A stretch of 64,000 nucleotides of DNA, taken from an uncultured Nitrospiraceae bacterium (GTDB taxonomy: Bacteria; Nitrospirota; Nitrospiria; Nitrospirales; Nitrospiraceae). The stretch is taken from the NCBI GenBank assembly GCA_963730935.1, contig CAVSTP010000004.1, positions 352,001-416,000 of the forward strand, given 5' to 3'. Numbering within the stretch: the first letter of the stretch is position 1; the number at the start of each line of letters is the position of its first letter. This document shows, piece after piece, positions 1-64,000 of this stretch. The position numbers and the translations under genes were made by a program. A model generated the notes under the pieces. That model saw only the letters and a list, made by a program, of their open reading frames with translations. It made no database searches and was not told the origin of the DNA.

Positions 1-396
1 GATGTGCCGAAATTCACCGTCATCATTGGTGCTTCTCACGGAGCCGGCAACTATGCGATGGGCGGACGGGCCTATGGTCCGCGCTTCCTCTTTCTCTGGC
101 CCAACGCACGCACATCGGTGATGGGAGCGCAACAGGCCGCCCAGGTACTTGTCACCGTGAAGCAACAGCAGCGAGCCCGTGAACAAGCGGCGGTGTCCGG
201 AGATGAACAACGCCGGATCATGGATTCGACGATCGCCCAGTACGAGCGGGAAGGCAGCGCTCTCTTCAGCACGGCCCGGCTCTGGGATGACGGCATTATC
301 AACCCCGTAGACACCAGGGCGATTCTCGGACTGTGTTTGGACATTGCGATGACGATGCCGGTGCGCCGGTCCCATCCGCCGGTGTTCCGCATGTGA
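1..396 (+). CDS. 3' end of biotin-dependent carboxyltransferase (methylcrotonyl-CoA carboxylase beta subunit-like), truncated by window edge
   Basis: GASHGAGNYAMGGRAY, SVMGAQQAA and ARLWDDGIINPVDTR motifs; reading frame is open from base 1. Confidence 0.88.
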   Translation, partial: DVPKFTVIIGASHGAGNYAMGGRAYGPRFLFLWPNARTSVMGAQQAAQVLVTVKQQQRAREQAAVSGDEQRRIMDSTIAQYEREGSALFSTARLWDDGIINPVDTRAILGLCLDIAMTMPVRRSHPPVFRM

Positions 397-415
397 GGGA
401 CAAATAGGATATCCG

Positions 416-1204
416 ATGTCGATCCTTGTTGAATCGGAGAAGGGTCTTGCGCGCATCACGTTGAACCGGCCGGGCCGGCGCAACGCCTTCGATGCCGCGA
501 TGGTGGAGGAGATTCGCCGGGCCTTCGACAAGTTGGGACAGGATCGCTCGGTGCGCGTCATTGTCCTAACCGGTGCCGGCGAAACGTTTTGCGCAGGAGC
601 CGATCTCCGCTGGATGGGTCCGGACCGAACGGTGTCCGCGTTGGAAGCCAGACTGGATGCCGAGCAGTTACTGACGATGTTCCAAACCATCGACGAATGT
701 CCCTGTCCCGTTATTGCGCGTATTCAGGGAGCCGCATATGGTGGAGGGGTGGGATTGATCGCTGTGTCGGATATTGCCGTAGCGGCAACAGAAGCCACGT
801 TTGCGTTCAGTGAAGTCCGTTTGGGTTTCGTCGCGGGCGTGATCAGTCCGTTCGTTCTTCGCAAGGCCGGAGAATCGTTCGCCCGCCGGTTCTGTCTCTC
901 GGGGGAGCCGTTTTCAGCGGTAACTGCGCAAGCGGCCGGTCTCATTCACGAGGTGGTCGAACTGGCCGGCCTTGATGCCCAGGTCACCGCATTGGCGGAA
1001 CAAATCGCGCGGGCGGCACCACAGGCGGCACGGGACACGAAGGCTCTCTTGCGGCGGCTCGGCCGCGTGTCGGCAGAAGAAGCCTGGGAGATCTGCGTGG
1101 GTGCGAACATCCGGGCGCGACTATCCGGGGAAGCGCAGGAAGGATTTCGCGCCTTCCGTGAGCGCCGGGCACCGCTTTGGCCGAGCCAGGGCGGCGGCGA
1201 GTAA
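416..1204 (+). CDS. Enoyl-CoA hydratase/isomerase, probably methylglutaconyl-CoA hydratase
   Basis: Crotonase motifs LNRP..RNAF, FCAGADL, AYGGGVGL, FSEVRLG; lies between MCC-beta and HMG-CoA lyase. Confidence 0.85.
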   Translation: MSILVESEKGLARITLNRPGRRNAFDAAMVEEIRRAFDKLGQDRSVRVIVLTGAGETFCAGADLRWMGPDRTVSALEARLDAEQLLTMFQTIDECPCPVIARIQGAAYGGGVGLIAVSDIAVAATEATFAFSEVRLGFVAGVISPFVLRKAGESFARRFCLSGEPFSAVTAQAAGLIHEVVELAGLDAQVTALAEQIARAAPQAARDTKALLRRLGRVSAEEAWEICVGANIRARLSGEAQEGFRAFRERRAPLWPSQGGGE

Positions 1205-1215
1205 AGGACTATTGC

Positions 1216-2163
1216 ATGGCATTGGCGCATCGGCAGGAGAAAAACGTTCTACCTCCCATCCGGATCACCGAAGTCGGTCCCAGGGATGGACTGCAAAATG
1301 AACCAGGCATCGTCTCGACCGAGACAAAGATTGCGTTCGTGAATGCCTTGTCGCAGAGCGGCGTGGCGGAGATCGAGGTAGGATCGTTCGTTTCACCTCG
1401 CGCCATCCCGCAATTGGCGGATTCGGACGAAGTCTTTCAACGGATCGAGCGGCGGCCTGGCGTGGTCTATTCGGCGTTGGTGCCAAACGAACGGGGGTTG
1501 GAACGGGCAAAGGCGGCCGCGGTCGACAAGATCGCGGTCTTCACGGCCGCCTCCGACACGTTCAACCAACGGAACATTCATTGCACGGTGCGAGAGTCGA
1601 TCGGGCGCTTCAGGCCCGTCGTGTCGCGGGCGAGACAGACCGGCATGGCTGTACGGGGATACATCTCCACGGCGACTCATTGTCCGTTCGAGGGCCCCAT
1701 CCCGCCGTCACGCGTGGTGCAGGTGATGCGGGATCTGCTCGATCTTGGCATCGAGGAGATCTCGCTGGGCGACACGATCGGAAGGGCCACACCGTGGGAC
1801 ATCAGAAGACTGTTGGATGAAGTCACGCGGCACATCGGCCGCGCAACGTTGTCGCTTCATTTCCACGATACGTACGGGATGGCGGTCGCCAATGTGTTGA
1901 CCGCCTGGACGGAATATGGGATCGGCTGGTTCGATACGTCCGCAGGGGGCCTCGGCGGCTGTCCTTACGCGCCGGGCGCCTCCGGCAACGTCGCGACGGA
2001 AGATGTCGTCTATGCGTTAAGAGCTTCCGGCGCTTCCGTCCATGTCGATGAACGGCTTGTCGTGAACGCGGCACAGCAAGTGGGCGCCGTGCTGAACCAC
2101 CCGCTGTCTTCCCGACTGTCGAGCGTGTATCAGCGTCACACGACCTATGAGGCTGTTAGGTGA
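1216..2163 (+). CDS. hmgL: Hydroxymethylglutaryl-CoA lyase
   Basis: EVGPRDGLQNE, LHFHDTYG, GGLGGCPYAPGASGNVATED; start placed at ATG 1216 after AAAGGA. Confidence 0.93.
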   Translation: MALAHRQEKNVLPPIRITEVGPRDGLQNEPGIVSTETKIAFVNALSQSGVAEIEVGSFVSPRAIPQLADSDEVFQRIERRPGVVYSALVPNERGLERAKAAAVDKIAVFTAASDTFNQRNIHCTVRESIGRFRPVVSRARQTGMAVRGYISTATHCPFEGPIPPSRVVQVMRDLLDLGIEEISLGDTIGRATPWDIRRLLDEVTRHIGRATLSLHFHDTYGMAVANVLTAWTEYGIGWFDTSAGGLGGCPYAPGASGNVATEDVVYALRASGASVHVDERLVVNAAQQVGAVLNHPLSSRLSSVYQRHTTYEAVR

Positions 2164-2942
2164 CAAGTTCTGTCGTCACGACCACCAAGCGCGCGGGACG
2201 GGCCGACACTCTTGCCGAGCAAGTGAGGTCGGGGAACGTCCGCGCCGTCTCCCGTCTCATCACGTTGTTGGAGAATCAGGAGCCGGATGGCATCGAGGGG
2301 CTGCGCCTCCTGACTCCGGGCACACGCCCACGCAGCGTCATCGGAGTGACCGGCTATCCCGGGGCGGGGAAGAGCACGCTGATCAACGCCCTCCTGAGCG
2401 CCTATCGGCGGCAGGAGAGGAAGGTGGCCGTGCTGGCTGTCGACGTCAGTAGCGCGATGACGGGCGGGGCGTTGCTGGGAGATCGCATCAGAATGCAAGA
2501 GCATGCGCTCGATTCCGGCGTCTACATCAGAAGCATGGCCACGCGCGGCAATCACGGCGGGCTCGCACGTACCACAGACGTCGCAAAACTCGTGTTGGAG
2601 GCCGCGGGCTATGACGTGGTGCTCATCGAGACGGTTGGCGTGGGGCAGAACGAAGCGGACATCATGAATATCTCTCCCACGGTGATTGCAGTCGTCGCGC
2701 CGGGCCTCGGGGATGAAGTTCAGGCGATGAAGGCGGGTCTCCTCGAACTCGCGCACATTATCGTGGTCAATAAAGGGGACCATCCAGGTGCCGACCAGAC
2801 CGTACGGGACCTGCGCGAATGGTGCCCCACGGTCATCGCCACCGTGGCCACGACCGGAGAAGGGTTGTCGGAGCTGCTCGCTGCGATCGCCGCACATCAA
2901 CGAACGCGCGGGATGGCTCACGTTCATCAGCAATTCGAATAG
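2160..2942 (+). CDS. meaB: Methylmalonyl-CoA mutase-associated GTPase (MeaB/ArgK)
   Basis: GYPGAGKST P-loop, GGALLGDRIRM, IRSMATRG, ETVGVGQ, VVNKGD. Confidence 0.92.
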   Translation: MTSSVVTTTKRAGRADTLAEQVRSGNVRAVSRLITLLENQEPDGIEGLRLLTPGTRPRSVIGVTGYPGAGKSTLINALLSAYRRQERKVAVLAVDVSSAMTGGALLGDRIRMQEHALDSGVYIRSMATRGNHGGLARTTDVAKLVLEAAGYDVVLIETVGVGQNEADIMNISPTVIAVVAPGLGDEVQAMKAGLLELAHIIVVNKGDHPGADQTVRDLREWCPTVIATVATTGEGLSELLAAIAAHQRTRGMAHVHQQFE

Positions 2943-2979
2943 TAGTGGCACATCACGGCCGTGCAGGATGGAGGACACC

Positions 2980-3759
2980 ATGACCCATCAGCTGCTCACG
3001 ATCTCTCACCAAATCGCTCGTATTACCCTGCACAATCCACCGGCGAACAGCATCACCGGTCCGGTGCTCAAGGAGCTCGAACAGATGCTGAGCGAAGTCG
3101 AGCAGGACGAATACGTGCGAGCGGTCATCATCACGGGCTCAGGGCGGTTTTTCTGCGCCGGGGCGGATATTCACGAATTGACCCGTTTGAACACCAGCCA
3201 TGCGGGAACCGAGTTTGCCCTGCAGGGCCAAGCGCTGTTCAATCATATCGAACGTTGTGACAAGCCGGTATTGGCTGCAATCAACGGCATCTGCGTCGGT
3301 GGCGGCCTCGAGCTGGCATTGGCCTGCCACATGAGGATTGCTGCGAGCGGAGTGTCACTGGGCTTGCCGGAGATAAAACTGAGCCTCATACCTGGATTTG
3401 GGGGCACCCAACGATTGTCGAGGGTCGTGGGGGCATCCAAAGCGGCGGAAATGATTCTGACGGGAGAGAGTGTCACGGCAGAGGACGCACTCAAGATCGG
3501 CCTGGTGAGCCGGGTCGTCCACAGCCATGAATTGATGACACAAGCGGAAGCCATCGTCGGAATGATCGCCGCACGGGAAACGGCCGCAGTCCAGGCCGTC
3601 TTGCATGCCATACGGGGAGGGCTCGACATTCCGCTCTCAGAAGGCCTTGTGAGAGAAGCCGAATTATTCGGTCAGTTGTGTGCGACGCCTGAGAAACGCA
3701 AGGCCATACAGGCTTTTATCGAGAAGCGACAGGCGAGAATGTCGGCAACTCACGCGTAA
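2980..3759 (+). CDS. Enoyl-CoA hydratase (crotonase family)
   Basis: FCAGADI, CVGGGLELALAC, LPEIKLSLIPGFGGTQRL; start at ATG 2980 after GGAGG. Confidence 0.9.
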   Translation: MTHQLLTISHQIARITLHNPPANSITGPVLKELEQMLSEVEQDEYVRAVIITGSGRFFCAGADIHELTRLNTSHAGTEFALQGQALFNHIERCDKPVLAAINGICVGGGLELALACHMRIAASGVSLGLPEIKLSLIPGFGGTQRLSRVVGASKAAEMILTGESVTAEDALKIGLVSRVVHSHELMTQAEAIVGMIAARETAAVQAVLHAIRGGLDIPLSEGLVREAELFGQLCATPEKRKAIQAFIEKRQARMSATHA

Positions 3760-3799
3760 GTGCTTCGTGTAACGACACGTCCGGTGGAGGGGTATCCGA

Positions 3800-5209
3800 A
3801 TGCTTGCGGAGCGCCTCGCTCGATACTGCCACTCGTTGACCTTTAAAGATATCCCGGAGACCGTCGTCCATGAGGTGAAACGACGGGTGCTCGACAGCTT
3901 AGGCTGCGCGCTCGGTGCCTGGAATGCACCGCCCTGCCGCTTCGCCCGTCAAGTTGCCCAACGAGTCAAGATCGTGAGAGGTGCGACCCTCTGGGGAACC
4001 GGGCACAAAACCCTTCCAGAACTTGCCACGTTCGCCAATGGAAGTCTGGTGAGGTATTTCGATTTCAACGATACTTACCTGGCCAAGGAACCGGCGCATC
4101 CTTCCGACAACATCCCTGCCGTTTTTGCCGTCGCCGAGTCGATGGGTGCATCCGGAAAACGCGTCATTCAAGCGATCGCGCTGGCCTATGAGGTGCAGTG
4201 TCGATTGTGCGATGCCGCGGCATTGCGTCCTCGCGGCTGGGATCATGTGACCTACGGTCCGTTTTCTTCAGCCCTCGCAGCGGCCAACATCATGAAGCTT
4301 TCGGAAACCAAGACCAGGCATGCCGTCAATCTCGCCGGCGTCGCCAATGTCGCCCTGAGACAGACTCGAGTCGGGGATCTGTCGATGTGGAAGGCGTGCG
4401 CCTTCTCGAATGCGGCCCGTAACGGGGTGTTCGCCGTCATGTTGGCGCAGCGGGGGATGACGGGCCCCGCTCCAATTTTTGAGGGTGAAAAAGGCTTCAT
4501 GAAACTCGTCTCGGGACCACTCGAAGTTGCGCCATTCGGCAGTGAACCGGATCAGGCACGCGAGATGGACGGGAGCCACGCACCGGGGTTCAAGATTTTG
4601 GAGACGTATATCAAACACTATCCGGTGGAGTACCACGCCCAGACAGCAGTGGAAGCGGCATTGGAGCTTCGAGCCGAAGTGAGACAAGCCGAAGGAGGTG
4701 ACGCCATTCGCCACCTGTCCGAGATCGAGATCGGCAGCTATGATGTTGCCATCGAAATCATCGGGCGAGAGCCGGAAAAATGGCAACCGACGACGAGGGA
4801 AACCGCTGATCACAGTTTTCCCTATTGCGTCGCCGTCGCCTTGCTGGACGGACGGGTCACCCTGGAGTCGTTCGGTCCACAGCGACTACGAGACTCAGCG
4901 GTGTGTGAATTGATGAAGAAGGTCCGGGTCGTGCGCGACACCGACTTCGTGGACCGCTACCCCGCCGCCATGCCGACCCGTATTACCGTGAGAACTCGAG
5001 AGGGCAAGACCTATACGAAACAAAAGGACCTGCCATTGGGCCATCCCGGCAATCCGATGTCGGATCAGGAACTTGAAGGTAAATTCCGGCGGTTGGTGGG
5101 CCGGCGGCTGGGCCGCGCCCGCACAGAGGATCTGATCCGGCTCGTCTGGCGGCTGGAGCAGATGAAAGATATCGGCACGCTGATGCCACTGCTAAGGATG
5201 AGCGCGTGA
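3800..5209 (+). CDS. prpD: 2-methylcitrate dehydratase (MmgE/PrpD family)
   Basis: RYFDFNDTYLAKEPAHPSDNI, GWDHVT, RETADHSFPY, GHPGNP. Confidence 0.92.
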   Translation: MLAERLARYCHSLTFKDIPETVVHEVKRRVLDSLGCALGAWNAPPCRFARQVAQRVKIVRGATLWGTGHKTLPELATFANGSLVRYFDFNDTYLAKEPAHPSDNIPAVFAVAESMGASGKRVIQAIALAYEVQCRLCDAAALRPRGWDHVTYGPFSSALAAANIMKLSETKTRHAVNLAGVANVALRQTRVGDLSMWKACAFSNAARNGVFAVMLAQRGMTGPAPIFEGEKGFMKLVSGPLEVAPFGSEPDQAREMDGSHAPGFKILETYIKHYPVEYHAQTAVEAALELRAEVRQAEGGDAIRHLSEIEIGSYDVAIEIIGREPEKWQPTTRETADHSFPYCVAVALLDGRVTLESFGPQRLRDSAVCELMKKVRVVRDTDFVDRYPAAMPTRITVRTREGKTYTKQKDLPLGHPGNPMSDQELEGKFRRLVGRRLGRARTEDLIRLVWRLEQMKDIGTLMPLLRMSA

Positions 5210-5215
5210 ACACCC

Positions 5216-6112
5216 ATGAAACCTGACCACCAGACGAATGCCTCTCGCTTGCGAGAACTGCTGGACACGAGGACGATCAGCATTCCGGGAGCCTTCAATG
5301 CGCTGATCGCCATGCAGATCGAGCGCGCCGGCTATGAGGCGGTATATGTTTCCGGGGCAGCCTTGTCCGCCTGCCGCGGCGTCCCGGACATCGGGCTCCT
5401 TACACTGGCCGACGTGGCAGACGAGGCGGGCAGAATTGCGCGATCGGTCTCCATCCCCACGATCGTTGATGCAGATACCGGATACGGCGGTCCTTCGGTG
5501 GTTCGTGAGGCGGTGAAGGCATTCGAAGAGGCCGGCCTAGCAGGCATGCAAATCGAGGATCAAGAGCCGGCCAAGAAGTGCGGCCATCTTGCGGGGAAAC
5601 GGCTCATACCAGTCGGTGAAATGGCGTCGAAGATTGAGGCGGCGGTGCGAGCGAAAAAAGACCAGGATTTCATGATCGTCGCCCGCACCGATGCACGCGC
5701 GGTGGAGGGGATCGAGGGCGCTGTACGGCGCGCCAAAGCCTATGCTGACGTCGGAGCCGACGTGCTCTTTCCCGAGGCCTTGGAGTCGGCCGACGAATTT
5801 CAACGTTTTGCGCAGGACATACGCGGGACAGGCGTCACGGTGCCGTTGGTGGCCAACATGACCGAGTTCGGAAAAACTCCGCTACTGAGCTGCGCTGAAT
5901 TTGAGTCTCTGGGCTATCGCGGCGTACTGTTTCCCGTCACCGCCTTACGGACGGCATTGCGCGCCATCGAAGCGCTGCTCGCCGAATTGAAGCTCTTCGG
6001 CACGCAGCGGGATTGGCTGCATCACATGATGACACGGAAAGAATTGTACACACTGCTCCGTTATCCGGAATCTCTCGAATCACAAGCGGAGGATGTACGG
6101 GTACGTCAATGA
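5216..6112 (+). CDS. prpB: Methylisocitrate lyase
   Basis: DADTGYG, KKCGHL, VARTDAR, ANMTEFGKTP. Confidence 0.93.
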   Translation: MKPDHQTNASRLRELLDTRTISIPGAFNALIAMQIERAGYEAVYVSGAALSACRGVPDIGLLTLADVADEAGRIARSVSIPTIVDADTGYGGPSVVREAVKAFEEAGLAGMQIEDQEPAKKCGHLAGKRLIPVGEMASKIEAAVRAKKDQDFMIVARTDARAVEGIEGAVRRAKAYADVGADVLFPEALESADEFQRFAQDIRGTGVTVPLVANMTEFGKTPLLSCAEFESLGYRGVLFPVTALRTALRAIEALLAELKLFGTQRDWLHHMMTRKELYTLLRYPESLESQAEDVRVRQ

Positions 6113-7272
6113 GCGAATCTCCCGCACGCGACGCAGGGCATCATTCCTATAGTCCTGGCCTCGAAGGCGTGATCGCCGGAGAATCGGCGTTGTGCCTCGT
6201 GGACGAAGGAGAAGCCGGTCTCCTCTATCGCGGATACGGAATCGCAGATTTGGCGGAGCACAGCACGTTTGAAGAGGTGGCGTATCTTCTCCTCTTTGGC
6301 CATCTCCCGACTCCTCAGGAGCTGAAGACCTTCTCAGTGCAAATGACGGAACAATCATTGTTGCCTCGTCCGGTCGAGGCGTTTCTCGACGTCGTCCCAA
6401 AAGCCTCGCATCCGATGGATGTGCTGCGAACCGGCATGTCGATCCTCGGGATGACCGATCCGGAGGCCAGCGACAATTCTGCGGAAGCGAATGTCCGTAA
6501 ATCCGTTCGCTTGCTGTCGCAGATCCCCTCATTGATTTCAGCGGCGGATCGAATCGCTCGTGGCGCCCCGCTGCTTCCTCGACACCCTGATCTCAGCTTC
6601 GCGGAAAACCTGCTCTATCTGTTGACAGGCCAGAAGGGGGACGATCGGGCGAAGGCTATGGCTCGTGTCCTCGACGTGTCTCTCATCCTGTATGCCGAGC
6701 ACGAATTCAACGCCTCCACGTTCTCGGCCCGCGTGACCGCTTCGACCATGACGGATCTCCACTCAGCGATTACATCGGCAATCGGTACGCTCAAGGGACC
6801 GCTGCATGGAGGAGCCAACGAAGCTGTGGCGCAGATGTTTCTTGAAATCGGAAGCCCTGGAAAGGCTGAGCGATGGGTGCGAGAGTCGCTTACGAGCAAG
6901 CGCCGGATCATGGGCTTCGGTCACCGTGTCCTCAAGACCGGGGATGCACGCTCCGCCATCATCCAGCGTCATGCGGCAACCTTGAGTCGGATCTGCGGCG
7001 ACCAGCGCTGGTATGAGATTGCCACCGCGGTTGAACAGGTGATGCGGGATGACAAGGGGCTATACCCCAACCTGGATTTCTATACGGCAGCGGCCTATCT
7101 CTTGATGGCGATTCCGCGCACGCTGTACACCCCGGTGTTTGTCTGTTCGCGCATTACCGGATGGTGCGCACATGTGATCGAGCAGCAAAGCCACAATCGT
7201 CTTATGAGGCCTCGCGCATTGTACACAGGCCCCTCCAAGAGGGAGTATGTCCCGCTTGATCGCCGTGCCTGA
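6109..7272 (+). CDS. prpC: Citrate/2-methylcitrate synthase
   Basis: GLEGVIA, YAEHEFNASTF, LKGPLHGGANE, MGFGHRV, YPNLDFY; ATGA overlap with the prpB stop. Confidence 0.88.
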   Translation: MSESPARDAGHHSYSPGLEGVIAGESALCLVDEGEAGLLYRGYGIADLAEHSTFEEVAYLLLFGHLPTPQELKTFSVQMTEQSLLPRPVEAFLDVVPKASHPMDVLRTGMSILGMTDPEASDNSAEANVRKSVRLLSQIPSLISAADRIARGAPLLPRHPDLSFAENLLYLLTGQKGDDRAKAMARVLDVSLILYAEHEFNASTFSARVTASTMTDLHSAITSAIGTLKGPLHGGANEAVAQMFLEIGSPGKAERWVRESLTSKRRIMGFGHRVLKTGDARSAIIQRHAATLSRICGDQRWYEIATAVEQVMRDDKGLYPNLDFYTAAAYLLMAIPRTLYTPVFVCSRITGWCAHVIEQQSHNRLMRPRALYTGPSKREYVPLDRRA

Positions 7273-8975
7273 CCATATCGCGCAGGCGAGGAGGATCGAA
7301 GGATCCACCCCGCCCTTGCCGTGGGCCTCGTTTGCCGATTTCTTCACCTCACGCGTCTATGATCGCACGTTGATTCACCGACCGTTCTTGACCTATTGCG
7401 ATGACGACTCTTGTTCTCACTACACCTATACCTATGCGCAGTTCGGTACGGTCGTCCAAGAGGCGGCTGCCTTCCTGCATAATCGTGTCGGCCTCCGGCG
7501 AGGAGACCGCATGGCGACGGTGCTGTTCAACCACGACGTGACCGTCATCCTGTATTTTGCCGCCTGGTTGTCGGGATGCACCGTCGTTCCGATCAACGTC
7601 GAAGAAGCCCAGGAGAAGAAGCGCTTTATTCTGGAGCATTCGGAGGCAGCCGCCGTCTGTTGCTGGCACAGTGATGTGGAGGAACTGAAGGAGCTTCAGC
7701 GCGACCTCCCCTCGTTGCGACAGGTGATTGCCGTCACTAAGGAAGGTCTGCTCAACTCGAGCGAGCCCGGGAGCAAAAAGGCGCAATCCTCTTCGTTCGC
7801 CTCCGGGTCCTTATCACATGTTGGCTCATTGGACGACGAAGCCCTCATCGTCTATACGTCGGGGACGACCGGCCCGCCCAAAGGGAGTCGTGCTGACGGT
7901 CGCCAATCTGCTGACGGACGCGGACGCAATCGCCGATTGGCATGGGTTCGGGACTCGACGACCGTCTGATGTGCGTGCTTCCCTATTCATCATGTGAATG
8001 GCACCGTGGTGACGTTGATCACGCCGTTCTATTGTCAAGGGAAGCGTGGTGCTCAATCGCAAGTTCAGAAGCGCCACGTTCTGGCGAAGGTTGCAGGATG
8101 AACGCATCACCTGCGTGAGCGTCGTTCCCACACTGCTGGAGTTTCTCCTGGACGCAAACGACGATGTCACCGCGTATCAATTGCAGGACTTCGCGGGCTT
8201 CATTTGCGGCGCCGGCCTCTGCTGAAAGACACGGCGACACGATTTGAGGACAGGTTCGCTTTTCCGATCCGCCACGGCTACGGCTTATCGGAAACGACCT
8301 GTTATTCCTGCTTTTTTCCGACCGACTTGCCGTCCCATGAGCATCGTCACTGGATCAGGGACTTTGAGTTTCCTTCCATCGGCGTGCCCCTGCGACACAA
8401 TCAAATGGCAATTCTGGACCAGGAAGGTCAGCAACTTCCGGAGCTCTCGCGGGGAGAGATATGCATTCGGGGAGGGACCGTCTGCGCCGGCTATTATAAG
8501 CGTGACGATGCGAATGATGACGCGTTCCAATGGGGCTGGTTCCGCTCAGGCGACGAGGGCTTCTACCTGCGAGACGGGCAGGGGAGGCCGTTTTTCTTCA
8601 TTTCCGGGCGCCTAAAAGAATTGATCATTCGCGGCGGCGTCAATATCTCTCCGCTTGAAGTCGACGACGTCATTGAAAACCCATCCGCTTGTCCGGTTCG
8701 CCATGGCCGTGCCGTTCGATCACCGCTATTACGGAGAGGAAATCGCCGGTTATGTCGTGCCGCGGGACGGCGTTCCTGTTCCTACGGCGGCCGAGGTGCT
8801 GAAGCATTGCCGTCGCCTGTTGCCGTTCTCCAAATGCCCTAAGGTCATTGTGTTCGGGCACGATGTTCCGTATACCTCAACGGGCAAGCCGAAACGGCTG
8901 GAATTGAAGGCACAGCTCGCTTCCAGCCTGGCCGCCTATCGGGATCACCAGTTCAAGGAAGAAGAATTGACGTAG
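7247..8975 (+). pseudogene. AMP-binding acyl-CoA synthetase, broken by several frameshifts (possibly sequencing indels)
   Basis: YTSGTTGPPKG, HGYGLSET, GWFRSGDEG, GRLKELIIRGGVNISPLEVD and TSTGKPKR fall in different frames (7247-7969, 7728-7997, 8204-8842, 8655-8975). Confidence 0.85.
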
Positions 8976-8985
8976 GGGGACAGTC

Positions 8986-9439
8986 ATGTCGGAACACAAA
9001 GTTGGGCTGGAATGGAAGAGGGAATCGGAGCGATTCACGTACGACACGTACAATCGAGACCACGTCCTGACATTTGAAGGCGGTGCGCGAGTTGCAGCAT
9101 CTGCCGCTCCTGCCTATCGTGGCAATCCCGCACTCGTCAATCCGGAGGAAGGGTTCGTCGCGGCGCTATCCAGCTGCCACATGCTCACCTTTTTGGCCGT
9201 CGCAGCGAAGAAGCGGTTCATTGTTGATCGCTACAGCGATCACGCCGTGGGATTCCTTGAAAAAAATCAGCAAGGCAAGCTGGCCATCACCCGCGTCGTC
9301 TTGCATCCCCGAGGTCGAATTCAGCGGTCCGACGTTGCCGAATCCCAAGGAGATTGCCGAGTTGCATGAACTCGCGCACAGCGGATGCTTTATTGCCAAT
9401 TCCGTCACAACCGAAGTGACGATTGACGCCGACTCATAG
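8986..9439 (+). CDS. OsmC/Ohr family protein, one frameshift near 9308
   Basis: NPEEGFVAALSSCHMLTFL in one frame and AHSGCFIANSV in another; the shift is at a CCCC run. Confidence 0.85.
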
Positions 9440-9506
9440 TGCTGATGTTGCGGTTTGCGCTCAAGACATATCACCGCCGTTCTTCGGCTATTCTCCTGAG
9501 CGATAT

Positions 9507-11764
9507 CTAGTCCGAGATTGTGATTGTGATCGACGTAGCGGTCCAATCGGCCGGCGGAGCAGCTGGTGCAGGCGCGCAATTTCCGCCACCACTGCAGTGG
9601 ATGCCGTGGGCAAGGCATCCGGAATCGGCGAAGTCGAATTCGCGGCTGCCGGAAGTCCGGTGAGGGATTGCCCAGCCTCGGGCTGAACCGGAACGCTCTC
9701 CCCCGGCACATGTGGACTGCTGTCGGGGACCGTCAGAATTCCGCGCGCCGCCACCGAAGTCAGTTGCTGCCTCAGCGACTGCATCCCGCTGGCGATTGCT
9801 CGGGTCTTCAATGTGACTGAGGTGTTCTCTGACGCGCCTTGCAGCGACGTGATGCGATCGCGGATCATCTGCGCCGTCTGAAGGTCCGTACTGCTGAAGA
9901 CACGGATCGTGTCCGTGCCCTTTGGCGGACTGTAATCCCAATAGAACCCCGCCTGATTCCCCGGTTTGAGCGAATCAGGAATCAGCACGGCTTCTCCCGC
10001 CCGCAGAAAACCGTCACCGTGGTACTGGCGATTCTGGTAACTGTTGGGGAACAAGAGATTGACTCCACCCTCGGAATCGACGTCGACAATGGTGACATAC
10101 GAATCGGCGCTGACCCGCACTTCGAGTTGCAGACTGTTCTGTTCGGATCGTGGCTTTCCTTGCTTCCGGATGCGATATTTCACCGCCTGAGTGTCGCCCA
10201 CCACCTTGATTCCGCGTGTGCTGACGCTGCCTTTGGTCTTGGTGGCAGAAGCCACGCGAACGTCTACCTTCAGCTGAGAAGATGGGTTGTCCAATGTCAG
10301 CAGCTCTGAGGCGTTCGAAGACCGCGACACGACCGTAGCGACGCCGGCGCCCCAGGGCTCGCGCACTCCGAATGTCCCGACGACTTCGAGTCCGTCTGCT
10401 GCGAGGAGGCGCACGGTATCTCCCTCCATGTCGACGGCGAACCTCGCCGGCTGCTCGGGTCCAACCAGATCGACATCCTTAATATTCGTGCGCAGGGTTT
10501 CTTCAATCACATGCCGGCTGTCCGGCGGCACGTCAAGAATGCGAATGGGAATCCGTTGACCGGTCGGCGGAGGAAGCAGCGCAATGGCGCGTGCACCGGA
10601 AGGGATCTTGCCGGCGGACGCTTGGAGCTTTGCGACGACATCTTTGCCGCTCACTTGCGTGACGCTGGCGACTGCGAGTGCGCGCCCAGGCAGAAATCTC
10701 GTTTCGCCGGGTGGATAGAGGGACCACGTGGAACCTGGGGCAGCACCCAGCAGCGTGCCATTGATCAGCGTCACCGTTCCTGCAGAGCCTGGTTGCACCT
10801 CGAGCCACGCGCGCCTGGCGGGGACCTGGCCAGCGGATTGACCACCGACGGACGGCGAGTCCAGCAAAGCCGTTTCCAACAAATTGGGAGGCGCTTCCAA
10901 TTGAGGCTCGGGCATGGAACTGCGGCCGAAGTGCGCCTGGATACGTTTCAACTCACGTTCGACCCCTGAGAACACCTCTCGCGGGGAGGCGCCGGAGGGA
11001 GCCTGGCTCAAACTTTTCGACAGCGAGTAGGTAAAAAACCCGTGATAGCGGCCGTCGACCGGACCGTCGAGGGCTTCTTGATGGGAAGCTGCGCCGGTCA
11101 TCACCACGTATCGTGACGTGATGACCGGCACGATCGCCCTCGTTTTCGGTTTTGCATCTTCCGCCTTCCTGTAGATGTCGATGCGCATATCTCGCGGGAT
11201 TGAGCGTGTCCGAATATCGAGGGACCTGGTTGCCGTGCCCGAGTGGCAGGAGTCCAGAACAATCATGGCGGTCTTTGCGCGCAAACGGGCGAAGATGGCG
11301 TCCAATTCATCGTCGGTGATGTCGCGCACATCTCCTGAACGACCGTCTTGTGGCACGAGCGTTTCATCGAGATGGTCCTCTGGTTCGTCGCCGTTGAGAT
11401 CCTCCACCTGCGAGCCGTGGCCAGAATAGTGGAAATAGACGGTGTCATTGGGGCCGGCCTCTTTCACTAGCTGCTCAAGCGCGGCCAGCATGCCTGCTCT
11501 TGTGGCGGCGTCGTCCGTGACCATCGTGATGTGGCTGTCAGCAAAGCCCCATCGTGTGATCAGAATCTGCCGGATCGTTTCGATATCGTTGAGCGATCCT
11601 TGCAGCCTGGGGACGTTCTTATATTTGTTGATGCCGATCAATAGGGCTCGTTTGACGCTGGCGCTGTCCTGAGATTCAACGCCGAGCGGGAGAAGCATCG
11701 AGGCCGCCGAGCAGGTCAACACCGATACCGCAAAGATGAACCATGACCGGCGAAGAGCAGTCAT
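9507..11764 (-). CDS. Exported caspase-family (peptidase C14, metacaspase-like) protease with C-terminal DUF4384-like domain; probable frameshift near 9580
   Basis: Signal peptide; RALLIGINKY..LQGSLNDI, YFHYSGHGS (His), LDSCHSG (Cys), DLNGDEPEDHLDETLVPQD loop; DUF4384-like YVTIVDVDSEGGVNLLFPN; a plausible C-terminus DWTATSITITISD* is in the alternate frame ending at 9507 (track ORF ends at 9488). Confidence 0.88.
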
Positions 11765-11826
11765 TGACCAACACCTCTTTGGTGACGCACTGGATGCTCG
11801 TGAGTCGATATCGGCCCTTCGCCGGT

Positions 11827-12486
11827 TCACTGTTGGACCAGTTGGGCCGAGCGGACGACATCGCCTTGCTCACGCAACAGAGCAAGCGCAGCGGCTGGAT
11901 CGTCGGTGCGCAAGCCGATAGTGAACACGCCGTCTGCCGTCGGACCGTCCACGATCCTGGCAGGCAGTCGTTCAAGCAACGACCGGATGCTTGCTTCAGT
12001 GGCAGATGGCTGGAACCGAACGTGGATCTTCGTCTGTGTCTGCATGACTACGGAACGGCTGGACACCTCGTTCCGCTCGTCCGGAGGCAACGTCACCCAA
12101 AGCAAAAGCCCCATTTGCGCGACCAATAAGAGGGCGGCCAAAGTCGGTACCCACTGAGGCACGAGGAGCGACCGGAACCAGCGGTCCAAGCCTGCGGCCC
12201 AGGATGCGTCTTGATGCGCCTGATCGTGACCAATAGTGTCAGCCGCCACCCGCGCCATCACCGATCTATAGATACGAGGGGAGGGCTCGGCTTCCTGGCG
12301 AGACAGCTCGGTCAGCGCTTGGCGGATCTGAGTGAGATCTTCCAGTTCACGGTTGCAGTCTCGGCAGGATTCGAGATGTCTCGCGACTCGCTGCTGATCA
12401 GCCTCTCCGAGCGTACCTGTGGCATACCAAGGCAGCAACTGGACCTCCGGATGCACGCCGGCCGGCAAGGTGTCAGGATCGCTCAT
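11827..12486 (-). CDS. Anti-sigma factor with zf-HC2 zinc finger, one transmembrane helix and an extracytoplasmic domain
   Basis: LLPWYATGTL...HLESCRDC motif; hydrophobic helix WVPTLAALLLVAQMGLLLWV; overlaps the stop of the sigma gene. Confidence 0.85.
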   Translation of the reverse strand: MSDPDTLPAGVHPEVQLLPWYATGTLGEADQQRVARHLESCRDCNRELEDLTQIRQALTELSRQEAEPSPRIYRSVMARVAADTIGHDQAHQDASWAAGLDRWFRSLLVPQWVPTLAALLLVAQMGLLLWVTLPPDERNEVSSRSVVMQTQTKIHVRFQPSATEASIRSLLERLPARIVDGPTADGVFTIGLRTDDPAAALALLREQGDVVRSAQLVQQ

Positions 12487-13064
12487 CGGATCGGCTCCGT
12501 CTGGCCCAGGTGTGCAAGCTGTTCTTTAAGCCGCTGCTTGGCATAGTACACGCGCGTCTTCACCGTATTGGTCGGGATGCCGAGCAAGGTGGAAATTTCC
12601 TCATAGGGTTGTTCCTCATAAAACACGAGCCGCAGGATTTCCCGGTGCTCTCTCGTCAGCGCGGCCATGGCCCGTTGTGTCAGCGTCGCAAGTTGATTGC
12701 GGAACACGCCTTCATCAGGACGATCATGCGGATGAGGAAGATCGACCGCGCCATCCAATGCGATTTCTCGCTGGCGGCGGCCCGAGCGTCTGATCGCGTC
12801 GAGAGCCTTGTGCCGGGCGATCCCGAATATCCAGGTGGATACCCGTGACGTGCAGGCGAACGAGCCGGCCCCCCGCCAGACGGCAAGCATGGTATCGTCT
12901 ACAACTTCTTCCGCCAACGATGCATCGGAAACGAGCGTCTGCACGTACTGATATACCCGTTTTTCGTAAGAGTGGTAGAGGCGCTCAAATGCTGGTCGAT
13001 CACCATGGGCCACCGCCGCAAGAAGATCATTCTCCGACGTGTCTTTGACGTGTGTCGCGTCCAT
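12483..13064 (-). CDS. ECF-family RNA polymerase sigma-70 factor
   Basis: GDRPAFERLY, AEEVVDDTMLAVW, STWIFGIARHKALD (region 2); YEEISTLLGIPTNTVKTRVYYAK (region 4). Confidence 0.93.
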   Translation of the reverse strand: MDATHVKDTSENDLLAAVAHGDRPAFERLYHSYEKRVYQYVQTLVSDASLAEEVVDDTMLAVWRGAGSFACTSRVSTWIFGIARHKALDAIRRSGRRQREIALDGAVDLPHPHDRPDEGVFRNQLATLTQRAMAALTREHREILRLVFYEEQPYEEISTLLGIPTNTVKTRVYYAKQRLKEQLAHLGQTEPIR

Positions 13065-13079
13065 CGGGGCCTGAGTTCA
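13054..13079 (-). promoter_or_regulatory. ECF-type promoter variant TGAACT-N16-CGAC overlapping the sigma start codon
   Basis: One mismatch to the motif repeated across the island; exact 16-nt spacer. Confidence 0.5.
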
Positions 13080-13187
13080 AGAGAATCGAGACCCTTGAGC
13101 GGCCTTGCTGTAGCACATTTTCGGGAACCCCTCAATAGACGACGTTGATTGACCGGCCGCCACGAGCGTTCTACAATGCCTTGTCGC

Positions 13188-13213
13188 TGAACCTTTTGCC
13201 GTGTTCTCCCGAC
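13188..13213 (+). promoter_or_regulatory. ECF-type promoter TGAACC-N16-CGAC
   Basis: Exact motif 28 nt upstream of the 13242 ORF. Confidence 0.7.
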
Positions 13214-13241
13214 GTACGGGACAGCACGGGAGGGCGAGATC

Positions 13242-14958
13242 ATGATCATCCTGGGTTCGCAGCGGAAGAAGGGGACGGTCAACGGGCAACCTCTTTTCCT
13301 GATCCTGCTCGGTCCGCTCGTGCTCAGCTCCTGTGCGGCAGCGCCATTCCTCATCCCGGTCGCCTTCGAATTTGCAAGAAATCTGTTTCAGACCGGCCTC
13401 TCCAACTACGGCTCCAAACATCGCGACAATTTGAGCAACCTGGTCAACCGGCTGTCGAGCCCGTACATGCAAGGTCTGCCGCCCATGCAGATCGGTGCCC
13501 CGGGCATGCCAGGGTTTGGTGCACCATCGGCCGTTCCCGGACAGCCTGGTTTTCCCGGACAGCCTGGTTTTCCCGGACAGCCTGGTTTTCCCGGACAGCC
13601 TGATTTGTCCGGACAGCCTGGTTTGTCTGGCCAACCCGGTTTACCTGGCCAACCCGGAGTGCCGCAAGGGTCCGTTCCGGTCCAACCGGGAATGATCAAT
13701 CCCAACAATCCGTACGGCACTGTTCAGCAGAATAACCCTGCTGTGACGCAGTATCCCGGCATGTCCACCATTCCCGGCAGTACGGTGACTCCCTATGGCA
13801 CTCCGCAAGGATATCCTTCCCAGCCTGGAATGAACCCGTACGACCCGAACAATCCATACGGGTCGGCGGCCATGAATCCGTATGGGCAAACTTCGAACCC
13901 GTATGGCCAGAATCCCTATGGGCAACCAGCTAACCCGTATGGAACACCATCCCCCTATGGGTCGCAGAATCCCTATGGCACATCGCCGCAGGGCGCGTAT
14001 GGTTCGAATCCCTATGGGCAGACGAACCCTTATGGCCAAGCGAATCCCTATGGCCAAACGAACCCTATGGCCGACGAATCCCTATGGACAAACGAACCCG
14101 TACGGCGCGACGAATCCGTATGGCAGCACGGCATACGATCCCAACAACCCCTACGGCAACAACCAAGCCCAGCCCGGGTATGGACAGGCTTACGGGCAGC
14201 CGCAAGCAGGCTACGGCACCACCTCTCCATACGGTATGCAACAGACTCAGCAACCCTACGGGGCTTACGGATCGACCCCGCAACCGTATGGGTCACAGCC
14301 GTATGGCGCGTCTCAGTACGGAGGACAGCAGCCCTATGGAGCGACAGGCATCTATCCGCGCGGACTTGGCGCCGAGCCGGTCGCGGTAGATGTCGCACTC
14401 GTGCGTCAAAAGCAGACTTCCAAAGGCAAAGAAGTCGTCCTCATGAATGACGGTGAGGTGCTGAAAGACGGCGGGGCCAATCCTGAAGCCGGTGATCGGT
14501 TCAAGATTGTCATTCGCCTGAACTGCGACTGTTACCTCTATATCATGTCCATCGATGGCTCCGGCTGGGCCGAACCGGTGTTCCCGAAAAAAGACGGCAA
14601 GACGGTCAATCCCGTCAAGAAGGATCAGGAATATGCCTTCCCCGAAGGAGCCCAATGGTTCACGTTGGACCAAATCAAGGGCATCGAGTCGTTCTTCGTC
14701 GTGGGGGCAGCCAATCGCCGGACCGACCTCGAAGAAAGCTTCACTCAGATCGGTGCGGAAAAGCGGCCGGATACGAAGATCGTCGCACGCGTGGAGGAGG
14801 CACCGGTCATCCCTCGGGGCGTGGCTTCGGTCACAACGCGTGGCATCCTGGCGGTCAAGGATGAAACCGGCACTTCGATCCAAGTGGCGCCTCTTTCCTA
14901 TTCGGCGGACCAAGCCGGACAAGATGTCACCGTGACTCGCTGGTTTAAGCATGAATGA
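13242..14958 (+). CDS. Lipoprotein with PGQPGF/NPYG low-complexity repeats and C-terminal DUF4384-like domain; frameshift near 14071
   Basis: Lipobox LSSC; ORFs 13242-14450 and 13882-14958 join if one A is restored in the repeat unit (tatggcc[a]gacgaat); C-terminal GDRFKIVIRLNCDCYLYIMSIDGSG..VFP. Confidence 0.75.
13536..13660 (+). repeat. Coding 18-nt tandem repeat (CCCGGACAGCCTGGTTTT; PGQPGF)
   Basis: Three near-perfect copies plus several degenerate ones, with no spacers. Confidence 0.9.
13700..14340 (+). repeat. Degenerate coding repeats (NPYG / QPYG)
   Basis: About 20 PYG-type units. Confidence 0.8.
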
Positions 14959-14970
14959 AAGGGCAGCACG

Positions 14971-15861
14971 ATGAAGCCACATCGTTGGTGCATCGTCGTC
15001 GGACTTAGCGCGGTTCTCGTGCATGGGGCCGGTCAGGCTCAAGTGTTCCCGCCCCGACAGCCCCAGCCCGCTCCTGCTCCACCGCCGGTTCCCCAAGGGC
15101 AAGCACCGAGTCCAGCTGCCATGCCGCAGCCGCCCGCAACGCAGCCGGGAAGTCTGACCAAGAGCATTCCTCTCGTCGCGATCTTGGGTGATCCCACGAA
15201 ATCGTTCATTCAACTGGGGAACATGCGAAGCCCGTTCGACTCAAATTTTTCGCTGGGCCGAGGACTTACGGGGCGTATCGCCTTGGAAAAATACACCTAC
15301 GAAGCCGGCAACGGACAGAAGGCTTTCGTGCACGTGACCGGGATGTCCAATCCGCCGATCGTGACCGTGGAAGGGCCGGAGGTCCGCTATCAATTCTTGT
15401 TTCCGACCATTCAATTCAAGACCTACTATAAGGACTATTCAGGGGAGGGCGATTCGGCGTTGAGCGATCTGGTGGCCGAAAAGGTCATGGTCGACGTGTT
15501 CCTCTCTCCGACCATCGATCAACGCCGTTTTCCGACGTACCATTCAATTCGTATCGCGATCACCGGAGGCGTCAAGGAAGCGGAGAAGTGCACGCATTTC
15601 TTCGACATTATCTTCCCGATCAACATCTGCAAGGTCGCCAATGAATACTTCCGTCAAGTTCAGCCCGCGCTCGAGAACGGCATGCGTGAAATTATGCTTC
15701 AGCCGCAGACGAGAATGCAGTTCGAGCAGCAAGTCGCCCAATATATCCGCGGGGACCTTCTGACCACTGCCGGCATCAACCCAATGAGCCCCGCCCAGGT
15801 CGAAATTCTGCAAGCGGAATTCCGAGGGGCGGACTACATCGCCAATTACCGGCCGCGCTAG
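14971..15861 (+). CDS. Exported hypothetical protein with Pro/Gln-rich N-terminus
   Basis: Signal peptide ending AGQA; follows the DUF4384 gene by 12 nt. Confidence 0.7.
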   Translation: MKPHRWCIVVGLSAVLVHGAGQAQVFPPRQPQPAPAPPPVPQGQAPSPAAMPQPPATQPGSLTKSIPLVAILGDPTKSFIQLGNMRSPFDSNFSLGRGLTGRIALEKYTYEAGNGQKAFVHVTGMSNPPIVTVEGPEVRYQFLFPTIQFKTYYKDYSGEGDSALSDLVAEKVMVDVFLSPTIDQRRFPTYHSIRIAITGGVKEAEKCTHFFDIIFPINICKVANEYFRQVQPALENGMREIMLQPQTRMQFEQQVAQYIRGDLLTTAGINPMSPAQVEILQAEFRGADYIANYRPR

Positions 15862-15991
15862 CTCCCTCTTCTCCCCCGGTCATTACAGGCTCGTTGTTCC
15901 CATAGATGAACCTTCTTAAGGGATCGGTGTGTGCTATACTGCCGCCTCTCTCGCGTCCTGTGCCATGCAACCGGTTTGCAAAGGCAGGCAC

Positions 15992-18900
15992 ATGATTCCA
16001 ACCGTCAGGCGTTCCGCCGTCTTATTCCTCCTTTTATGGCTCCCTGTCGCGTTATCCACCGGGTGTGGCTGGTATTACATGTTCTCCAGTCCATCGGTGC
16101 CTGAATATCGATCGCCGTCCGACGAAGACATCCAAAAAATGACCAACCGGATGATGGGCAAGGCGCCCAAACGGGAAGCGCCTCTGACCACAGACGGCGT
16201 GCAAGTCGTGTTTCAAACGGGGCACACCGCTACCATCCGCACGCTCGCCCTCAGCCCGAACGGCCGTTACATCGCGTCCTCGGCTGGTGACGCCACGGTG
16301 AAAATTTGGGACGTCGCCAGCGGGCAGGAAGTGCGGACGCTCACGGGCTACGGAATGCTGGGCGCCGATACGCTCGTCTTCAGCCCCGACAGTACCCGTC
16401 TCATTGCAACCGAAATGGGAGCCGGATTGAAAATGGTCGAAGTGAACACCGGCCGTGAAGTGCTCGCAGCCGGTGCCTTGATGGCCAGCGGGGCGGTGGT
16501 GAGCGCCGACGGACGATTTGCCGTCGCACAGCAGAGCGATGCGAAAGCGGCCGCTAGCCGCTTCCTGAATGTGCTGAATCAATCGCTTGCCGTCATCCAG
16601 CTCACGAGCGGTCAAAACGTCTGGACGCTTCCAGACTCGGAATCTCAAACGCCACTCGCACTCAGCGGTGACGGGAAAATCCTATTGACGAGCCGGCTGG
16701 ATACCAAGACGTCGACCTCGATCGGTTCGACGATTGGATCCATGTTCGGCTTTGGAACGCCGGATTTGCCGACCATACAGCAAGAGCTGCTGCTCTGGGA
16801 TGTGCCTGCGAAGAAACTCCGCAAGAGCTGGTCGGTTAAGAACATGGCCGAAGGGGCAGGCGGGAAAATCTCTCCGGATGGACGCTGGTTCCTTCGTGAA
16901 GACATGGCGACGCGACGGCTTATCCTGACGGACCTCGAGACGGGGAAACCAGTCCAGACGATCTCGACCGGTGCCAGCGCCACGAGCGGGATGACCAACA
17001 GTCTTGGATTCAGTCCCGATGGACGCCTGGCAACATTTTCTACGAGCGATGGCACGACCAGGCTCCTCGAAATTCCCAGTGGACGGCTACAGTCCACGCT
17101 CCACTCAACCGCCGTCGGCTTCAGCCAAGACGGCAAACAGCTCGTTTTGGCATTGGAAGGCGGAGGCGCGCCGTTCCTGCGCGACACCTCGAGCGGACAA
17201 GAAATTCGCCTGACAGGCGGCGGCAGCGGTATTACGGAACTTGCGGTGGGGCAACAGGGCCGCTTTCTCGTGGCCGCCATGGAAGGGGGCAGCGCCAAGT
17301 TGTGGGATCTGGCCACGGGTCAAATTCTTCGCACGTTCGAATGTCCAGGCGGGACGGGAGCGTCGTCGGTTGCCCTTGCCCAATCCTCGGCGTTGCTTGC
17401 GACCGGCTGCGCGGACGGGTCGGCTTGGTTGTGGGATGTCAACAGCGGCCGGCAACTTCAGAGTCTCTCAGCTGCGTTACCTTCCGGAGAATGGTTTCCT
17501 ACCACTGTGCGCTTGACGCAGGACGGTAGGAATGCAGTCGTCACAATGCGCGATCAGTTGGTGGTCTGGGATCTCTCGACAGCAAAGGAACAACGGCGAA
17601 TTGCGATTCCACGTGGCCAGCTTCCAAGATCGATGGACATGATCGGGAATCCGGAAGCTGGATACGAAGGACTTCCTGCGGAATATCGCACCAAGATGAA
17701 GGATCGGATGCCGGAGCAGCCGCAGATGGATCCCGCGATGATTGCGAAGATGAAGGAGACGTCGCATTGGATCCGAACGATTGCTCTGCATCCCAACGGA
17801 CAGATTGCCGCGGTAGGCCGTTCGTACGAAATCAGCCTCTGGGACCTGAAGGCCGGCGCTCTCCTGCGCCGGTTTCAGGACACCAGCAAACAGGAGGCGA
17901 TGGCGCGGCGACAAAAGCAGCAGGCGGAGCAACAGCGATATTTTGAAGAGGCCAGCAGCATGAAATCGTTGTTGCCGTTCGGCCTGGGCATGCCTTCCCG
18001 CCCTCCGGCTATGGACTCTGGTGAGATTGTGCAAATGGACGATCCGTCCGAGGTGATGGAGTTGATGGGAGATATGGGAGGTGAAATCAACGGGGGCACG
18101 AGTTTGGCTTTCAGCCCAGACGGTCGCCTGCTGCTCAGTGATGGGGTAAGGGGAAAAGATCTCTGGAATGTCGCCGATGGCCGTAAGATTCGTCCGCCGA
18201 AACCCCCGCGGGCATCCGGCTTCGATCCGATGAGGATGATGGCCAACATGGAGTTCAATATCGGGGGTTTGGGTGTCGCCTTCAGCCCCGATGGCCGGTT
18301 GGCTGCACGGGGTCACGGAGAAGTGATCAAGGTCTGGGATGTCGCCAGCGGACAAGATCGATTCGAATTGATCGGGCATACCGCCGCCGTAAAGACTCTT
18401 CAGTTCTCAGCGGATGGCCGCTCGTTGATCAGCGGCGGGAGTGACGGGGCCGTGCGCCTCTGGAATCTTCAGAGCGGAAAAGAACAAGCCGCCCTTATCG
18501 CGCTTGGCCGCGAGGACTTTGTGGCGGTGTTGCCGGACCAATACTATCGAGCCTCGAAAAGCCGCATCAAAGGCGTGTCGTTCCGCGTGAAGGAGCAGTT
18601 GTACCCCTTCGAGCAGTTCGATTTGCGGTTCAATCGTCCTGACATTGTGATGACTCGACTAGGGATGGTCTCACCGGACGTCGTACAAAGCTATCAACTT
18701 GCCTATGCACGGCGGCTGAACAAAATGGGGATGACGGAGCAGATGCTGGGCAGGGAGTTTCACCTGCCGGAACTGGAACTGCTGACGACGGATGTGCCGG
18801 TTTCTGTCGGCGCGCCGAGCTTGACGCTCCGCGTGAAGGCCATGGACAGCAAATACGCTTTGGATCGCTTGAATGTGTTCGTCAATGACGTGCCGGTATA

Positions 18901-19951
18901 CGGAACGGCCGGATTGTCGCTGGTCAGCAAACGGCTTCAAGCGCATGAACAAGACATCGAGGTTCCCCTGGTGTCGGGCCGCAACAAGATCCAGGTTTCC
19001 GTGCTCAATCAACAGGGCGTGGAATCATTGAAACAGACCGTCTATACGTCCTCCACCGCACAGTTGGCGCCTCCCGAAGTGTACGTCGTCGGAGTCGGGG
19101 TCAGCGAATACAAAGACAAAGCGTACAACCTTCGTTACGCCGCCAAAGACGCCAACGATCTTGTGGCCGCGTACAAGGCCCTCGAACAGCGGGAGGGAAT
19201 ATCGAGCCAGGTGCATGTGCTGAACCTGACGGATCAGAAAGCGACTAGGTCGGGCATCGTGCAGGCGAGGGAGTGGCTCAAAGCGTCCAAGGTGAACGAC
19301 CTGGTCGTGGTGTTCGCCGCCGGGCACGGGATGACCGACGAGAAGTCCGATTACTACTTTGGAACCTACGACATCGATCCCAAGCATCCGGCCGTCAACG
19401 GCTTGCCGTATCAGGAATTCGAAAATCTGCTGGACGGCATCCCGGCGCTCCAGAAAGTGTTGCTTCTTGATACCTGCTTCTCCGGCGAGATCGAAAAGGA
19501 CCAACCGGTCGTCGTCGCTCAGGCTGAAACAGGAGCCTCCGGCACGGTGAAGATGCGGGCATTCAAAGCCGCCAGAGGCGTGTCGGTCGTAGCCGATGAG
19601 CCGCAAGCCCCAACGGGCACCGCGACGAGCGGACCTCGATTGTCGAACGAAATGCTGCGTTTTCAGCAGGACTGGTTCGCCGACCTTCGGCGCGGCACCG
19701 GCGCCGCGATCATCTCAAGTTCGAGCGGCAACGAGTACAGCCTGGAAGGCGAGCAGTGGAAGAACGGCGTGTTCACGTATTCGCTGCTCAATGGGCTAAA
19801 GAATCACCAGGCCGATACGAATAAGGATCGAGTGATTACGGTCAGCGAGCTGCAGGCTTACGTGATCGACCAAGTCCGGAAGTTAACAGAAGGTGGCCAG
19901 AATCCAACCGTCCGACGGGAAAATTTGGAGAGCGATTTCGTCGTGTATTGA
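15992..19951 (+). CDS. Lipoprotein: WD40 beta-propellers plus C-terminal caspase-family (C14) domain
   Basis: Lipobox LSTGC; many GH...WD repeats; VFAAGHG and LLDTCFSG dyad; NGVFTYSLLNGL; ends GGQNP. Confidence 0.9.
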   Translation: MIPTVRRSAVLFLLLWLPVALSTGCGWYYMFSSPSVPEYRSPSDEDIQKMTNRMMGKAPKREAPLTTDGVQVVFQTGHTATIRTLALSPNGRYIASSAGDATVKIWDVASGQEVRTLTGYGMLGADTLVFSPDSTRLIATEMGAGLKMVEVNTGREVLAAGALMASGAVVSADGRFAVAQQSDAKAAASRFLNVLNQSLAVIQLTSGQNVWTLPDSESQTPLALSGDGKILLTSRLDTKTSTSIGSTIGSMFGFGTPDLPTIQQELLLWDVPAKKLRKSWSVKNMAEGAGGKISPDGRWFLREDMATRRLILTDLETGKPVQTISTGASATSGMTNSLGFSPDGRLATFSTSDGTTRLLEIPSGRLQSTLHSTAVGFSQDGKQLVLALEGGGAPFLRDTSSGQEIRLTGGGSGITELAVGQQGRFLVAAMEGGSAKLWDLATGQILRTFECPGGTGASSVALAQSSALLATGCADGSAWLWDVNSGRQLQSLSAALPSGEWFPTTVRLTQDGRNAVVTMRDQLVVWDLSTAKEQRRIAIPRGQLPRSMDMIGNPEAGYEGLPAEYRTKMKDRMPEQPQMDPAMIAKMKETSHWIRTIALHPNGQIAAVGRSYEISLWDLKAGALLRRFQDTSKQEAMARRQKQQAEQQRYFEEASSMKSLLPFGLGMPSRPPAMDSGEIVQMDDPSEVMELMGDMGGEINGGTSLAFSPDGRLLLSDGVRGKDLWNVADGRKIRPPKPPRASGFDPMRMMANMEFNIGGLGVAFSPDGRLAARGHGEVIKVWDVASGQDRFELIGHTAAVKTLQFSADGRSLISGGSDGAVRLWNLQSGKEQAALIALGREDFVAVLPDQYYRASKSRIKGVSFRVKEQLYPFEQFDLRFNRPDIVMTRLGMVSPDVVQSYQLAYARRLNKMGMTEQMLGREFHLPELELLTTDVPVSVGAPSLTLRVKAMDSKYALDRLNVFVNDVPVYGTAGLSLVSKRLQAHEQDIEVPLVSGRNKIQVSVLNQQGVESLKQTVYTSSTAQLAPPEVYVVGVGVSEYKDKAYNLRYAAKDANDLVAAYKALEQREGISSQVHVLNLTDQKATRSGIVQAREWLKASKVNDLVVVFAAGHGMTDEKSDYYFGTYDIDPKHPAVNGLPYQEFENLLDGIPALQKVLLLDTCFSGEIEKDQPVVVAQAETGASGTVKMRAFKAARGVSVVADEPQAPTGTATSGPRLSNEMLRFQQDWFADLRRGTGAAIISSSSGNEYSLEGEQWKNGVFTYSLLNGLKNHQADTNKDRVITVSELQAYVIDQVRKLTEGGQNPTVRRENLESDFVVY

Positions 19952-20003
19952 TGAAGGTCCGCAACTGTTCGGCAAGCAGCGTTCACACCACAAGGAGGGC
20001 AAC

Positions 20004-20078
20004 ATGACACGACTTTGGTCAGCTCTGATGGTGGTCGTTTGTATTCTCGCGAGTGTTGGCTGCAGTCCGATGCGTTGA
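20004..20078 (+). pseudogene. Short lipoprotein-signal remnant MTRLWSALMVVVCILASVGCSPMR
   Basis: AAGGAGGG RBS and lipobox-like SVGC, then a stop four codons later. Confidence 0.4.
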
Positions 20079-20246
20079 GGGATCGGAGCCGGGGTCAAAG
20101 TGACGGTGTGTACGTGAGCTGTAACAGCTGGGGGGCGGGGGTGTTTGCGCGTGACACCGGCATCAGGGCAAATGTCCCCTGCGTGATGAGCAGACCGTCC
20201 ACGACTGCTGCGCCTGGTCCGTAAAAATTTCGCTCTGAGGTGGGCA

Positions 20247-23200
20247 GTGCCAATCATCGTCGTAGTCTTGGTCGGAATGCTCAGTACGGGATGCTTCCTG
20301 TTCGCCGAAAAAGACATCGATAAGCGGGCCGGGAGAGCGCAGATTCAAAGCAGTGAATCGGCGAACGACGGAGTGCAAGTCGTGCTGCAAAAGGGGCACT
20401 CCGACATGATCAATGCCGTTGCCTTGAGCCAGAACGGCCGGCTGGTGCTGACCGGGAGTCAAGACGAGACAGCGCGATTGTGGGACGTGAGTAGCGGGCA
20501 AATGATCCGAAGTTTTGTCGGGTTCGCGTTACATGGTCCTCATCTTCTGGCCTTGGGCGCATCGGGGCAGGTAGTGATCGGGGATAGACACACAGTCAAA
20601 GTGTTTGAAGCGACCACCGGACAGGAGCTTCGATCCGTTCCGGTGCGGGACAGCGAACGGGCGGTGGCGAGTCCTGATGCGCGTGTGCTCGCGACCGCTG
20701 GTGGAACAGTGGCGACGACAATCCAGCTGTGGGATCTGACCACCGGCAAAGAGCTCTCACACGATCCGGCCGGAACATTCGCGATTCCACTGGTATTCAG
20801 TCCGGACGGGCGTCTCCTCGCGACGCAACGGCGGGTGGCCGGAGCCTACGGCGGTCTCACGATCTGGGACATGGCAGCCGGAAAGAAACCCAAAACCATC
20901 GATCATTCGTCGGAGGTCCGCGCTGCGGCGCTCAGTCCGGATGGACGGATGGTCGCGCTGCAATCGGCGGACCGCTCGATTGTCGTGAAAGAGGTGGAGA
21001 CGGGTCGAGTGCTCCATCACCTCGCCATGACCTTGTCCCCACAGACAGGTCGCACCACAGGATTCGAATTCAGCCGGGATAATCGGTTCCTGGCGACAGC
21101 GGATTCGGAAAACCTTGTGCGGTTGTGGGACCTTCAATCGGGGCAAGCGGCGAAAACATTCCGAGGCACAGCGGTGGATTTTGGGAATGACGGGAAAACC
21201 CTTGTCGTCGGCGTAATGGAAGGTGTGCCGCTGTTGCGTAATGTTGAAAGCGGAGCTGAGACGAAGTTTTCTTCAGGCGGAACCACCGGGATTGTCGATG
21301 TGGCCGTGTCAATGGATGGAAACAAAGTGCTGGTAGCCATGGAGGATGGCACGGTCAAGTTGTGGGATCTCGCGACGGGCCAGATCCTGCGTACGCTCGC
21401 AGGACCGGCGGAATCGTCCATCGCCATCAGCCGGATCGGCGGAATGCTCGCGACGGCCGGCGGCGGCGATGGCTCGGTGGCCGTCTGGGACTTCATGACA
21501 GGACGCAAGCGACTGACGGTACCGGCACCGAAGGGAGACGAGAAAGATGTCTCGGATCGCACAGTGGTGAGTCTGAGTTCGGACGGCGGTCTGTTGGCCG
21601 TGGCCATGAGGGATCAACTGTGTGTCTACGAGATCCCCAACGGCAAGGAACTTCACTGTCAGACCATGGGACGGTTTGGTGACACTATCGAAATGTTCGC
21701 GAATCCCTACAACTATGCTCAACAGGTCATGAAACACGGAAGCGAAAATATACGACGGAAACGTTGGATCAGGGCCCTGGCATTTAGTCCGGATGGTCAA
21801 TACCTGGCGGCGTCCATGGACTCAGGGATCTTTTTGCTAGTGGCGAAAACAGGAAAATTTGAACGCGATGTTGCCATTGCTGCATGGGGAGGAGCCACGA
21901 AAGAGGAGGACGAAGACCTCCAATCAATTGCCAGCACGTCCAACGTGCACAATCTTGCGTTCAGCAGCGACGGGGAACTTCTGGCGGGCGTCGGTCCGAA
22001 CTGGAGGGGGGTATGGGGAGATTTGCACCCTAGCAGCATGAAACTCGTCGGGCGCTTTTTGATGGGCATCGTGCCGGGTGTCAGTAGCGGACCGGCTGGC
22101 ATAGAGAAAAGCAGCGGTTCCAAGCGAGAGATCAACTATCGAGGATTGGCGTTAAGCCCTGACGGCAGTTTGGCGGTGCTGGGACATGGCCGGCTGGTCA
22201 AAATGTGGGACGTGGCGAATAACACTGATCTCAGGACACTCGTTGGGCACACGGCCAACGTCACTGCCGTCGGGATGACGCCCGATGGTCGGCTCGTTGT
22301 CAGCGGAAGCCAGGACGGGATGCTGAAGGTGTGGGACGTCAAGTCGGGCAGTGAGATCGTCTCACTGATGGCTTTGGGAAACGAGGACTATGTCGCGGTC
22401 ACTCCGGACCAGTACTACCGTGCATCCAAGACCCGCATGAAAGGGGTGGCCTTTCGAGTGAACGGACAACTCTATCCTTTCGAGCAATTTGATCTTCGTC
22501 TCAACCGTCCGGACATCGTCCTCAACCGCTTGCGGCGGGCAAGCGGCGACATCATCGAAAGTTACCGTCACGCTTACGAGCGGCGGCTGAAGAAGATGGG
22601 TCTGACAGAACAGATGCTCGGAACTGATTTTCATCTACCGGTTATCGAACTGCTCACGAAAGAGGTGCCGGTCTCGGTCAAGGCCTCGACGCTGACGGTG
22701 CGCGTGAAGGCCAGCGACAGCAAATACGCGCTCGATCGGTTCAATGTGTTTCTCAATGACGTGCCGGTCCATGGCACAGCCGGGCTGCCGCTCCCAAACA
22801 AGCAACTCCAGACGCAGGAGCAAGATATTCAGGTGCCGTTGGTGCCAGGCCGAAACAAAATTCAAATCTCTGTCCTGAACCAGCAAGGGGTCGAATCGCT
22901 CAAACAGACGCTCTACACCACCTCAACGGCTTCGGCGGCGCCGCCGGAAGTGTATGTCCTCGGGATCGGCGTAAGCGAATACAAAAACAAGGCCTACGAC
23001 CTTCGTTATGCGGCGAAGGACGCCGGCGATCTCATTGCCGCGTACAAAGCGCTCGAACAACGACAGGGATCGCCGACCAAAGTACACGTATTGACCCTGG
23101 CCAATCAAAAAGCCACGCGGACCGAAATAGTCAGCGCCAAAGAGTGGCTTAAGCGATCGATGATCAACGATCTGGTCGTCGTCTTTGCGGCCGGCCACGG

Positions 23201-23822
23201 CATGACCGACGAGAAGTCCAACTATTACTTCGGGACGCATGACATTGATCCGCAGCATCCGGAAACGAACGGGTTGCCCTACGAGGAATTTGAGAACCTC
23301 CTGGATGGCATCCCGGCGTTGCAGAAGCTGCTGCTTCTTGATACCTGCTTCTCGGGCGAGATCGAGAAGGATCAGACCATCGTCGTGGCAAAGGCCGAGA
23401 CTATGGGTAGCGGGGCGGTGAAGATGCGTGCCTTCAAAGCGGCTCGCGGTGTGTCGGTCGTCGCGGATGCGGAACAGACACCGAGCGGAACCGCAACCGT
23501 CACCCCAACATTGTCCACCGACATGGTGCGCTTTCAACAGGACTGGTTCGCCGATCTGCGACGCGGCACGGGCGCGGCAGTTATCTCCAGCTCGAGCGGC
23601 AATGAGTATAGCCTTGAAGGCGAGCAGTGGAAAAACGGCGTGTTTACCTATTCGTTATTGAACGGTTTGAGGAACCGCGGAGCCGATGTCAATCATGACC
23701 AAACGATCACCGTGAGTGAACTGCAGGCGTATGTCACTGAGCAAGTACGAAAGCTGACCGAAGGGGGACAGAATCCGACGGTCCGGCGGGAAAATCTGGA
23801 GTACGACTTTGCGGTGTACTGA
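20247..23822 (+). CDS. Second WD40-repeat plus caspase-family (C14) lipoprotein, paralog of 15992-19951
   Basis: Lipobox LSTGC; WD repeats; same VFAAGHG / LLDTCFSG dyad; C-terminal region very similar to the upstream gene. Confidence 0.9.
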   Translation: MPIIVVVLVGMLSTGCFLFAEKDIDKRAGRAQIQSSESANDGVQVVLQKGHSDMINAVALSQNGRLVLTGSQDETARLWDVSSGQMIRSFVGFALHGPHLLALGASGQVVIGDRHTVKVFEATTGQELRSVPVRDSERAVASPDARVLATAGGTVATTIQLWDLTTGKELSHDPAGTFAIPLVFSPDGRLLATQRRVAGAYGGLTIWDMAAGKKPKTIDHSSEVRAAALSPDGRMVALQSADRSIVVKEVETGRVLHHLAMTLSPQTGRTTGFEFSRDNRFLATADSENLVRLWDLQSGQAAKTFRGTAVDFGNDGKTLVVGVMEGVPLLRNVESGAETKFSSGGTTGIVDVAVSMDGNKVLVAMEDGTVKLWDLATGQILRTLAGPAESSIAISRIGGMLATAGGGDGSVAVWDFMTGRKRLTVPAPKGDEKDVSDRTVVSLSSDGGLLAVAMRDQLCVYEIPNGKELHCQTMGRFGDTIEMFANPYNYAQQVMKHGSENIRRKRWIRALAFSPDGQYLAASMDSGIFLLVAKTGKFERDVAIAAWGGATKEEDEDLQSIASTSNVHNLAFSSDGELLAGVGPNWRGVWGDLHPSSMKLVGRFLMGIVPGVSSGPAGIEKSSGSKREINYRGLALSPDGSLAVLGHGRLVKMWDVANNTDLRTLVGHTANVTAVGMTPDGRLVVSGSQDGMLKVWDVKSGSEIVSLMALGNEDYVAVTPDQYYRASKTRMKGVAFRVNGQLYPFEQFDLRLNRPDIVLNRLRRASGDIIESYRHAYERRLKKMGLTEQMLGTDFHLPVIELLTKEVPVSVKASTLTVRVKASDSKYALDRFNVFLNDVPVHGTAGLPLPNKQLQTQEQDIQVPLVPGRNKIQISVLNQQGVESLKQTLYTTSTASAAPPEVYVLGIGVSEYKNKAYDLRYAAKDAGDLIAAYKALEQRQGSPTKVHVLTLANQKATRTEIVSAKEWLKRSMINDLVVVFAAGHGMTDEKSNYYFGTHDIDPQHPETNGLPYEEFENLLDGIPALQKLLLLDTCFSGEIEKDQTIVVAKAETMGSGAVKMRAFKAARGVSVVADAEQTPSGTATVTPTLSTDMVRFQQDWFADLRRGTGAAVISSSSGNEYSLEGEQWKNGVFTYSLLNGLRNRGADVNHDQTITVSELQAYVTEQVRKLTEGGQNPTVRRENLEYDFAVY

Positions 23823-23831
23823 CAGACCGAA

Positions 23832-23857
23832 TGAACCTTGGGAGGAGGATAGACGAC
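23832..23857 (+). promoter_or_regulatory. ECF-type promoter TGAACC-N16-CGAC
   Basis: Exact motif upstream of the 23986 ORF. Confidence 0.7.
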
Positions 23858-23985
23858 AGACTCTTGAGAGGGAAGCCAATAAGGGAACGGACCGGTTGAG
23901 TACAGGTGACGCCGATCGATATGTAGGGAGATCACGAAACTCGTCTGCGCCTCAGCTGTGCACTCGCTGACGAAAGGAGATCCAG

Positions 23986-24966
23986 ATGAATCCGCGATAC
24001 CTCATGTGGAAGCGATGGACAGTTGCGGCGTTGATTGGCACGGGCGGACTGGCTGTCAGTCTCGTCCACCAGGTGGATCAAGTACCGTTCGCCACGGGTG
24101 AGCAGGCCTTCGCCGACGAAACCGCGCCCCAGGGAGAGATCACCGGGCGGGCGGTGCCGGGCGTCTTGAGTGTTGGCAAGAAAACCCTGCGGCCGGCGGC
24201 GGCTGGCCCGAGCCCGGAAGAGATTCTCCAGAGACAGCTTCCGCCCTCCGCCCGGCCAGAAGAGCTGCGGGAGCCGACCAAATCCGACATGGAACAACGG
24301 TGTTTCCTAAACCCGAGATGCCGGCAGAAATTGGAACAGGCGAAGCAGGGCACACGTCCCACGACGATTCTCCCCGCCGCGACCGGGCCAAGCCCGGAGG
24401 AGCAACTCCAGAAGCAACTCTTGCCGCCGGCACAGGGAGTTTCACCACAGAGGCCGCGCAGTCAGGAGGGGTCCGGTCCGGTAGAGCAGCTCCTATCCTG
24501 GTTCAATCCCTTCACCCCGGCCTCAGCGTGGGCGCAGACCGGTTACTCTCTCACCCTCACACCGGCCAACAGGTCGAGCACGGTGCCAACCGGATACATT
24601 AACATATATGGCGGATGGACAATGGGTACTGCCCCCGGCTTCCATATTTTGGAAAGCTCCTACCCAACTCCTAGTCCCACTACCGAGAATCAACCCTTCA
24701 TTTACCTCTCTGCTTATCTTCCAGCAGCGGGGTACTATGTCATCGACTTCGTCGCAGCTCCTTCTTTCACCAAACTGCGCCATCAAAACAACGGCCCCAT
24801 TCTAGAGACCTGGGATTATCGGACAACCGGGTGCGGGGGGGCAAACACCTGTCATTATGTGACGGTCGATTACTATGCCGCCGGACCCCATAGTTGGTGT
24901 TTCTGGGCGGATCCATCGGCAGCACCGACATTTTTCTACTCAGTCACGATTAAATCCTTTCTATGA
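23986..24966 (+). CDS. Exported hypothetical protein with internal duplication
   Basis: AAAGGAG RBS; hydrophobic N-terminus; GEITGRAV motif; repeated AxGPSPEExLQxQLxP. Confidence 0.7.
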   Translation: MNPRYLMWKRWTVAALIGTGGLAVSLVHQVDQVPFATGEQAFADETAPQGEITGRAVPGVLSVGKKTLRPAAAGPSPEEILQRQLPPSARPEELREPTKSDMEQRCFLNPRCRQKLEQAKQGTRPTTILPAATGPSPEEQLQKQLLPPAQGVSPQRPRSQEGSGPVEQLLSWFNPFTPASAWAQTGYSLTLTPANRSSTVPTGYINIYGGWTMGTAPGFHILESSYPTPSPTTENQPFIYLSAYLPAAGYYVIDFVAAPSFTKLRHQNNGPILETWDYRTTGCGGANTCHYVTVDYYAAGPHSWCFWADPSAAPTFFYSVTIKSFL

Positions 24967-25060
24967 TCGACGGGAATTCGCGCGCGGTGGATGGTAGCAG
25001 AGCGACTGTGACGGCACGGGGAGGACGACAGAAATCGGCGAACAGGTGCTGTTCATGACG

Positions 25061-25086
25061 TGAACCATTCAACGATGAGGGACGAC
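25061..25086 (+). promoter_or_regulatory. ECF-type promoter TGAACC-N16-CGAC
   Basis: Exact motif 23 nt upstream of ATG 25110. Confidence 0.7.
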
Positions 25087-25109
25087 ACACGAACAAGAGA
25101 GGACGAATC

Positions 25110-27746
25110 ATGAAATATGGATGGTCTCTGGTCCCGAAGCTGACAATGTGTTCGTTGCTTCTCAGCGCAGGCGTGGCATATGCGGATAATCCGCAGCTCG
25201 TCCCCGTCTTGAAAGGGCTCCTGCAAAAATACCAGAGATGCATTCTTGAAACCTACGAGAACGACATGAGCAAAACAAGTTCCTATGCTATAGGCCCTCC
25301 CAGAAATGGGGCAACGTGCGTGGCCGGAAACATCTGCACGATCCAATCCCGCCGAGATCTGTTCAACATGCTACAGGCTCAAGCAAACCGCGGGGACGCG
25401 ACAAACTTCCAAACCAATTTGCAGAAGGCGATTCTCGCCGATTGTTTCCAATGTGCAAAGCACAATGAGTTTCACACGAAGCATGTGCACTGCACCCAGG
25501 ATTGTAATGGGAATCAAAGCTGGAAGGACCCTAATAACCCTTTCCGCTTCGACGCCGCGGTCGGACCCTGCTTTGAGGGTTGCAAGGCGGGCGTCGACAT
25601 GACCAAGTTGGCCCGCGACATCGCAAATGACATCCAAAATGTGCTTCACAGCATCGTTGCGGACGTTCCACCTGCTCAGCAGCAGCCGCCGCAGGCAATC
25701 GGCGGAGTGAGCGTGGCGACGAACTATAGGATCATGACCATGGGCCCCGCGGAACAGTGCGATGCGACGCCCTCGGGTTACTTTATCGCTCCGGCCGAAC
25801 TCCTTGATTGGGACCAAACAGCCGCTCCGCCATTTATGGATGCCCTGACGAACTATCACCCGCCTGACAACGCTCCCAGCCGGCCTGCCTATAATCCCGC
25901 AGCATTGGCCAACCCGGATCGCAACGTGAGGCCGAACATTGGTGCAAACGAAGGTCGGCTGCGCGCGGATTTACGCAATGCAGCGGCTCGCCGCAATCCG
26001 GTAGAGAGTCTTTGCAGGTCTGCCGAGGCGTTCTCGCTCGGCAACGCCTCTGACGGAAACGCCTTCGCTGATCTCAGCGTGACTGGCCGCCGTGCGTACG
26101 CGGCCTTTCGGGCCCAACCGCCTCAAGAGGCGCAGATCCTCGCGTGCTTACAGAACAACCCTCGCACGAAGGCCTTGCCGGCAGATGTGCTTCAACTCGC
26201 AGCGACTCGTGCTCTCGATCGTGCGTATCAGGTCGCTAAGGTCATCAGAACGGGTGGCTGGGCAAAACCCGGTGTCAATCCCGAGCGCCAGCCGCTAGGG
26301 TACATTGCGGTTTCTGGAGAGGATGACCAACCCCATCGGCCTGTGAATGTGCCATCGGCGGAGTTTCCACAGTACGACCTTGATGTACAAGTTCCGGTGC
26401 CGAATGCTGCGCCCATACTGGTCCACACACGCTACATGATCGCGCATACGTTTCCTCCGCAGCAAATGCAGAATGTTGTGACCCTCCTCCCCGGCACCGT
26501 GCAGAAGTTGGCGCCAGCACAAGTGCAGTCTCGTCAGGTCGACCCCGCCCCCAGCACCGAGGAGACGTCGTCGCCAACAGAAGAAGAAGTTCAGACTCGT
26601 AAGGTTGACCCCGCCCCCGGCACCGTGCAGAAGTTGGCACCAGCACAAGTTCAGGCTCCTCCCGGGGGCCCTGCCCCTGGCACCATGCAGAAGTTCCTGC
26701 CAGCACAAGTTCGGACTCTTCCGGCAGACCTCGCCCCCGTTCTCGCACAAGACGCCATTGTTTTCCTTTATATCCCTGGCATGGATTCGCGCCTCGAAGA
26801 GGCTCTGGACATTGCACATGCCCTTCACGCTTTAGGACGCCAGCGTAATAAGAACTATACCGTCATCTCTATGGACCTCCCGACCAGCGGCTACGCGGAT
26901 AACATCGATTACAACCGAATCGCACCGCTAACAGCCGCTGGCCGTGCCAATGGGCTGGGGTTCGCGCCGAATAAATATGTCGTACCCATCGTGGACTTCG
27001 ATGAGAACTTTATCGTGAATTTCGTGAACACGCTCGATCGCTCCACGGGAGTGACCCGCCGCGAGATTTATCCAATTGGCGGCAGTTTGGGCGGCAACAT
27101 GGCATTCCGACTGGGTCGGCCTCGGCCGGACGCACCCTGGATCAAAAGCGTCGTCCCCTGGTCTCCGGCAGCCATCTGGCCGTCCATTGCAGATTCCGAG
27201 GTCAAGCATGTGGGACTCGCAGTACCTTGGTACCTCGCGGGCGGTGACCCAAACCTGGCTCAGGAGACACCTGGGTCGCGCAGGTCCTTCTTCTATGGTG
27301 GCTTCGATTGGGAGAGTAAAGTGGCCTACGTCATCCCTGCGGGTGGAGGGAAACCCCAATCGGAGTTTTGGTACAGCAACAGTTGGCCCTGTAAGCAGAC
27401 GCATCTCAAACTTGCAAGGATCGAACGATATGAAACCTATGATCACTACTTCCGTCTATGGCACTGGCGTCTCGGCATGGAGCAGCTGCTATTCAGTCAA
27501 CAGATTCCAATTCCTGGCACGAGTCCTCAGCAACCACTTTACCTGAGGAATACGAAGCGCATGCTGCTGATGTGTGGCATAGAAGATGTCGGCGCGGCAC
27601 TCTGTGAAGAAACACGGAAGGTTGCGCCACATATGGAAATGACCCCTGGCCGCGCACTTTTTCTGACGGCCACCGGCCACTCTATCCACAATGAACGGCC
27701 GAACTTCCTAGCGCAGCAGATTGTCGACTTTGTAGAGGGTCGTTAA
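25110..27746 (+). CDS. Exported protein with Cys-rich N-terminus and C-terminal alpha/beta-hydrolase fold
   Basis: Signal peptide ending AYA; MDLPTSGYA, GGSLGG nucleophile elbow, TGHSIHNERP. Confidence 0.75.
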   Translation: MKYGWSLVPKLTMCSLLLSAGVAYADNPQLVPVLKGLLQKYQRCILETYENDMSKTSSYAIGPPRNGATCVAGNICTIQSRRDLFNMLQAQANRGDATNFQTNLQKAILADCFQCAKHNEFHTKHVHCTQDCNGNQSWKDPNNPFRFDAAVGPCFEGCKAGVDMTKLARDIANDIQNVLHSIVADVPPAQQQPPQAIGGVSVATNYRIMTMGPAEQCDATPSGYFIAPAELLDWDQTAAPPFMDALTNYHPPDNAPSRPAYNPAALANPDRNVRPNIGANEGRLRADLRNAAARRNPVESLCRSAEAFSLGNASDGNAFADLSVTGRRAYAAFRAQPPQEAQILACLQNNPRTKALPADVLQLAATRALDRAYQVAKVIRTGGWAKPGVNPERQPLGYIAVSGEDDQPHRPVNVPSAEFPQYDLDVQVPVPNAAPILVHTRYMIAHTFPPQQMQNVVTLLPGTVQKLAPAQVQSRQVDPAPSTEETSSPTEEEVQTRKVDPAPGTVQKLAPAQVQAPPGGPAPGTMQKFLPAQVRTLPADLAPVLAQDAIVFLYIPGMDSRLEEALDIAHALHALGRQRNKNYTVISMDLPTSGYADNIDYNRIAPLTAAGRANGLGFAPNKYVVPIVDFDENFIVNFVNTLDRSTGVTRREIYPIGGSLGGNMAFRLGRPRPDAPWIKSVVPWSPAAIWPSIADSEVKHVGLAVPWYLAGGDPNLAQETPGSRRSFFYGGFDWESKVAYVIPAGGGKPQSEFWYSNSWPCKQTHLKLARIERYETYDHYFRLWHWRLGMEQLLFSQQIPIPGTSPQQPLYLRNTKRMLLMCGIEDVGAALCEETRKVAPHMEMTPGRALFLTATGHSIHNERPNFLAQQIVDFVEGR
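26489..26712 (+). repeat. Three copies of a roughly 36-nt unit (PGTVQKLAPAQV) inside the hydrolase gene
   Basis: CCCCGGCACCGTGCAGAAGTTGGCxCCAGCACAAGT recurs at about 26489, 26615 and 26675. Confidence 0.8.
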
Positions 27747-27911
27747 GAAGACTCTGGACTCAAGGGCCCGTGGACGGTCCTCACCGGCGTTGCAACGCCG
27801 GTGTGTGAGAGGGTATGCGGCGGCATTCTGTCGGCCTTCGATGAAGGATACGAGGAAGGACTCGCATGAATCCGCTGGCATGCTGTGAGAGGCAAGGGAG
27901 TGCGTGAACTC

Positions 27912-28601
27912 ATGTCCAGGACAATGAGCATCGCGACGCTGTTTGTGGCGGCGTTGTCCTGTCCGTCGTTGGCATTCGCATTCGAAGGCGTGATTTCTTT
28001 CAAGAGCAACTATTGGGGCGAAGCGTCGGAGTTTCAGTACTACAGCAAGGACGAAAGAAACCGGATAGAAACGCAACGTGCAAGACATGGACGGGCAGCC
28101 GTCATCATGGATTTCAAGACGAAAAAAGTTTCAATGCTCCTGCTCAACTTGAGGTTGGCGATGGTGATGAACATGAACTTCGCAACCTTGTTAGCCTCGA
28201 ACGATGCCGCTGGTAAGCTCACCAGAATGGGAGAAAGCAAGTTGGTCCTCGGGTATCGGGCCGAGCAATTCTTGCATGATGGCGAGGAAGAACACACTGA
28301 GATCTGGGGGACAACCGGACTTGGACTTTTTGTCGGACTGCATCCAACCTCCTCGATGTTTGGTCGCACCGGCGGTGCACCGCCTTGGGTCCGTGCATTG
28401 AGAGAGCAGGGGATCTTTCCATTAATCGTCATCCGAACGGACAAGGATGGAAAGGAGCGAGGTCGAATGGAGGCGACGGCCATTGAGAACAAAGTCCTGT
28501 CGGACGACCTTTTTGAAGTGCCTCCCAGATACATCACCTACAACAAGTTCGATCCCGGCAACAAGATGCCCGGTATGCCTGGCACGGTATGGGTCAAGTA
28601 A
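27912..28601 (+). CDS. Exported DUF4412-like protein
   Basis: Signal peptide ending AFA; FEGVI, GESKLVLGYRAEQF, GIFPL, LSDDLFEVP pattern. Confidence 0.7.
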   Translation: MSRTMSIATLFVAALSCPSLAFAFEGVISFKSNYWGEASEFQYYSKDERNRIETQRARHGRAAVIMDFKTKKVSMLLLNLRLAMVMNMNFATLLASNDAAGKLTRMGESKLVLGYRAEQFLHDGEEEHTEIWGTTGLGLFVGLHPTSSMFGRTGGAPPWVRALREQGIFPLIVIRTDKDGKERGRMEATAIENKVLSDDLFEVPPRYITYNKFDPGNKMPGMPGTVWVK

Positions 28602-28671
28602 CGGAATGAACTTGGAGCATTCTGCGCAGGCTGGCTTTATCCATCGAGTTGCACGTGAAGGAGGTCATATC

Positions 28672-29094
28672 ATGACGCAGATGTACCGCCTTGTGAAGCT
28701 GGCAGTGTTGATGATGGTGTTGTTCCATCAGAACGGGTACGCCTCTTCTACTTCCTATCCCATCACGAATATCGACCGGAAGGGTGTAGTGACTGTCACC
28801 GATCTCAAATCCAAGCAAACCTTCCAGTTTCAAGTCGTGGATCCCAAACTGCTAAAGACGTTGAAGGTCGGACAATTGGTGTACCCGGATTTCCAGAATC
28901 GGAAGGTCTCACTTGACGGGGTAAATCCCTGTTGCCAAATAGTCAATTCACCACAGCTCGGAACTCCCCTCGGACGGAAGCAATTGCCCAACACGATGGA
29001 ACCAAGTGGACCTTCCCCTGACGTCATGCCGTTGAGTCCCATTCAGCCGCCGATGCAGGTTCCTGCCGCTCCTGGCCCGGTGTCGCCGCGGTAG
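28672..29094 (+). CDS. Exported small beta-domain protein with Pro-rich tail
   Basis: AAGGAGG RBS, signal peptide, ITNIDRKGVVTV...LKVGQLV. Confidence 0.65.
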   Translation: MTQMYRLVKLAVLMMVLFHQNGYASSTSYPITNIDRKGVVTVTDLKSKQTFQFQVVDPKLLKTLKVGQLVYPDFQNRKVSLDGVNPCCQIVNSPQLGTPLGRKQLPNTMEPSGPSPDVMPLSPIQPPMQVPAAPGPVSPR

Positions 29095-29123
29095 GAGAGC
29101 GATGTGGTGGGGTAGACACGGCT

Positions 29124-29149
29124 TGAACCTTTTTTGGGATCAATTCGAC
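29124..29149 (+). promoter_or_regulatory. ECF-type promoter TGAACC-N16-CGAC
   Basis: Exact motif upstream of ATG 29197. Confidence 0.7.
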
Positions 29150-29196
29150 ACAGAATGCATCAACTGGCCAGACCGGTGTCCGAAAGGAGAGGCTGT

Positions 29197-30780
29197 ATGA
29201 GAATTCCGACTCTTATCCTTGCAGTGGCAGGCTCCATTCTTCTGGGGCATATGCCTGCATTTGCAGACGATGAAAAACCAGGCGAGGTTGAAAGCCGTGG
29301 TACCTCGAAAATCGAGCGTCCGATGCAGCCTGGAATGGCTGCGGCACCCGGCGCGCCGGGACAGCAGAAATTCCAGTTGCCCACCTGGCCACAGAAATTC
29401 ACTGTCGAAGACCGGAAACCGGCCTCACTCGGGCTTGCGGTCACGCAGCCCGGACCGCTCGTCGTCGATGTTCAATGGCAAGGGCCGGCGTTGGAGGCGA
29501 CGCTGCGTGGGCCGATCGCACAACCGATCGTGCAACGTGGGCAGGGCCAGCTACGTATTACGTATCAGGTGGCGCCTCAGGACGTCCAGAAAGGCATCCT
29601 ATGGGTGGTGAACTTGACGCTTCCTCCGAATACCAAAGGCCAAGCCACGGGTCAGGTGATGGTGCAACATCCCGCTGTGAACGAGGCGCAAGCCGAAACC
29701 GCAGTGCGCGCGCGGGTTAGCCAGGCGCAGCAACAGACCAAGCTAAGCCCGGCCGAAATTCAGGGTCACACCCAGGCTATCTTACAGGCTCACAAGAATG
29801 AGGATGCGCGACAGTACCAGCAGTACCTCAAGGAGACGGCGCTACAAGCGGACGCGCTTCTGAAGCAAAAGGGCTTTCAGGGACAAGTTCAAAGCAGAGC
29901 GCTCAAGCCGTCCCGAGATCCTGCTGCACAATCTTCACAGATTCCACCCGATGCTCGAAGAAACCTACAGGGGTTGGTACCTCCGCCCCCGCATATCGAC
30001 AGCTTGAGTGTGACGTATGCCTCCCCGGGTGCGAACGTTGTGATTCAAGGCAGTGGTTTCACCAATAGAGTCGGGCATGTCCTGATGTCGACGACGAACG
30101 CAGCGGTGCAGCCGGAGGCGAAGGTGGTTCAAAACGCTTCAGGACCCATTTGGTCCGACACGCTCATCGAGGTCACTGTGCCGGAACTTACCGGCGTCAC
30201 CGTGTTCAACTCGAATTTGTTCGTCGTTGTAGAAGGCGATCCAGCTACCGGTCCACTGATCAGCAATTGGGCTCCGTTCCTATTTACCCCCCGGCAACAG
30301 ACGAGGGTGTTCTCGATGGTGTCACCGATCGATCATCGTCTTGCAACCTCGACTGGTCCTAGCGAACTGGGCGGATTCGGGACTGAGGGAGGGGTGGCTG
30401 GCGAAGACATCAATCACAGCAGGATCGTCGCCACTCTTTTTTTCAATCCCGATATCTTTTTCGGGCACGATGGGCATGACCGGTTCTATGAAAATACCAC
30501 GCTGCAGAACGGCTGGAGAGTGACCTGCGTCGAGGTCATCCCATTTGATCTACACAATTGCCGTCCCAACAATAATACCGTCTATGGCATCCCTCCAGGG
30601 ACAGGGGCGTACATCTACAGCGTGAACCAGAATGCCGGGCCCATAAGGCTCGACGTCAGATGGTGGTTCGACGCATTCGTAATGTTCACGAGCTACAAGT
30701 ATGTCTTTGTTATCAGGGGACCCGAAAATGTACCGGACGGGCTCTTATGCCATACGGTGGCCGCTTGCAGCGCCCCATGA
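29197..30780 (+). CDS. Exported protein with IPT/TIG-like domain
   Basis: Signal peptide ending AFA; PHIDSLS...PGANVVIQGSGF...WSDTLIEVTVP; GEVESRG and GQVQSRA motifs. Confidence 0.75.
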   Translation: MRIPTLILAVAGSILLGHMPAFADDEKPGEVESRGTSKIERPMQPGMAAAPGAPGQQKFQLPTWPQKFTVEDRKPASLGLAVTQPGPLVVDVQWQGPALEATLRGPIAQPIVQRGQGQLRITYQVAPQDVQKGILWVVNLTLPPNTKGQATGQVMVQHPAVNEAQAETAVRARVSQAQQQTKLSPAEIQGHTQAILQAHKNEDARQYQQYLKETALQADALLKQKGFQGQVQSRALKPSRDPAAQSSQIPPDARRNLQGLVPPPPHIDSLSVTYASPGANVVIQGSGFTNRVGHVLMSTTNAAVQPEAKVVQNASGPIWSDTLIEVTVPELTGVTVFNSNLFVVVEGDPATGPLISNWAPFLFTPRQQTRVFSMVSPIDHRLATSTGPSELGGFGTEGGVAGEDINHSRIVATLFFNPDIFFGHDGHDRFYENTTLQNGWRVTCVEVIPFDLHNCRPNNNTVYGIPPGTGAYIYSVNQNAGPIRLDVRWWFDAFVMFTSYKYVFVIRGPENVPDGLLCHTVAACSAP

Positions 30781-30867
30781 CCATCAGCTGATGGGTTAGC
30801 AGCGCCGAACCATGAGAGAACTATTCGCTGAATGGATCGTAGGGACATTCGTGCACCTGGAGGAATC

Positions 30868-32436
30868 ATGAACCGCAACTTCTATCGGGAATGGCTCATT
30901 GCAGCACTGCTTGTAGCGGGATGCACTGGAAACGAACCCGTCATCGATCCAAGTCCAAACGGAGTCGAGAGCCGCGGCGTGCCGAAGACGCAGCGTCCGG
31001 TGAAGCCGGGGATACAGGAGCAACCAGGTGCCAACCTCAAATCGCCCACTTTTCCACAAAAATTCGAGGTGCAAGGCCCTGAAGTAGACTCCTTCGGGTT
31101 TGCCGTGACACAGCCAGGTCCAATCAACGTCGATGTGCAGGCGCAGGGTGCGCCACTGCTTGTGACACTGCAATCAGCCGGCGGCAAGCCAATCACGCAG
31201 ACTGCGACAGGCGGGCTGCGAATGAGTTACAACGTCACGCCGCAGGATGTGCAACGCAGTGTGTTCTGGGTGGTGCAATTCCGCTTGGCACAGCCAATAC
31301 CGCCGCTGCAGGGCGGTCGCGCAACCGGAACCGTGAACGTGCAATACCCGCCAGTCGATCAAGCGGCAGCTCAGCAGGCCGCGCAAACACAGCTCCGGCC
31401 GCCAACTCAACAGGAACTCGACCAGGCACGCGCACAAGGGGAGGCGCAGGTGACCGAAATCATCAGCGCCAGGAAGGCGCAGTTTGCCCAGGATCAAGAA
31501 CGCCGCTTTCAGTCGGACCGGGCCAGAGTGCAGCCGTTGCTTGATCGCATGAGCGCCGGGACACCAGGACAGGTGCGGTCTCGCGGTCTCGATGAGAAGG
31601 AGCCATCAGCCATTGAGCCGGCACAATCTAGCGAAGAGATTACCTCGCGGGCGATTCCAGACAAGCAAGTACTCCAATCATCCAAGCAACAAACCATCTC
31701 ACAGCAGAACTCCGGAAAGATGTCGGGCATCCTACCTCCGAGTCCGCCACAAATTACCTCATTGAGCGAAACCAGTGGTGGCCCGAAAAAGACGATCATC
31801 ATCAACGGGACTGGCTTCAGCACGGCTCAGGGTCAAGTCTATTTCACTGCGCCACCTGACCGAACATTCTCGGCGACCATCACCAATTGGACGGATACGG
31901 GTATCGGGATTGAAATCCCGAACGTGACGGGCGTCATGCCTTATCAGGCGAATCTCTATGTGCAACGCGGCCAGGACAGGAGCAATACCGTTCTCTTTAG
32001 TTATGTCCCGAGGCCGGAGTTAAGGACTATCCGAAGCATGACAGACGATAGGCGCCACAGTGGAACCGTCTTGACCAACTATCTGGCTGGGCCGGGAAAC
32101 AAGATGATGCATGTTCGAATACCTGGCATTCCTTTCAGCGAGTTTGCTGGAGAGAAGGGGAATGACGAGTACTTTCTGAGAACTCAATTGAAGAATGGCT
32201 GGACGGTGGCTGGAGCTACAATGCTCAAGAATCCGGTCAACGTCACGGTGAGCGCGGCACAGGCCGGAACGTATCAGTGGCTAGGCGACGGGTACATCCA
32301 GGAGCAGGGCACTGGCTCTAACCCGTACCTCAATGTCAGGTGGTGGGTAAACGCCTTCACGCCATTTACCATCTACTATTTCCTGATCGATATCGTCGGT
32401 CCGGAAGGGATTCCGGACGGCGTGGTGATTCCGTAG
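30868..32436 (+). CDS. Lipoprotein with IPT/TIG-like domain, paralog of 29197-30780
   Basis: Lipobox VAGC; PQITSLS...IIINGTGF...WTDTGIGIEIP; shares PQKFxV, AVTQPGP, LxNGW and VRWW with the upstream gene. Confidence 0.75.
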   Translation: MNRNFYREWLIAALLVAGCTGNEPVIDPSPNGVESRGVPKTQRPVKPGIQEQPGANLKSPTFPQKFEVQGPEVDSFGFAVTQPGPINVDVQAQGAPLLVTLQSAGGKPITQTATGGLRMSYNVTPQDVQRSVFWVVQFRLAQPIPPLQGGRATGTVNVQYPPVDQAAAQQAAQTQLRPPTQQELDQARAQGEAQVTEIISARKAQFAQDQERRFQSDRARVQPLLDRMSAGTPGQVRSRGLDEKEPSAIEPAQSSEEITSRAIPDKQVLQSSKQQTISQQNSGKMSGILPPSPPQITSLSETSGGPKKTIIINGTGFSTAQGQVYFTAPPDRTFSATITNWTDTGIGIEIPNVTGVMPYQANLYVQRGQDRSNTVLFSYVPRPELRTIRSMTDDRRHSGTVLTNYLAGPGNKMMHVRIPGIPFSEFAGEKGNDEYFLRTQLKNGWTVAGATMLKNPVNVTVSAAQAGTYQWLGDGYIQEQGTGSNPYLNVRWWVNAFTPFTIYYFLIDIVGPEGIPDGVVIP

Positions 32437-32470
32437 CCTAGCTTGTTCGGCGGCCTGTGGGAGGAAGACG

Positions 32471-32740
32471 ATGAAATTTCATGGAATCTCACTCTTGCTC
32501 ATTTTCACGGTCCTTTGGCTGCCTGCAGCCAGTATTGCCGGCGATGTTGCACAGTCGCCGGCCACTCAAGGGACGCAGCCGCAAAGTGGTTCACCGGCTT
32601 CAAAAGAAAAGACTGCCAAGAAGCCTAATCAAGATGACGTAAAATCCCGCGGTCTGTTCAAAAAGAAGAAAAAGAAACAGAAAGGGGGCTCGGCAGCCCA
32701 TTCACAGCCTTCGGAAAAGACAGATTCGCCGACACAGTAG
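32471..32740 (+). CDS. Small exported protein with poly-Lys tract
   Basis: Signal peptide ending SIA; DDVKSRGLFKKKKKKQK. Confidence 0.65.
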   Translation: MKFHGISLLLIFTVLWLPAASIAGDVAQSPATQGTQPQSGSPASKEKTAKKPNQDDVKSRGLFKKKKKKQKGGSAAHSQPSEKTDSPTQ

Positions 32741-32824
32741 TTGGAACGTGAACAAGTCCACGATGAGCCGCCTACACATGACCGGGGAACAAGACGAGAA
32801 TCATCACATTGGTATGGAGGATGT

Positions 32825-33355
32825 ATGAAGCGAACAGGGCTTGTTCTTCTGCTCATGGTGGGCACATCCGTCATGTGTGGATTGCCTGCACATGCCGCGC
32901 CGGAATTTGCCGTCTCGGTCGCGGGGCAGATTCAAGGGAAGTTTAAGGGCGAGGGGAGGAAGGGATTCGAGGACAAAATCATGGGGCTGAGCTTCGATCA
33001 GGAGGTGGTCAGTCCACGTGATGTGATCACCGGACAGGCCATTAACAAGCGTTCCCACAAACTCATCAAAATTAAGAAGGTCTGGGGGCCGGCGTCCCTG
33101 CAATTCGTGGCCGCCGTCACAAAGAATGAATTACTTACAGTGGTGATGGACTTCTTCGTCACCGATCAGAGCGGCATGGCCGTTCTGGACCATACCGTCA
33201 AATTGACTAACGCATCCGTTGCATCCTACAAGACAAGTTCCGACGTGAGCACCACGGCTCCACAAACCGATACCATCGAGTTCGTTTTTCAGCAGATCGA
33301 GATCACCGATCACCGCGGGAAGGGCGCTCTCATCGATAACTGGATCGCACCGTAG
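32825..33355 (+). CDS. hcp: Hcp/TssD-like tube protein with N-terminal signal peptide
   Basis: VAGQIQGKFKGE, SPRDVITGQAINKRSHKLIKIKKVWGPAS, VKLTNASV, IEFVFQQIEI; preceded by MKRTGLVLLLMVGTSVMCGLPAHA; GGAGG RBS. Confidence 0.8.
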   Translation: MKRTGLVLLLMVGTSVMCGLPAHAAPEFAVSVAGQIQGKFKGEGRKGFEDKIMGLSFDQEVVSPRDVITGQAINKRSHKLIKIKKVWGPASLQFVAAVTKNELLTVVMDFFVTDQSGMAVLDHTVKLTNASVASYKTSSDVSTTAPQTDTIEFVFQQIEITDHRGKGALIDNWIAP

Positions 33356-33367
33356 TATCGGGGTCCC

Positions 33368-34093
33368 ATGGATCGTGTTCAGTATTTCGAAAAGAGCTAT
33401 GCAAGAGAAAGCCCTTTCTCGTATGCATGTCACGCCTGCCGTCGCTGTTGCTACGACAAGATCATACACGTGAATCCGTACGAAGTTGGGCGGTTGGCTC
33501 TGAATCGTCGGATGAGCACCACGGAATTCCTGTCCCGCTATACAACGTCGAACGGGACCACCTTGAAACAGACCGGGCGGGGAGCCTGTGTATTCCTGAC
33601 GCCACAAGGTTGCGGTGTTCATCCAGACCGGCCTCTGGTATGCCGGCTCTACCCCTTAGGACGGAAGGTCAGCGCCGACGGCGTGGAGCGATTCCACGAA
33701 GTGACACCTCACCCGCAAACGGAAGGTGAGTATGGAGCCGATGGTACCGTGCAAGACTTCCTGAGCAAGCAAGGAGCTCAGCCCTTTATCCACGCGGTGG
33801 AGCGCTATGTTGACCTGATCAGCCGAGCGGCCACTAGGATGCGAGACGTTATAAATAACAGCAACTTACACGATGATGTAAAACAATTACTTGAAGGTAT
33901 TCCTCAGGAGGGGTCCGGCCAGGTGCCTTCATGGCTCGACATGGACCAGGAGGTGGCGCGTTACTGTGACGCGCGTCATCTGCCAGTGCCGGGCGACGTG
34001 GAAGCCAAAATGGAAGTGCATCTGCAGGCCATTGAAGACTGGATAGGCAATTCACAATCACACGGGGAGGAAGACCATGGCAGAAGGAGATGA
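33368..34093 (+). CDS. YkgJ-family cysteine-cluster (CxxCxxCC) protein
   Basis: CHACRRCC, ACVFL...GCGVHPDRPLVCRLYP. Confidence 0.85.
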   Translation: MDRVQYFEKSYARESPFSYACHACRRCCYDKIIHVNPYEVGRLALNRRMSTTEFLSRYTTSNGTTLKQTGRGACVFLTPQGCGVHPDRPLVCRLYPLGRKVSADGVERFHEVTPHPQTEGEYGADGTVQDFLSKQGAQPFIHAVERYVDLISRAATRMRDVINNSNLHDDVKQLLEGIPQEGSGQVPSWLDMDQEVARYCDARHLPVPGDVEAKMEVHLQAIEDWIGNSQSHGEEDHGRRR

Positions 34094-34370
34094 ACGAGGG
34101 CGCGTGCATGGACTCGCGGTAGCGGCGGCACTGACGGTGTTGAGTGCGTCTGTCGGCGTCAAGATGCAGGAAGTGATTGCGGCAGACCCGCCGGACCAAC
34201 TTCGATCCAATCAATCGAAAATCACCCCTCCCCCTATACCGGGATCACAGCAATCGAAGTTCGACAGCACGCAGTCCAAACTGGACCGGAATCAGCAGAA
34301 CTTGCCCTCGAAGCAGAGCAAGGAGCCGGTCATGCCCGGAGTGAGGCCGCCGATCGATCCGCCTCGATAG
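34077..34370 (+). CDS. Small protein with a hydrophobic segment and repeated SxQSK motif
   Basis: GGAGG RBS; SNQSK, SQQSK, STQSK, SKQSK. Confidence 0.6.
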   Translation: MAEGDERGRVHGLAVAAALTVLSASVGVKMQEVIAADPPDQLRSNQSKITPPPIPGSQQSKFDSTQSKLDRNQQNLPSKQSKEPVMPGVRPPIDPPR

Positions 34371-34425
34371 CGAAGGGGCCGCATCGTCGATTGATTTGAG
34401 GGTACTGCGATCACAGGAGGCATTC

Positions 34426-36483
34426 ATGCGTCCAGTTCTGAGCTATGTTTGCTTGTCAATGTTGTTGATTCCCGGCATCGCGCTTGCCGGTGCGAACCCG
34501 GTCGTGGACGCCTTAGCGGCCGGGACAGTCGTGCAATTTTCCGGGAAGGAAGCCGTGTCCCAGGCGTACGAGTTCGATGTCATGGTTGCAACCAGCGACA
34601 AGAATCTTAGTCTGTCCTTGGCCCTGGGGCAGCCCATCGCAGTTCCCGTGGCCGCCGGGCGGGCGATTGTTGGAATGATCGAGCGGATCGAGCAGATCGA
34701 TGGGGCGGCGGCGCAGGGCTTGTATCGTCTCCGGATTGTCTCGGGCATGAACCGCCTGAAATATCGGAGCGCGAATCGCACGTTCTATCTCAAAAAAGTC
34801 AGCGACATTGTTCAGCAGGTCCTCAAGGACGCGGGCATCTCGAATGTGGAATTCCGCCTGGCCGGTTCCACAGAGGCCGAAGAGATGACCATGCAGTACC
34901 AGGAATCGGATTTTGCTTTCGTGTCCCGCCTCCTGGAGGGCGCAGGCATCCACTATCACATCGAGCCGACACCGGCCGGCGACAAGGTGGTCTTCAGTGA
35001 TACGAATACCGCCTTCCCGCCTTCGCCTGCCGGAAAAATTGTCTTTGCCGTCAGCAGCTCGCCTTCAGTGAATTCCTTCACGCGCGGTGTGTCCCTCCAT
35101 TCGGGCCAGATTCAGGTCGGCGATTACAATTGGCAGACTCCCGAGACGAATCTGACGTCCACGACCCAGGGCCCGGCCTTCGTGGATCTCACGGAGGGAG
35201 TATTCCCCGGCAGGGTCGAGACGGCAGCCGAATCCCAGGCGGTGGGCAATCTCCGTCTTGGCGCGCGCATCGCCGATGCGCAGGCGTGTGCCGGAGAGTC
35301 CACCTATCCGCAGCTTCAGGCCGGGCAGCGCGTGGTGTTGGGCAATCATCCGCGCGCGGATTTCAATCAGGAGTATGTCATCACGGCGGTCGAGCATCAG
35401 CGAACGGGCAAAGACTACCGCAATTCATTCCGTTGTCTGCCTGCCCAGGTGGCCTTTCGGCCGCTCCTCGCCACAGCGATTCCGGTCATCGGGGGGCTCG
35501 TGCCGGCGATCGTCACAGGGCCGGCAGGGGAAACCAAATTCGTGGACAAATACGGCCGAGTCAAGGTGCGGTTTCCTTGGAGAGCTGCGGCGGGAAACGC
35601 TGGAATCGAGGGTGATGCCGGATTCGTGCGCGTCGCTCAAATTGCGACCGGCGCTGGCTCTGCAGCCATGTGGCTGCCGGATGTGGGCGATGAAGTCTTG
35701 GTGGCGTTTGAGCATGGCGATCCCCGCCGTCCGGTCGTCGTGGGCAGCGTCTATAACGCCAAGGACATGCCGCCGGTCGCCTTGCCCGCCAATAAACATC
35801 TTTCGATTTTGCGCCACCAGGGTGCCAACGGCGTCAGAACGGAATTGGTCCATGATGGTACTCCGGGAAATGAACGGATGTTCATCCAGTCAGGTCAAAC
35901 GGCGCTCACACTTGCGAGCGGCGGTGGTACGCAGGTCCCCAGTGCCTTACTCACTTCGGCGGGCGACGTGGTCCAAAAGGCCGGCCGCGTCTTGTCGATG
36001 GATGCGGGGACTGATCTGGTGGTCAAAACAGCTCAATCCCTTTCGGTCACCAGCCAGAAAGATGCTGTGGTCACCGTTGCGGGGAATACGAACTTCACGA
36101 CGGGTGTCGCTCTGAAGGCCACGGTGGGAGCCGACGCCCAAGTGACCGTCGGAGGGAACGCTGTCGTCGACAGCGCAAAGGATTTCTCTATTCGGACGGG
36201 ACAAAACTTCCTCTTACAGAGCGCGAAGATGGCGCGGTTCACAGTGGGGGAGGACGCCTTCTTTCAAACCGCAAGATCCTTTGTCACGAATTCTGGAGCG
36301 ATGTTCCAATTTGTGGCGGGAGAAACAGGAACGTTCAAGGTCGGCGACGCCTCGTTCTTGAGCAGGAAGGACGGAACGATCAATCTGACTGGGAAGGACA
36401 TCGCGATTGTGGGCAACGGGACGACGACAGTGAGAGCCAGCGGCGATCTCATCCTAAAAGGATCCAAGATCAACCAGAATTAG
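34426..36483 (+). CDS. vgrG: VgrG/TssI-like spike protein with N-terminal signal peptide
   Basis: FSGKEAVSQAY, MQYQESDFAFVSRLLE..GIHY, DKYGRVKVRFPW, LPDVGDEVLVAFEHGDPRRPVVVGSVYN, beta-helix tail ending KGSKINQN; starts MRPVLSYVCLSMLLIPGIALA after AGGAGG. Confidence 0.9.
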   Translation: MRPVLSYVCLSMLLIPGIALAGANPVVDALAAGTVVQFSGKEAVSQAYEFDVMVATSDKNLSLSLALGQPIAVPVAAGRAIVGMIERIEQIDGAAAQGLYRLRIVSGMNRLKYRSANRTFYLKKVSDIVQQVLKDAGISNVEFRLAGSTEAEEMTMQYQESDFAFVSRLLEGAGIHYHIEPTPAGDKVVFSDTNTAFPPSPAGKIVFAVSSSPSVNSFTRGVSLHSGQIQVGDYNWQTPETNLTSTTQGPAFVDLTEGVFPGRVETAAESQAVGNLRLGARIADAQACAGESTYPQLQAGQRVVLGNHPRADFNQEYVITAVEHQRTGKDYRNSFRCLPAQVAFRPLLATAIPVIGGLVPAIVTGPAGETKFVDKYGRVKVRFPWRAAAGNAGIEGDAGFVRVAQIATGAGSAAMWLPDVGDEVLVAFEHGDPRRPVVVGSVYNAKDMPPVALPANKHLSILRHQGANGVRTELVHDGTPGNERMFIQSGQTALTLASGGGTQVPSALLTSAGDVVQKAGRVLSMDAGTDLVVKTAQSLSVTSQKDAVVTVAGNTNFTTGVALKATVGADAQVTVGGNAVVDSAKDFSIRTGQNFLLQSAKMARFTVGEDAFFQTARSFVTNSGAMFQFVAGETGTFKVGDASFLSRKDGTINLTGKDIAIVGNGTTTVRASGDLILKGSKINQN

Positions 36484-36504
36484 GCGAGCGACCGGTTCCT
36501 GTTC

Positions 36505-37062
36505 TTAGAACGCTTGGTTTTTCGCCAAATCCCATCCGCCCACCGAAGGCGATTGCTGCACTGGTTGTCCTGTGGCTGGATTGAATTTGAACGCCGTCCA
36601 ACGAATACGGCTGTAGCTGAGCTTCACTTCTTCAGTAGGTACCTCACCCTGTGAACGTCCTGCAGTGGAATACGCTGCCACTCTGACATCGAACAGTTCC
36701 AGTTTGAGAAAGACGTGAGAGGTGGCACCGGTGGTTTTTACAATTTCCACCACTGCAGTGGAAAACGGTAGACCGCTGGCTGCGGCCATGGCCAAGGCCG
36801 GCGAAATGGAATCCGTGAGCTTGACAATCGCCAAGGGTTGGAACAGGACTTTCGCCGTACCGGGTGGAACGCCCAGAGCGCTGGGCAATCCAAGTGCCGA
36901 ACTGTAGGAACTAATGTTTGTCCAATTCGTCCGACCAGGAAAAGTCGATTCTCCCTGTAAACCCTGAATCAGCAAGAACCCGTCTACCGCGCCAAAACTC
37001 ACTTGAACAGCAACGAATGACCATACTATTGTGCAAACGAGAGTGAGCAATGCTCTCTTCAT
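36505..37062 (-). CDS. hcp: Second Hcp/TssD-like protein with N-terminal signal peptide
   Basis: AVDGFLLIQGLQGES, KLTDSISPAL, LKLELFDVRV, PTEEVKLSYSRIRW, GWDLAKN; preceded by MKRALLTLVCTIVWSFVAVQVSFG. Confidence 0.85.
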   Translation of the reverse strand: MKRALLTLVCTIVWSFVAVQVSFGAVDGFLLIQGLQGESTFPGRTNWTNISSYSSALGLPSALGVPPGTAKVLFQPLAIVKLTDSISPALAMAAASGLPFSTAVVEIVKTTGATSHVFLKLELFDVRVAAYSTAGRSQGEVPTEEVKLSYSRIRWTAFKFNPATGQPVQQSPSVGGWDLAKNQAF

Positions 37063-37134
37063 GACCGTCCCCTCCATCAGTTCGTGATGTTTCCTATCGC
37101 CGGGCAGTCGTCGGTGTCGATCCAGAGAACCTCT

Positions 37135-39015
37135 TTATTGACCCAGATTGACCGACAAGGGCTGACTCACCATCCCCGAACGGTTAACGATGACGGTGTT
37201 TTGGCTGACCGGCACTGGGTTCAATCGAACGCGAAGCACCGTATTGTTCGCTGTCAGGAAATCTCCAGGAGATGACGATCCTGTGACCACCCGTGGAGAT
37301 CCGTTGGCGCCTGTGACGACGACAGTCAGTCGGCACACTTCTGTCATATCCCCTAGATTCGTCCCGCTGATCTCCAGGCCATCAGCGGTTCGTACCGCCG
37401 AAGTAATGACTGGCGTGTATTGGGGCCACGTCGCCGGGAATGTGAACGAAAGAGGTTGGGACGTTCTGGCGGAAAGCGTGCCGTAGCCACTGGTGACAGC
37501 CACCTGGTTCGGAGTGCCACGCACAAGGGGCAGCGTTTGACATCCCGTGCCGTAATTCACCGCGATTTTTGTATTGCTCACTTCACGAAAATATGCCGTC
37601 GCAAATCCCTGGGAGGGAATGAATATCCCGGTCGATCCCGCCACGAATGACATGAAAGTCGAGGGCGGGTTATTGCCGAAATTGGCGCCCAGTACGTCGA
37701 ATCCATAGTTGGTCAACTGGATCGTGGTGATTGCAGGCGTGGGAGTGTGATTGATGGTAAGGGCTCGACTCATACCACCGGCGCCTGGGGCGATGCTGCT
37801 GATCCGATGGGAGATGGTGCCGTTAATGCCAGGATTGTTCACCTGGATGCGAACGGTATTCGTGTTCAGCCCGGTGACGACCTGGAGCGAAAGTTGCGAC
37901 TGCGGGACTGTATTGTTGTTTTCGAGGAGACGCAATTGGTTCACATCCGATCCAAGACTGGCCTCCGGTCCTTCCAGAATGTACCCCCCGGGAATTGATA
38001 CACCGTTGGTAAGAACGAGTCGTTTCGGTAGAACGGCTGTGACGACGTTGCTCTGCACAGTCCCATAGTGGGAATCTGGCGCGGTGATGACATGCGTGGT
38101 AGCGCCCTGCACGATTTCGTCTCGAACACGGAGTGTATTGTCATCGATCACCTGGATTTGGGCCCCGGTAATCACCTTTCCAACAGTACCGTCCGCCAAC
38201 CGTTGATTGGTCGCGGCTGCGGCTGTGATTTGTAGCTGGGCAACCTGCTTTCCGAGGCCCGGCCCAACGATGTCGTATCCCAATGGTTGGTCAGTGGAAA
38301 TTGGGAGAGACTGCACCCTTTGGATCACCGGAGGATTCGGCACGAAGACGAATTCCTGGTACGGGAGGCTCTGGGGGCCAAGAACTTGAGTATAGACAAC
38401 CCTCCCCTGAACAACTTCTTGTTTTGGAACCCTCCGTTGTACGACAAACGTGTAGCAACCCGATTGCTGTATTGAGGGTGCGTTGATGAAGAACCCGCCA
38501 AGAGACTGACTTTGGACGACCGCGTTATTGACGATGAGCTGAGGAATCGTCTGGGTGAGGGATGCGGTGTCATTTGGCAAATAGCCTTCGCTGAAGTCGT
38601 TGCCATTGATCTCAAGGACCTTGCCGTCAAAATTCCATGCGACTCTGGTGATGAGCGGCAATTGCACAGTAGGAAGTGTCAGTTTGGAGGACGGAAGGGA
38701 AGGGGGGGACGGCGGTGTGAAAGGGGATGGCGGCGATGGGCTTGAGGACTTTGGCGGAGCGGCCGACGCCTGGAATGCAGCTTTGGAAACAAATTGTCCA
38801 TTCACGGTGTATCCCGTTGGGCAGGTTGCCGGTGTCTTGCCTCCCAATGACAGATTGGGAATCGGCGATTGGATCAATGGCTGGGTCTGGGGGAGGTTCC
38901 CACGGGTCGTCACGTCCTCTTGTTCTGTTTGAGCCACCGCCTCGAGGCTTCCAGTAGAGCCTGCCGACAAGGCGAACAATAAGAAGATTGATAGACAGTG
39001 CCAACGCCTTCTCAT
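37135..39015 (-). CDS. Exported protein with tandem IPT/TIG-like beta domains
   Basis: Signal peptide; EDVTTRG; repeated PxIT...I.G.N[FL]G pattern. Confidence 0.7.
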   Translation of the reverse strand: MRRRWHCLSIFLLFALSAGSTGSLEAVAQTEQEDVTTRGNLPQTQPLIQSPIPNLSLGGKTPATCPTGYTVNGQFVSKAAFQASAAPPKSSSPSPPSPFTPPSPPSLPSSKLTLPTVQLPLITRVAWNFDGKVLEINGNDFSEGYLPNDTASLTQTIPQLIVNNAVVQSQSLGGFFINAPSIQQSGCYTFVVQRRVPKQEVVQGRVVYTQVLGPQSLPYQEFVFVPNPPVIQRVQSLPISTDQPLGYDIVGPGLGKQVAQLQITAAAATNQRLADGTVGKVITGAQIQVIDDNTLRVRDEIVQGATTHVITAPDSHYGTVQSNVVTAVLPKRLVLTNGVSIPGGYILEGPEASLGSDVNQLRLLENNNTVPQSQLSLQVVTGLNTNTVRIQVNNPGINGTISHRISSIAPGAGGMSRALTINHTPTPAITTIQLTNYGFDVLGANFGNNPPSTFMSFVAGSTGIFIPSQGFATAYFREVSNTKIAVNYGTGCQTLPLVRGTPNQVAVTSGYGTLSARTSQPLSFTFPATWPQYTPVITSAVRTADGLEISGTNLGDMTEVCRLTVVVTGANGSPRVVTGSSSPGDFLTANNTVLRVRLNPVPVSQNTVIVNRSGMVSQPLSVNLGQ

Positions 39016-39060
39016 GCCAACCTCCTTTTGTCCCCAGCCGCACGTATCGTCGCTTGTTTG

Positions 39061-40764
39061 CTATCTCCGGGCAGCCGTCTCGGCGAATTGCCTCACACTG
39101 TCGTTGTAATCGAACAGCGCTAGCTGCATCTCTCGGATGGATCGATCTCTTGTCGCGAAAGCGATCACCACCTCACGGGTAGGGAAGGCATCGACGATTG
39201 ACGCGAAGGCGCCCATCTGCTGGCGCGCCTGCCGTGGGTCGTATTTCTGGATGTAGGCCTTTGCGATCTCGTTGATGAGCTGATCGAGCGCACCATGCAT
39301 CACGTTTGAAATGAGAATCTTCATGCCTTCGGGGGTGACATAGTTGTAGGCGACTTCGACCAATTGCTTGAAGATCGCACACACGGCCGCACCGGCTTCA
39401 GGGATCAGGCCGCAGGCGGCTTCCACCACGTTGCCGACCGTATCTTTTGAGGTCCCTATTGTGGATACCGCCAGATTCGCGACGAAGGCCCCGGCGCCGG
39501 GCATGTCGCTGTCAACCCATTTGTGGCCGGAGAACCGCAGGATTTCCATGGCAACCTGGATTGCCACTTCTTCCGGCCAAATCTCCTGCTTGTCCAGGGC
39601 GCGCTGCAGGGCAGCCAGCGTTGCCTGCGTCTGCTGGGGATTTCCGAGAGCAGTGGACATCGCTTTGACCTTTTGGGCGACGGACCGGACGTGGCCGGGC
39701 CGTATTAACTGCTCCGCCGCCACCCCGCGAATAATCCGGTCCAGTTCTTTCTGGTTCGGCAGGAGTGATCCCAGACTTCCGCCGGTCGCATCGGATTGCA
39801 TAATCTGGCCGAAAACCTGACTGAGCTGTTGACCGACAGGATCGAGAATCGCCGGCAGAACCTTCGTCTGCAGTAGATTCATCGCTTTGTCCGCAATCTG
39901 CTTCTGGACGTCGCGGGCGAGCTGTTTCATCGCGGGGATATGCGGCTCCATGGCGGCATAGATGCATTTGGCCGAAGGGTCGCGCTCGGCAAGCTTCTTG
40001 AGCGCTCGCACGGAGCGATCGAGCACAAGGTCCACCTGAGGCAGCTTGCCGTTCCTCGCGGATTCCCGTAATCCCGCTAGTTCTTCCTGCATGACCAGAT
40101 CGAAGTTGGTTTCCATCTGACGCCAGACTTCCATCATGATGTAGGGTGGAAACGCCGGCGGATTGGAGGCAAAACGCTGCGTCAGATGGACCATGTCGCG
40201 TTGTGCGGCGGACGCCGCCGTGAGACAGGCGTCCACGGAGTCCAGGTTCATCGTGCCAAGCACGGCGAGCGATTGAAGGTCCTTCTGGAACTTTACGGCC
40301 AGTGGTCCCAGCGGGTTGGCCTTCTGCATATCGGCCAATTGCTGCTGGAGAGTGTCCCTTTGCCGCTCCAGTTGCTTGAGATCCAATTCGACTTTGGCCC
40401 GGGCTTTCGCGGTCTCAATGGCGATTTCTCTCCCGACTCGGTCATTGAGACAGGCCGTTGTTTGATTCATATCGGGTGTGATGCGACAGCCCATAAATGG
40501 TGTCCGCCCCATCGCGTCGATGGAATTACGCAAGTCGTCGATCTGTCCCTTGAGCGGTCGCGTGGCATCTTTGATCATGTCGTCGAATTTATCTTCAAGA
40601 CAGCGTTTGACCGCATTGATGTCCGGCGTAATTTCACACCCGAATACCTTGATCGACCGGCCCTGGATCTCATCGCCGGGCTCGGGCGGGGTCAGCTGTG
40701 ACTGGGCGGGCAGTGGCATGAGGCACAGGACGAAGCCGAGAGCAAGCCGGATGCCATATCTCAT
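39061..40764 (-). CDS. Exported, mainly alpha-helical/coiled-coil hypothetical protein
   Basis: Signal peptide ending AQS; DEIQGRS; duplicated GCxITPDxN...CL unit; heptad-like segment. Confidence 0.7.
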   Translation of the reverse strand: MRYGIRLALGFVLCLMPLPAQSQLTPPEPGDEIQGRSIKVFGCEITPDINAVKRCLEDKFDDMIKDATRPLKGQIDDLRNSIDAMGRTPFMGCRITPDMNQTTACLNDRVGREIAIETAKARAKVELDLKQLERQRDTLQQQLADMQKANPLGPLAVKFQKDLQSLAVLGTMNLDSVDACLTAASAAQRDMVHLTQRFASNPPAFPPYIMMEVWRQMETNFDLVMQEELAGLRESARNGKLPQVDLVLDRSVRALKKLAERDPSAKCIYAAMEPHIPAMKQLARDVQKQIADKAMNLLQTKVLPAILDPVGQQLSQVFGQIMQSDATGGSLGSLLPNQKELDRIIRGVAAEQLIRPGHVRSVAQKVKAMSTALGNPQQTQATLAALQRALDKQEIWPEEVAIQVAMEILRFSGHKWVDSDMPGAGAFVANLAVSTIGTSKDTVGNVVEAACGLIPEAGAAVCAIFKQLVEVAYNYVTPEGMKILISNVMHGALDQLINEIAKAYIQKYDPRQARQQMGAFASIVDAFPTREVVIAFATRDRSIREMQLALFDYNDSVRQFAETAARR

Positions 40765-40820
40765 ACAAGTCTCCCGAATGATCGTGTGACGTTCGCTGTG
40801 AACACTGTTTGAAATAGTTG

Positions 40821-41630
40821 CTAGTTGCCTTGTATCGATGGGTTACCGGTCGTCACGTATCCGAGCGGCTGCCCTGGTATCTGGACCTGGCTGCCGACGG
40901 TGACAAGTGGCTTTCCACCGCCGTTGTGTCTGATGAGACCGCCCTTGAGATCCAGTGTTTGTGTCCCCTCCATCCATGCCGTTGATGTCGCTTTGATTGC
41001 AGCGGAGCCCGCACTCTTGACATCGAACGAGGTACCGGCCTCGATCGCCACGAGCCTTTTTGAATTAATGTTGATGGTCTCAAGACCAAAAATCGACAAG
41101 TTTGGAGCCTGAAGGACGGCGCCTGTCGGCGTCACTTTGAGCACCGATTGGAGAGCAGCGACTTGACCGGTAAGGGCCTGAACCTGTTGTTCGAGGAACG
41201 CCACTCGTTGCTCCAGCGGGAGTGGTGCAGTACCGGCTCTCGCTCCGGCACTGGGTGCTCCGCCTGCTGCTCCGGGAAAGGCTCCAGCTGCCGCGCCACC
41301 GGAGGCACCCCCGCCAGCTGAAGCTCCAGCGCCGGCCGCTGCTCCGCCAGCAGCAGCACCTGGTGCTGCTCCCCCTGCCGCTGCACCCCCTGAAGCGGCC
41401 GCTCCTGCTGCACCGCCCGTAGCGGCCCCTGCCGTGGCGCCGCCCATGGCTGCTCCGCCGGACGCGCCTCCTCCCGATTTGCTGCCGGCCGACGCACCCG
41501 CCGATAGGCCTCCTGCAGCAGCGCCAGGCACCGCACGTTCACTCACCTCATCCGCCGCTTCGCCTAGGGAGATTGGGATACACAGAGCCGTGCAGATCAG
41601 GATCGGCCGTAACAGTCGCATGAGCACCAT
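40821..41630 (-). CDS. Exported protein: Gly/Ala-rich linker, coiled coil and spike C-terminal/PAAR-like end
   Basis: Signal peptide; DEVSERAV; LEQRVAFLEQQVQAL; beta-repeat ending LDLKGGLIRHNGGGKPLVTVGSQV...VTTGNPSIQGN. Confidence 0.6.
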   Translation of the reverse strand: MVLMRLLRPILICTALCIPISLGEAADEVSERAVPGAAAGGLSAGASAGSKSGGGASGGAAMGGATAGAATGGAAGAAASGGAAAGGAAPGAAAGGAAAGAGASAGGGASGGAAAGAFPGAAGGAPSAGARAGTAPLPLEQRVAFLEQQVQALTGQVAALQSVLKVTPTGAVLQAPNLSIFGLETININSKRLVAIEAGTSFDVKSAGSAAIKATSTAWMEGTQTLDLKGGLIRHNGGGKPLVTVGSQVQIPGQPLGYVTTGNPSIQGN

Positions 41631-41770
41631 CCTTCCCGCGTCGAGTGTCTATGGGGTGGTGGGTTTCCTCAGTCCATAAGGCTGCTCCTAAAGGACCGCT
41701 TCCTTGCCGGAATACTTCGCGACGAGCGGTATTGGCCTGGACCCAGGAAGGTATTGGGACCATCGGCCGT

Positions 41771-41902
41771 TTAAAAATACAGATTCTGCTCGAAGGCGAC
41801 GACGTTCAGATCGGGTGGGACTGGTTTGGATGCTTGGTCCGTGGCGCATCCGGCGAACAAACCGACCACGACGACCGCTCGACACCATCGTTGTTTCATC
41901 AT
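41771..41902 (-). pseudogene. Truncated lipoprotein remnant (MMKQRWCRAVVVVGLFAGC...), below the track length cut-off
   Basis: GGAGG RBS and lipobox FAGC; sequence across the TAA (LYF*TADGPNTFLGPGQY) resembles VHFLAPDGTDVVVEAGTY of the 43205 protein. Confidence 0.5.
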
Positions 41903-41994
41903 CGCCTCCCTGGCCCACGACCATTGTCTTCCGCAGTTTTATATCCTGCCATCCTCATGGGTATCGTTCCTGGCCGGAACTCCATGAAATTCCC

Positions 41995-43017
41995 TCACGC
42001 GACTTTGCCTGGAGTCAACGTAATCTGCTCGCAGTACATCTCGACCTTGACGCGCCTGATGGTGTCGCTGGCGCTTGTTGCCCTGTCAGGAGAGAATCCG
42101 AAAATCCCCAGGTGCTGGAACGTCACGGTCAGGAGTGTGCCTTTCATGGTTGGATCCAGAAGTTCCAACGTCCCGACTCGCTCGTTTTGCTCTCCGGAAT
42201 TGCCTTTGAGCACCATATCTTGGAACCAGGAGTAAAACGTACCGGCTGATGCTTCACCGACATAGAGACTCAGGTTCGGAAACTCCAGCTTGCCGGGTTC
42301 CTTGACAAAATCACGTATTTGGCCAAGAGGATCCTGCACGACCTTCTGCTTGATCGTGAAGGCGTCGATCTTGCTGACTCTGCTACAGTCGAGGCCTGGA
42401 ATCGTCAGTTTGAAATTCGCCGTCAGCCAGCCTTTCGTTCTCTTGGCGAGCAACCCGGACACATCGTTCCCTTTGCCCGACAGCAGTGTCGTAAATTCCG
42501 GAGCGAATTTCACGGTGAGATGTCCGGGGTCTTTCGAACTAGCATCGAAGGCCGGAAAGGCGATTTCGGAGATCACGGCGTTGTTGAACTGCAACCGGCT
42601 TTGCTCCTTGCGATTGAAGTCCGCGGTAATAAGTGCGCCGGTTTTTCTTAATGGAGTCATGTTGAGCGCGCTGTTCACCCAATCGAAAAGCGGTTTGGGC
42701 ATGACGGGATCGCACTCGATGGCGATCTCCTCGAACCTTGGCTGACCGATGTGTTTTTTGACGAAAGGTGCTGTCGGCTCAGCGATCACATCGGCTTTTG
42801 GAAAGCCACCCTCGGCCGCGTTCAGCGTCTCGACGATCTGTCCGTCGAGTTCGAGCAGGAACCCTCCGACGGCATAGTTGCGCTGCAGGGCCGCGTGGGT
42901 GAGCCCAGGCCTGAGACCGGGAATTCCGAAAACCGCCATGCCGCCCGCCAAGAGCCCTGCACGAGTCAAGAATTCCCGGCGCGAAGGCGGACCGTCTTGC
43001 GATTGCCCGTTATCCAT
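41995..43017 (-). CDS. Tandem phage tail-tube (T4 gp19 / Afp1-5-like) protein with Tat signal peptide
   Basis: SRREFLTRAGLLAGG...THAA; two repeats each with F.L.[LI].G, P..F.xI/L, [FL].xW, R.xG.L and a terminal V.hxxE. Confidence 0.75.
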   Translation of the reverse strand: MDNGQSQDGPPSRREFLTRAGLLAGGMAVFGIPGLRPGLTHAALQRNYAVGGFLLELDGQIVETLNAAEGGFPKADVIAEPTAPFVKKHIGQPRFEEIAIECDPVMPKPLFDWVNSALNMTPLRKTGALITADFNRKEQSRLQFNNAVISEIAFPAFDASSKDPGHLTVKFAPEFTTLLSGKGNDVSGLLAKRTKGWLTANFKLTIPGLDCSRVSKIDAFTIKQKVVQDPLGQIRDFVKEPGKLEFPNLSLYVGEASAGTFYSWFQDMVLKGNSGEQNERVGTLELLDPTMKGTLLTVTFQHLGIFGFSPDRATSASDTIRRVKVEMYCEQITLTPGKVA

Positions 43018-43055
43018 GAAAGTCCCTCCGTGAAGTTTATGCCCACGTGTCTTAG

Positions 43056-43081
43056 CTCGAACGAATACCTCTGGCGGTTCG
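43056..43081 (-). promoter_or_regulatory. Degenerate ECF-type promoter CGAACC-N16-CGAG
   Basis: Two mismatches, exact spacer, 38 nt upstream of the Tat tube gene. Confidence 0.4.
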
Positions 43082-43204
43082 ATTGCCCGTTCCTACTTTG
43101 TCCAGATCCTCATTTCCGCTACTCGATTCTCTAATCGTGCGGTGGAATCGTCACCGTGGTCAGCGGACTCGTCCTGGTGCCTGGAACGAGTTTCCCGATA
43201 CCTC

Positions 43205-44833
43205 TCATGGACATGTGGTCGTCAGCCTGGTGTAGAGCTCATCCAGATTGATGCGGTCCGTTCGATCGTCGGCGAGGACGGTTTGGCCGGTAGCCAACTT
43301 AATTTCCTTGGACCAGCCTCTGGGCACGTTTCCATGACGGTACCCGCGCGCTTTCGCATCGGCCGCGTAGCGGTTGCGAAGATATTTTGTGCTGAAATTT
43401 CCGAGATTGCTGAAATAGTGCGCGGTGAGGTGCGCGGGATCGAGTGCCATCTCGCCGACGTATGAAGGACCGTCGTCCTGATCGTCCCATCCCCAGGGCG
43501 GGTGCGGCGAGTCGGTCGAACACTCGACGGTCACCCCGTTGCCGCAGCCCCCGCCCTTATCGCCTTTGAAGGCTCCCCACCGTGCGAAGGTCTGGGCCTG
43601 GTCCCGTGATAATGTAGCCTCGCTGAGTTGCTGCTGCCAGAGTCCATTGGACGCAAAAAAGTCGATCAGCATGTAGTCCACCTGCCGGTCGTTTCCAGAT
43701 TGCGGGATCTCGGCCCTACTTCTTGAAGGAAAGTAGATGATGCCGTCCTCATTCGGCTTGCCGTGGAAATCAGAGGTGAAGGGAAAAGCTTTGAGCCCAT
43801 GTCCTTTGGCCTGCTGCACAGTCAACGGATGCCACGCACCATCATGCTGCTGTAGGGTAAGCGTCCCGTCGATGTTTTCGTGGCCGTTTTGAAGTTGGCT
43901 GCCGGCAGGGACGAACGAATAGAAATCGTTGTGGAAGACCGTCACCATTCCTTCAAGGCGCCCGTACGGGGTTCCGTCCTTTCGGACGATCGTCAACTGG
44001 CCTTCCATGTCGTTCTCATGTTCCTGATCGAAGCTGGAATCGGTCCAATCGCGTGGATGAAAAAATCCATAGGCGATGAACCAGTGGGTGCAGGTTTCCA
44101 CAACCGAATAATACGCGTGGGCGGCCAACGGGAACCTGGTGAGATTTTCCCAGTTGTCGGTGGCGATCATGTTCCCGTCATAATCGAATCGAGTAATGTA
44201 ATCGGCCCGATAGTTCGTGCTGTCCGTATCCTGATAATGGATGGGAGCGTAGCGGTAGGCGAGATCATAATCGGTCGGTCCCCGAATACCCACGACCGGC
44301 GCCTGCTTCAGTACGGCTAACTGAATCTGCGAGGCGGAAAGGAGCGCGGGGTTCACGCCGCGTGCGCGGGTTCCGGAAAGAGATCCTACGGCATCCAACG
44401 CCCGTCCTTCCGGCAGCACAACCACGGCGTGGACAAGATCCATGTTCTCGTCCGGCACCGCAAGGGCGATGGGTTGATCGATCCTTTCATCATGCTTCAC
44501 GGTCTGGGCCTCGAGCGCAATTGAAGCCTGCCCCTGGGCGGTCAGCGTGATCTGGGAGGTCTGAGACGTGTCAGCCGTATACGTGCCGGCCTCCACGACG
44601 ACATCCGTGCCGTCCGGTGCCAGAAAATGAACCCGCCGCTCCAGAGTGAGGGAAGGCATTGTGGGTATACCTCTCGCCGACTCAGAGGCGACCTTCGCAT
44701 CGGAGTGAGTAGGGGGTGCCTGTTCAGTAGTTTCCGGAACCACAGGCTCCTCGGCTAGACCGACCCCCGGCATAAGGAGCCACATCATGACTAACGCCAG
44801 GCTGCAACGCAGCCTCATACGGGAAAGATTCAT
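43205..44833 (-). CDS. Exported two-domain protein; C-terminal domain is NPP1/Vps62-like (tentative)
   Basis: Signal peptide ending GLA; LAYRYAPIHYQD, YYSVVET..HWFIAYGFFHPRDW, EHENDMEG. Confidence 0.6.
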   Translation of the reverse strand: MNLSRMRLRCSLALVMMWLLMPGVGLAEEPVVPETTEQAPPTHSDAKVASESARGIPTMPSLTLERRVHFLAPDGTDVVVEAGTYTADTSQTSQITLTAQGQASIALEAQTVKHDERIDQPIALAVPDENMDLVHAVVVLPEGRALDAVGSLSGTRARGVNPALLSASQIQLAVLKQAPVVGIRGPTDYDLAYRYAPIHYQDTDSTNYRADYITRFDYDGNMIATDNWENLTRFPLAAHAYYSVVETCTHWFIAYGFFHPRDWTDSSFDQEHENDMEGQLTIVRKDGTPYGRLEGMVTVFHNDFYSFVPAGSQLQNGHENIDGTLTLQQHDGAWHPLTVQQAKGHGLKAFPFTSDFHGKPNEDGIIYFPSRSRAEIPQSGNDRQVDYMLIDFFASNGLWQQQLSEATLSRDQAQTFARWGAFKGDKGGGCGNGVTVECSTDSPHPPWGWDDQDDGPSYVGEMALDPAHLTAHYFSNLGNFSTKYLRNRYAADAKARGYRHGNVPRGWSKEIKLATGQTVLADDRTDRINLDELYTRLTTTCP

Positions 44834-44942
44834 CACAGCTCGTCCTCCATTTGCAATCAGCATCGATTGAGATGCCTGATCGTTGGTCCTCGTCACGGGA
44901 AAACCAGCTCTCCAGTGAAGGCCCCGGCGTTTGTCGTACCGG

Positions 44943-46370
44943 CTATTTGGTCTCACTGGGCTTTTCTACTTGCTCTGTTGCCATGCCTTCAGAAGGATCA
45001 AAGGGGCTCGGCTGCACAATTTCCGGCTCTTCCGTCTTACCCTCCTCAACACCGCGGCTCATGACGGCCATGTTGGCCCCGGTAATAGCTCCTGTTGCTG
45101 CAACAAAACCCGACGACACTTGGCAGGTGAATTCACGTGACGTACCGGCCGGGAGCGAACCAAAGAAACTGGCGAGATTGCCGGAAACGGGAAGTGACTG
45201 TACCTGCGAGCCGCTTGACGTGGTGGTTCTCATGGTGAATCCGGTGAGCTGGGGCGGCCCGAATTTTGACGAGGTTTGATTCTTATCGAGGGTACACATG
45301 ACGGTCTGCGTCTGACCGGCTTCGCACAGGGCGCCTTCTTCGACGCCGACGACGTTGAGCGGACCAACGAGGTTCGCGCCGCTCGGATTGAAGCAGGCAA
45401 CCACCATCGTTCCACGCGCGGAGCTGCCACTCCAACGCAGGCGGGTGTTACCCGTCAGTGAGGCATCATTCATCCCCATCTTCTGTAGAATCCAGCCGCG
45501 GAAATTATAGACATCCGTGAACGTGGCTTCACCGGTTGGGGTCTTACAATCGCTGACCGTTCCTTGCGAGGCGATCCCCCGGACCGTTGCGCGTCCATAC
45601 TCTACGGTGACGAAGCCCGATCCACTGTCGCCCTCACACAACGATGCGTTGGCTGCCGCCGCTGTAATGTAGAACTTTGGGGGGAAGCTGTCTGGCCCAA
45701 TAGGAGCTCGGAAAATGGCGAACTGTCCAGCCGGCGTATTGAGATTGTGACTGAAGTTGGCGACGGTTCCCACCACGCCTGCATGGCGCGAATCTCTCGG
45801 CAAGCCGACGGTTTGGATATAGGGGGTGATCGAAAAGGGCTGTGGCAGCTTGATCAGCGCGATGTCGTTGGCCTGATCGCTGGAAGGTGAATACTGCTCA
45901 TGGACGTAAATACCGCCTGAGCCGGAACCTGTCTGGCGAGTCTCTGTTTGACTCTGGTTGGTGTATGGATCGGTACGGGTGTAGGTGACTTTGGCGCCGC
46001 TGATCTGCACGCAATGAGCGGCGGTCAACACCCATCGTGGATCGAGGAGCACGCCTCGGCACGATAATCTCGATTGCACGCTGACGACCCAGGGATATCT
46101 GTAATCGGGTTCGAAAATACCACCGGTGGGCGGCAGCACGATCGGCGTAGGGGCGCTCGGTGCCGGTGGCGGAGCCGTTTTTGACGGCAGCCTACCTGTA
46201 TCAAGCTGGGCGCGGCTCACCGCACGTTCCTGAACTGCGTTGGGGTCGCCAGACGGCGCCGATGACGTCGCCGGATCGCCTGCGCAGCCGCTGACGAGCC
46301 CGGCAATCAAAATCGCTGTTGCCGACAGAGACACCGCTTGCTTTGCCTTCTGACGTTCAGCCGAAATCAT
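44943..46370 (-). CDS. Lipoprotein S1-family (trypsin-fold) serine protease
   Basis: Lipobox VSGC; WVLTAAHC, NDIALIKL, LCEGDSGSG triad. Confidence 0.9.
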   Translation of the reverse strand: MISAERQKAKQAVSLSATAILIAGLVSGCAGDPATSSAPSGDPNAVQERAVSRAQLDTGRLPSKTAPPPAPSAPTPIVLPPTGGIFEPDYRYPWVVSVQSRLSCRGVLLDPRWVLTAAHCVQISGAKVTYTRTDPYTNQSQTETRQTGSGSGGIYVHEQYSPSSDQANDIALIKLPQPFSITPYIQTVGLPRDSRHAGVVGTVANFSHNLNTPAGQFAIFRAPIGPDSFPPKFYITAAAANASLCEGDSGSGFVTVEYGRATVRGIASQGTVSDCKTPTGEATFTDVYNFRGWILQKMGMNDASLTGNTRLRWSGSSARGTMVVACFNPSGANLVGPLNVVGVEEGALCEAGQTQTVMCTLDKNQTSSKFGPPQLTGFTMRTTTSSGSQVQSLPVSGNLASFFGSLPAGTSREFTCQVSSGFVAATGAITGANMAVMSRGVEEGKTEEPEIVQPSPFDPSEGMATEQVEKPSETK

Positions 46371-46454
46371 AAGAACCTCCTTCTTCGAGACACATAAGAA
46401 CGATTTGTCAGCGTCAGATTCACACCGTGTGATGAAGCTGACCAGCAAGAGCAC

Positions 46455-47045
46455 TCACTGCTTTCCTGAAATAGTTCCTTTCGGGTACGAGCAGGTGCCG
46501 GTACATGTATCACCGTCCCCTTTGTGACATGTAGAGGTCTTTCCGTCTTTGGACGTGACCGAGCAGCTTCCTTGTCCGCCATCGCATGAACAGCTCATCA
46601 TCACGTTGCCAGGCTGTGATGCCAGTGCGGCTGACTCATCCCCCTGGCCAGAAGGTGTTTGGGTCTCGCCCTCAACCCCTCGGCTCATGACCGAAAGGTT
46701 GGTGTTTGGAATCGTACTGAGCATCGCCCTGGTCCCACCAGGTTTGTAGGCTCCACAATACTTAGTTGTCCCAGATATCGTGGCGCCATTTTCGTCTGTG
46801 CCCGTACATGGTCGATTGTTATACATTCCACAAGCGACCCCTGCACTGTTCCTAATGTCGAGGATCGTTCCAAAACCAGACGCAGGTGTGTAACAGGCAC
46901 AGGCACATTCGTTGTAAATCGGGTCCTTAGGTTTGGCGTAAGTGACGTCCGGCGCGACGATGGTCAATCCCACTCCGACTCCGACCGTCAATACCAGAAA
47001 GAATCTCAAAACCCCCTGGCTGCCATGTTGCGTTCTAAGTAACAT
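46455..47045 (-). CDS. Exported protein with two Cys-rich mini-domains
   Basis: AAGGAGG RBS; signal peptide; 11 Cys; SVMSRGVEGE separates the two domains. Confidence 0.7.
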   Translation of the reverse strand: MLLRTQHGSQGVLRFFLVLTVGVGVGLTIVAPDVTYAKPKDPIYNECACACYTPASGFGTILDIRNSAGVACGMYNNRPCTGTDENGATISGTTKYCGAYKPGGTRAMLSTIPNTNLSVMSRGVEGETQTPSGQGDESAALASQPGNVMMSCSCDGGQGSCSVTSKDGKTSTCHKGDGDTCTGTCSYPKGTISGKQ

Positions 47046-47237
47046 GATGATCCTCCTTCATCGAAAGGTTGCAGCGTGACGCATCTCTCTCGCTGTGGCA
47101 ACTCACTTACCTTCAAGCTCGTGCATTTGATCTGCCAATCCTCAACCTCGATCAGAATTGATCCAACGTCATCAGCGTGCCGATGATGCGGTAGTTAATG
47201 CGCCCTTTGCACCCACGGTATCGACCTGTGACTTCAC

Positions 47238-48467
47238 TCATCGAAGAACCGGCGGTGACGCCAAGCCATACACCACCAATTGAAACTTTTCATTTGCTGT
47301 CGCAGCTCCGTCTCTGCGGGTCGTGAGCAACATGTAGCCATTCGGATCCTTGAAAATGCCGACAAAGAAGCCGCTCGAGGTTTGAATGGCATACGTGCAA
47401 TTTCCCTGATCGATGACTCGGAATTTCTCCCAGGCTTTGACCTGCGTCGCATCGGTATGGAAAACCGTGGTGAAACCGCCGATGCAAGCGCTGAAGAGCC
47501 CACAATCCGGGGGAAGGTATTTCTGAACCTGCCCGCCGCCGCCAGTGGCCGTCACGTAATTCCTGCCGTTCGCTGTCTGAAGCGCATACGTACCGTCCCC
47601 TTGATTGATAAATTTGAACTTCGTCTCCATGGTCGTCGGATTACTCAGCAAGATGGCTTCAGTCGTCTGCCCCCCACTACTCCGGGCCCAGAAGAACCCG
47701 CCGTTGGCTGCCATGACGCCATACTCCTGTCCCGATTCCAAGTCGCCGCATTTCACGATCCTGAACTGTTCCCAGGCTTTGATTTGAGTGGCATCCGTAT
47801 GGATCGCATCCTGATATTTTCCGCCACCCCCGACGGCTGTCAGATAATTGCTCTTTATAGTCTGTATGCCATAGTAGGCAGGGACCGCGGGTATGCCGAC
47901 CCCTAGATCGAGGAGGCGGAATCGTTCCCAGTCTTTGGCCTGCGTCGCATCCGTATGAAGGACGTTCGCGGTCATCCCGCCGCCATTCACCGCAGTGACA
48001 AAGTTTCCGGTGGGCGCCGTTTGCACCGTCTTGTCGTGCGGCGAGGGAGGCGTTGCAATGGCCAATTTGAATTTTTCCCAGGGACCCGCAGATGTGGCGC
48101 TGGTAATGACGGTCGGATCTCCGCTCCGTCCGCCGCCGTTGATTGCCGTGAGGTAGTAGCCTTTCTGAGTCCGAAATGCGAATTCGCCCGGGTAGGCGCT
48201 TGCGGCAGGGGTGACAAGAACACCCTGCACGGCCATGCCGGAGGCAAGTGCACCTGGTGCAATCTTACTCACTCCACGCTCTTGCACTTCACCGGACAAT
48301 TCGGAAGGTTGCGACTCCTGACGTGCCGAGGGTTCGGCTGGAATCACGGGAACTTCCATGACGGACAGATCTGCGCGCTCAGCCGGAGCTTGCTCCGTCG
48401 TCGTACAGCCGTTCGTGAAGAAACACAAACCGATCAGGAGCAGCGGCGTGAGTATCCTGGCTTTCAT
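47238..48467 (-). CDS. Lipoprotein with fascin-like beta-trefoil repeats
   Basis: Lipobox TNGC; repeated [YF][LV]TAxxGGG...HTDATQxKxWE[KRQ]F; GEVQERG. Confidence 0.8.
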   Translation of the reverse strand: MKARILTPLLLIGLCFFTNGCTTTEQAPAERADLSVMEVPVIPAEPSARQESQPSELSGEVQERGVSKIAPGALASGMAVQGVLVTPAASAYPGEFAFRTQKGYYLTAINGGGRSGDPTVITSATSAGPWEKFKLAIATPPSPHDKTVQTAPTGNFVTAVNGGGMTANVLHTDATQAKDWERFRLLDLGVGIPAVPAYYGIQTIKSNYLTAVGGGGKYQDAIHTDATQIKAWEQFRIVKCGDLESGQEYGVMAANGGFFWARSSGGQTTEAILLSNPTTMETKFKFINQGDGTYALQTANGRNYVTATGGGGQVQKYLPPDCGLFSACIGGFTTVFHTDATQVKAWEKFRVIDQGNCTYAIQTSSGFFVGIFKDPNGYMLLTTRRDGAATANEKFQLVVYGLASPPVLR

Positions 48468-48584
48468 GGGAAGTCCCTCCCTCAAAGGCAGCGCCTCATT
48501 TCTCAGGATCACTTGTTCACCAAAGGTTCCTGGAACATTTCTATTTTCCATCACATGGTCCATCTGCTCGGAATGAGAAAATAC

Positions 48585-49583
48585 TCAGAGCAGGGTGAGC
48601 ACGATCCGATAGGTGACTCTCGCTTTACAAAATTTGTCGTAATCTTCATACACGATATAGTTGAAATCTTTGATCGGTGGTGGAGTGAGCTTTTTGGTCA
48701 ACGTGATCCCATTAGGTGTAAATTGACCTATAGGATCTTTCTCGTTGAACCTCATGCCAGGCTCGAACAAATTTGCGAGGCCAATATTGCGAGCGGACCA
48801 TCCGAACTCCGCGATTTCTCGCGTCTGTCCGCCACTTAGCTTAAACTCTTTCATATGATCTCGTCCGTCAGGTGAGGCCCAATATAAATGGATGTCACTT
48901 TTTCCCACCGTATCGCAGTCGGCATACAAAAAGAATTTGAGAGGTGTGACAGTGACATTGAACCTCGGTGTCATGGTGAATTGAGTACTAAACGTGAAGG
49001 ACTTCCCGTTCGGAATGAGTTCCCGAAGGGCGATATCGAGGCGCATGAGCCTGGACAGCCCGTCTCTCAAGTCATCCGCGTACCGAACTTGTATACCGGT
49101 CGTGGGTTTGTAGGTCTCTGTCAGGCGCTGTCCGGAGGTGCTGTAGGCGACGCTGATCTCGACCGGAACTGTGAGGGCTGGATTTTCGGGCACTCGGAGG
49201 TCGACCGTGTTGGTTGCGGGGAAGGATACCTGAATCGCGTTGGCGACGAAATTGAGGGTGGGCGTGGGAGCAGTGTAACTCGGGAGACGGATGAAGCTGC
49301 CTCCCTGGATCGCTCCCGACGAGAGCTTCGGCGGTAGTAGTCCCCGTTCCTGAATGTCGCCAGCCTCCGCCGACGGAGCGGGCTCTTCGGGTATCGTAGC
49401 CGCCGCACCAGGCGATGCCGGTTCCTGAGCACCGGTTGCTGTGCCGATCTCAACCCCGGTGCCAGTGGCGGATGGACTTTCGAGCGTCGGCTGATCCGCC
49501 AGCAACCGCGGAACGAGCGGCACGCTCACAAGACCACCGGTCAACAGCGCGATTGTTAGTATGGAGATCGTGATCGATCGCAT
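48585..49583 (-). CDS. Exported hypothetical protein (family with 49632 and 58140 copies)
   Basis: GGAGGGAG RBS; signal peptide; acidic Pro-rich segment ending GDIQERG. Confidence 0.75.
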   Translation of the reverse strand: MRSITISILTIALLTGGLVSVPLVPRLLADQPTLESPSATGTGVEIGTATGAQEPASPGAAATIPEEPAPSAEAGDIQERGLLPPKLSSGAIQGGSFIRLPSYTAPTPTLNFVANAIQVSFPATNTVDLRVPENPALTVPVEISVAYSTSGQRLTETYKPTTGIQVRYADDLRDGLSRLMRLDIALRELIPNGKSFTFSTQFTMTPRFNVTVTPLKFFLYADCDTVGKSDIHLYWASPDGRDHMKEFKLSGGQTREIAEFGWSARNIGLANLFEPGMRFNEKDPIGQFTPNGITLTKKLTPPPIKDFNYIVYEDYDKFCKARVTYRIVLTLL

Positions 49584-49631
49584 GGTGTTCTCCCTCCGCA
49601 CGAATCGGCGCGCCGCCATCTCAACCGCCGC

Positions 49632-50663
49632 TCAGAATTGATCAAACGGCATCAGTGCGCGGATGATCGTGTATGTAATCTCCGCCTGACACCCCCCGCC
49701 GGATTTGCTTGGCTGCCCGGGCGGCCCTGCCGTCTCCTCCTTCAAGAAAAAATGATGTTTGGTAGTCGGTCCCGGCACCAACGGTCTGCCTGACCTACCG
49801 AGAGGGGGGGTGTATTCCCCGAAGTCACGCTCGTCAAAGAACACAGACGGTTCCTGGAGTTTGTCCCGCGTAGTGATCTCCTTGCGGGTCCAAGAAAATT
49901 GTGTGATCCCTTTTGCCTCGCCCTGACCGAGTTTGAACTTTTGCTCATGGAATTGACCATCAGGCGAATGCCACTTGAAGGTGATGTCACCTTTCCCAAC
50001 GGTATCGCATCGGTTAACCATGACGAATCTCAAATCCGTGACAAAGACGTCATAGAGCGGGGTGATCGTGAACTCCTTGTTGATCCCGAATCCTTGCCCA
50101 TTGGGGACCAGTTCCCTCACAGTAATAACGAGCTTCATCGGCCGTGGGTCCCCGTTCCCTTCAGCGTCGCGGTACGAGAGGGTCAGGCCGCTGGTGGAAC
50201 TATAGGTTCCTTTCTGGATCTGTGATCGGAACGGAGAGCTATAGAAGACTTCGACCTCGACGGGCACTGTCACCGGCAGGTTCGGGGGAATGCGGAGGTT
50301 CACGGAGATGCTCTTCGACGTGATCCGCATCGCGTTTCGGATCGCGCTTAAACTTAGTGTCGGCGCGCTAAATTGAGTTGGTGAGTTAGGTTGAAGGTTG
50401 GGCGCCACTTGCCCAGGCAGGACCCCCCGTTCCTGAATGTCGCCAGCCTCCGCCGACGGAGCGGGCTCTTCGGGTATCGCGGTAGGCGCACCAGGCGATG
50501 CCGGTTCTTGCGCGCCAACCGCTGTGCCGACCTCGTCTCCGGTGCCGGTGGATGGGGTACTCAGGACCGGCGGCTCGTCAGCCAGCGCCCATGTTACCTG
50601 CGGCACACCCAACAGACCGCCGGTCAGCAGAAGCGTTGCTATGGACATAGTGATCGATCGCAT
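49632..50663 (-). CDS. Exported hypothetical protein, paralog of 48585-49583
   Basis: Start MRSITMS after GAGGAG; near-identical IPEEPAPSAEAGDIQERG; shared RELxPNG and CDTVGK..I...W.SPDG. Confidence 0.75.
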   Translation of the reverse strand: MRSITMSIATLLLTGGLLGVPQVTWALADEPPVLSTPSTGTGDEVGTAVGAQEPASPGAPTAIPEEPAPSAEAGDIQERGVLPGQVAPNLQPNSPTQFSAPTLSLSAIRNAMRITSKSISVNLRIPPNLPVTVPVEVEVFYSSPFRSQIQKGTYSSTSGLTLSYRDAEGNGDPRPMKLVITVRELVPNGQGFGINKEFTITPLYDVFVTDLRFVMVNRCDTVGKGDITFKWHSPDGQFHEQKFKLGQGEAKGITQFSWTRKEITTRDKLQEPSVFFDERDFGEYTPPLGRSGRPLVPGPTTKHHFFLKEETAGPPGQPSKSGGGCQAEITYTIIRALMPFDQF

Positions 50664-50760
50664 GATGGTCTCCTCTGCCTGGGGATACCAAACGGTTCCT
50701 CGAACCGATAGGCCTTGGAACACTCCGAAACCAGTTCCGTGCTGAGCACAACTCCGAGTA

Positions 50761-51171
50761 TCACTTGCCTTCCTTTTCTGAAGGTGTCGACTCCTCGCCT
50801 TCGACGCCACGGCGCTGGATTGGATTATCTGCACCCGCCTTTGGCGTCTGGCTGGTCCTTGGCTGCAGCTGCGGCAGGTTGTTCGATGGCTTGATGGCCG
50901 CCGGCCCCGATGTGCAAGTGCAGACATAGGTGCCGCTCGGGTTGGGATTGCAGTGAATTTGATAACGTTGGTCGCAGCCGCTTCTGCATTTCGCGTCGGA
51001 CGGAGGGCAGCTCTGAATGCATGCGTTGTGCAGACCTTCGCACTTCTTGATCTCAGCATCGTTGTTTGGCACCGCGGCAACTTCCAAACTCGTCGCCATG
51101 ACGAAGCCAATGCACAACATCAAACACCACACGGCCAGCGTGACTCTACCCAGCGAACATCTGTTTTTCAT
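50761..51171 (-). CDS. Small exported Cys-rich protein with RRGVEGE...SEKEGK tail
   Basis: GGAGG RBS; signal peptide; 8 Cys in the mature part. Confidence 0.7.
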   Translation of the reverse strand: MKNRCSLGRVTLAVWCLMLCIGFVMATSLEVAAVPNNDAEIKKCEGLHNACIQSCPPSDAKCRSGCDQRYQIHCNPNPSGTYVCTCTSGPAAIKPSNNLPQLQPRTSQTPKAGADNPIQRRGVEGEESTPSEKEGK

Positions 51172-51246
51172 CACGAACCTCCCGGTAGTTGTGGGTGGAC
51201 CATCTGCAGTCAGAACAGTATCTTCCAATCGTCCCTCTGTAATGAG

Positions 51247-51365
51247 TCACGGTTTCTTCTCCGTCTCCGCCGAAGGAATTTCCTCTTCGGCTGGCCGGTC
51301 TTCCACGCCCCGGCGCATGACTGGAGCGTTCATGTCACTTGCCTTCCTTCTCTGAGGATGTCGGC
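51247..51365 (-). pseudogene. Orphan C-terminal tail fragments
   Basis: Mini-ORF 51333-51247 MNAPVMRRGVEDRPAEEEIPSAETEKKP*, directly preceded by ...QTPTSSEKEGK* (stop at 51335-51337). Confidence 0.6.
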
Positions 51366-51416
51366 GTCTGCCATCGGACCCTTATCGCCTTGCGGTGGAT
51401 CGTTTCTGTGGAGTCT

Positions 51417-51442
51417 GTCGACGGGATGAGAGAAAGGGTTCA
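51417..51442 (-). promoter_or_regulatory. ECF-type promoter TGAACC-N16-CGAC
   Basis: Exact motif heading the minus-strand gene run below 51.4 kb. Confidence 0.7.
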
Positions 51443-51664
51443 CGGGAGAAGAAAGCGATTCGGAGTAAGGATAAGGAAAAGAGAGTTGAACTGACGGCCT
51501 TGCGCTCACGGACAACCTCCTGGCTGCCAATACGGACGACCGCAGTTGCTATTGCTGGGGGAGGAAGAATACGGTAGGGAATCGGCCTAGGTCAACACTT
51601 GTGAGCAGGTCTAAAATGTTTAGCCGGCTTCCTCATGCCGATCCGAGACCTCGAAACAGACTAT

Positions 51665-52366
51665 TTACTTGCGGCTATGTCCTGAAATGAGCGCCCACTT
51701 GAGCAAGCTTCCCAATGCGTACACTCCGTCCTTCCAAGTGATTTTCTTGCCCTCGTCGTAAGTTCGTCCTGTGTAGGTGATCGGGATCTCATACACACGA
51801 TAGCCGTATCGGAATAGCTTGACTGTGATTTCCACCTCGATGTCAAAGCCGTCGGACTTGAGCGCAAGCGCCTTGAGCACGCCGGTGCGAACCATCTTGA
51901 AGCCGGTTTCCATGTCGCTCAAGATACCGGAAGTCATCAGATTGCACATGCCCGTGAGGAAGCGGTTCCCCAGGTAATGCCAAAGGAGGAACGCTCGATG
52001 AGGGCCTATGAACCTGGACCCATACACGGCATCGGCATGCCCTTGCTCAATCAACCGAAGCGCAGCGGGATAGTCTTCGGGATGGTATTCGAGATCGGCA
52101 TCCTGAATCATCACCACATCCCCGCTGACCCGTTCGAGAGCGGTTCTGAGGGCAGCGCCCTTTCCTAGATTTCGGTCATGATAGAGAAGATGTACGGACG
52201 CCGGATACTTGTCTAGGAGTACCTTGACCAGGTGTTGGCTGCCGTCTGTCGATCCGTCATCCACCACGATGACTTCATAAGGGCGCGCGACCGACCACAC
52301 GCGATCAATGACCGCCTTGATGGTCTCGCGCTCATTGTAGAGTGGAATCACCACCGACAGACGCAT
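51665..52366 (-). CDS. Glycosyltransferase family 2 (polyprenol-phosphate glycosyltransferase-like)
   Basis: LSVVIPLYNE, VVDDGSTDGS, NLGKGAAL, IQDADLEY, SDMETGFK, EGKKITWKDG. Confidence 0.92.
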   Translation of the reverse strand: MRLSVVIPLYNERETIKAVIDRVWSVARPYEVIVVDDGSTDGSQHLVKVLLDKYPASVHLLYHDRNLGKGAALRTALERVSGDVVMIQDADLEYHPEDYPAALRLIEQGHADAVYGSRFIGPHRAFLLWHYLGNRFLTGMCNLMTSGILSDMETGFKMVRTGVLKALALKSDGFDIEVEITVKLFRYGYRVYEIPITYTGRTYDEGKKITWKDGVYALGSLLKWALISGHSRK

Positions 52367-52447
52367 CTGCTCTGTTCTTCATCCGGAGAACCCAGGCCTT
52401 CTGCTGATTTTAGGCAGGAAGCCTGGGTTGATGATCCCTCCTTCCGG

Positions 52448-53293
52448 TTACTTCTGGTCCTTTCCTTCACTTGGAATTTCCACTTCTTGCGTTGCGCTGG
52501 GATCCGCGCCGGCTTCTTTCTCAACACCCCGTGGCATGATCAATCCTCCCGGCGCAGGGGGAAGAATAAGCTGTCCAGGAAGCTTGCCTGGAATCGGTCC
52601 TCGTTCAGGCGTCTCCACGATCACCTTACGAAGTTGGTCCATACTCTGGCCCCTGAGCATGAAACCGACCCCGCCCTGCGCCGCAGGCTCAACCTTGCTG
52701 TCCGGTCGAATCAGGAGGCGTGTGGTGGGGGAAAGAAGGGAGTGCGTCGCGATCGGTTGTCCCTTCATCTGAACCTGCGGTCCTTCTCGAAGGAACAAGA
52801 GGTATCGCTCACCCGGTCGGTACTGTGGATCATCGTGAATATTGACCGTATTTGCGACGAACGGCACTATTTGCGCCGGCGGGTCAATCCCGTCCTTAGG
52901 TTTGGGCGGAGCGCTTTTCATCGGTGGAGGAGCTTCAAATCCGGCCGGCATACCAAGGGTATGAAACACTTTGATCTCTTGCCCCTGCTCACCTTTCAGC
53001 TTTCCCACTGTGTTGAGGGTCACGACTTCCACGGCAATGTGTATCGCATCGCCCGGTTCACCCGGAGCCTTGATGACAATATCGTCGGCTCGTTCCGCTC
53101 TGACCACCTGTGCTTCAACGATCTGTTGGGCCAGTGCCTTGGCCTCAGCAATGTCTCGAGGATCATACGCCCAGGCGGCAGTCATGAGCGGCGGTCTGTA
53201 CAGATAGGTATTGATCGCGATCTGGGCCAGAAATCCCGCGCCCAGGACGACGATCGCCGCTATTAGAACTCGATTGAGTAGGTGGTATTTCAT
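52448..53293 (-). CDS. Exported/anchored hypothetical protein with MPRGVE acidic tail
   Basis: N-terminal hydrophobic helix; YRPGERYLLFL; LIMPRGVEKE...SEGKDQK. Confidence 0.7.
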   Translation of the reverse strand: MKYHLLNRVLIAAIVVLGAGFLAQIAINTYLYRPPLMTAAWAYDPRDIAEAKALAQQIVEAQVVRAERADDIVIKAPGEPGDAIHIAVEVVTLNTVGKLKGEQGQEIKVFHTLGMPAGFEAPPPMKSAPPKPKDGIDPPAQIVPFVANTVNIHDDPQYRPGERYLLFLREGPQVQMKGQPIATHSLLSPTTRLLIRPDSKVEPAAQGGVGFMLRGQSMDQLRKVIVETPERGPIPGKLPGQLILPPAPGGLIMPRGVEKEAGADPSATQEVEIPSEGKDQK

Positions 53294-53350
53294 GGTCCCC
53301 TTCCTCCTTCTTCGTCGCATCAATTGACGCGCAGAGTCCACCGAGCTTGC

Positions 53351-53878
53351 TCAATATTTGGCGTTAATATCCGACCAATTGTGGGGGGACGTGAAATTGG
53401 TGCTCGGGCTGTAATATCCCTTCGCCATGCAATCTCCTGTCGCACTATGGTCTAAACCGAAGGTATGGCCGACTTCCTGACATTGAACTCCTTGCACACC
53501 TTGAGAGGAATAACTGTAATAGGAATTGAAGGTGGCATGAGCGTGAGTGACCCTGCAAAAACACCAGTTGTGCCACCAGTCGAACTCATAGTTGATGATC
53601 GATGCAAGGCCGGCCCATCCGGTCGCGCCGGCGTTTGCACCGTACACGCTCACATCGGTATGAGAGCTGGCGAGCGGCAGGCTGAGGTCAGTATGAGAGT
53701 CCCAATCAGCGATGGCCGCTTTGGATTCATTCTGATGGCTTCCATACACCCACATTCTTATTGTGCTCTTATCCCAGTGCCAGCTCCCCCAGTTATGGGC
53801 CTGTAAAGCCTGAATGTTGACCATGAGCAGGCCTAGGACGATTCCGGCGAGAACGATCGCTTTAGCCCTCGATGTCAT
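53351..53878 (-). CDS. Exported metzincin/matrixin-like protein with QExxHxxGxxH variant motif
   Basis: Signal peptide ending LQA; CQEVGHTFGLDH followed by DCM (Met-turn). Confidence 0.7.
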   Translation of the reverse strand: MTSRAKAIVLAGIVLGLLMVNIQALQAHNWGSWHWDKSTIRMWVYGSHQNESKAAIADWDSHTDLSLPLASSHTDVSVYGANAGATGWAGLASIINYEFDWWHNWCFCRVTHAHATFNSYYSYSSQGVQGVQCQEVGHTFGLDHSATGDCMAKGYYSPSTNFTSPHNWSDINAKY

Positions 53879-54005
53879 GACTGCCTCCCTTCTGTGTATG
53901 CCCAGCGACGCAGCAGATGTTCCGAAATTCTCACTTGATCCCTCGCTTCGCCTAATGATCTCGGCGAGAGCGTCATCTGCTCACCTCCCTCCATGTGACG
54001 GCACG

Positions 54006-54464
54006 TTACTCACCTGCGATCTGGTGGCCCACCACAGGCTCCAACGCGCGGGTGACTTGCGGATTTTTCCCCACGTACAGAACGAGCAGTTTCCCTTTCC
54101 TGAAGAAATGAGGCGGCTCCACCCACCCGATTCGGGTTTCGCCGATCGTTGAGCCATCCGGGGCGATCTTTGCCACCGCGGCCTTGGCTGATTTTTCACT
54201 GTCGTATTCGAACGTTTGGACGTCGCTGCCATCGATACTGACAAATTGACCCGGGACGGACAGAAAAGGTTGGACAACCGGCCCCTTGGCCTCAACCGCA
54301 TGACCGGCTTTTTTCAGATCTTCGATGAATGTCGCGCGAGTCGATTCCGCGCCGGCTTGGCCGCTCTCGGAATCTTGAGATCTCACACACCCGGCCCCAC
54401 TGAGCAGTAGGCTGATGAGAAGCACGTCGCACAAGAACGCGCTGCTCCACATTCGATCAGTCAT
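54006..54464 (-). CDS. Hypothetical lipoprotein
   Basis: Hydrophobic stretch with GAGC lipobox; GGAGG upstream. Confidence 0.7.
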   Translation of the reverse strand: MTDRMWSSAFLCDVLLISLLLSGAGCVRSQDSESGQAGAESTRATFIEDLKKAGHAVEAKGPVVQPFLSVPGQFVSIDGSDVQTFEYDSEKSAKAAVAKIAPDGSTIGETRIGWVEPPHFFRKGKLLVLYVGKNPQVTRALEPVVGHQIAGE

Positions 54465-54532
54465 GGCAAGAAAACCTTCCTCCCGGACCAGTCAAGCTAT
54501 GGCCGGGCTCCAGAACAATGGCCTATCAGTGG

Positions 54533-54558
54533 GTCGTCCGAACGCTCGAAGAGGTTCA
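54533..54558 (-). promoter_or_regulatory. ECF-type promoter TGAACC-N16-CGAC
   Basis: Exact motif upstream of the 54464 start. Confidence 0.7.
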
Positions 54559-54744
54559 TAAAATAGAGGCGGGTGTAGGATCTAACAATGCGACGCACGC
54601 TGAGCAGGATTGCAGAGCTGGGAACTACACCATGGGGATCGACCATGATTCGACCACGTCCCTATGAAGAGACCGGTGTGAAGCAGGGGTGGACAGGCTA
54701 CGAATTTCTCCCATATAAGTCAATGCCAATTGAGCCAAAAGGAT

Positions 54745-56436
54745 TCATGGATCTTTAATGGGATCTGAATCGCAGGCTGACGACGGCACGTCGAGACGAT
54801 AGAGCGCGACCGCCTTATCGTCATGGACTAGACGAACGAACCTCTCGAAACCACTGATCGATTCCCTGTGTCTTACCAACCAGCTTTGGTCGATGGCCAG
54901 AGTGGTTACGTGCAGATTTTTGGTCATCAGACAGAGCAAGGGGAGGCTTGGAAACTCACGTGCCATGTCCGCCTGGAAGCGCAGGTAACCAGGCGGGAAA
55001 AAGCCGGAATATCCATTGATAAGCGGTTTGTTGTGATCGATCTGTGCAAAAAGCCGCCAGGCCTCAATCTCATAGTGGGAGACGTGCCGGCCGCTGGGGA
55101 ATGGGATGTGGGCTACTATCGCGGCCTCTTGCCTAGACTTGAGCCATGCAGTCCACTCTGTGCGGGGAGTCGCCGGTATTTGGACCAGAGGAGCAGGAAC
55201 CGCCATGTTTTCCACAGCGGCCAGGATTCCCAGCGTCATGGCTAATACCATTCCGGCAGAGCGAAGAGGCCATTCCTTTAGCCGAGCCAGAGCCACAGGG
55301 GCCAGCAAGCAAAGACCAAGCTGGGTAAACAGCGCGAATCGGAAGGGGCTCCGCAATTGGCTGAAGCCCGGTATTAGGTTTTTCAGGGTCCAAAATGGGT
55401 GCCATCCGCCGATGCTGACATTAAGGCCCAGAGCAAGAACACTGGACCCGATGATCATCGCTCCGAAAAGAAGGACCCAGGGCCGCTGCTCCGCATGTTG
55501 AAGGGCGAGGCTGAATCCCCAGGCGGCCAGCAGTAGGACGAAAAGGCCGGGAAAGAGCCCGGCCGTATCCCCATCCGTTGACTCTCGTGGAGGAATCGAG
55601 AGAGAAGCGGTGGCCGGCCTAGTAAAAAAATCAGACGGTTTCGCTGAAAGCGCCGCGACGACGTCGAAGGGACGTTCGAATTCCAGGGAGCTGTGGAATG
55701 ATAGAATCTGCGTCGCTAGCGGGGCAATGAGAGCCACCCAGAGCAGGGCGGCCAGGACCAATTTGCCGACCGCGCGGCGATCGTCACGGAGCAGCCATAC
55801 GGTCATCAGACCCGCCCCGGCGACCCAAGGAGCACCGAGTAATGCCAGCTGTTGGGAGGTGAGAAACTGCGCAACGTATCCGGCGCACGCCCACAGCGCG
55901 TGACCGAGCCGACGAGTCTGGGAGAATCTCACGAGGCCCTCGAAGGTCCACAGAGCCCCAAAGACAGGAAGCATGGGAAGCACCCCGAGAACTTTCGCGA
56001 TGAAGGGCAGCGTAACAATGAAGAGCCCGCCGAGGGCGGCTGCAAACGGCGGAAGGTGCAAGGCGCGAAGCAGACGATAGGCAAACCACCCGTTGAGCGT
56101 CAGAATCAGAAGCAGAGCACAGTTATAGGCAAGCGCGGGCGGGAAGCCGAGGGCCCATAAGGGCGAGACCATGAGGCCCGTCAGCGGCTGGGGCTCGGAA
56201 TAGGTAAAAACTCCCTCGTTCGGATAAAAGATGGGAGCATTCCAGTACGAGCTGAAGCCGTGGCTTACTCGGTCTGATGTCCACCAGAGGATCCAAAGAT
56301 TGAACAGCGGAACCGTAGCCTCCCGCTCAGTCCCGAGCGGGATGGCTAAAGACATATGGAAGACCAGAGGCCAAGTTGCCGCGATCGCGCCGAGGAGGCA
56401 GAGAGCCGGCGCCACGAAGACTCCTTGATCTCTCAC
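54745..56436 (-). CDS. Polytopic membrane protein, YfhO/GT-C glycosyltransferase-like
   Basis: TWPL...NLWILWW...YWNAPIFYP..FTYSE, many TM helices, LRSPFRF, PLINGYSGFFP. Confidence 0.7.
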   Translation of the reverse strand: MRDQGVFVAPALCLLGAIAATWPLVFHMSLAIPLGTEREATVPLFNLWILWWTSDRVSHGFSSYWNAPIFYPNEGVFTYSEPQPLTGLMVSPLWALGFPPALAYNCALLLILTLNGWFAYRLLRALHLPPFAAALGGLFIVTLPFIAKVLGVLPMLPVFGALWTFEGLVRFSQTRRLGHALWACAGYVAQFLTSQQLALLGAPWVAGAGLMTVWLLRDDRRAVGKLVLAALLWVALIAPLATQILSFHSSLEFERPFDVVAALSAKPSDFFTRPATASLSIPPRESTDGDTAGLFPGLFVLLLAAWGFSLALQHAEQRPWVLLFGAMIIGSSVLALGLNVSIGGWHPFWTLKNLIPGFSQLRSPFRFALFTQLGLCLLAPVALARLKEWPLRSAGMVLAMTLGILAAVENMAVPAPLVQIPATPRTEWTAWLKSRQEAAIVAHIPFPSGRHVSHYEIEAWRLFAQIDHNKPLINGYSGFFPPGYLRFQADMAREFPSLPLLCLMTKNLHVTTLAIDQSWLVRHRESISGFERFVRLVHDDKAVALYRLDVPSSACDSDPIKDP

Positions 56437-56593
56437 TGCGGAGGCTTCAAGTCTTCAATAGGACCAGTGGACGGACTCTGCCAGTTCATTTTGAGTCTCC
56501 TTCGCATTCACTTCGTCACGGGACAGTATCTCCACCTTGTGGCTGAAAACTGATACCCCGTTGGCACACGCCGGTACAGGTACCGGCGCTACA

Positions 56594-57055
56594 CTATTTC
56601 TTTCCCTCGGGTTGTTCATGAGAACCTGATGGAGCCGGTGTGGAATCGGCGGGCTGCTCGCCTTCGACTCCGCGCCGCATGATTGGAGCATTCATCCCGG
56701 CTTTCGGGACAGGGGTTGTTCGCGGAGGAGGATTTGTCGGCGCGACCTGAAGCTGCCCTCCCTGAACTGCGCCTATATTGGCTTTTGGATTCTTGGGAGT
56801 CTGAAAGCTTTCGATCTGCTCACAATCTTTCCCGCCCTCCGCATTAGGGGCGCAGCACATATAGTCTCCGCTACCGTTGCACTCGACCCACTGCCCAGGC
56901 TTGTTCAGACAATGGAAGGCTCCGTCTGGAACACCCCCCTTGCAGTTCTGTGGATTTTTTATGGGTTCCGCTTTAGCCGGTATCGCGTGAACCAGGCATG
57001 CATACATCAGAAACATCGCCACACCGCCGCATCGGATCGAGCTTCTGCTCCTCAT
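56594..57055 (-). CDS. Small exported Cys-rich protein with IMRRGVEGE tail
   Basis: Signal peptide ending AKA; 6 Cys in the mature part; acidic tail ending EGKK. Confidence 0.7.
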   Translation of the reverse strand: MRSRSSIRCGGVAMFLMYACLVHAIPAKAEPIKNPQNCKGGVPDGAFHCLNKPGQWVECNGSGDYMCCAPNAEGGKDCEQIESFQTPKNPKANIGAVQGGQLQVAPTNPPPRTTPVPKAGMNAPIMRRGVEGEQPADSTPAPSGSHEQPEGKK

Positions 57056-57101
57056 TGCGCACCGTCCTCTCTGGCCTTTGGCCTGTTAAGATCCTCGTTT
57101 G

Positions 57102-57515
57102 TCACTTGCCTTCCTTCTCTGAAGACGTCGGCTGCTCACTCTCGACTCCGCGATGCTGCAGGACCGGCGCGTCCGCCTTAGGGACAACAGAGGGACGGGT
57201 CTTGCCTAATTGAGGCTTTTGTTCGAAACAACCACTATTGCAGCCGACGGGTCCCTGCGAGGGAACACACCCGTGCACTGCGCTAAATACACACATTCCC
57301 GCTGGGCTGGTACACACGCATACAGGTGACTCTCCAGGAGCTGCCCCTTGTCGAATGGCACGCTCTTGCACGTCTCCGGATACCGGCGGTGATTGCTCCG
57401 GGGAAGCCACAGGCGACGATTCGTCTGCCGCTTGAGCAAATGAAGATCCGGTCATCAAGAGAACGAAGGCAAAAGAAGCCAGCACATATGGTCTCTTCCT
57501 ACCCAGTGAAGGCAT
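57102..57515 (-). CDS. Small exported Cys-rich protein flanked by both Arg motifs
   Basis: Signal peptide; GDVQERA; CVC...6-Cys domain; LQHRGVESEQPTSSEKEGK. Confidence 0.7.
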   Translation of the reverse strand: MPSLGRKRPYVLASFAFVLLMTGSSFAQAADESSPVASPEQSPPVSGDVQERAIRQGAAPGESPVCVCTSPAGMCVFSAVHGCVPSQGPVGCNSGCFEQKPQLGKTRPSVVPKADAPVLQHRGVESEQPTSSEKEGK

Positions 57516-57574
57516 CTCCGACTCCTTTCGCGATGATGTCCTTCCAACTACGGCAATCCTTGAAACCTGTGGTG

Positions 57575-58036
57575 TCACTTGCCTTCTTTCTCTGAAGAAG
57601 TGGGCTGCTCACCCTCAACGCCTCGGGGCATGACGGTCCCAGCGCTTGGAGCCATCGGAGCGCGTTGAAACTTACTCGGTGGTACGCCCGGTGACACAGG
57701 AGCCTGCTGCAGGACCCCGCCGGTCGGAGGAACAACGGTCCCCGACTGAGGTCCCTTCATTGCGGCCGGCTTGCAGTCCCTCACATTCGAGTAGCTCGTC
57801 TTTTCGTAACATTTCCCAGCAGGAGGCAGACCACCCTCGCACTCATCGTATTTGCAGTAGTCGGCGGTGCACTTCATGGCTTTGCCGGTACCTTCTTCTG
57901 TACCGTTTACGGTGGTGGTGCCGGATGACTTGCATGTCTGACCAGCCGGACCTTTCGGCACGGCCAGGGCAATGTCTGGCATCCCAATCACTGCCGCGAG
58001 CAATCCGATGACCCAAATCCGTCTCCGATCAGTCAT
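57575..58036 (-). CDS. Small exported Cys-rich protein with VMPRGVEGE...SEKEGK tail
   Basis: AAGGAGG RBS; signal peptide ending ALA; 6 Cys. Confidence 0.7.
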   Translation of the reverse strand: MTDRRRIWVIGLLAAVIGMPDIALAVPKGPAGQTCKSSGTTTVNGTEEGTGKAMKCTADYCKYDECEGGLPPAGKCYEKTSYSNVRDCKPAAMKGPQSGTVVPPTGGVLQQAPVSPGVPPSKFQRAPMAPSAGTVMPRGVEGEQPTSSEKEGK

Positions 58037-58139
58037 GGGCAGGTCCTCCTTAACGTCCTTCCGAGTGGAGTCACGGTTTCTTGTCTGTTTCCTCCGACGG
58101 AATTCCCGGTTCGTCGGGCCGGTCATCCAGCCAAAATAA

Positions 58140-59202
58140 GGGGAACGGATCAGCAGCGCTGCTGCCCGCTATTGTTCTGCTCGTTACTCTCCGCCAAAAG
58201 CGGGCCGTCGGTCGGCCTGTCTCTTTCTTCTTCAAAAAAAAGTGATACCTGTTATTCGGTCCAGCCACCATGTCTCTGTATTTGCTAAGGATATCCACCT
58301 GCACGGAAGCATCGGTGGAGAAATCGGTCTGGTAAAGGAGAACACCAACGTGTGCACCTTGAGGTTGGCCTGGTGCTGACCTCCAGGCCGGCACAAGAAA
58401 TGTGTGGAACTCCCGTAGCGTGCCTCGGCTCGCTCCGAGGCTGCAACTTCCATTTCGATGTTGCCCTGATTCTCCGGCTTATGCCACAGGAAGACGATCT
58501 CACTTTTCGAGTTGAGAATGTTGGCAAACTGCGATCGCATCCGCTAGCTATAAAGAACCTCAAATGTGAGACAAAGAAGTCGTAGAGCGGGATAAGCGTG
58601 AACTGCTTGGTGACCAAGAAGGATTACCCATTGGGGACCAGCTCGCGCAGAGTGATATCGAGGCGCATGAAACGGGGCCTCCCGTCCCCCTCTGCCTCAC
58701 GATACGAGATGATCAGGCCGGTGGTGGGACTATAGGTCTTCTTCAGGCGCTGAACTCGGAAGGAAGAGTTGTAGGAGACGCTGATCTCGATCGGGACCGT
58801 CACCGGCACGTTTGCGGGGACGCGGAAGTTCACGGAGATGCTCTTCGACGTGATCCGGATCGCCTGTACGATGGCGTTTAAACTCGGAGTCGGCGCGATA
58901 GAACCAGTAGATTGAAGGGTGCCGCTGGGCGCCACGGGCGCCGTAAGCCCAGGCAGGAGCCCTCGTTCCTGAATGTCGGTGGCCTCCTCCGCCGGCGGAG
59001 CCGGCTCTTCGGGCATCGTGGGCGGCGTGGATTGCGATGCCGGCGCTGGTGCGTCGGTTGTTGTGGCGGACTCACCACCGGTGCCAATAGATGGGATAGT
59101 CTGAAGCGGCGACTCGTCCGCCAGAAGCAGGCTCGCTGACGGGATGCTCAACAGGCCACTGATCATCAGGATTGCTGTTATCCACATGGTGATCGCGATC
59201 AT
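58140..59202 (-). pseudogene. Decayed third copy of the 48585/49632 family
   Basis: TDIQERG; in-frame TAA after RELVPNG (58624-58626); homologous text continues (FTLIPLYDFFV..LRF, YHFFLK) across frameshifts. Confidence 0.75.
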
Positions 59203-59241
59203 AAAGTCTCCTCCACGCTGCGCCACTGGAGACAGTTCATG

Positions 59242-59764
59242 TTAACGTCCCCTGGGAGGGCCTCCCTTACTCGGCGGACCGCTGCTCCATTCGCATTTGC
59301 CGTTACAAGGACCCTGCGGATACTTGCGACAGATTGCGACGTCGTCTTTGGACACAACCATGCACATCCCCGTTCCACTAGTACACCCGCAGGTCATGAC
59401 CGTCTCATTTGTGACCGCACCACCGGCTTTTCGCTTTGCCGTCATTTGGTTATTCGCACCCTTTTCTAACAAGTACCCCGGCGAGGCCCTGAGTTGATCC
59501 CCCTGCACGATGAATCCTTGAGGCGGCACGCCGCGTTCCTGCACGTCTCCCGATGAGGCATACTGCAATTCTGCCTCTGTTGCACCGTACGGTCCTATCG
59601 GATCGCGGAAGCCGCCGCGCGATTGAATTTCCGTCCGGTTCTCCTGTTGGGCGCTCTTCGATGGTGCCAACGGATGATTTCGAGGGCTCAGGCGTTTCAC
59701 CGAAGGCTGAACCAAGTAGGAGTAGCCATATCAATGCAACGCTCACGGGGATTGGGCTCATCAT
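59242..59764 (-). CDS. Exported Cys-rich protein, frameshifted near 59.6 kb
   Basis: Signal peptide in ORF 59450-59764; GDVQERG and a CGC...6-Cys domain in ORF 59242-59715. Confidence 0.6.
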
Positions 59765-60034
59765 GTATCATCTCCTTTCATCTGAAACGGAAAATTGTTC
59801 CAACGGGAATAGGACAGAGACCAGTTAATCCACTTCACGGTCACCCCGCGCGTGAGAGCGTGATAGCCCTAAACGTGCTTCATTCGAGGCATTTCCCATG
59901 ACTGCCTCGGTTTCGATCTCCCGATTCAGCGAACTCCAACCAGTCTTTACTGAGCCCTTAGGCAACTACACTCGACGCCGCTCGTCGTGTCGCAGACCGC
60001 ACTGCTCCCGCAGACACTTGAGGAAAACATGTTC

Positions 60035-60325
60035 TCACAACGGCGTCGCCTCGACAGGTGCAGGAAGATGTTCAGGAAAAATGCATATGCCGCCTTTGGG
60101 CGGGAGCGGAGTGCGTGGTCCCTGATATCGTGGGACTTTCATAAAGCCCGACTTTTGCATAGGCTTGGTCTGCATTGACAGGCCGCGAACCTGCATCGAT
60201 TGGTCAGACGAAGGCGGCGGAGCGGTCGGGTCGTCCGCCCATACCGAGGCAGTCCCGTTAATCAGAAGAGCCATCGTAAATACAGCGAAACCAAATACTC
60301 CAATGTTCATCTCGGAACGTTTCAT
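60035..60325 (-). CDS. Short exported protein or truncated remnant
   Basis: GGGAGGG RBS; signal peptide ending VWA; SMQVRGL motif. Confidence 0.5.
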   Translation of the reverse strand: MKRSEMNIGVFGFAVFTMALLINGTASVWADDPTAPPPSSDQSMQVRGLSMQTKPMQKSGFMKVPRYQGPRTPLPPKGGICIFPEHLPAPVEATPL

Positions 60326-60436
60326 ACATCCCTCCCGTGGGTTTCATAAAAGTTGCTGACTGGTTGTTCCAAGAGATGATATTTCTCCCTATTCTCCGAT
60401 GATGGGTCGGCGACACATTAGCCGGTGTTACTTTCT

Positions 60437-61190
60437 TCAACTCGCTCGCGCAATCAGCTCTTTCAGTCCCTTTAGATCCAGGCGCTCCTGGTTGCAGTTC
60501 GGTTCCGACTATGAATCCCGGTGTGCCGTTGATGCCGAGCTCCTTGGCCAGCGCGCGATTACGATCGATGACCATCTGCCACTCCGAGTTCGCCATGTCG
60601 GCTTCGAGTCGTTTGGTGTCAAGCCCGACCTCGGTCGCGACGCGCAGCACTTCTTCCTTTGTCATCTCGTTCTTGCTGGCGAGCAGCGCTTCATGAAACT
60701 GTTGATGTTTGCCTTGTGCGCGCGACGCCAGAGCGGCTTTCGCGGCAAGTTCGGAGGGCTCGCCGAGAATCGGGAAATCCTTATAGACGACGCGCACTCT
60801 CGAGTCTTCTTTTTGCAGCTGCGTCACGGCTGGTGCTGCTCTCTTGCAGAATCCGCAGCGGTAGTCGAAAAACTCGACGAGAGTGACCTCGCCGTCGGGA
60901 TTCCCGCTTACCGGCGAGCTTGGATCGCGAAGCAGGTCTTGCTGCCGTTTGCCGATGGCCGCCTTCTGCCGCGCCTTTTCCTCCGCCTCCCGCTTAGTCT
61001 CAAGTGCCTGCAGAGATTGCTCGATCACTTCAGGGTGCGAGCGGATGTACTGCTCGATGGCACGTTCCAGTTCCGGTGTGAGCTTCGAGTCAGTCACTGT
61101 CGGTTCGGCCCATACATTGGATGGACTCAGCAGGCATATTGCCGCACAACCTGCAGCTAGTAACCCGCAACCACCTGAGGAAGAGATCAT
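60437..61190 (-). CDS. DsbA-family (Com1/ScsC-like) thiol-disulfide oxidoreductase; extra base near 60481
   Basis: IEQYIRSHPEVI, VEFFDYRCGFCK, KDFPILG, LGINGTPGFIVG; removing one C gives the typical end PGALDLKGLKELIARAS*. Confidence 0.88.
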
Positions 61191-61229
61191 GTTTGAAGCT
61201 CCTGTTCGTTGGATTGACGCTCTCCGGAC

Positions 61230-61450
61230 GTCTGTCGCCCTGTGTCTTTCAAAGGTTCATGCCAAAAATTGAAGATTCCCGATGCCGTTATGAACCTATT
61301 GGCAGCGCCTCATGACATACAGGATGAGAGGACATTCAGTCCTCCCAGTTCAAAGGAGGCACACCATGTGGATCATCGCCATCGTTTTCCTCCCGCTCAT
61401 CGTCATAGCCCTCACTTCACTTCTGTGCGAGACCTTGGAAAGGGAGTAGG
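61230..61450. repeat. Copy 1 of a roughly 220-bp element: back-to-back ECF-type promoters, hairpin, RBS and small ORF
   Basis: Similar to 63136-63356; minus-strand TGAACC-N16-CGAC at 61234-61259, plus-strand TGAACC-N16-TGAC at 61291-61316. Confidence 0.85.
61366..61449 (+). CDS. 27-aa single-TM peptide MWIIAIVFLPLIVIALTSLLCETLERE
   Basis: AAAGGAGG RBS; conserved in the second copy with mostly conservative changes. Confidence 0.65.
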   Translation: MWIIAIVFLPLIVIALTSLLCETLERE

Positions 61451-61502
61451 GAGTGCCGACCACTCCTAATTCCCCATCCAATGGGTCGCACCGGGGCTCG
61501 CC

Positions 61503-62467
61503 TCACCGAATCCCTGGCGGAAACACGACACCGATCGATGCTTGCCCCCCCGCAGCTTGACCTAACGGGACAATTTGACCGGCCGGACCGGCCTGACGGA
61601 TTTGCGTGCTCATCTGTTGGATGACGTTTTCGAATTCCAGGCTGAACTCCGTCGTAAACGTTTGGCAGGTAATGATCACGCAGCCGACAAAGCTACCCTT
61701 TTCATGCTTGCAGTCGGGATCATAAGGACAGGCGTCGTCAGCGTTACGGGTCCCATCGCCATCGCAATCTCCGTCCGGCCCTTTATCCTGGCAATTGTCC
61801 CTCGTTGTCTTTTGCTGTTGTTCGTTCTTGTGGTTCTGCCACCAGGCCGCTATCCAGTTCCAGGCATCTTGGAAAAAGCCCCAAACGGTAAACACGTTAG
61901 TCCCGAAAGGCTGTGGGCCGGCCAATCGAGTCCGGAGCACGTACACGAAGCGCATCCAGTCCCACCATGCGCATGACATCTGCTCTCGGTATCTGAATGA
62001 CATCGGCGAACTGATTCGGCGTAAACACCATCGCGACATCCGTTCTGCCCGCTATTACGGAATCGAGAGTTTGAAGACCGCCGGGCGTGTTCCGCAGCGT
62101 ATTTGCGAGAGATGCGCGCACGGGAGCCTGCGAGTACACGACGGATATATCAACGGGGGTGATCCAATACCCGTTGACGAATGCAATCGGTGGGATGGTG
62201 CGTAGTTGGCGGCGAATCTCGCGCGTCGACCGCGCTGCGTACAACCGGCTGGTTCAGGGCGGCACGGTACGCCGACATGACCTGAGGTGATGGTGGGGGA
62301 ACTCGAGAAGTGCCGGAGGGACGACCTGGAAATTGCGGCACCGCCCGCTCTTCGATGCCTCCTTGCTTCGAGGTGTCGTCCGCCTGCACAAATGTGGCTT
62401 CCATATTGAACATCACTAAGCCACAAATGAAGAAGCCTGCCCAACGAACACTGTCGACCGTATTCAT
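61503..62467 (-). pseudogene. Exported protein split over three frames, with thrombospondin type-3-like Ca-binding motif
   Basis: Signal peptide and GIEERAVP (62150-62467); middle part in 61897-62244; DCDGDGTRNADDACPYDP in 61503-62039. Confidence 0.55.
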
Positions 62468-62523
62468 AATCGCCCTCCAGTCATCCGCGTGTCTCCCCCG
62501 TGCATTGCCGTAGCGGCCGCCGC

Positions 62524-63084
62524 TTAGTGCGGACCCAACACCTTTCTGATCTTATTGTTGGCGCTATTGAGTTCTGCACAATTGTTGGGAGGGTTGCAAA
62601 TGATAGTGACTTCGACAATGACTGTCTCTGCCGCGGTAAACTTTGGGTCGACTTTGAATTTCTTCGATTGATCGGGCGCGAGCGGAGCCACAGTTCGCTG
62701 ATCCCTGATCGTGCAATTGTTGTTCGCAATGCACTGGCTTGGATTGGGCGGTGTGCTCAGAGGGTTGTACCGCATACCTAACGTCAGAACCTGTACGGAT
62801 GGCATCGGCACGTTACCCTTGTTTACGATCTTGATCTCCGCCTTGTACTGGGCATGCAAGACATCGAGCCATTCTTGATCGATGGAGGCTGTCACATCCG
62901 GCAGAGGGAAGTGTTGTGGAACAGGCAGGCCTCTTTTCTCAACCTGTCCCTCTTGGCTGTTCGGTTCGGTGTTGGCCGGTTGGTCTTGAGCTAACAGAGA
63001 AGCAGTCGTCCAGCACGGAAATACTGCTAGCGCACACAGTGAGAGTATCAACGATAGCCTGCTCCACCGCGGGGCTAGGTGCAT
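62524..63084 (-). CDS. Exported CARDB-like Ig-fold protein
   Basis: AAGGAG RBS; signal peptide; GQVEKRG; LPDV...IVNKGN...LAPDQS...ELNSANN. Confidence 0.7.
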   Translation of the reverse strand: MHLAPRWSRLSLILSLCALAVFPCWTTASLLAQDQPANTEPNSQEGQVEKRGLPVPQHFPLPDVTASIDQEWLDVLHAQYKAEIKIVNKGNVPMPSVQVLTLGMRYNPLSTPPNPSQCIANNNCTIRDQRTVAPLAPDQSKKFKVDPKFTAAETVIVEVTIICNPPNNCAELNSANNKIRKVLGPH

Positions 63085-63135
63085 GTCGGTCTCTCCTTAT
63101 CCTTAGGAGCTTCGTCAGGTGGAATCTTTTGGTAC

Positions 63136-63356
63136 GTCTGTCGTCCTGTATCCTTCAAAGGTTCATGCCCAAAAATCGAAGGGATCATACACCTGCATGA
63201 ACCTTTGAGTGGCGCCTCGTGACCTACCGACGAGAGGACATTCAGTCCTCCCCGGCTCAAAGGAGGCAGATCATGTGGGTCATCGCCATCGTTTTCGTCC
63301 CGCTCATCCTCATCGCCGTCAGCTCGCTGGTGTGCGAGTCCTGGGAGTGAGAGTAG
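63136..63356. repeat. Copy 2 of the bidirectional promoter / small ORF element
   Basis: Minus-strand TGAACC-N16-CGAC at 63140-63165, plus-strand TGAACC-N16-TGAC at 63198-63223. Confidence 0.85.
63273..63350 (+). CDS. 25-aa single-TM peptide MWVIAIVFVPLILIAVSSLVCESWE
   Basis: AAAGGAGG RBS; paralog of 61366-61449. Confidence 0.65.
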   Translation: MWVIAIVFVPLILIAVSSLVCESWE

Positions 63357-63358
63357 GA

Positions 63359-63988
63359 TTATTTCCCTCCCGTACGCACTCCATCCGCCCAACTCCGTGC
63401 CGCCTTGGCATCCGTGGGAGCCGGTTTCGTGCATTTCTTCCCCCGCACTCCATAGCTGATGGTCTCTGTCTTGATCGGGCAGGTGCCGAAGGGGGTGCCG
63501 AATTGGACGACTCCCTCAATGACGGTCAGAATGCTTTGCCCGTCGTTCTGCACCTTCAAATTGAACTCAGTTTCCTTTACAGATGCGGTTGCCACAGGCG
63601 TTTCCACTTCAAACCGCTTGGGTCCGCCGGCGGTTTTTGCCCACACCTCGCCCTGCGATAGTCGGAGAATCCGTGTCATGGGCTTGCCCTTTTCCCATCG
63701 AGAGATCAGCTTGAACGTGGTGCTTTCGTTCAAGGCGACCTGAATGCCTTCCTGAAACTCGATGAGGGCCTGGCTGCTCTCATCCGTCTTGAGCACGTCG
63801 CCCTCGTACAATGGCACATTGCCCTTTCCTTGAAGACGTTGCTGCACGCCGTCGGTTCGAACGATCGTCAGCGTACCGATCGCATTGGTCGCTGCACCGA
63901 GGGGAGTATTCTGGGCGATGGCAGTGCCGGTTACCGCAACGCAAAAGGTCATCAGAGCTGCGATGATGTTCCATGGATTCGATGTCAT
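63359..63988 (-). CDS. Exported FecR-domain protein
   Basis: Signal peptide; LYEGDVLKT, LSQGEVWA, FEVETPVATASVKETEF, LTVIEGVV. Confidence 0.8.
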   Translation of the reverse strand: MTSNPWNIIAALMTFCVAVTGTAIAQNTPLGAATNAIGTLTIVRTDGVQQRLQGKGNVPLYEGDVLKTDESSQALIEFQEGIQVALNESTTFKLISRWEKGKPMTRILRLSQGEVWAKTAGGPKRFEVETPVATASVKETEFNLKVQNDGQSILTVIEGVVQFGTPFGTCPIKTETISYGVRGKKCTKPAPTDAKAARSWADGVRTGGK

Positions 63989-64000
63989 GTGTTTCTCCTT

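Follow-up and report, generated by a model that had tools for sequence, protein, structure and literature searches.

The gene island of a nitrite-oxidising bacterium described here raises the question whether a set of exported proteins and the enzyme that matures them could be encoded as one regulated unit. The window (the whole stretch of DNA analysed, 64,000 nucleotides of contig C4) holds an island cargo of about 20 exported proteins with acidic end-pieces bounded by one common Arg motif. Predicted from genes only, the island suggests a new protein-maturation system, and we give a probability of roughly 50% to the reading that the window encodes a self-contained, sigma-factor-controlled pro-protein secretome with putative maturation at Arg.

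The N-type motif

The first-pass annotation counted about 25 carriers of [VILM]xxR[GAS], which is not beyond chance. With a gene caller (3466 genes) and a signal-peptide rule that are our own rough heuristics, the latter flagging 1626 of 3466 proteins and thus far too many, the rate of this loose form per 1000 residues is 3.12 in the first 100 positions past signal-like segments, 3.12 in the remainder of the same proteins and 3.59 in other proteins, against 3.3 across the whole predicted proteome. It is at background frequency and uninformative. All 17 peptides listed in that annotation do lie in the named genes after a hydrophobic signal-like segment (the open frame of 59242-59715 has no signal peptide), and a strict core, unlike the loose form, is strongly non-random.

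This core, G-[DE]-[VI]-Q-E-R-[GA]-[VIL], stands behind a signal peptide plus an acidic, Pro-rich spacer and lies far above chance. A six-frame search of the 4.05 Mb genome with [DE][VI]Q[ED]R[GAS] gives 14 matches, eight after signal peptide and spacer, one after a spacer only and five unrelated; all nine contextual matches are on contig C4, six of them within the window. A PSSM built from 52 instances in other genomes gives 10 matches of at least 18 bits in genome G000, nine of them in the signal-plus-spacer context, against a mean of 1.55 for 20 column-permuted PSSMs, none of which gives an in-context match (0/20). The cargo genes and their motifs are:

23986, plus strand: EITGRA 24136-24153 (paralog at C4:526 kb, GEVQERAVP)
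29134, plus strand: EVESRG 29284-29301
30832, plus strand: GVESRG 30961-30978
32471, plus strand: DVKSRG 32636-32653; the plus-strand cargo block spans 23986..32740
37135-39015, minus strand: DVTTRG 38899-38916
39061-40764, minus strand: EIQGRS 40654-40671
40821-41630, minus strand: EVSERA 41532-41549 (orthologs EVTERA, DVTERA, EITERA or DVMERA)
47238-48563, minus strand: lipoprotein, EVQERG 48273-48290
48585-49619, minus strand: DIQERG 49341-49358
49632-51110, minus strand: DIQERG 50424-50441
57102-57578, minus strand: both motifs, DVQER/A 57357-57374 and C-type LQHR/GVESE 57144-57161 (slash, predicted cut)
58624-59226, minus strand: DIQERG 58960-58977
59242-59715, minus strand: EIQSRG 59614-59631 and DVQERG 59530-59547
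60035-60325, minus strand: weaker, SMQVRG 60182-60199 (orthologs SVQDRG or AIQERA)
62150-62467, minus strand: weaker, GIEERA 62342-62359
62524-63084, minus strand: weaker, QVEKRG 62929-62946 (orthologs QVEERG)

The 22 candidate proteins form 16 BLASTP families, and there are paralogs among the bearers (48585/49632/58624/C4:802 kb; 29134/30832; 59242/C4:533 kb; 23986/C4:526 kb). Other genomes contribute 57 regex instances in 12 loci, and the motif is held constant in relatives whose spacers drift. Orthologs of the two TIG proteins read [DE][VI][GE]SRG, and the lipobox Cys and [DE]VQERG of the 47238 lipoprotein are kept in 12 of 12 orthologs. In every alignment examined the Arg is invariant and Lys is never seen; its codons vary (CGG, CGT, CGA, CGC, AGA), and therefore selection acts at the protein level. 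Over 94 instances the spacers contain 20% D+E and 3.7% K+R with a mean net charge of -5.6, and the first 40 mature residues have a mean net charge of +1.5. The strict motif is real and non-random.

A structural model of mature 48585 is strand-rich (pLDDT 80.3) and may be read as two beta-sandwich domains; it had no PDB match at E<=0.001. The stretch 56594..59715 (minus strand) holds small Cys-rich and related cargo, and a DsbA-like oxidoreductase is encoded at 60258-61190 (minus strand; PF01323, E 4.1e-23).

The C-type motif

Seven window proteins and about 30 proteins of other islands carry [VIL]xxR-G-[VI]-E-G-E followed by an acidic tail, a C-terminal mirror image of the N-type motif. The pattern [VILM]xxRG[VI]E occurs only seven times in the whole predicted proteome. 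Besides 57102-57578, the window genes are:

44943..46454, minus strand: S1 trypsin-fold lipoprotein (PF00089, E 2e-27) with both motifs, AVQER/A 46221-46238 and VMSR/GVEEG 45048-45065
46455-47045, minus strand: internal VMSR/GVEGE 46674-46691
50761-51228, minus strand: Cys-rich, IQRR/GVEGE 50803-50820
52448-53341, minus strand: IMPR/GVEKE 52523-52540, acidic tail
56594-57055, minus strand: IMRR/GVEGE 56666-56683
57575-58126, minus strand: VMPR/GVEGE 57617-57634

The part common to both motifs is [VIL]-x-x-R/[GAS]-[VIL]. In island loci L014, L019 and L010 acidic linkers open with a C-type site and close with an N-type site, which is a polyprotein layout.

Sigma factor, anti-sigma factor and promoter

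The island has its own regulatory genes and a recurring promoter:

12483..13064, minus strand: ECF sigma factor (Sigma70_r2, E 1.1e-14; r4_2, E 6.8e-12), first gene of the sigma/anti-sigma/C14-A operon
11827..12486, minus strand: zf-HC2 anti-sigma factor with one TM helix (PF13490, E 2.4e-07)
12052-12069, minus strand: periplasmic juxtamembrane core EVSSR/S-V of the anti-sigma factor
13242-14450 (Pro/Gly-rich) and 14971-15861, plus strand: two conserved exported proteins, divergent from the sigma operon
13188..13213, plus strand: ECF-type promoter TGAACC-N16-CGAC upstream of 13242
23832-23857, 25061-25086, 29124-29149, plus strand: further copies
51417-51442, 54533-54558, 61234-61259, 63140-63165, 11804-11829, minus strand: further copies

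The ECF-type promoter TGAACC-N15-17-CGAC precedes island transcription units, with 13 matches in the window where 2.2 would be expected; none of 100 shuffles reached 13. The whole genome has 47 matches, 11 of which fall in the window, and a reversed control gives 17; in island loci of other genomes (531,612 bp) the counts are 74 against 2. The promoter blocks are conserved in intergenic alignment. Contig C4 has four satellite motif genes away from the island; within 400 nt of these, the strict promoter pattern was found for none and the loose one for one. It is quite likely that the cargo array is the regulon of the island's ECF sigma factor.

All 23 readable orthologs of the anti-sigma factor have the core [VI]xxR[SGA][VIL], which lies 6-14 residues outside the membrane, and its Arg is one of eight invariant columns among 19 sequences; the G353 ortholog reads IIERGI. 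Neither the C-terminal motif nor the sigma/anti-sigma module or promoter was noticed in the first-pass annotation; with them, its picture of caspases heading an island becomes that of a regulated module.

C14 proteases

Three exported C14 proteases with an intact His/Cys dyad had been reported, and all three were recovered by PF00656 with the dyad kept, one with a signal peptide and two with a lipobox:

9488..11764, minus strand: C14-A, exported, metacaspase-like, with signal peptide, p20/p10 and DUF4384 (PF00656, E 2.9e-27; PF14326, E 7.2e-17)
11201-11218 and 11135-11152, minus strand: linker sites DIRTR/S and KPKTR/A of C14-A
15929-19951 and 20247-23822, plus strand: WD40 beta-propeller lipoproteins with C-terminal C14 (PF00656, E 2e-12 and 1.3e-12)

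C14-A aligns to the yeast metacaspase 4F6O (E 1.7e-25) with HYSGHG and DSCHSG in register. The WD40-C14 proteins have the lipobox LSTGC, an AGHG and DTCFSG dyad and an Asp at Cys-2. Two Asp residues are assigned in the literature to the basic-P1 pocket of metacaspases, and the C14 proteins retain both (PMC6426788, PMC4357240, excerpts). The core [VI]xxR[SGA][VIL] stands in the p20-p10 linker of 25 of 25 C14-A orthologs, compared with a background of 0.37 per 1000 residues in the predicted proteome.

Distribution of the island

The layout C14 protease/anti-sigma/sigma/cargo array/FecR/C14-WD40 occurs in five or more genera of the family, and the full order C14-A/anti-sigma/sigma/13242/14971/cargo/FecR/C14-WD40 recurs in genera g1, g11, g17, g27 and g32. 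Its far end is marked in the window by a FecR-domain gene:

63359..63988, minus strand: FecR-domain exported protein (PF04773, E 2.3e-16)
C4:417084-420197: further WD40 protein just past the window, from ORFs beyond it

FecR is followed by C14 and WD40 in loci L004, L006, L007, L009, L014, L017 and L020. The genes 13242 and 14971 adjoin sigma in every examined C14-A neighbourhood with a sigma operon except that of G353; 14971 has an ESM-feature lead only, to Grp7/JHBP-like proteins (score 0.94).

The expected co-occurrence of motif and caspase was seen in 13 of the 14 C14-A neighbourhoods examined and failed in G105, which has no motif genes within 20 kb of C14-A. It also failed in two genomes from another family of the same order: G353 has a C14-A ortholog with sigma and anti-sigma but without 13242, 14971 or local cargo, and G272 has the C14-A ortholog alone. 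Five of the genomes that have a C14-A ortholog (G021, G022, G073, G105, G148) gave no strict DNA-pattern match. Variant motifs occur in the C14-A neighbourhoods of G073, G148, G127 and G157; the G021 contig stops at the C14-A gene and the G022 neighbourhood was left out. Four genomes that lack a C14-A ortholog yet have high DNA-pattern counts gave 18 matches, none of them in context. Among the genomes examined, in-context motif genes are confined to those with the C14-A module. C14-A identities do not track genus boundaries, and synteny and co-occurrence may reflect just joint carriage on a mobile island.

Possible mechanisms

In the mechanism that we favour, the ECF sigma factor would drive transcription of the array with TGAACC-N15-17-CGAC, and its products would be exported by Sec, some as lipoproteins, with disordered acidic extensions. 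An N-terminal pro-piece would start behind the signal peptide or lipid anchor and end with G-[DE]-[VI]-Q-E-R, and a C-terminal or internal one would open with G-[VI]-E-G-E, right behind [VIL]-x-x-R. An Arg-specific endopeptidase would cut [VIL]-x-x-R/[GAS]-[VIL] at the slash, removing the acidic pieces and freeing lipoprotein precursors from their anchor. Such cleavage of the motif sites seems fairly probable. The likeliest cutter would be C14-A or its WD40-fused C14 neighbours, and we assign the cleavage to a C14 protease tentatively, at slightly less than even odds. The earlier proposal that the caspases act as convertases gains partial support from the conserved unit, the promoter, the pocket Asp residues, the core in linker and anti-sigma factor and the poor S1 candidate discussed below; the loose motif count no longer speaks for it.

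C14-A could further cut its own p20-p10 linker at the two core sites, for self-activation, and act as a site-1 protease on the anti-sigma factor. The same core is found in the anti-sigma factor and twice in the C14-A linker, and therefore the protease may self-activate and free the sigma factor. Cleavage of the anti-sigma factor at the core is nonetheless doubtful, and the conserved Arg could be structural instead. DegS/RseA is a case of regulated anti-sigma proteolysis; the site-1 proteases known to us are serine proteases or signal peptidase, and we found no caspase-family case. Shared with regulated anti-sigma proteolysis are the single-pass zf-HC2 protein, the conserved near-membrane periplasmic site and a co-encoded periplasmic protease (PMC4183432, excerpt). 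The main text of an ECF reclassification paper does not name C14, DUF4384 or Nitrospir* (PMC7826278).

Alternatively, the sites could be genuine processing sites of an Arg-specific protease in the periplasm or outer membrane, either a housekeeping enzyme or one unlinked to the island, which we consider unlikely; the caspases would then have another role, for example in anti-sigma signalling or conflict/cell death. Pro-piece composition, mirror motifs and bracketed linkers are all neutral on the enzyme, and C14-A without local cargo in G353 and G272 fits this alternative. So do P2 Glu and P5 Asp/Glu, which are not among the metacaspase preferences known to us. However, apart from the C14 proteins the window has just two protease-family matches, the S1 enzyme and, below Pfam cutoffs, a weak metallopeptidase-like one (53351-53878). 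The S1 enzyme has Ser instead of Asp at position 189 (alignment to TMPRSS13), and no homolog was found in seven island-bearing genomes by a search that did find its positive controls; on both grounds it is a poor convertase candidate and is read as cargo. Also against an unlinked enzyme, in-context motif genes stand only alongside the C14-A module in the genomes examined, and the core recurs in the C14-A linker, the region where the metacaspase AtMC4 self-cleaves (PMC7206013, excerpt).

It is less likely still that the motif remains uncut and serves as a docking or sorting tag read by the WD40 propeller, DUF4384 or a chaperone, with cargo retained or sent across the outer membrane. Export could then involve the Hcp (two copies), VgrG and gp19-like tube proteins of the island, all with Sec or Tat signals, but Hcp/VgrG were not detected in the islands of G042, G100 and G158. 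WD40 and DUF4384 are typical binding modules, and a short linear motif behind a disordered linker is typical of docking signals. Yet copies of the motif stand at either terminus and flank internal acidic linkers on both sides, always with the acidic residues on the outer, dispensable side. This arrangement suits excision more than one tag at a fixed position, and no alignment examined has Lys in place of the Arg. A functionless artefact of paralogy and low-complexity composition, which the paralogous bearers and the background frequency of the loose motif might recall, is highly improbable and already contradicted by the permuted PSSMs, the 16 unrelated families, and the motif's invariance in orthologs with diverged spacers and synonymous codon variation.

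Comparison with known systems

MaOC1 of Microcystis is a bacterial orthocaspase, and we know of essentially no physiological substrates of orthocaspases, whereas in the island the C14 genes are linked to a candidate set of substrates that share a consensus site. Like the island C14 proteins, bacterial orthocaspases have a p20-type C14 domain, the His-Cys dyad and the conserved pocket Asp, with predicted cleavage after basic residues (PMC6426788, excerpt). Arabidopsis metacaspase-4 (AtMC4) converts PROPEP1 to Pep1 by a cut after one Arg (Arg69), after self-cleavage at several Arg/Lys positions of the p20-p10 linker, where C14-A has two conserved Arg sites (PMC7206013, excerpt). AtMC4 is cytosolic, Ca2+-triggered by damage and acts on one substrate family (same excerpt), whereas the C14 proteins here are predicted to be exported and would face a panel of Sec substrates that share motifs at the N- and C-terminus and would be controlled by a single sigma factor.

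The Arg-gingipain of Porphyromonas (C25, clan CD) matures the type V pilins FimA and Mfa1, exported lipoprotein precursors that are cut after Arg with loss of the lipidated N-terminus (PMC5954841, excerpt). The 47238 family resembles these in its lipobox Cys, spacer and [DE]VQER/G (12/12 orthologs). The island differs in the family of its candidate protease (C14 instead of C25), in having no pilin fold (48585 model) and no T9SS context, and in its additional C-terminal motif and ECF regulon.

With eukaryotic proprotein convertases and the anionic pro-pieces of defensins, an acidic segment offsets the charge of a basic Cys-rich mature peptide and is cleaved off at a basic residue, and the opposite charges of spacer (-5.6) and mature N-terminus (+1.5) are similar. 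The eukaryotic convertases are subtilisin-like serine proteases preferring dibasic sites, whereas the site here is monobasic with a hydrophobic P4.

Island content and gene order

The genome (4.05 Mb in six contigs) contains the island on contig C4, the window being C4:352001-416000. Gene calls were made with our own heuristic, and a crude rule based on hydrophobicity was used to assign signal peptides. About 35 genes with export signals, mostly unannotated, lie between ~24 kb and ~63 kb of the window. The features on which the analysis draws are:

9488-11764, minus strand: C14-A, an exported metacaspase-like protease (PF00656) with a signal peptide and a DUF4384 domain, last gene of its operon
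11827-12486, minus strand: zf-HC2 anti-sigma factor, in the operon with C14-A
12483-13064, minus strand: ECF sigma factor, in the operon with C14-A
15929-19951 and 20247-23822, plus strand: two WD40-C14 proteins (Pfam) with lipobox, WD40 propellers and a C-terminal C14 domain
32741-33355 (plus), 34396-36483 (plus), 36505-37077 (minus) and 41995-43017 (minus): two Hcp-like, one VgrG-like and one gp19-like protein (family match) with export signals
44943-46454, minus strand: S1 protease (family match)
60258-61190, minus strand: DsbA-like protein (family match)
63359-63988, minus strand: FecR-domain protein, at the far end of the island
within the island: two TIG-domain proteins (family match)

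The order C14-A, anti-sigma factor, sigma factor, homologs of the genes starting at 13242 and 14971, cargo array (motif-bearing exported proteins) with DsbA, FecR, and C14 plus WD40 repeats across genomes. It was found in the same genus (G001, G027, G013, G009), in three other genera (G042, G100, G158, G089) and, with variant cargo, in one further genus (G073, G148, G127, G157). The cargo motif of the last group is [DE][VI][GE]SRG, as in the two TIG proteins of the window.

The N-terminal motif

The first-pass annotation proposed that C14 caspases mature a secretome by cutting [VILM]-x-x-R|[GAS]. All 17 peptides it listed are present where it had placed them, but the motif as worded is not enriched: it occurs 3.1 times per 1000 residues after signal-like segments and 3.1 times in the rest of the same proteins, against 3.6 in other proteins and a background of 3.3 proteome-wide. 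Both [VILM]xxR[GAS] and [DE][VILM]xxR[GAS] occur at background frequency and were dropped as evidence. The form [DE][VI]Q[ED]R[GAS] gives 14 six-frame matches in the genome. A signal peptide and acidic spacer precede eight of them, and a spacer with no visible signal peptide precedes one; the other five are unrelated. With a PSSM built from 52 instances in other genomes (57 minus five pruned), ten matches of at least 18 bits were obtained, nine of them in the signal and spacer context. A reversed-sequence control gave 3-4 matches at thresholds of 18-20 bits (four at 18 bits), as the size of the search space predicts; the PSSM score alone is therefore weak and the context carries the signal. 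The reversed control was replaced by a context-aware one, in which 20 column-permuted PSSMs gave a mean of 1.55 matches and none produced a match in context.

The codons for Arg, Gln, Glu and Val differ between motif copies, which indicates constraint on the protein and not a DNA repeat. The genome holds 22 candidate bearers (18 in the window and four elsewhere on C4) belonging to 16 BLASTP families, and no NCBIfam model matches the motif proteins. A search of 32 genomes from this genus with the back-translated pattern GANRTNCARGARMGNGS yields 98 matches compared to 30 in the reversed control; among the matches listed, those of several genomes are grouped within 5-25 kb on one strand. These clusters contain orthologs and further families with one layout: a signal peptide, a variable spacer and then G-[DE]-[VI]-Q-E-R-[GA]-[VIL]. 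In the family of the gene starting at 47238, the lipobox Cys and [DE]VQERG are kept in 12/12 orthologs while the spacer mostly drifts. Within this variable spacer (window 48291-48470) the block EVPVIPDE is conserved in 10/12 orthologs.

Spacers of the 94 instances scoring at least 14 bits consist of 20% Asp+Glu, 3.7% Lys+Arg and 13.5% Pro and carry a net charge of -5.6 on average, compared to +1.5 for the first 40 residues of the mature parts. The proteins would thus have the layout of a pro-protein, with a signal peptide, a predicted dispensable pro-piece and a conserved boundary site. In 59242-59715 (minus strand) and in four loci from other genomes (L002, L003, L009, L011) the conserved block FRDPIGPY occurs after the signal peptide or after a first EIQSR|G; since it lies ahead of a second motif, some pro-pieces carry two sites in tandem. 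A signal peptide is present in the paralog at C4:533 kb but absent from the frame of the 59242-59715 gene.

A mirror motif at the C-terminus

The motif [VIL]-x-x-R-G-V-E-[GEKS]-[EG] is present on seven proteins of the window. Behind it lies an acidic Ser-/Pro-rich tail of 19-38 residues that often ends in Lys, or in one case an internal acidic linker. About 30 more examples were found in island loci of other genomes, and [VILM]xxRG[VI]E occurs only seven times in the whole predicted proteome. Both motifs are present on 57102-57578 and on the S1 protein, and in three proteins from other genomes (L014, L019, L010) an acidic linker opens with the C-type site and closes with the N-type site. The element common to both is [VIL]-x-x-R | [GAS]-[VIL], the bar marking the proposed cut, with the acidic residues always on the outer side. 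Such an arrangement would be expected if pro-pieces are excised; a positional sorting tag fits it poorly. Many acidic C-terminal tails (for example 50761-50802, 57102-57143 and 57575-57616) end in ...SEKEGK, ...PETK or ...PESK, thus with a C-terminal Lys; those of the S1 family lack this ending.

Sigma factor module and promoter

The ECF sigma factor has Sigma70 regions 2 and 4 only (PF04542, PF08281) and is adjacent to the anti-sigma factor (PF13490), for which alignments show a TM segment and a periplasmic domain, as in pairs of ECF sigma and class I anti-sigma factors. When the sigma upstream regions are aligned, a conserved TGAACC...CGAC element appears that points towards the divergent gene. 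The pattern TGAAC-N16-18-CGAC occurs 13 times in the window compared to 2.2 expected, a number that none of 100 shuffles reached, and 9-10 of the 13 matches precede island transcription units, one of them C14-A itself. For TGAACC-N15-17-CGAC, 47 matches were found genome-wide (11 in the window) against 17 in the reversed control, and the island loci of other genomes (531,612 bp) have 74 against 2. The promoter enriched in the window and island loci is of the GAAC...CGT/CGAC type expected for an ECF sigma factor. From adjacency we infer that the island is the regulon of this sigma factor. The strict promoter was found upstream of none of the four satellite motif genes, and a loose form precedes one of the four. 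The intergenic region 13065-13241 and its orthologs further contain strongly conserved blocks ATTGTAG, GGTCAA...CTATTGAGGG and TG.TA.AGCA, and a TTGAAC block directly before the start codon is conserved in the sigma upstream region.

The anti-sigma factor itself carries [VI]-x-x-R-[SGA]-[VIL] 6-14 residues past the TM helix in 23/23 readable orthologs. In an alignment of 19 sequences, in which column identity averages 54%, this Arg is one of only eight invariant columns, and the distant ortholog in genome G353 reads IIERGI. Locus L047 (G028:C8:319600-323500) was left out of the 23 readable orthologs; its reading changes after the TM helix, maybe through a frameshift or an assembly error.

Candidate processing enzyme

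The three C14 proteins of the window score 96.3, 47.7 and 48.4 bits against PF00656 (gathering cutoff 21.4), and the His/Cys dyads reported in the first-pass annotation are kept in all three domains. C14-A aligns with yeast metacaspase-1 (Yca1, 4F6O) at E 1.7e-25 with HYSGHG and DSCHSG in register, and both WD40-C14 fusions have the dyad motifs AGHG and DTCFSG. All three proteins possess an Asp in xND and an Asp at Cys-2, which by offset from the dyad, rather than by direct alignment, are the equivalents of Asp95 and Asp211 of TbMCA2. According to two reports these residues accommodate basic substrate residues (PMC6426788, PMC4357240). An acidic S1 pocket for a basic P1 residue is accordingly a predicted feature of the three window proteins.

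The linker between p20 and p10 of C14-A contains D-I-R-T-R-S-[IV]-P, with minor variants, in 25/25 orthologs, and after it a second site, [VIP]-x-[TK]-R-[AGQ]. The background of [VI]xxR[GAS][VIL] is 0.37 per 1000 residues. Self-cleavage at Arg/Lys in the p20-p10 linker is described for the metacaspase AtMC4 (PMC7206013). The presence of the core in the C14-A linker, the anti-sigma factor and the cargo is consistent with one protease recognizing all three, a fit and not proof. A complex prediction for the C14-A catalytic domain with the periplasmic part of the anti-sigma factor scored 0.00 and counts neither for nor against this reading. Both WD40-C14 proteins (15929-23822) have TVKMR|AFKAAR|GVSVV in the loop that comes after their catalytic Cys, where cleavage of the same type may let them process themselves.

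The S1 protease encoded in the island would be another conceivable convertase. In an alignment to TMPRSS13 it reads A-S-L-C-E-G-D-S-G, which places Ser at position 189, where a trypsin-like, Arg-specific S1A protease has Asp at the base of its S1 pocket; by inspection position 226 is Ala. Homologs were not found in seven island-bearing genomes (G042, G100, G158, G089, G073, G148, G127) in a search that recovered the positive controls G001, G027 and G157. The S1 protease was therefore rejected as a general explanation; since it carries both motifs itself, it looks like cargo.

Distribution of C14-A and the motif

Orthologs of C14-A are present in 31 of 151 sampled genomes of the family, and a second family of the order contributes two full-length ones. 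Genomes with an ortholog (n = 30) have on average 3.9 pattern matches (control 1.47), with at least four in 15 of them, whereas those without (n = 120) average 1.78 (control 1.28), with at least four in 14; the comparison is descriptive only, as kin are not independent. In four high-count genomes without an ortholog, 0/18 inspected matches were in context. Among C14-A genomes without a strict-pattern match, G073 and G148 have variant motifs and in G021 a contig edge intervenes. In G105, no motif gene lies within 20 kb of C14-A. The C14-A of the window shares 67-76% identity with orthologs from two other genera (g9, g17) but only 60-64% with most of those in its own genus, a pattern that points to two subtypes or to the module having been transferred horizontally.

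A possible mechanism and comparison with known systems

In the most far-reaching mechanism we consider, one exported metacaspase-like protease with the core [VI]-x-x-R|[small]-[VI] would perform self-activation, site-1 cleavage of the anti-sigma factor and trimming of the cargo; we give this a probability of roughly one in four. C14-A would activate itself by cutting its own linker. It would also make the site-1 cut in the anti-sigma factor encoded with it, by which the ECF regulon is switched on. Subsequently it would trim acidic N- and C-terminal pro-pieces from about 20 exported proteins of the regulon.

In soils and in wastewater treatment Nitrospira has a key part in nitrification, and its dense microcolonies depend on secreted proteins. 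To our knowledge almost no natural substrates of bacterial caspase homologs have been established, though these homologs are widespread. Should the three-function mechanism be true, no bacterial orthocaspase before C14-A would have had a defined set of physiological substrates, and no caspase-family protease before it would have been known to drive a cascade through a sigma factor. It would also add a regulated, protease-gated secretome to bacterial envelope biology and provide a compact, portable cleavage module. The question is directly testable, as the candidate substrates share a sharp consensus site and are tied genomically to exported C14 proteases, a dedicated sigma/anti-sigma pair and a recognisable promoter.

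The closest cases in mechanism are AtMC4 with PROPEP1 (PMC7206013) and maturation of lipoprotein pilins by Arg-gingipain (PMC5954841). On the regulatory side, the nearest parallel is anti-sigma factors cut at site 1 (PMC4183432). None of 44 window proteins has a Pfam match to C25 gingipain or pilin. In the literature consulted, including the main text of the ECF classification (PMC7826278), Nitrospira, orthocaspases or ECF groups were not linked to such a motif or module. No paper containing both 'Nitrospira' and 'orthocaspase' was found, and PMC3482391 mentions Nitrospira in taxon lists only. The island would be a variation on protease-gated pro-protein maturation, with a regulatory twist that is possibly new.

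Cargo and further features of the island

Most cargo proteins belong to no family. Besides TIG-domain proteins they include a lectin-like lipoprotein (DUF7910, ricin-like) and small Cys-rich proteins encoded next to the DsbA-like gene. The modelled mature part of the family of the gene starting at 48585 consists of two beta-sandwich domains (pLDDT 80.3). A fold search with it found nothing in the PDB at E<=0.001. The weak resemblances are to tandem beta-sandwich proteins only: tandem FnIII domains, FimH and the biofilm scaffold RbmA. This suggests surface, matrix or adhesion functions for the cargo, with perhaps some antimicrobial peptides.

The DsbA-like ORF (60258-61190, minus strand) overlaps the next small motif gene (60035-60325, minus strand) by 68 bases. 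Similarity to DsbA orthologs ends at residue 241 of 310, so the ORF as annotated may be too long.

The 14971-15861 gene (plus strand) adjoins the sigma operon in all examined C14-A neighbourhoods that have this operon, except in G353. A Pfam search gave no match. In ESM features the protein is similar to clusters of arthropod Grp7 allergen/JHBP (lipid-binding) proteins (score 0.94, 165 shared features), which is a lead only.

Both Hcp-like proteins and the VgrG-like protein of the window have Sec-type signal peptides, and the gp19-like tail-tube protein has a Tat-like signal (SRREFL...). Export signals on parts of a contractile system are odd and suggest a structure built outside the cytoplasm. 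The gp19-like gene was found again in several islands, Hcp and VgrG only in some.

Follow-up and report, generated by a model that had tools for sequence, protein, structure and literature searches.

The window analysed here, a 64,000-nucleotide stretch from the genome of an uncultured Nitrospiraceae bacterium, contains 11 exact copies of the motif TGAACC-N16-YGAC (Table 1). Judging from its sequence, the motif is very probably an ECF33-type promoter whose cognate is the ECF sigma factor encoded at 12483-13064; YGAACC and YGAC-NN-AC, separated by 15-16 nt, would form the -35/-10 pair recognised by this protein. In all probability, the sigma factor starts transcription near the 34th base of each site, driving the caspases and, within the window, approximately 40 proteins that are mostly exported, together with a few loci elsewhere.

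Table 1. Promoter sites, genes and motifs in the window
Feature	Position	Strand	Remarks
Metacaspase-like C14 protease with DUF4384	9488..11764	-	Likely start 11764; N-terminal hydrophobic stretch; His/Cys dyad
Promoter site 11, absent from the preliminary description	11800..11829	-	Begins at anti-sigma stop codon; faces caspase; 34/37 loci
Zinc-finger anti-sigma	11827..12486	-	zf-HC2; AlphaFold model
Candidate cleavage motif V-x-x-R-S-V (Arg144), anti-sigma linker	12049..12066	-	Putative cleavage
ECF sigma factor, ECF33-like, 193 aa	12483..13064	-	Pfam sigma70 r2 and r4; proposed cognate
Weakened site straddling sigma ATG (13064)	13050..13079	-	37/39 loci; predicted +1 near 13046, inside sigma gene
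Sigma70-like promoter TTGAGG-N17-TACAGC, extended TG	13107..13135	-	Upstream of sigma gene; putative function
Sigma70-like promoter TTGACC-N17-TACAAT	13149..13177	+	Just 5' of site 13188; putative function
Promoter site	13188..13217	+	Faces ATG 13242; top PWM score 33.9; 36/39 loci
DUF4384 lipoprotein-like gene and 296-aa exported protein	13242..15861	+
Decayed site, -35 alone	15907..15912	+	Apparent deletion of spacer and -10
Two WD40-repeat proteins with C-terminal caspase domains	15929..23822	+	His/Cys kept
Promoter site	23832..23861	+	Faces ATG 23986
Promoter site	25061..25090	+	Faces ATG 25110
Promoter site ending NN-AG	29124..29153	+	Faces ATG 29197
Probable operon of exported proteins, including Hcp-like and VgrG-like genes	29197..36483	+
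Exported-protein gene run downstream of site 51442	36505..51333	-	Co-transcription putative
Promoter site	51413..51442	-	Faces 28-codon remnant (51333), ATG 51171
Promoter site	54529..54558	-	Faces ATG 54464 (lipoprotein-like)
Promoter site, cassette copy 1	61230..61259	-	Faces DsbA-like gene (ATG 61190)
Promoter site, cassette copy 1	61291..61320	+	Faces 27-codon hydrophobic ORF (61366-61449)
Promoter site, cassette copy 2	63136..63165	-	Faces ATG 63084
Promoter site, cassette copy 2	63198..63227	+	Faces 25-codon hydrophobic ORF (63273-63350)

The preliminary description listed ten of these copies, each of which is correct in sequence, coordinates and strand; the eleventh is at 11829 on the minus strand. 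The expected number was 0.32: across 100 shuffles the matches averaged 0.32 and never exceeded 3, and the background estimated from the rest of the genome is 0.43 sites per 64 kb. A 16-nt spacer is the sole enriched spacing in the window, the 13 other spacings between 10 and 23 nt having 0-3 matches each; the rest of the genome has no spacing peak (27 matches with spacer 16 and 13-27 with other spacers). With one mismatch allowed, 20 matches were observed against 9.98 expected, which puts the single-mismatch class at chance level. The pairs 61259/61291 and 63165/63198 share 79.6% identity over 225 nt and are one cassette, duplicated, which leaves nine independent sites (Poisson p about 1e-9).

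The full motif, TGAACC-N16-YGAC-NN-AC, is longer than first described. The -10 element originally given as (C/T)GAC is present but incomplete, because NN-AC belongs to it: NNAC follows 10 of the 11 window sites, compared with a background of 4.7%. TGAACC occurs in 11/11 sites, and T is found at positions 7, 8, and 9 in 8/11, 8/11, and 9/11 of them, respectively. The claimed invariance of the 16-nt spacer holds within the window but not in relatives, where spacers are 15 or 16 nt; at the loci of other genomes, NNAC accompanies 58/69 spacer-16 sites and 30/40 spacer-15 sites, and 4/51 matches at five other spacings. The copy at 15907 indeed consists of the -35 element only, and relatives L022 and L040 retain a full motif with spacer 15. 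The near match at 43081 is unsupported as a site, with two mismatches, no NNAC extension and a PWM score under 12 bits.

All ten originally listed sites lie outside real genes, with a start codon 16-121 nt past the predicted +1. Their description as intergenic and facing genes stands as regards location, but two of them face ORFs of only 27 and 25 codons, and 51442 is followed first by a remnant of 28 codons. The candidate small ORFs at 61366 and 63273 have no match in 150 relatives with the query used; in L028 and L041, sites arranged back to back are directed at sequences unlike them. The term "island" is justified for a functional unit but not by composition: GC content from 8 kb onward is 0.54-0.60 (contig 0.574), and no compositional island or tRNA boundary was found inside the 64-kb window. 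Nor is the regulon confined to it, since further sites occur outside the window; one of these, C4:1626900, falls within a gene on the opposite strand. In the genome-wide PWM scan proposed in the preliminary description, performed with a matrix trained on other genomes only, all 11 window sites were within the top 15 matches; at 12 bits there were 53 real and 44 control matches, and scores below 18 bits are near background.

The interpretation of the motif as an ECF promoter is supported by a tested promoter and by the published consensus of the ECF33 group (Casas-Pastor 2021, PMC7826278; ECF33_375, ECF33_423, and Pecf33_375 of Rhodius 2013, PMC3817407). Pecf33_375, CGAACC-N16-CGACCAAC, responds to two ECF33 sigmas with 141- and 210-fold activation (PMC3817407) and has a 16-nt spacer and CGAC-NN-AC; the window sites match the ECF33 -35 element, TGAACCTTT or TGAACC(TTT), and its -10 element with the conserved AC. 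As in ECF33, the gene at +1 encodes a zinc-finger anti-sigma with one membrane helix (predicted here at residues 113-132) and the gene at +2 a protease. This protease is, however, a C14 metacaspase, where ECF33 has a subtilase (in subgroups s2 and s3 only); the linker motif is correspondingly different. ECF33 is listed as 100% Proteobacteria, whereas the present locus belongs to Nitrospira/Nitrospiraceae, its self site straddles the ATG, and its regulon is large and mostly clustered. The best NCBIfam family of the local sigma, PRK12515, taken as a proxy for the group HMM, scores 165 bits, under the cut-off of 236. PRK12515 presumably stands for ECF33, judging from a comparison by eye of L101 with ECF33_375; L101 served as a proxy for the ECF33_375 protein. 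The closest relatives carry the titles Nitrospira or Nitrospiraceae.

ECF17 (SigL of M. tuberculosis, SigU) likewise has the -35 element TGAACC and a zinc anti-sigma, RslA, which the N-terminal domain of the local anti-sigma resembles, but its -10 element is CGT (Pecf17_up1691, TGAACC-N16-CGTG) and not YGAC-NN-AC, so membership was rejected. ECF25, which has a Nitrospirae subgroup, was rejected on the basis of the one ECF25 promoter compared, Pecf25_up4311 (GGAACT ... CGTCTAG). Searches of the supplements of Todor 2020 for TGAACC or Nitrospira, and of Meier 2024 for TGAACC, gave no match; the EcfQ regulon, from which its authors obtained no motif, is not counted as support.

The anti-sigma comprises a ZAS domain, one hydrophobic helix (113-132), a flexible linker and a C-terminal ferredoxin-like domain. 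Its N-terminal domain resembles RslA (Z 6.9, rmsd 3.6, 60 aligned). Many ferredoxin-like domains, subtilisin propeptides included, match the C-terminal fold at tied scores (Z 7-8.4), and Foldseek returned no match at E 0.001 or better, so no function was drawn from this fold. Residues 137-147 have pLDDT under 50 in the AlphaFold model. The Arg of the candidate cleavage motif is conserved within an otherwise variable linker; the motif is kept in 35/36 caspase-clade anti-sigmas and in 0/7 homologues outside the clade. Of these seven, five are encoded next to an S8 peptidase.

A C14 caspase is encoded at +2 in 32/39 loci. The local enzyme is closest to metacaspases (E 1.7e-26), and its alignment to 4f6o reveals the His/Cys dyad and acidic pocket residues; metacaspases cut after Arg or Lys (PMC13304501). 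It shares the C14 fold and dyad with yeast Mca1 and plant MC4 and MC9, and conserves the acidic residues of the yeast metacaspase, but is bacterial, probably exported and linked to DUF4384, with a predicted Arg specificity. A related motif, I-x-x-R-S-I, is located in its own linker at 11198-11215 (-), and the Arg motif is found both in the outer linker of the anti-sigma and in many exported targets. In a quick tree the caspase/Arg-motif loci form a single clade, not placed relative to PRK12515, which makes the swap of protease and motif one event.

The shared Arg motif suggests, indirectly, activation of the system by one protease. We lean slightly toward a mechanism in which the membrane anti-sigma would hold the sigma until an exported Arg-specific metacaspase cuts its outer linker after Arg144, and in which the same protease family would mature itself and trim Arg-tagged exported proteins; because the targets include the caspases, a positive loop would result. 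There is an appreciable possibility that the promoter is correctly read while the Arg motifs are paralogy-derived low-complexity linkers or sites of another protease, with loss of zinc or some other signal releasing the anti-sigma. Several targets are indeed paralogues with similar tails, the anti-sigma has a zinc finger, and the peptide pattern was drawn post hoc from the same proteins. It is also noisy across the genome: in back-translated form it is absent from 5/24 sigma genomes and has 6 copies in one genome without the sigma; only nearness to the sigma is informative. By that measure, 17/42 matches in 13 other genomes are no more than 60 kb away from the sigma, against about 1.4 expected, which argues for caspase cleavage, as do the presence of the motif in unrelated proteins (anti-sigma, caspase linker, trypsin-like, TIG-domain) and the conservation of Arg although the rest of the linker varies. 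The proposed caspase-triggered release has a parallel in DdvS/DdvA of Myxococcus xanthus (PMC11506125), where an ECF sigma and a zinc single-pass anti-sigma control a clustered island and a periplasmic caspase-family domain was proposed as the first cutter. There, however, the anti-sigma itself includes the CHAT domain as a fusion, and its cleavage is proposed, whereas here the C14 protease is separate and shares the Arg motif.

Site 13079, TGAACT-N16-CGACACAC, was initially recorded as a near match. It is a conserved site, the sixth -35 base being C in only 1/37 loci, but not an ordinary autoregulatory promoter, because the sigma ATG sits in its spacer. It is the sole same-strand site by the sigma gene, and from its position it would transcribe the anti-sigma and caspase without full-length sigma. 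Both sigma70-like promoters nearby are conserved in their -10-like parts (35/37 loci for 13107..13135 and 36/36 for 13149..13177). The chances appear evenly balanced that a sigma70-like promoter feeds the sigma gene and that the ATG site starts an anti-sigma/caspase-only transcript or blocks read-through, damping the loop. The rseA P3 promoter of E. coli (PMC8595263) is similarly sigma-dependent, lies within the sigma gene and transcribes the anti-sigma without sigma, but is located about 230 nt before rseA alongside a positive autoregulatory promoter. The present site, in contrast, overlaps the start codon and has a weakened -35, and no ECF site lies further upstream. It is unlikely that the ATG site is a true positive autoregulatory promoter whose transcript is translated from a start further downstream into a shortened but active sigma, as argued for EcfF. 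The start codon of EcfF of Bradyrhizobium was moved downstream when its transcription start was found to overlap the annotated ATG (PMC3420878), and in 22/37 sigma orthologues one of the first three in-frame starts is a GTG at codon 18. Yet the ATG is fixed within the spacer in 37/39 loci although adjacent spacer bases vary, indels past the ATG preserve the frame (L040, L054), and there is no downstream start common to all orthologues and none with a ribosome-binding site in this genome.

The absence of a plain autoregulatory site upstream of the sigma ATG, together with the presence of seven other ECF-like proteins among the eight in the genome, could also mean that the sites belong to another ECF sigma and that the local one is merely a target. 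This is very improbable: only the local sigma has the motif beside its gene, and none was found upstream of the seven others. The local sigma is also the closest to the PRK12515 member (135 bits, others at most 92), with which it alone among the ECF-like proteins of the genome shares the recognition helix N-T-V-K-T-R. Across 150 related genomes, which are not independent of each other and were profiled for the local sigma, the 24 with the sigma have 5.1 motif copies on average (range 2-9) and the 126 without it 0.8 (range 0-3), compared with 0.7 per genome for the reversed-pattern control. At least four sites are present in 17/24 sigma genomes versus 0/126 others, and within genera having both kinds the motif count is higher with the sigma in 8/8, so that counts track the local sigma. 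For the three sites around the sigma gene, conservation extends to 34-37 of 37-39 loci. The initial assignment of the local sigma as cognate is therefore supported by the co-occurrence, the conserved surrounding sites and the motif-free other ECF-like genes. Six metatranscriptome contig pieces matched, two of them near-identical (one run, share 0.06), in contigs that carry no starts. Least probable of all is that the motif is an operator of a DNA-binding regulator or a duplication-spread repeat and no promoter. In favour of this reading, two site pairs are a recent duplicate and sigma70-like promoters adjoin two sites, but the motif is asymmetric and oriented toward downstream starts, both boxes are preserved although spacer sequences are unrelated from site to site, and it matches a promoter activated by ECF33 sigmas.

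Among the genes facing the sites, the DUF4384 lipoprotein-like gene is frameshifted here and a single ORF in relatives. The run 29197..36483 is a probable operon because its genes share a strand and are separated by short gaps; the run 36505..51333 includes Hcp-like, tail-tube gp19-like and trypsin-like proteins and many with the Arg motif. A type VI secretion or contractile injection system was rejected, since searches for the sheath and baseplate genes VipB, Phage_sheath_1, TssF, and Baseplate_J gave no match in this 99.9% complete genome. In a further difference from DdvS/DdvA, the window yielded neither CRISPR nor CBASS genes when scanned with Pfam.

On sequence grounds, the promoter is of a known type and its annotation is well supported. 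It would define, with tested precedent, a regulon in relatives of nitrite oxidisers, comprising about 40 exported proteins, most of them unannotated. Known ECF33 systems lack two of its features: the site over the sigma ATG, a compact feedback design, and the metacaspase replacing the subtilase together with a shared Arg motif. To our knowledge, few natural substrates of bacterial caspase homologues are known; as candidates, the regulon offers a protease, a bond to be cut (at Arg144 in the anti-sigma) and many substrates. We tentatively propose that an ECF33-derived switch may have traded its subtilase for an exported Arg-specific metacaspase, with the tag V/I-x-x-R-G/S/A addressing the anti-sigma, the caspase and dozens of exported proteins, and the promoter over the ATG acting as a brake. 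The tag would direct the first cleavage of the anti-sigma, self-maturation of the caspase and processing of the exported proteins, which would include tube and spike proteins that bear export signals and are accompanied by neither sheath nor baseplate. If true, one sigma would govern a complete protease-addressed secretome, providing natural substrates for a bacterial caspase.

All ten TGAACC-N16-YGAC sites listed in the preliminary description are exact, and an eleventh is located at 11829 on the minus strand. The window therefore contains 11 copies, versus a mean of 0.32 and never more than three in 100 dinucleotide shuffles of the same sequence. Since the pairs 61259/61291 and 63165/63198 are two copies of a single cassette, nine sites are independent, against 0.43 expected (p about 1e-9). 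Matches with one mismatch occur at chance level. A spacer of 16 nt is the sole spacing peak within the window; this peak is absent from the remaining 3.98 Mb (27 matches at spacer 16 versus 13-27 at other spacers). Ten of the 11 sites extend to YGAC-NN-AC, for which the background is 4.7%. The extension was noticed post hoc and was therefore tested in other genomes, using 39 loci (L022-L060 of 79). NNAC follows 58/69 spacer-16 sites and 30/40 spacer-15 sites in these loci, and just 4/51 sites at spacers 13, 14, 17, 18 and 19, indicating that the spacer is 15 or 16 in this lineage. The 16-nt spacer initially proposed as invariant holds for the window sites, while the lineage also uses 15.

A weight matrix trained on the 39 loci of other genomes alone and run on this genome placed all 11 window sites within the top 15 hits. 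The remaining four are located at C4:420363, C4:526971, C4:801610 and C4:1626900, on the contig carrying the window, which spans C4:352001-416000; genes for probably exported proteins lie downstream of three of them, and C4:1626900 falls inside a gene on the opposite strand. At 20 bits the matrix gave 14 real hits versus 2 in reversed sequence, and at 12 bits 53 versus 44. Weaker candidates are C4:826889 (12.9 bits) and C3:21351, on another contig, with spacer 15. The near match proposed at 43081 found no support, having two mismatches and lacking the NNAC extension. The -35-only copy at 15907 is a decayed site: the full motif precedes the orthologous gene in two related loci (L022, L040), and, read by eye, this genome appears to have lost the spacer and -10 element through a short deletion.

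The closest named relatives of the window are Nitrospira and Nitrospiraceae. ECF33 promoters have -35 TGAACCTTT and a -10 that varies apart from a conserved AC; the sigma genes are accompanied by a zinc-finger single-pass anti-sigma at +1 and, in two subgroups, a subtilase at +2, and their range is given as purely proteobacterial (Casas-Pastor 2021, PMC7826278). The promoter Pecf33_375 includes CGAACC-N16-CGACCAAC, with +1 numbered as the 34th base from the -35 start; it was activated 141- and 210-fold by the two ECF33 sigmas and less than 3-fold by all the other sigmas in 80 of 88 columns (Rhodius 2013, PMC3817407). The match to this description and to Pecf33_375 identifies the motif, on sequence grounds, as a promoter of known type, the ECF33 type. 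ECF17 promoters have the -35 in common with the window motif; their -10, CGT, is unlike it.

The best family for the local sigma is PRK12515, used as a proxy for ECF33, at 165 bits against a cut-off of 236. A plasmid sigma passing this cut-off (L101, 266 bits) has the same motif upstream and, among the eight ECF-like proteins of this genome, is closest to the local sigma. A quick tree was built from 48 of 81 loci and these eight proteins, 56 rows in all (L073 was dropped owing to a stop); in it the Nitrospira sigmas and one Steroidobacteraceae sigma group at 97%, with placement relative to L101 left open. Because of this and the score below the cut-off, the local sigma is termed ECF33-like and is not counted as an ECF33 member. 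A Steroidobacteraceae genome (G154, locus L059) encodes the same sigma, an Arg-type anti-sigma and a caspase, and contains 7 motif copies versus 2 in the control.

Of the 150 family genomes, 24 contain an orthologue of the local sigma (E 1e-30 or better). The extended motif occurs on average 5.1 times per genome (2-9) in these 24 and 0.8 times (0-3) in the 126 others, versus 0.7 for a reversed-pattern control in both groups; the counts cover spacer 16 only, and the genomes are related, hence not independent, and many are incomplete. At least four copies are found in 17/24 genomes with the sigma versus 0/126 without it, and in each of the eight genera holding both kinds of genome the sigma-bearing ones have the higher mean. 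Two genomes flagged as unpublished (G053, G076), among the 126, have zero sites each and do not by themselves carry any claim. By a loose pattern, the divergent site beside the sigma gene is kept in 36/39 loci, the site at the anti-sigma stop in 34/37 and the site over the sigma start codon, listed at first as a near match at 13079, in 37/39. The motif is absent from the upstream 250 nt of all seven other ECF-like genes of the genome. Co-occurrence, conserved sites and the ECF33 promoter match thus support the original proposal, and the motif, itself confirmed, very probably represents a promoter with the local sigma as its cognate.

Five of the genome's nine caspase-domain genes lie downstream of the sites, three inside the window and two just outside it. 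Other downstream genes encode DsbA-like, trypsin-like, Hcp-like (two), VgrG-like and tail-tube-like proteins, and many products have no Pfam match. Most downstream proteins open with a hydrophobic stretch, as judged by eye and hydropathy. No sheath or baseplate families were found in the genome. The apparent export signal of the tail-tube-like protein is twin-arginine-like. Tail leftovers within the array suggest gene turnover. The two duplicated small ORFs had no match in 150 relatives with the query used.

Features of the window and of locus L001
Feature	Position	Strand	Observation
ECF sigma gene	12483-13064	-	
Anti-sigma gene (+1)	11827-12486	-	
Caspase gene (+2)	9488-11764	-	
Acyl-CoA and methylcitrate-type genes	1-7272		cluster ahead of AMP-binding gene
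AMP-binding enzyme gene	7247-8842	+	in at least two pieces
DUF4384 lipoprotein-like gene	13242-14958	+	frameshift in repeat region splits ORF (assembly error or real break); clearly single ORF in 6/7 relatives checked
Hcp-, VgrG-, tail-tube- and spike-tip-like genes	32741-33355, 34396-36483, 36505-37077, 41995-43017, 40821-41630		apparent export signals
Three paralogous exported proteins	48585-51110, 58624-59226	-	paralogue at 58624 about 140 aa shorter than 48585, looks truncated
Leftovers of shared C-terminal tails	51247-51420	-	include 28-codon ORF, nearly all tail
GT2 glycosyltransferase and multi-pass membrane protein without Pfam match	51665-52366, 54745-56436	-	within array
Duplicated hydrophobic ORFs	61366-61449, 63273-63350	+	27 and 25 codons; strong ribosome-binding sites
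tRNA-Arg, locus L001	19909-19985	+	about 11.5 kb past the cluster's last site

At the start-codon site, the -35 lies exactly 15 nt upstream of the sigma ATG and the -10 within codons 3-5 in 37/39 loci. The residue at codon 3 varies (Ala, Thr, Ser or Pro), yet the codon is N-C-G in 37/37, indicative of a constraint at the DNA level; the G of this codon belonged to the search pattern, its C did not. The sixth -35 base is C in 1/37 of these sites versus 35/36 divergent and 29/34 anti-sigma-stop sites. A transcript from this site would start near 13046, downstream of the sigma ATG. A sigma70-like promoter is predicted upstream of the sigma gene, its -10-like part being present in 35/37 loci. The simplest reading, which has roughly an even chance of being correct, is that a weak promoter would yield anti-sigma and caspase without sigma, or that read-through would be blocked. 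The rseA P3 promoter, likewise located within a sigma gene, E. coli rpoE, provides a precedent (PMC8595263). Counting against a sigma-less transcript are EcfF, a similar case with the start re-annotated downstream (PMC3420878), and a GTG at codon 18, which 22/37 sigma orthologues have as one of their first three in-frame starts.

The +2 gene encodes a caspase in 32/39 loci; this caspase is present in 22/24 genomes with the sigma and in four without it, all four fragmented. It is closest to the yeast metacaspase and retains the dyad and acidic residues; metacaspases cleave after Arg or Lys (PMC13304501), and a 2012 survey reported many of them in Nitrospirae (PMC3501461). The linker of the +2 caspase reads I-x-x-R-S-I, and V/I-x-x-R-S/G/A is present in the anti-sigma of 35/36 clade members, the exception looking frameshifted. 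The predicted structure puts this Arg motif in a loop of low confidence that separates the membrane helix from a small folded domain. Seven outside anti-sigma homologues, five of them adjoining an S8 peptidase, carry [YF]-x-x-[LV]-S/G/A in its place. By linker pattern alone, the best 150 family representatives comprise 74 of the Arg type, 28 of the other type, one with both and 47 with neither. Replacement of the subtilase by the caspase, with a shared Arg tag, is slightly more likely than not; the exchange counts as a single evolutionary event rather than several.

A short Arg motif (V/I-x-S/T/E/G-R-G/A/S or x-x-R-G-V-E) is also found in 23/46 ORFs, versus 6.9 after shuffling, at 1.97 hits per 1000 aa versus 0.46 elsewhere, figures that are overstated because the pattern was derived from the same proteins. 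A held-out check looked for back-translated D/E-V/I-Q-E-R-G/A across 150 genomes; per-genome counts were noisy, and 17/42 hits lay within 60 kb of the sigma, with about 1.4 expected (13 of the 24 sigma genomes, positions listed).

No published description of this module was found in the mostly open-access literature searched. The nearest published idea there is DdvA, whose periplasmic caspase-family domain was proposed to cut first, cleavage being a proposal only (PMC11506125). ECF33/Pecf33 serves as a synthetic switch in a 2026 bioRxiv preprint. Relative to this known promoter type, the new elements would be a caspase in place of the subtilase, together with a common Arg tag, and the putative start-codon brake.
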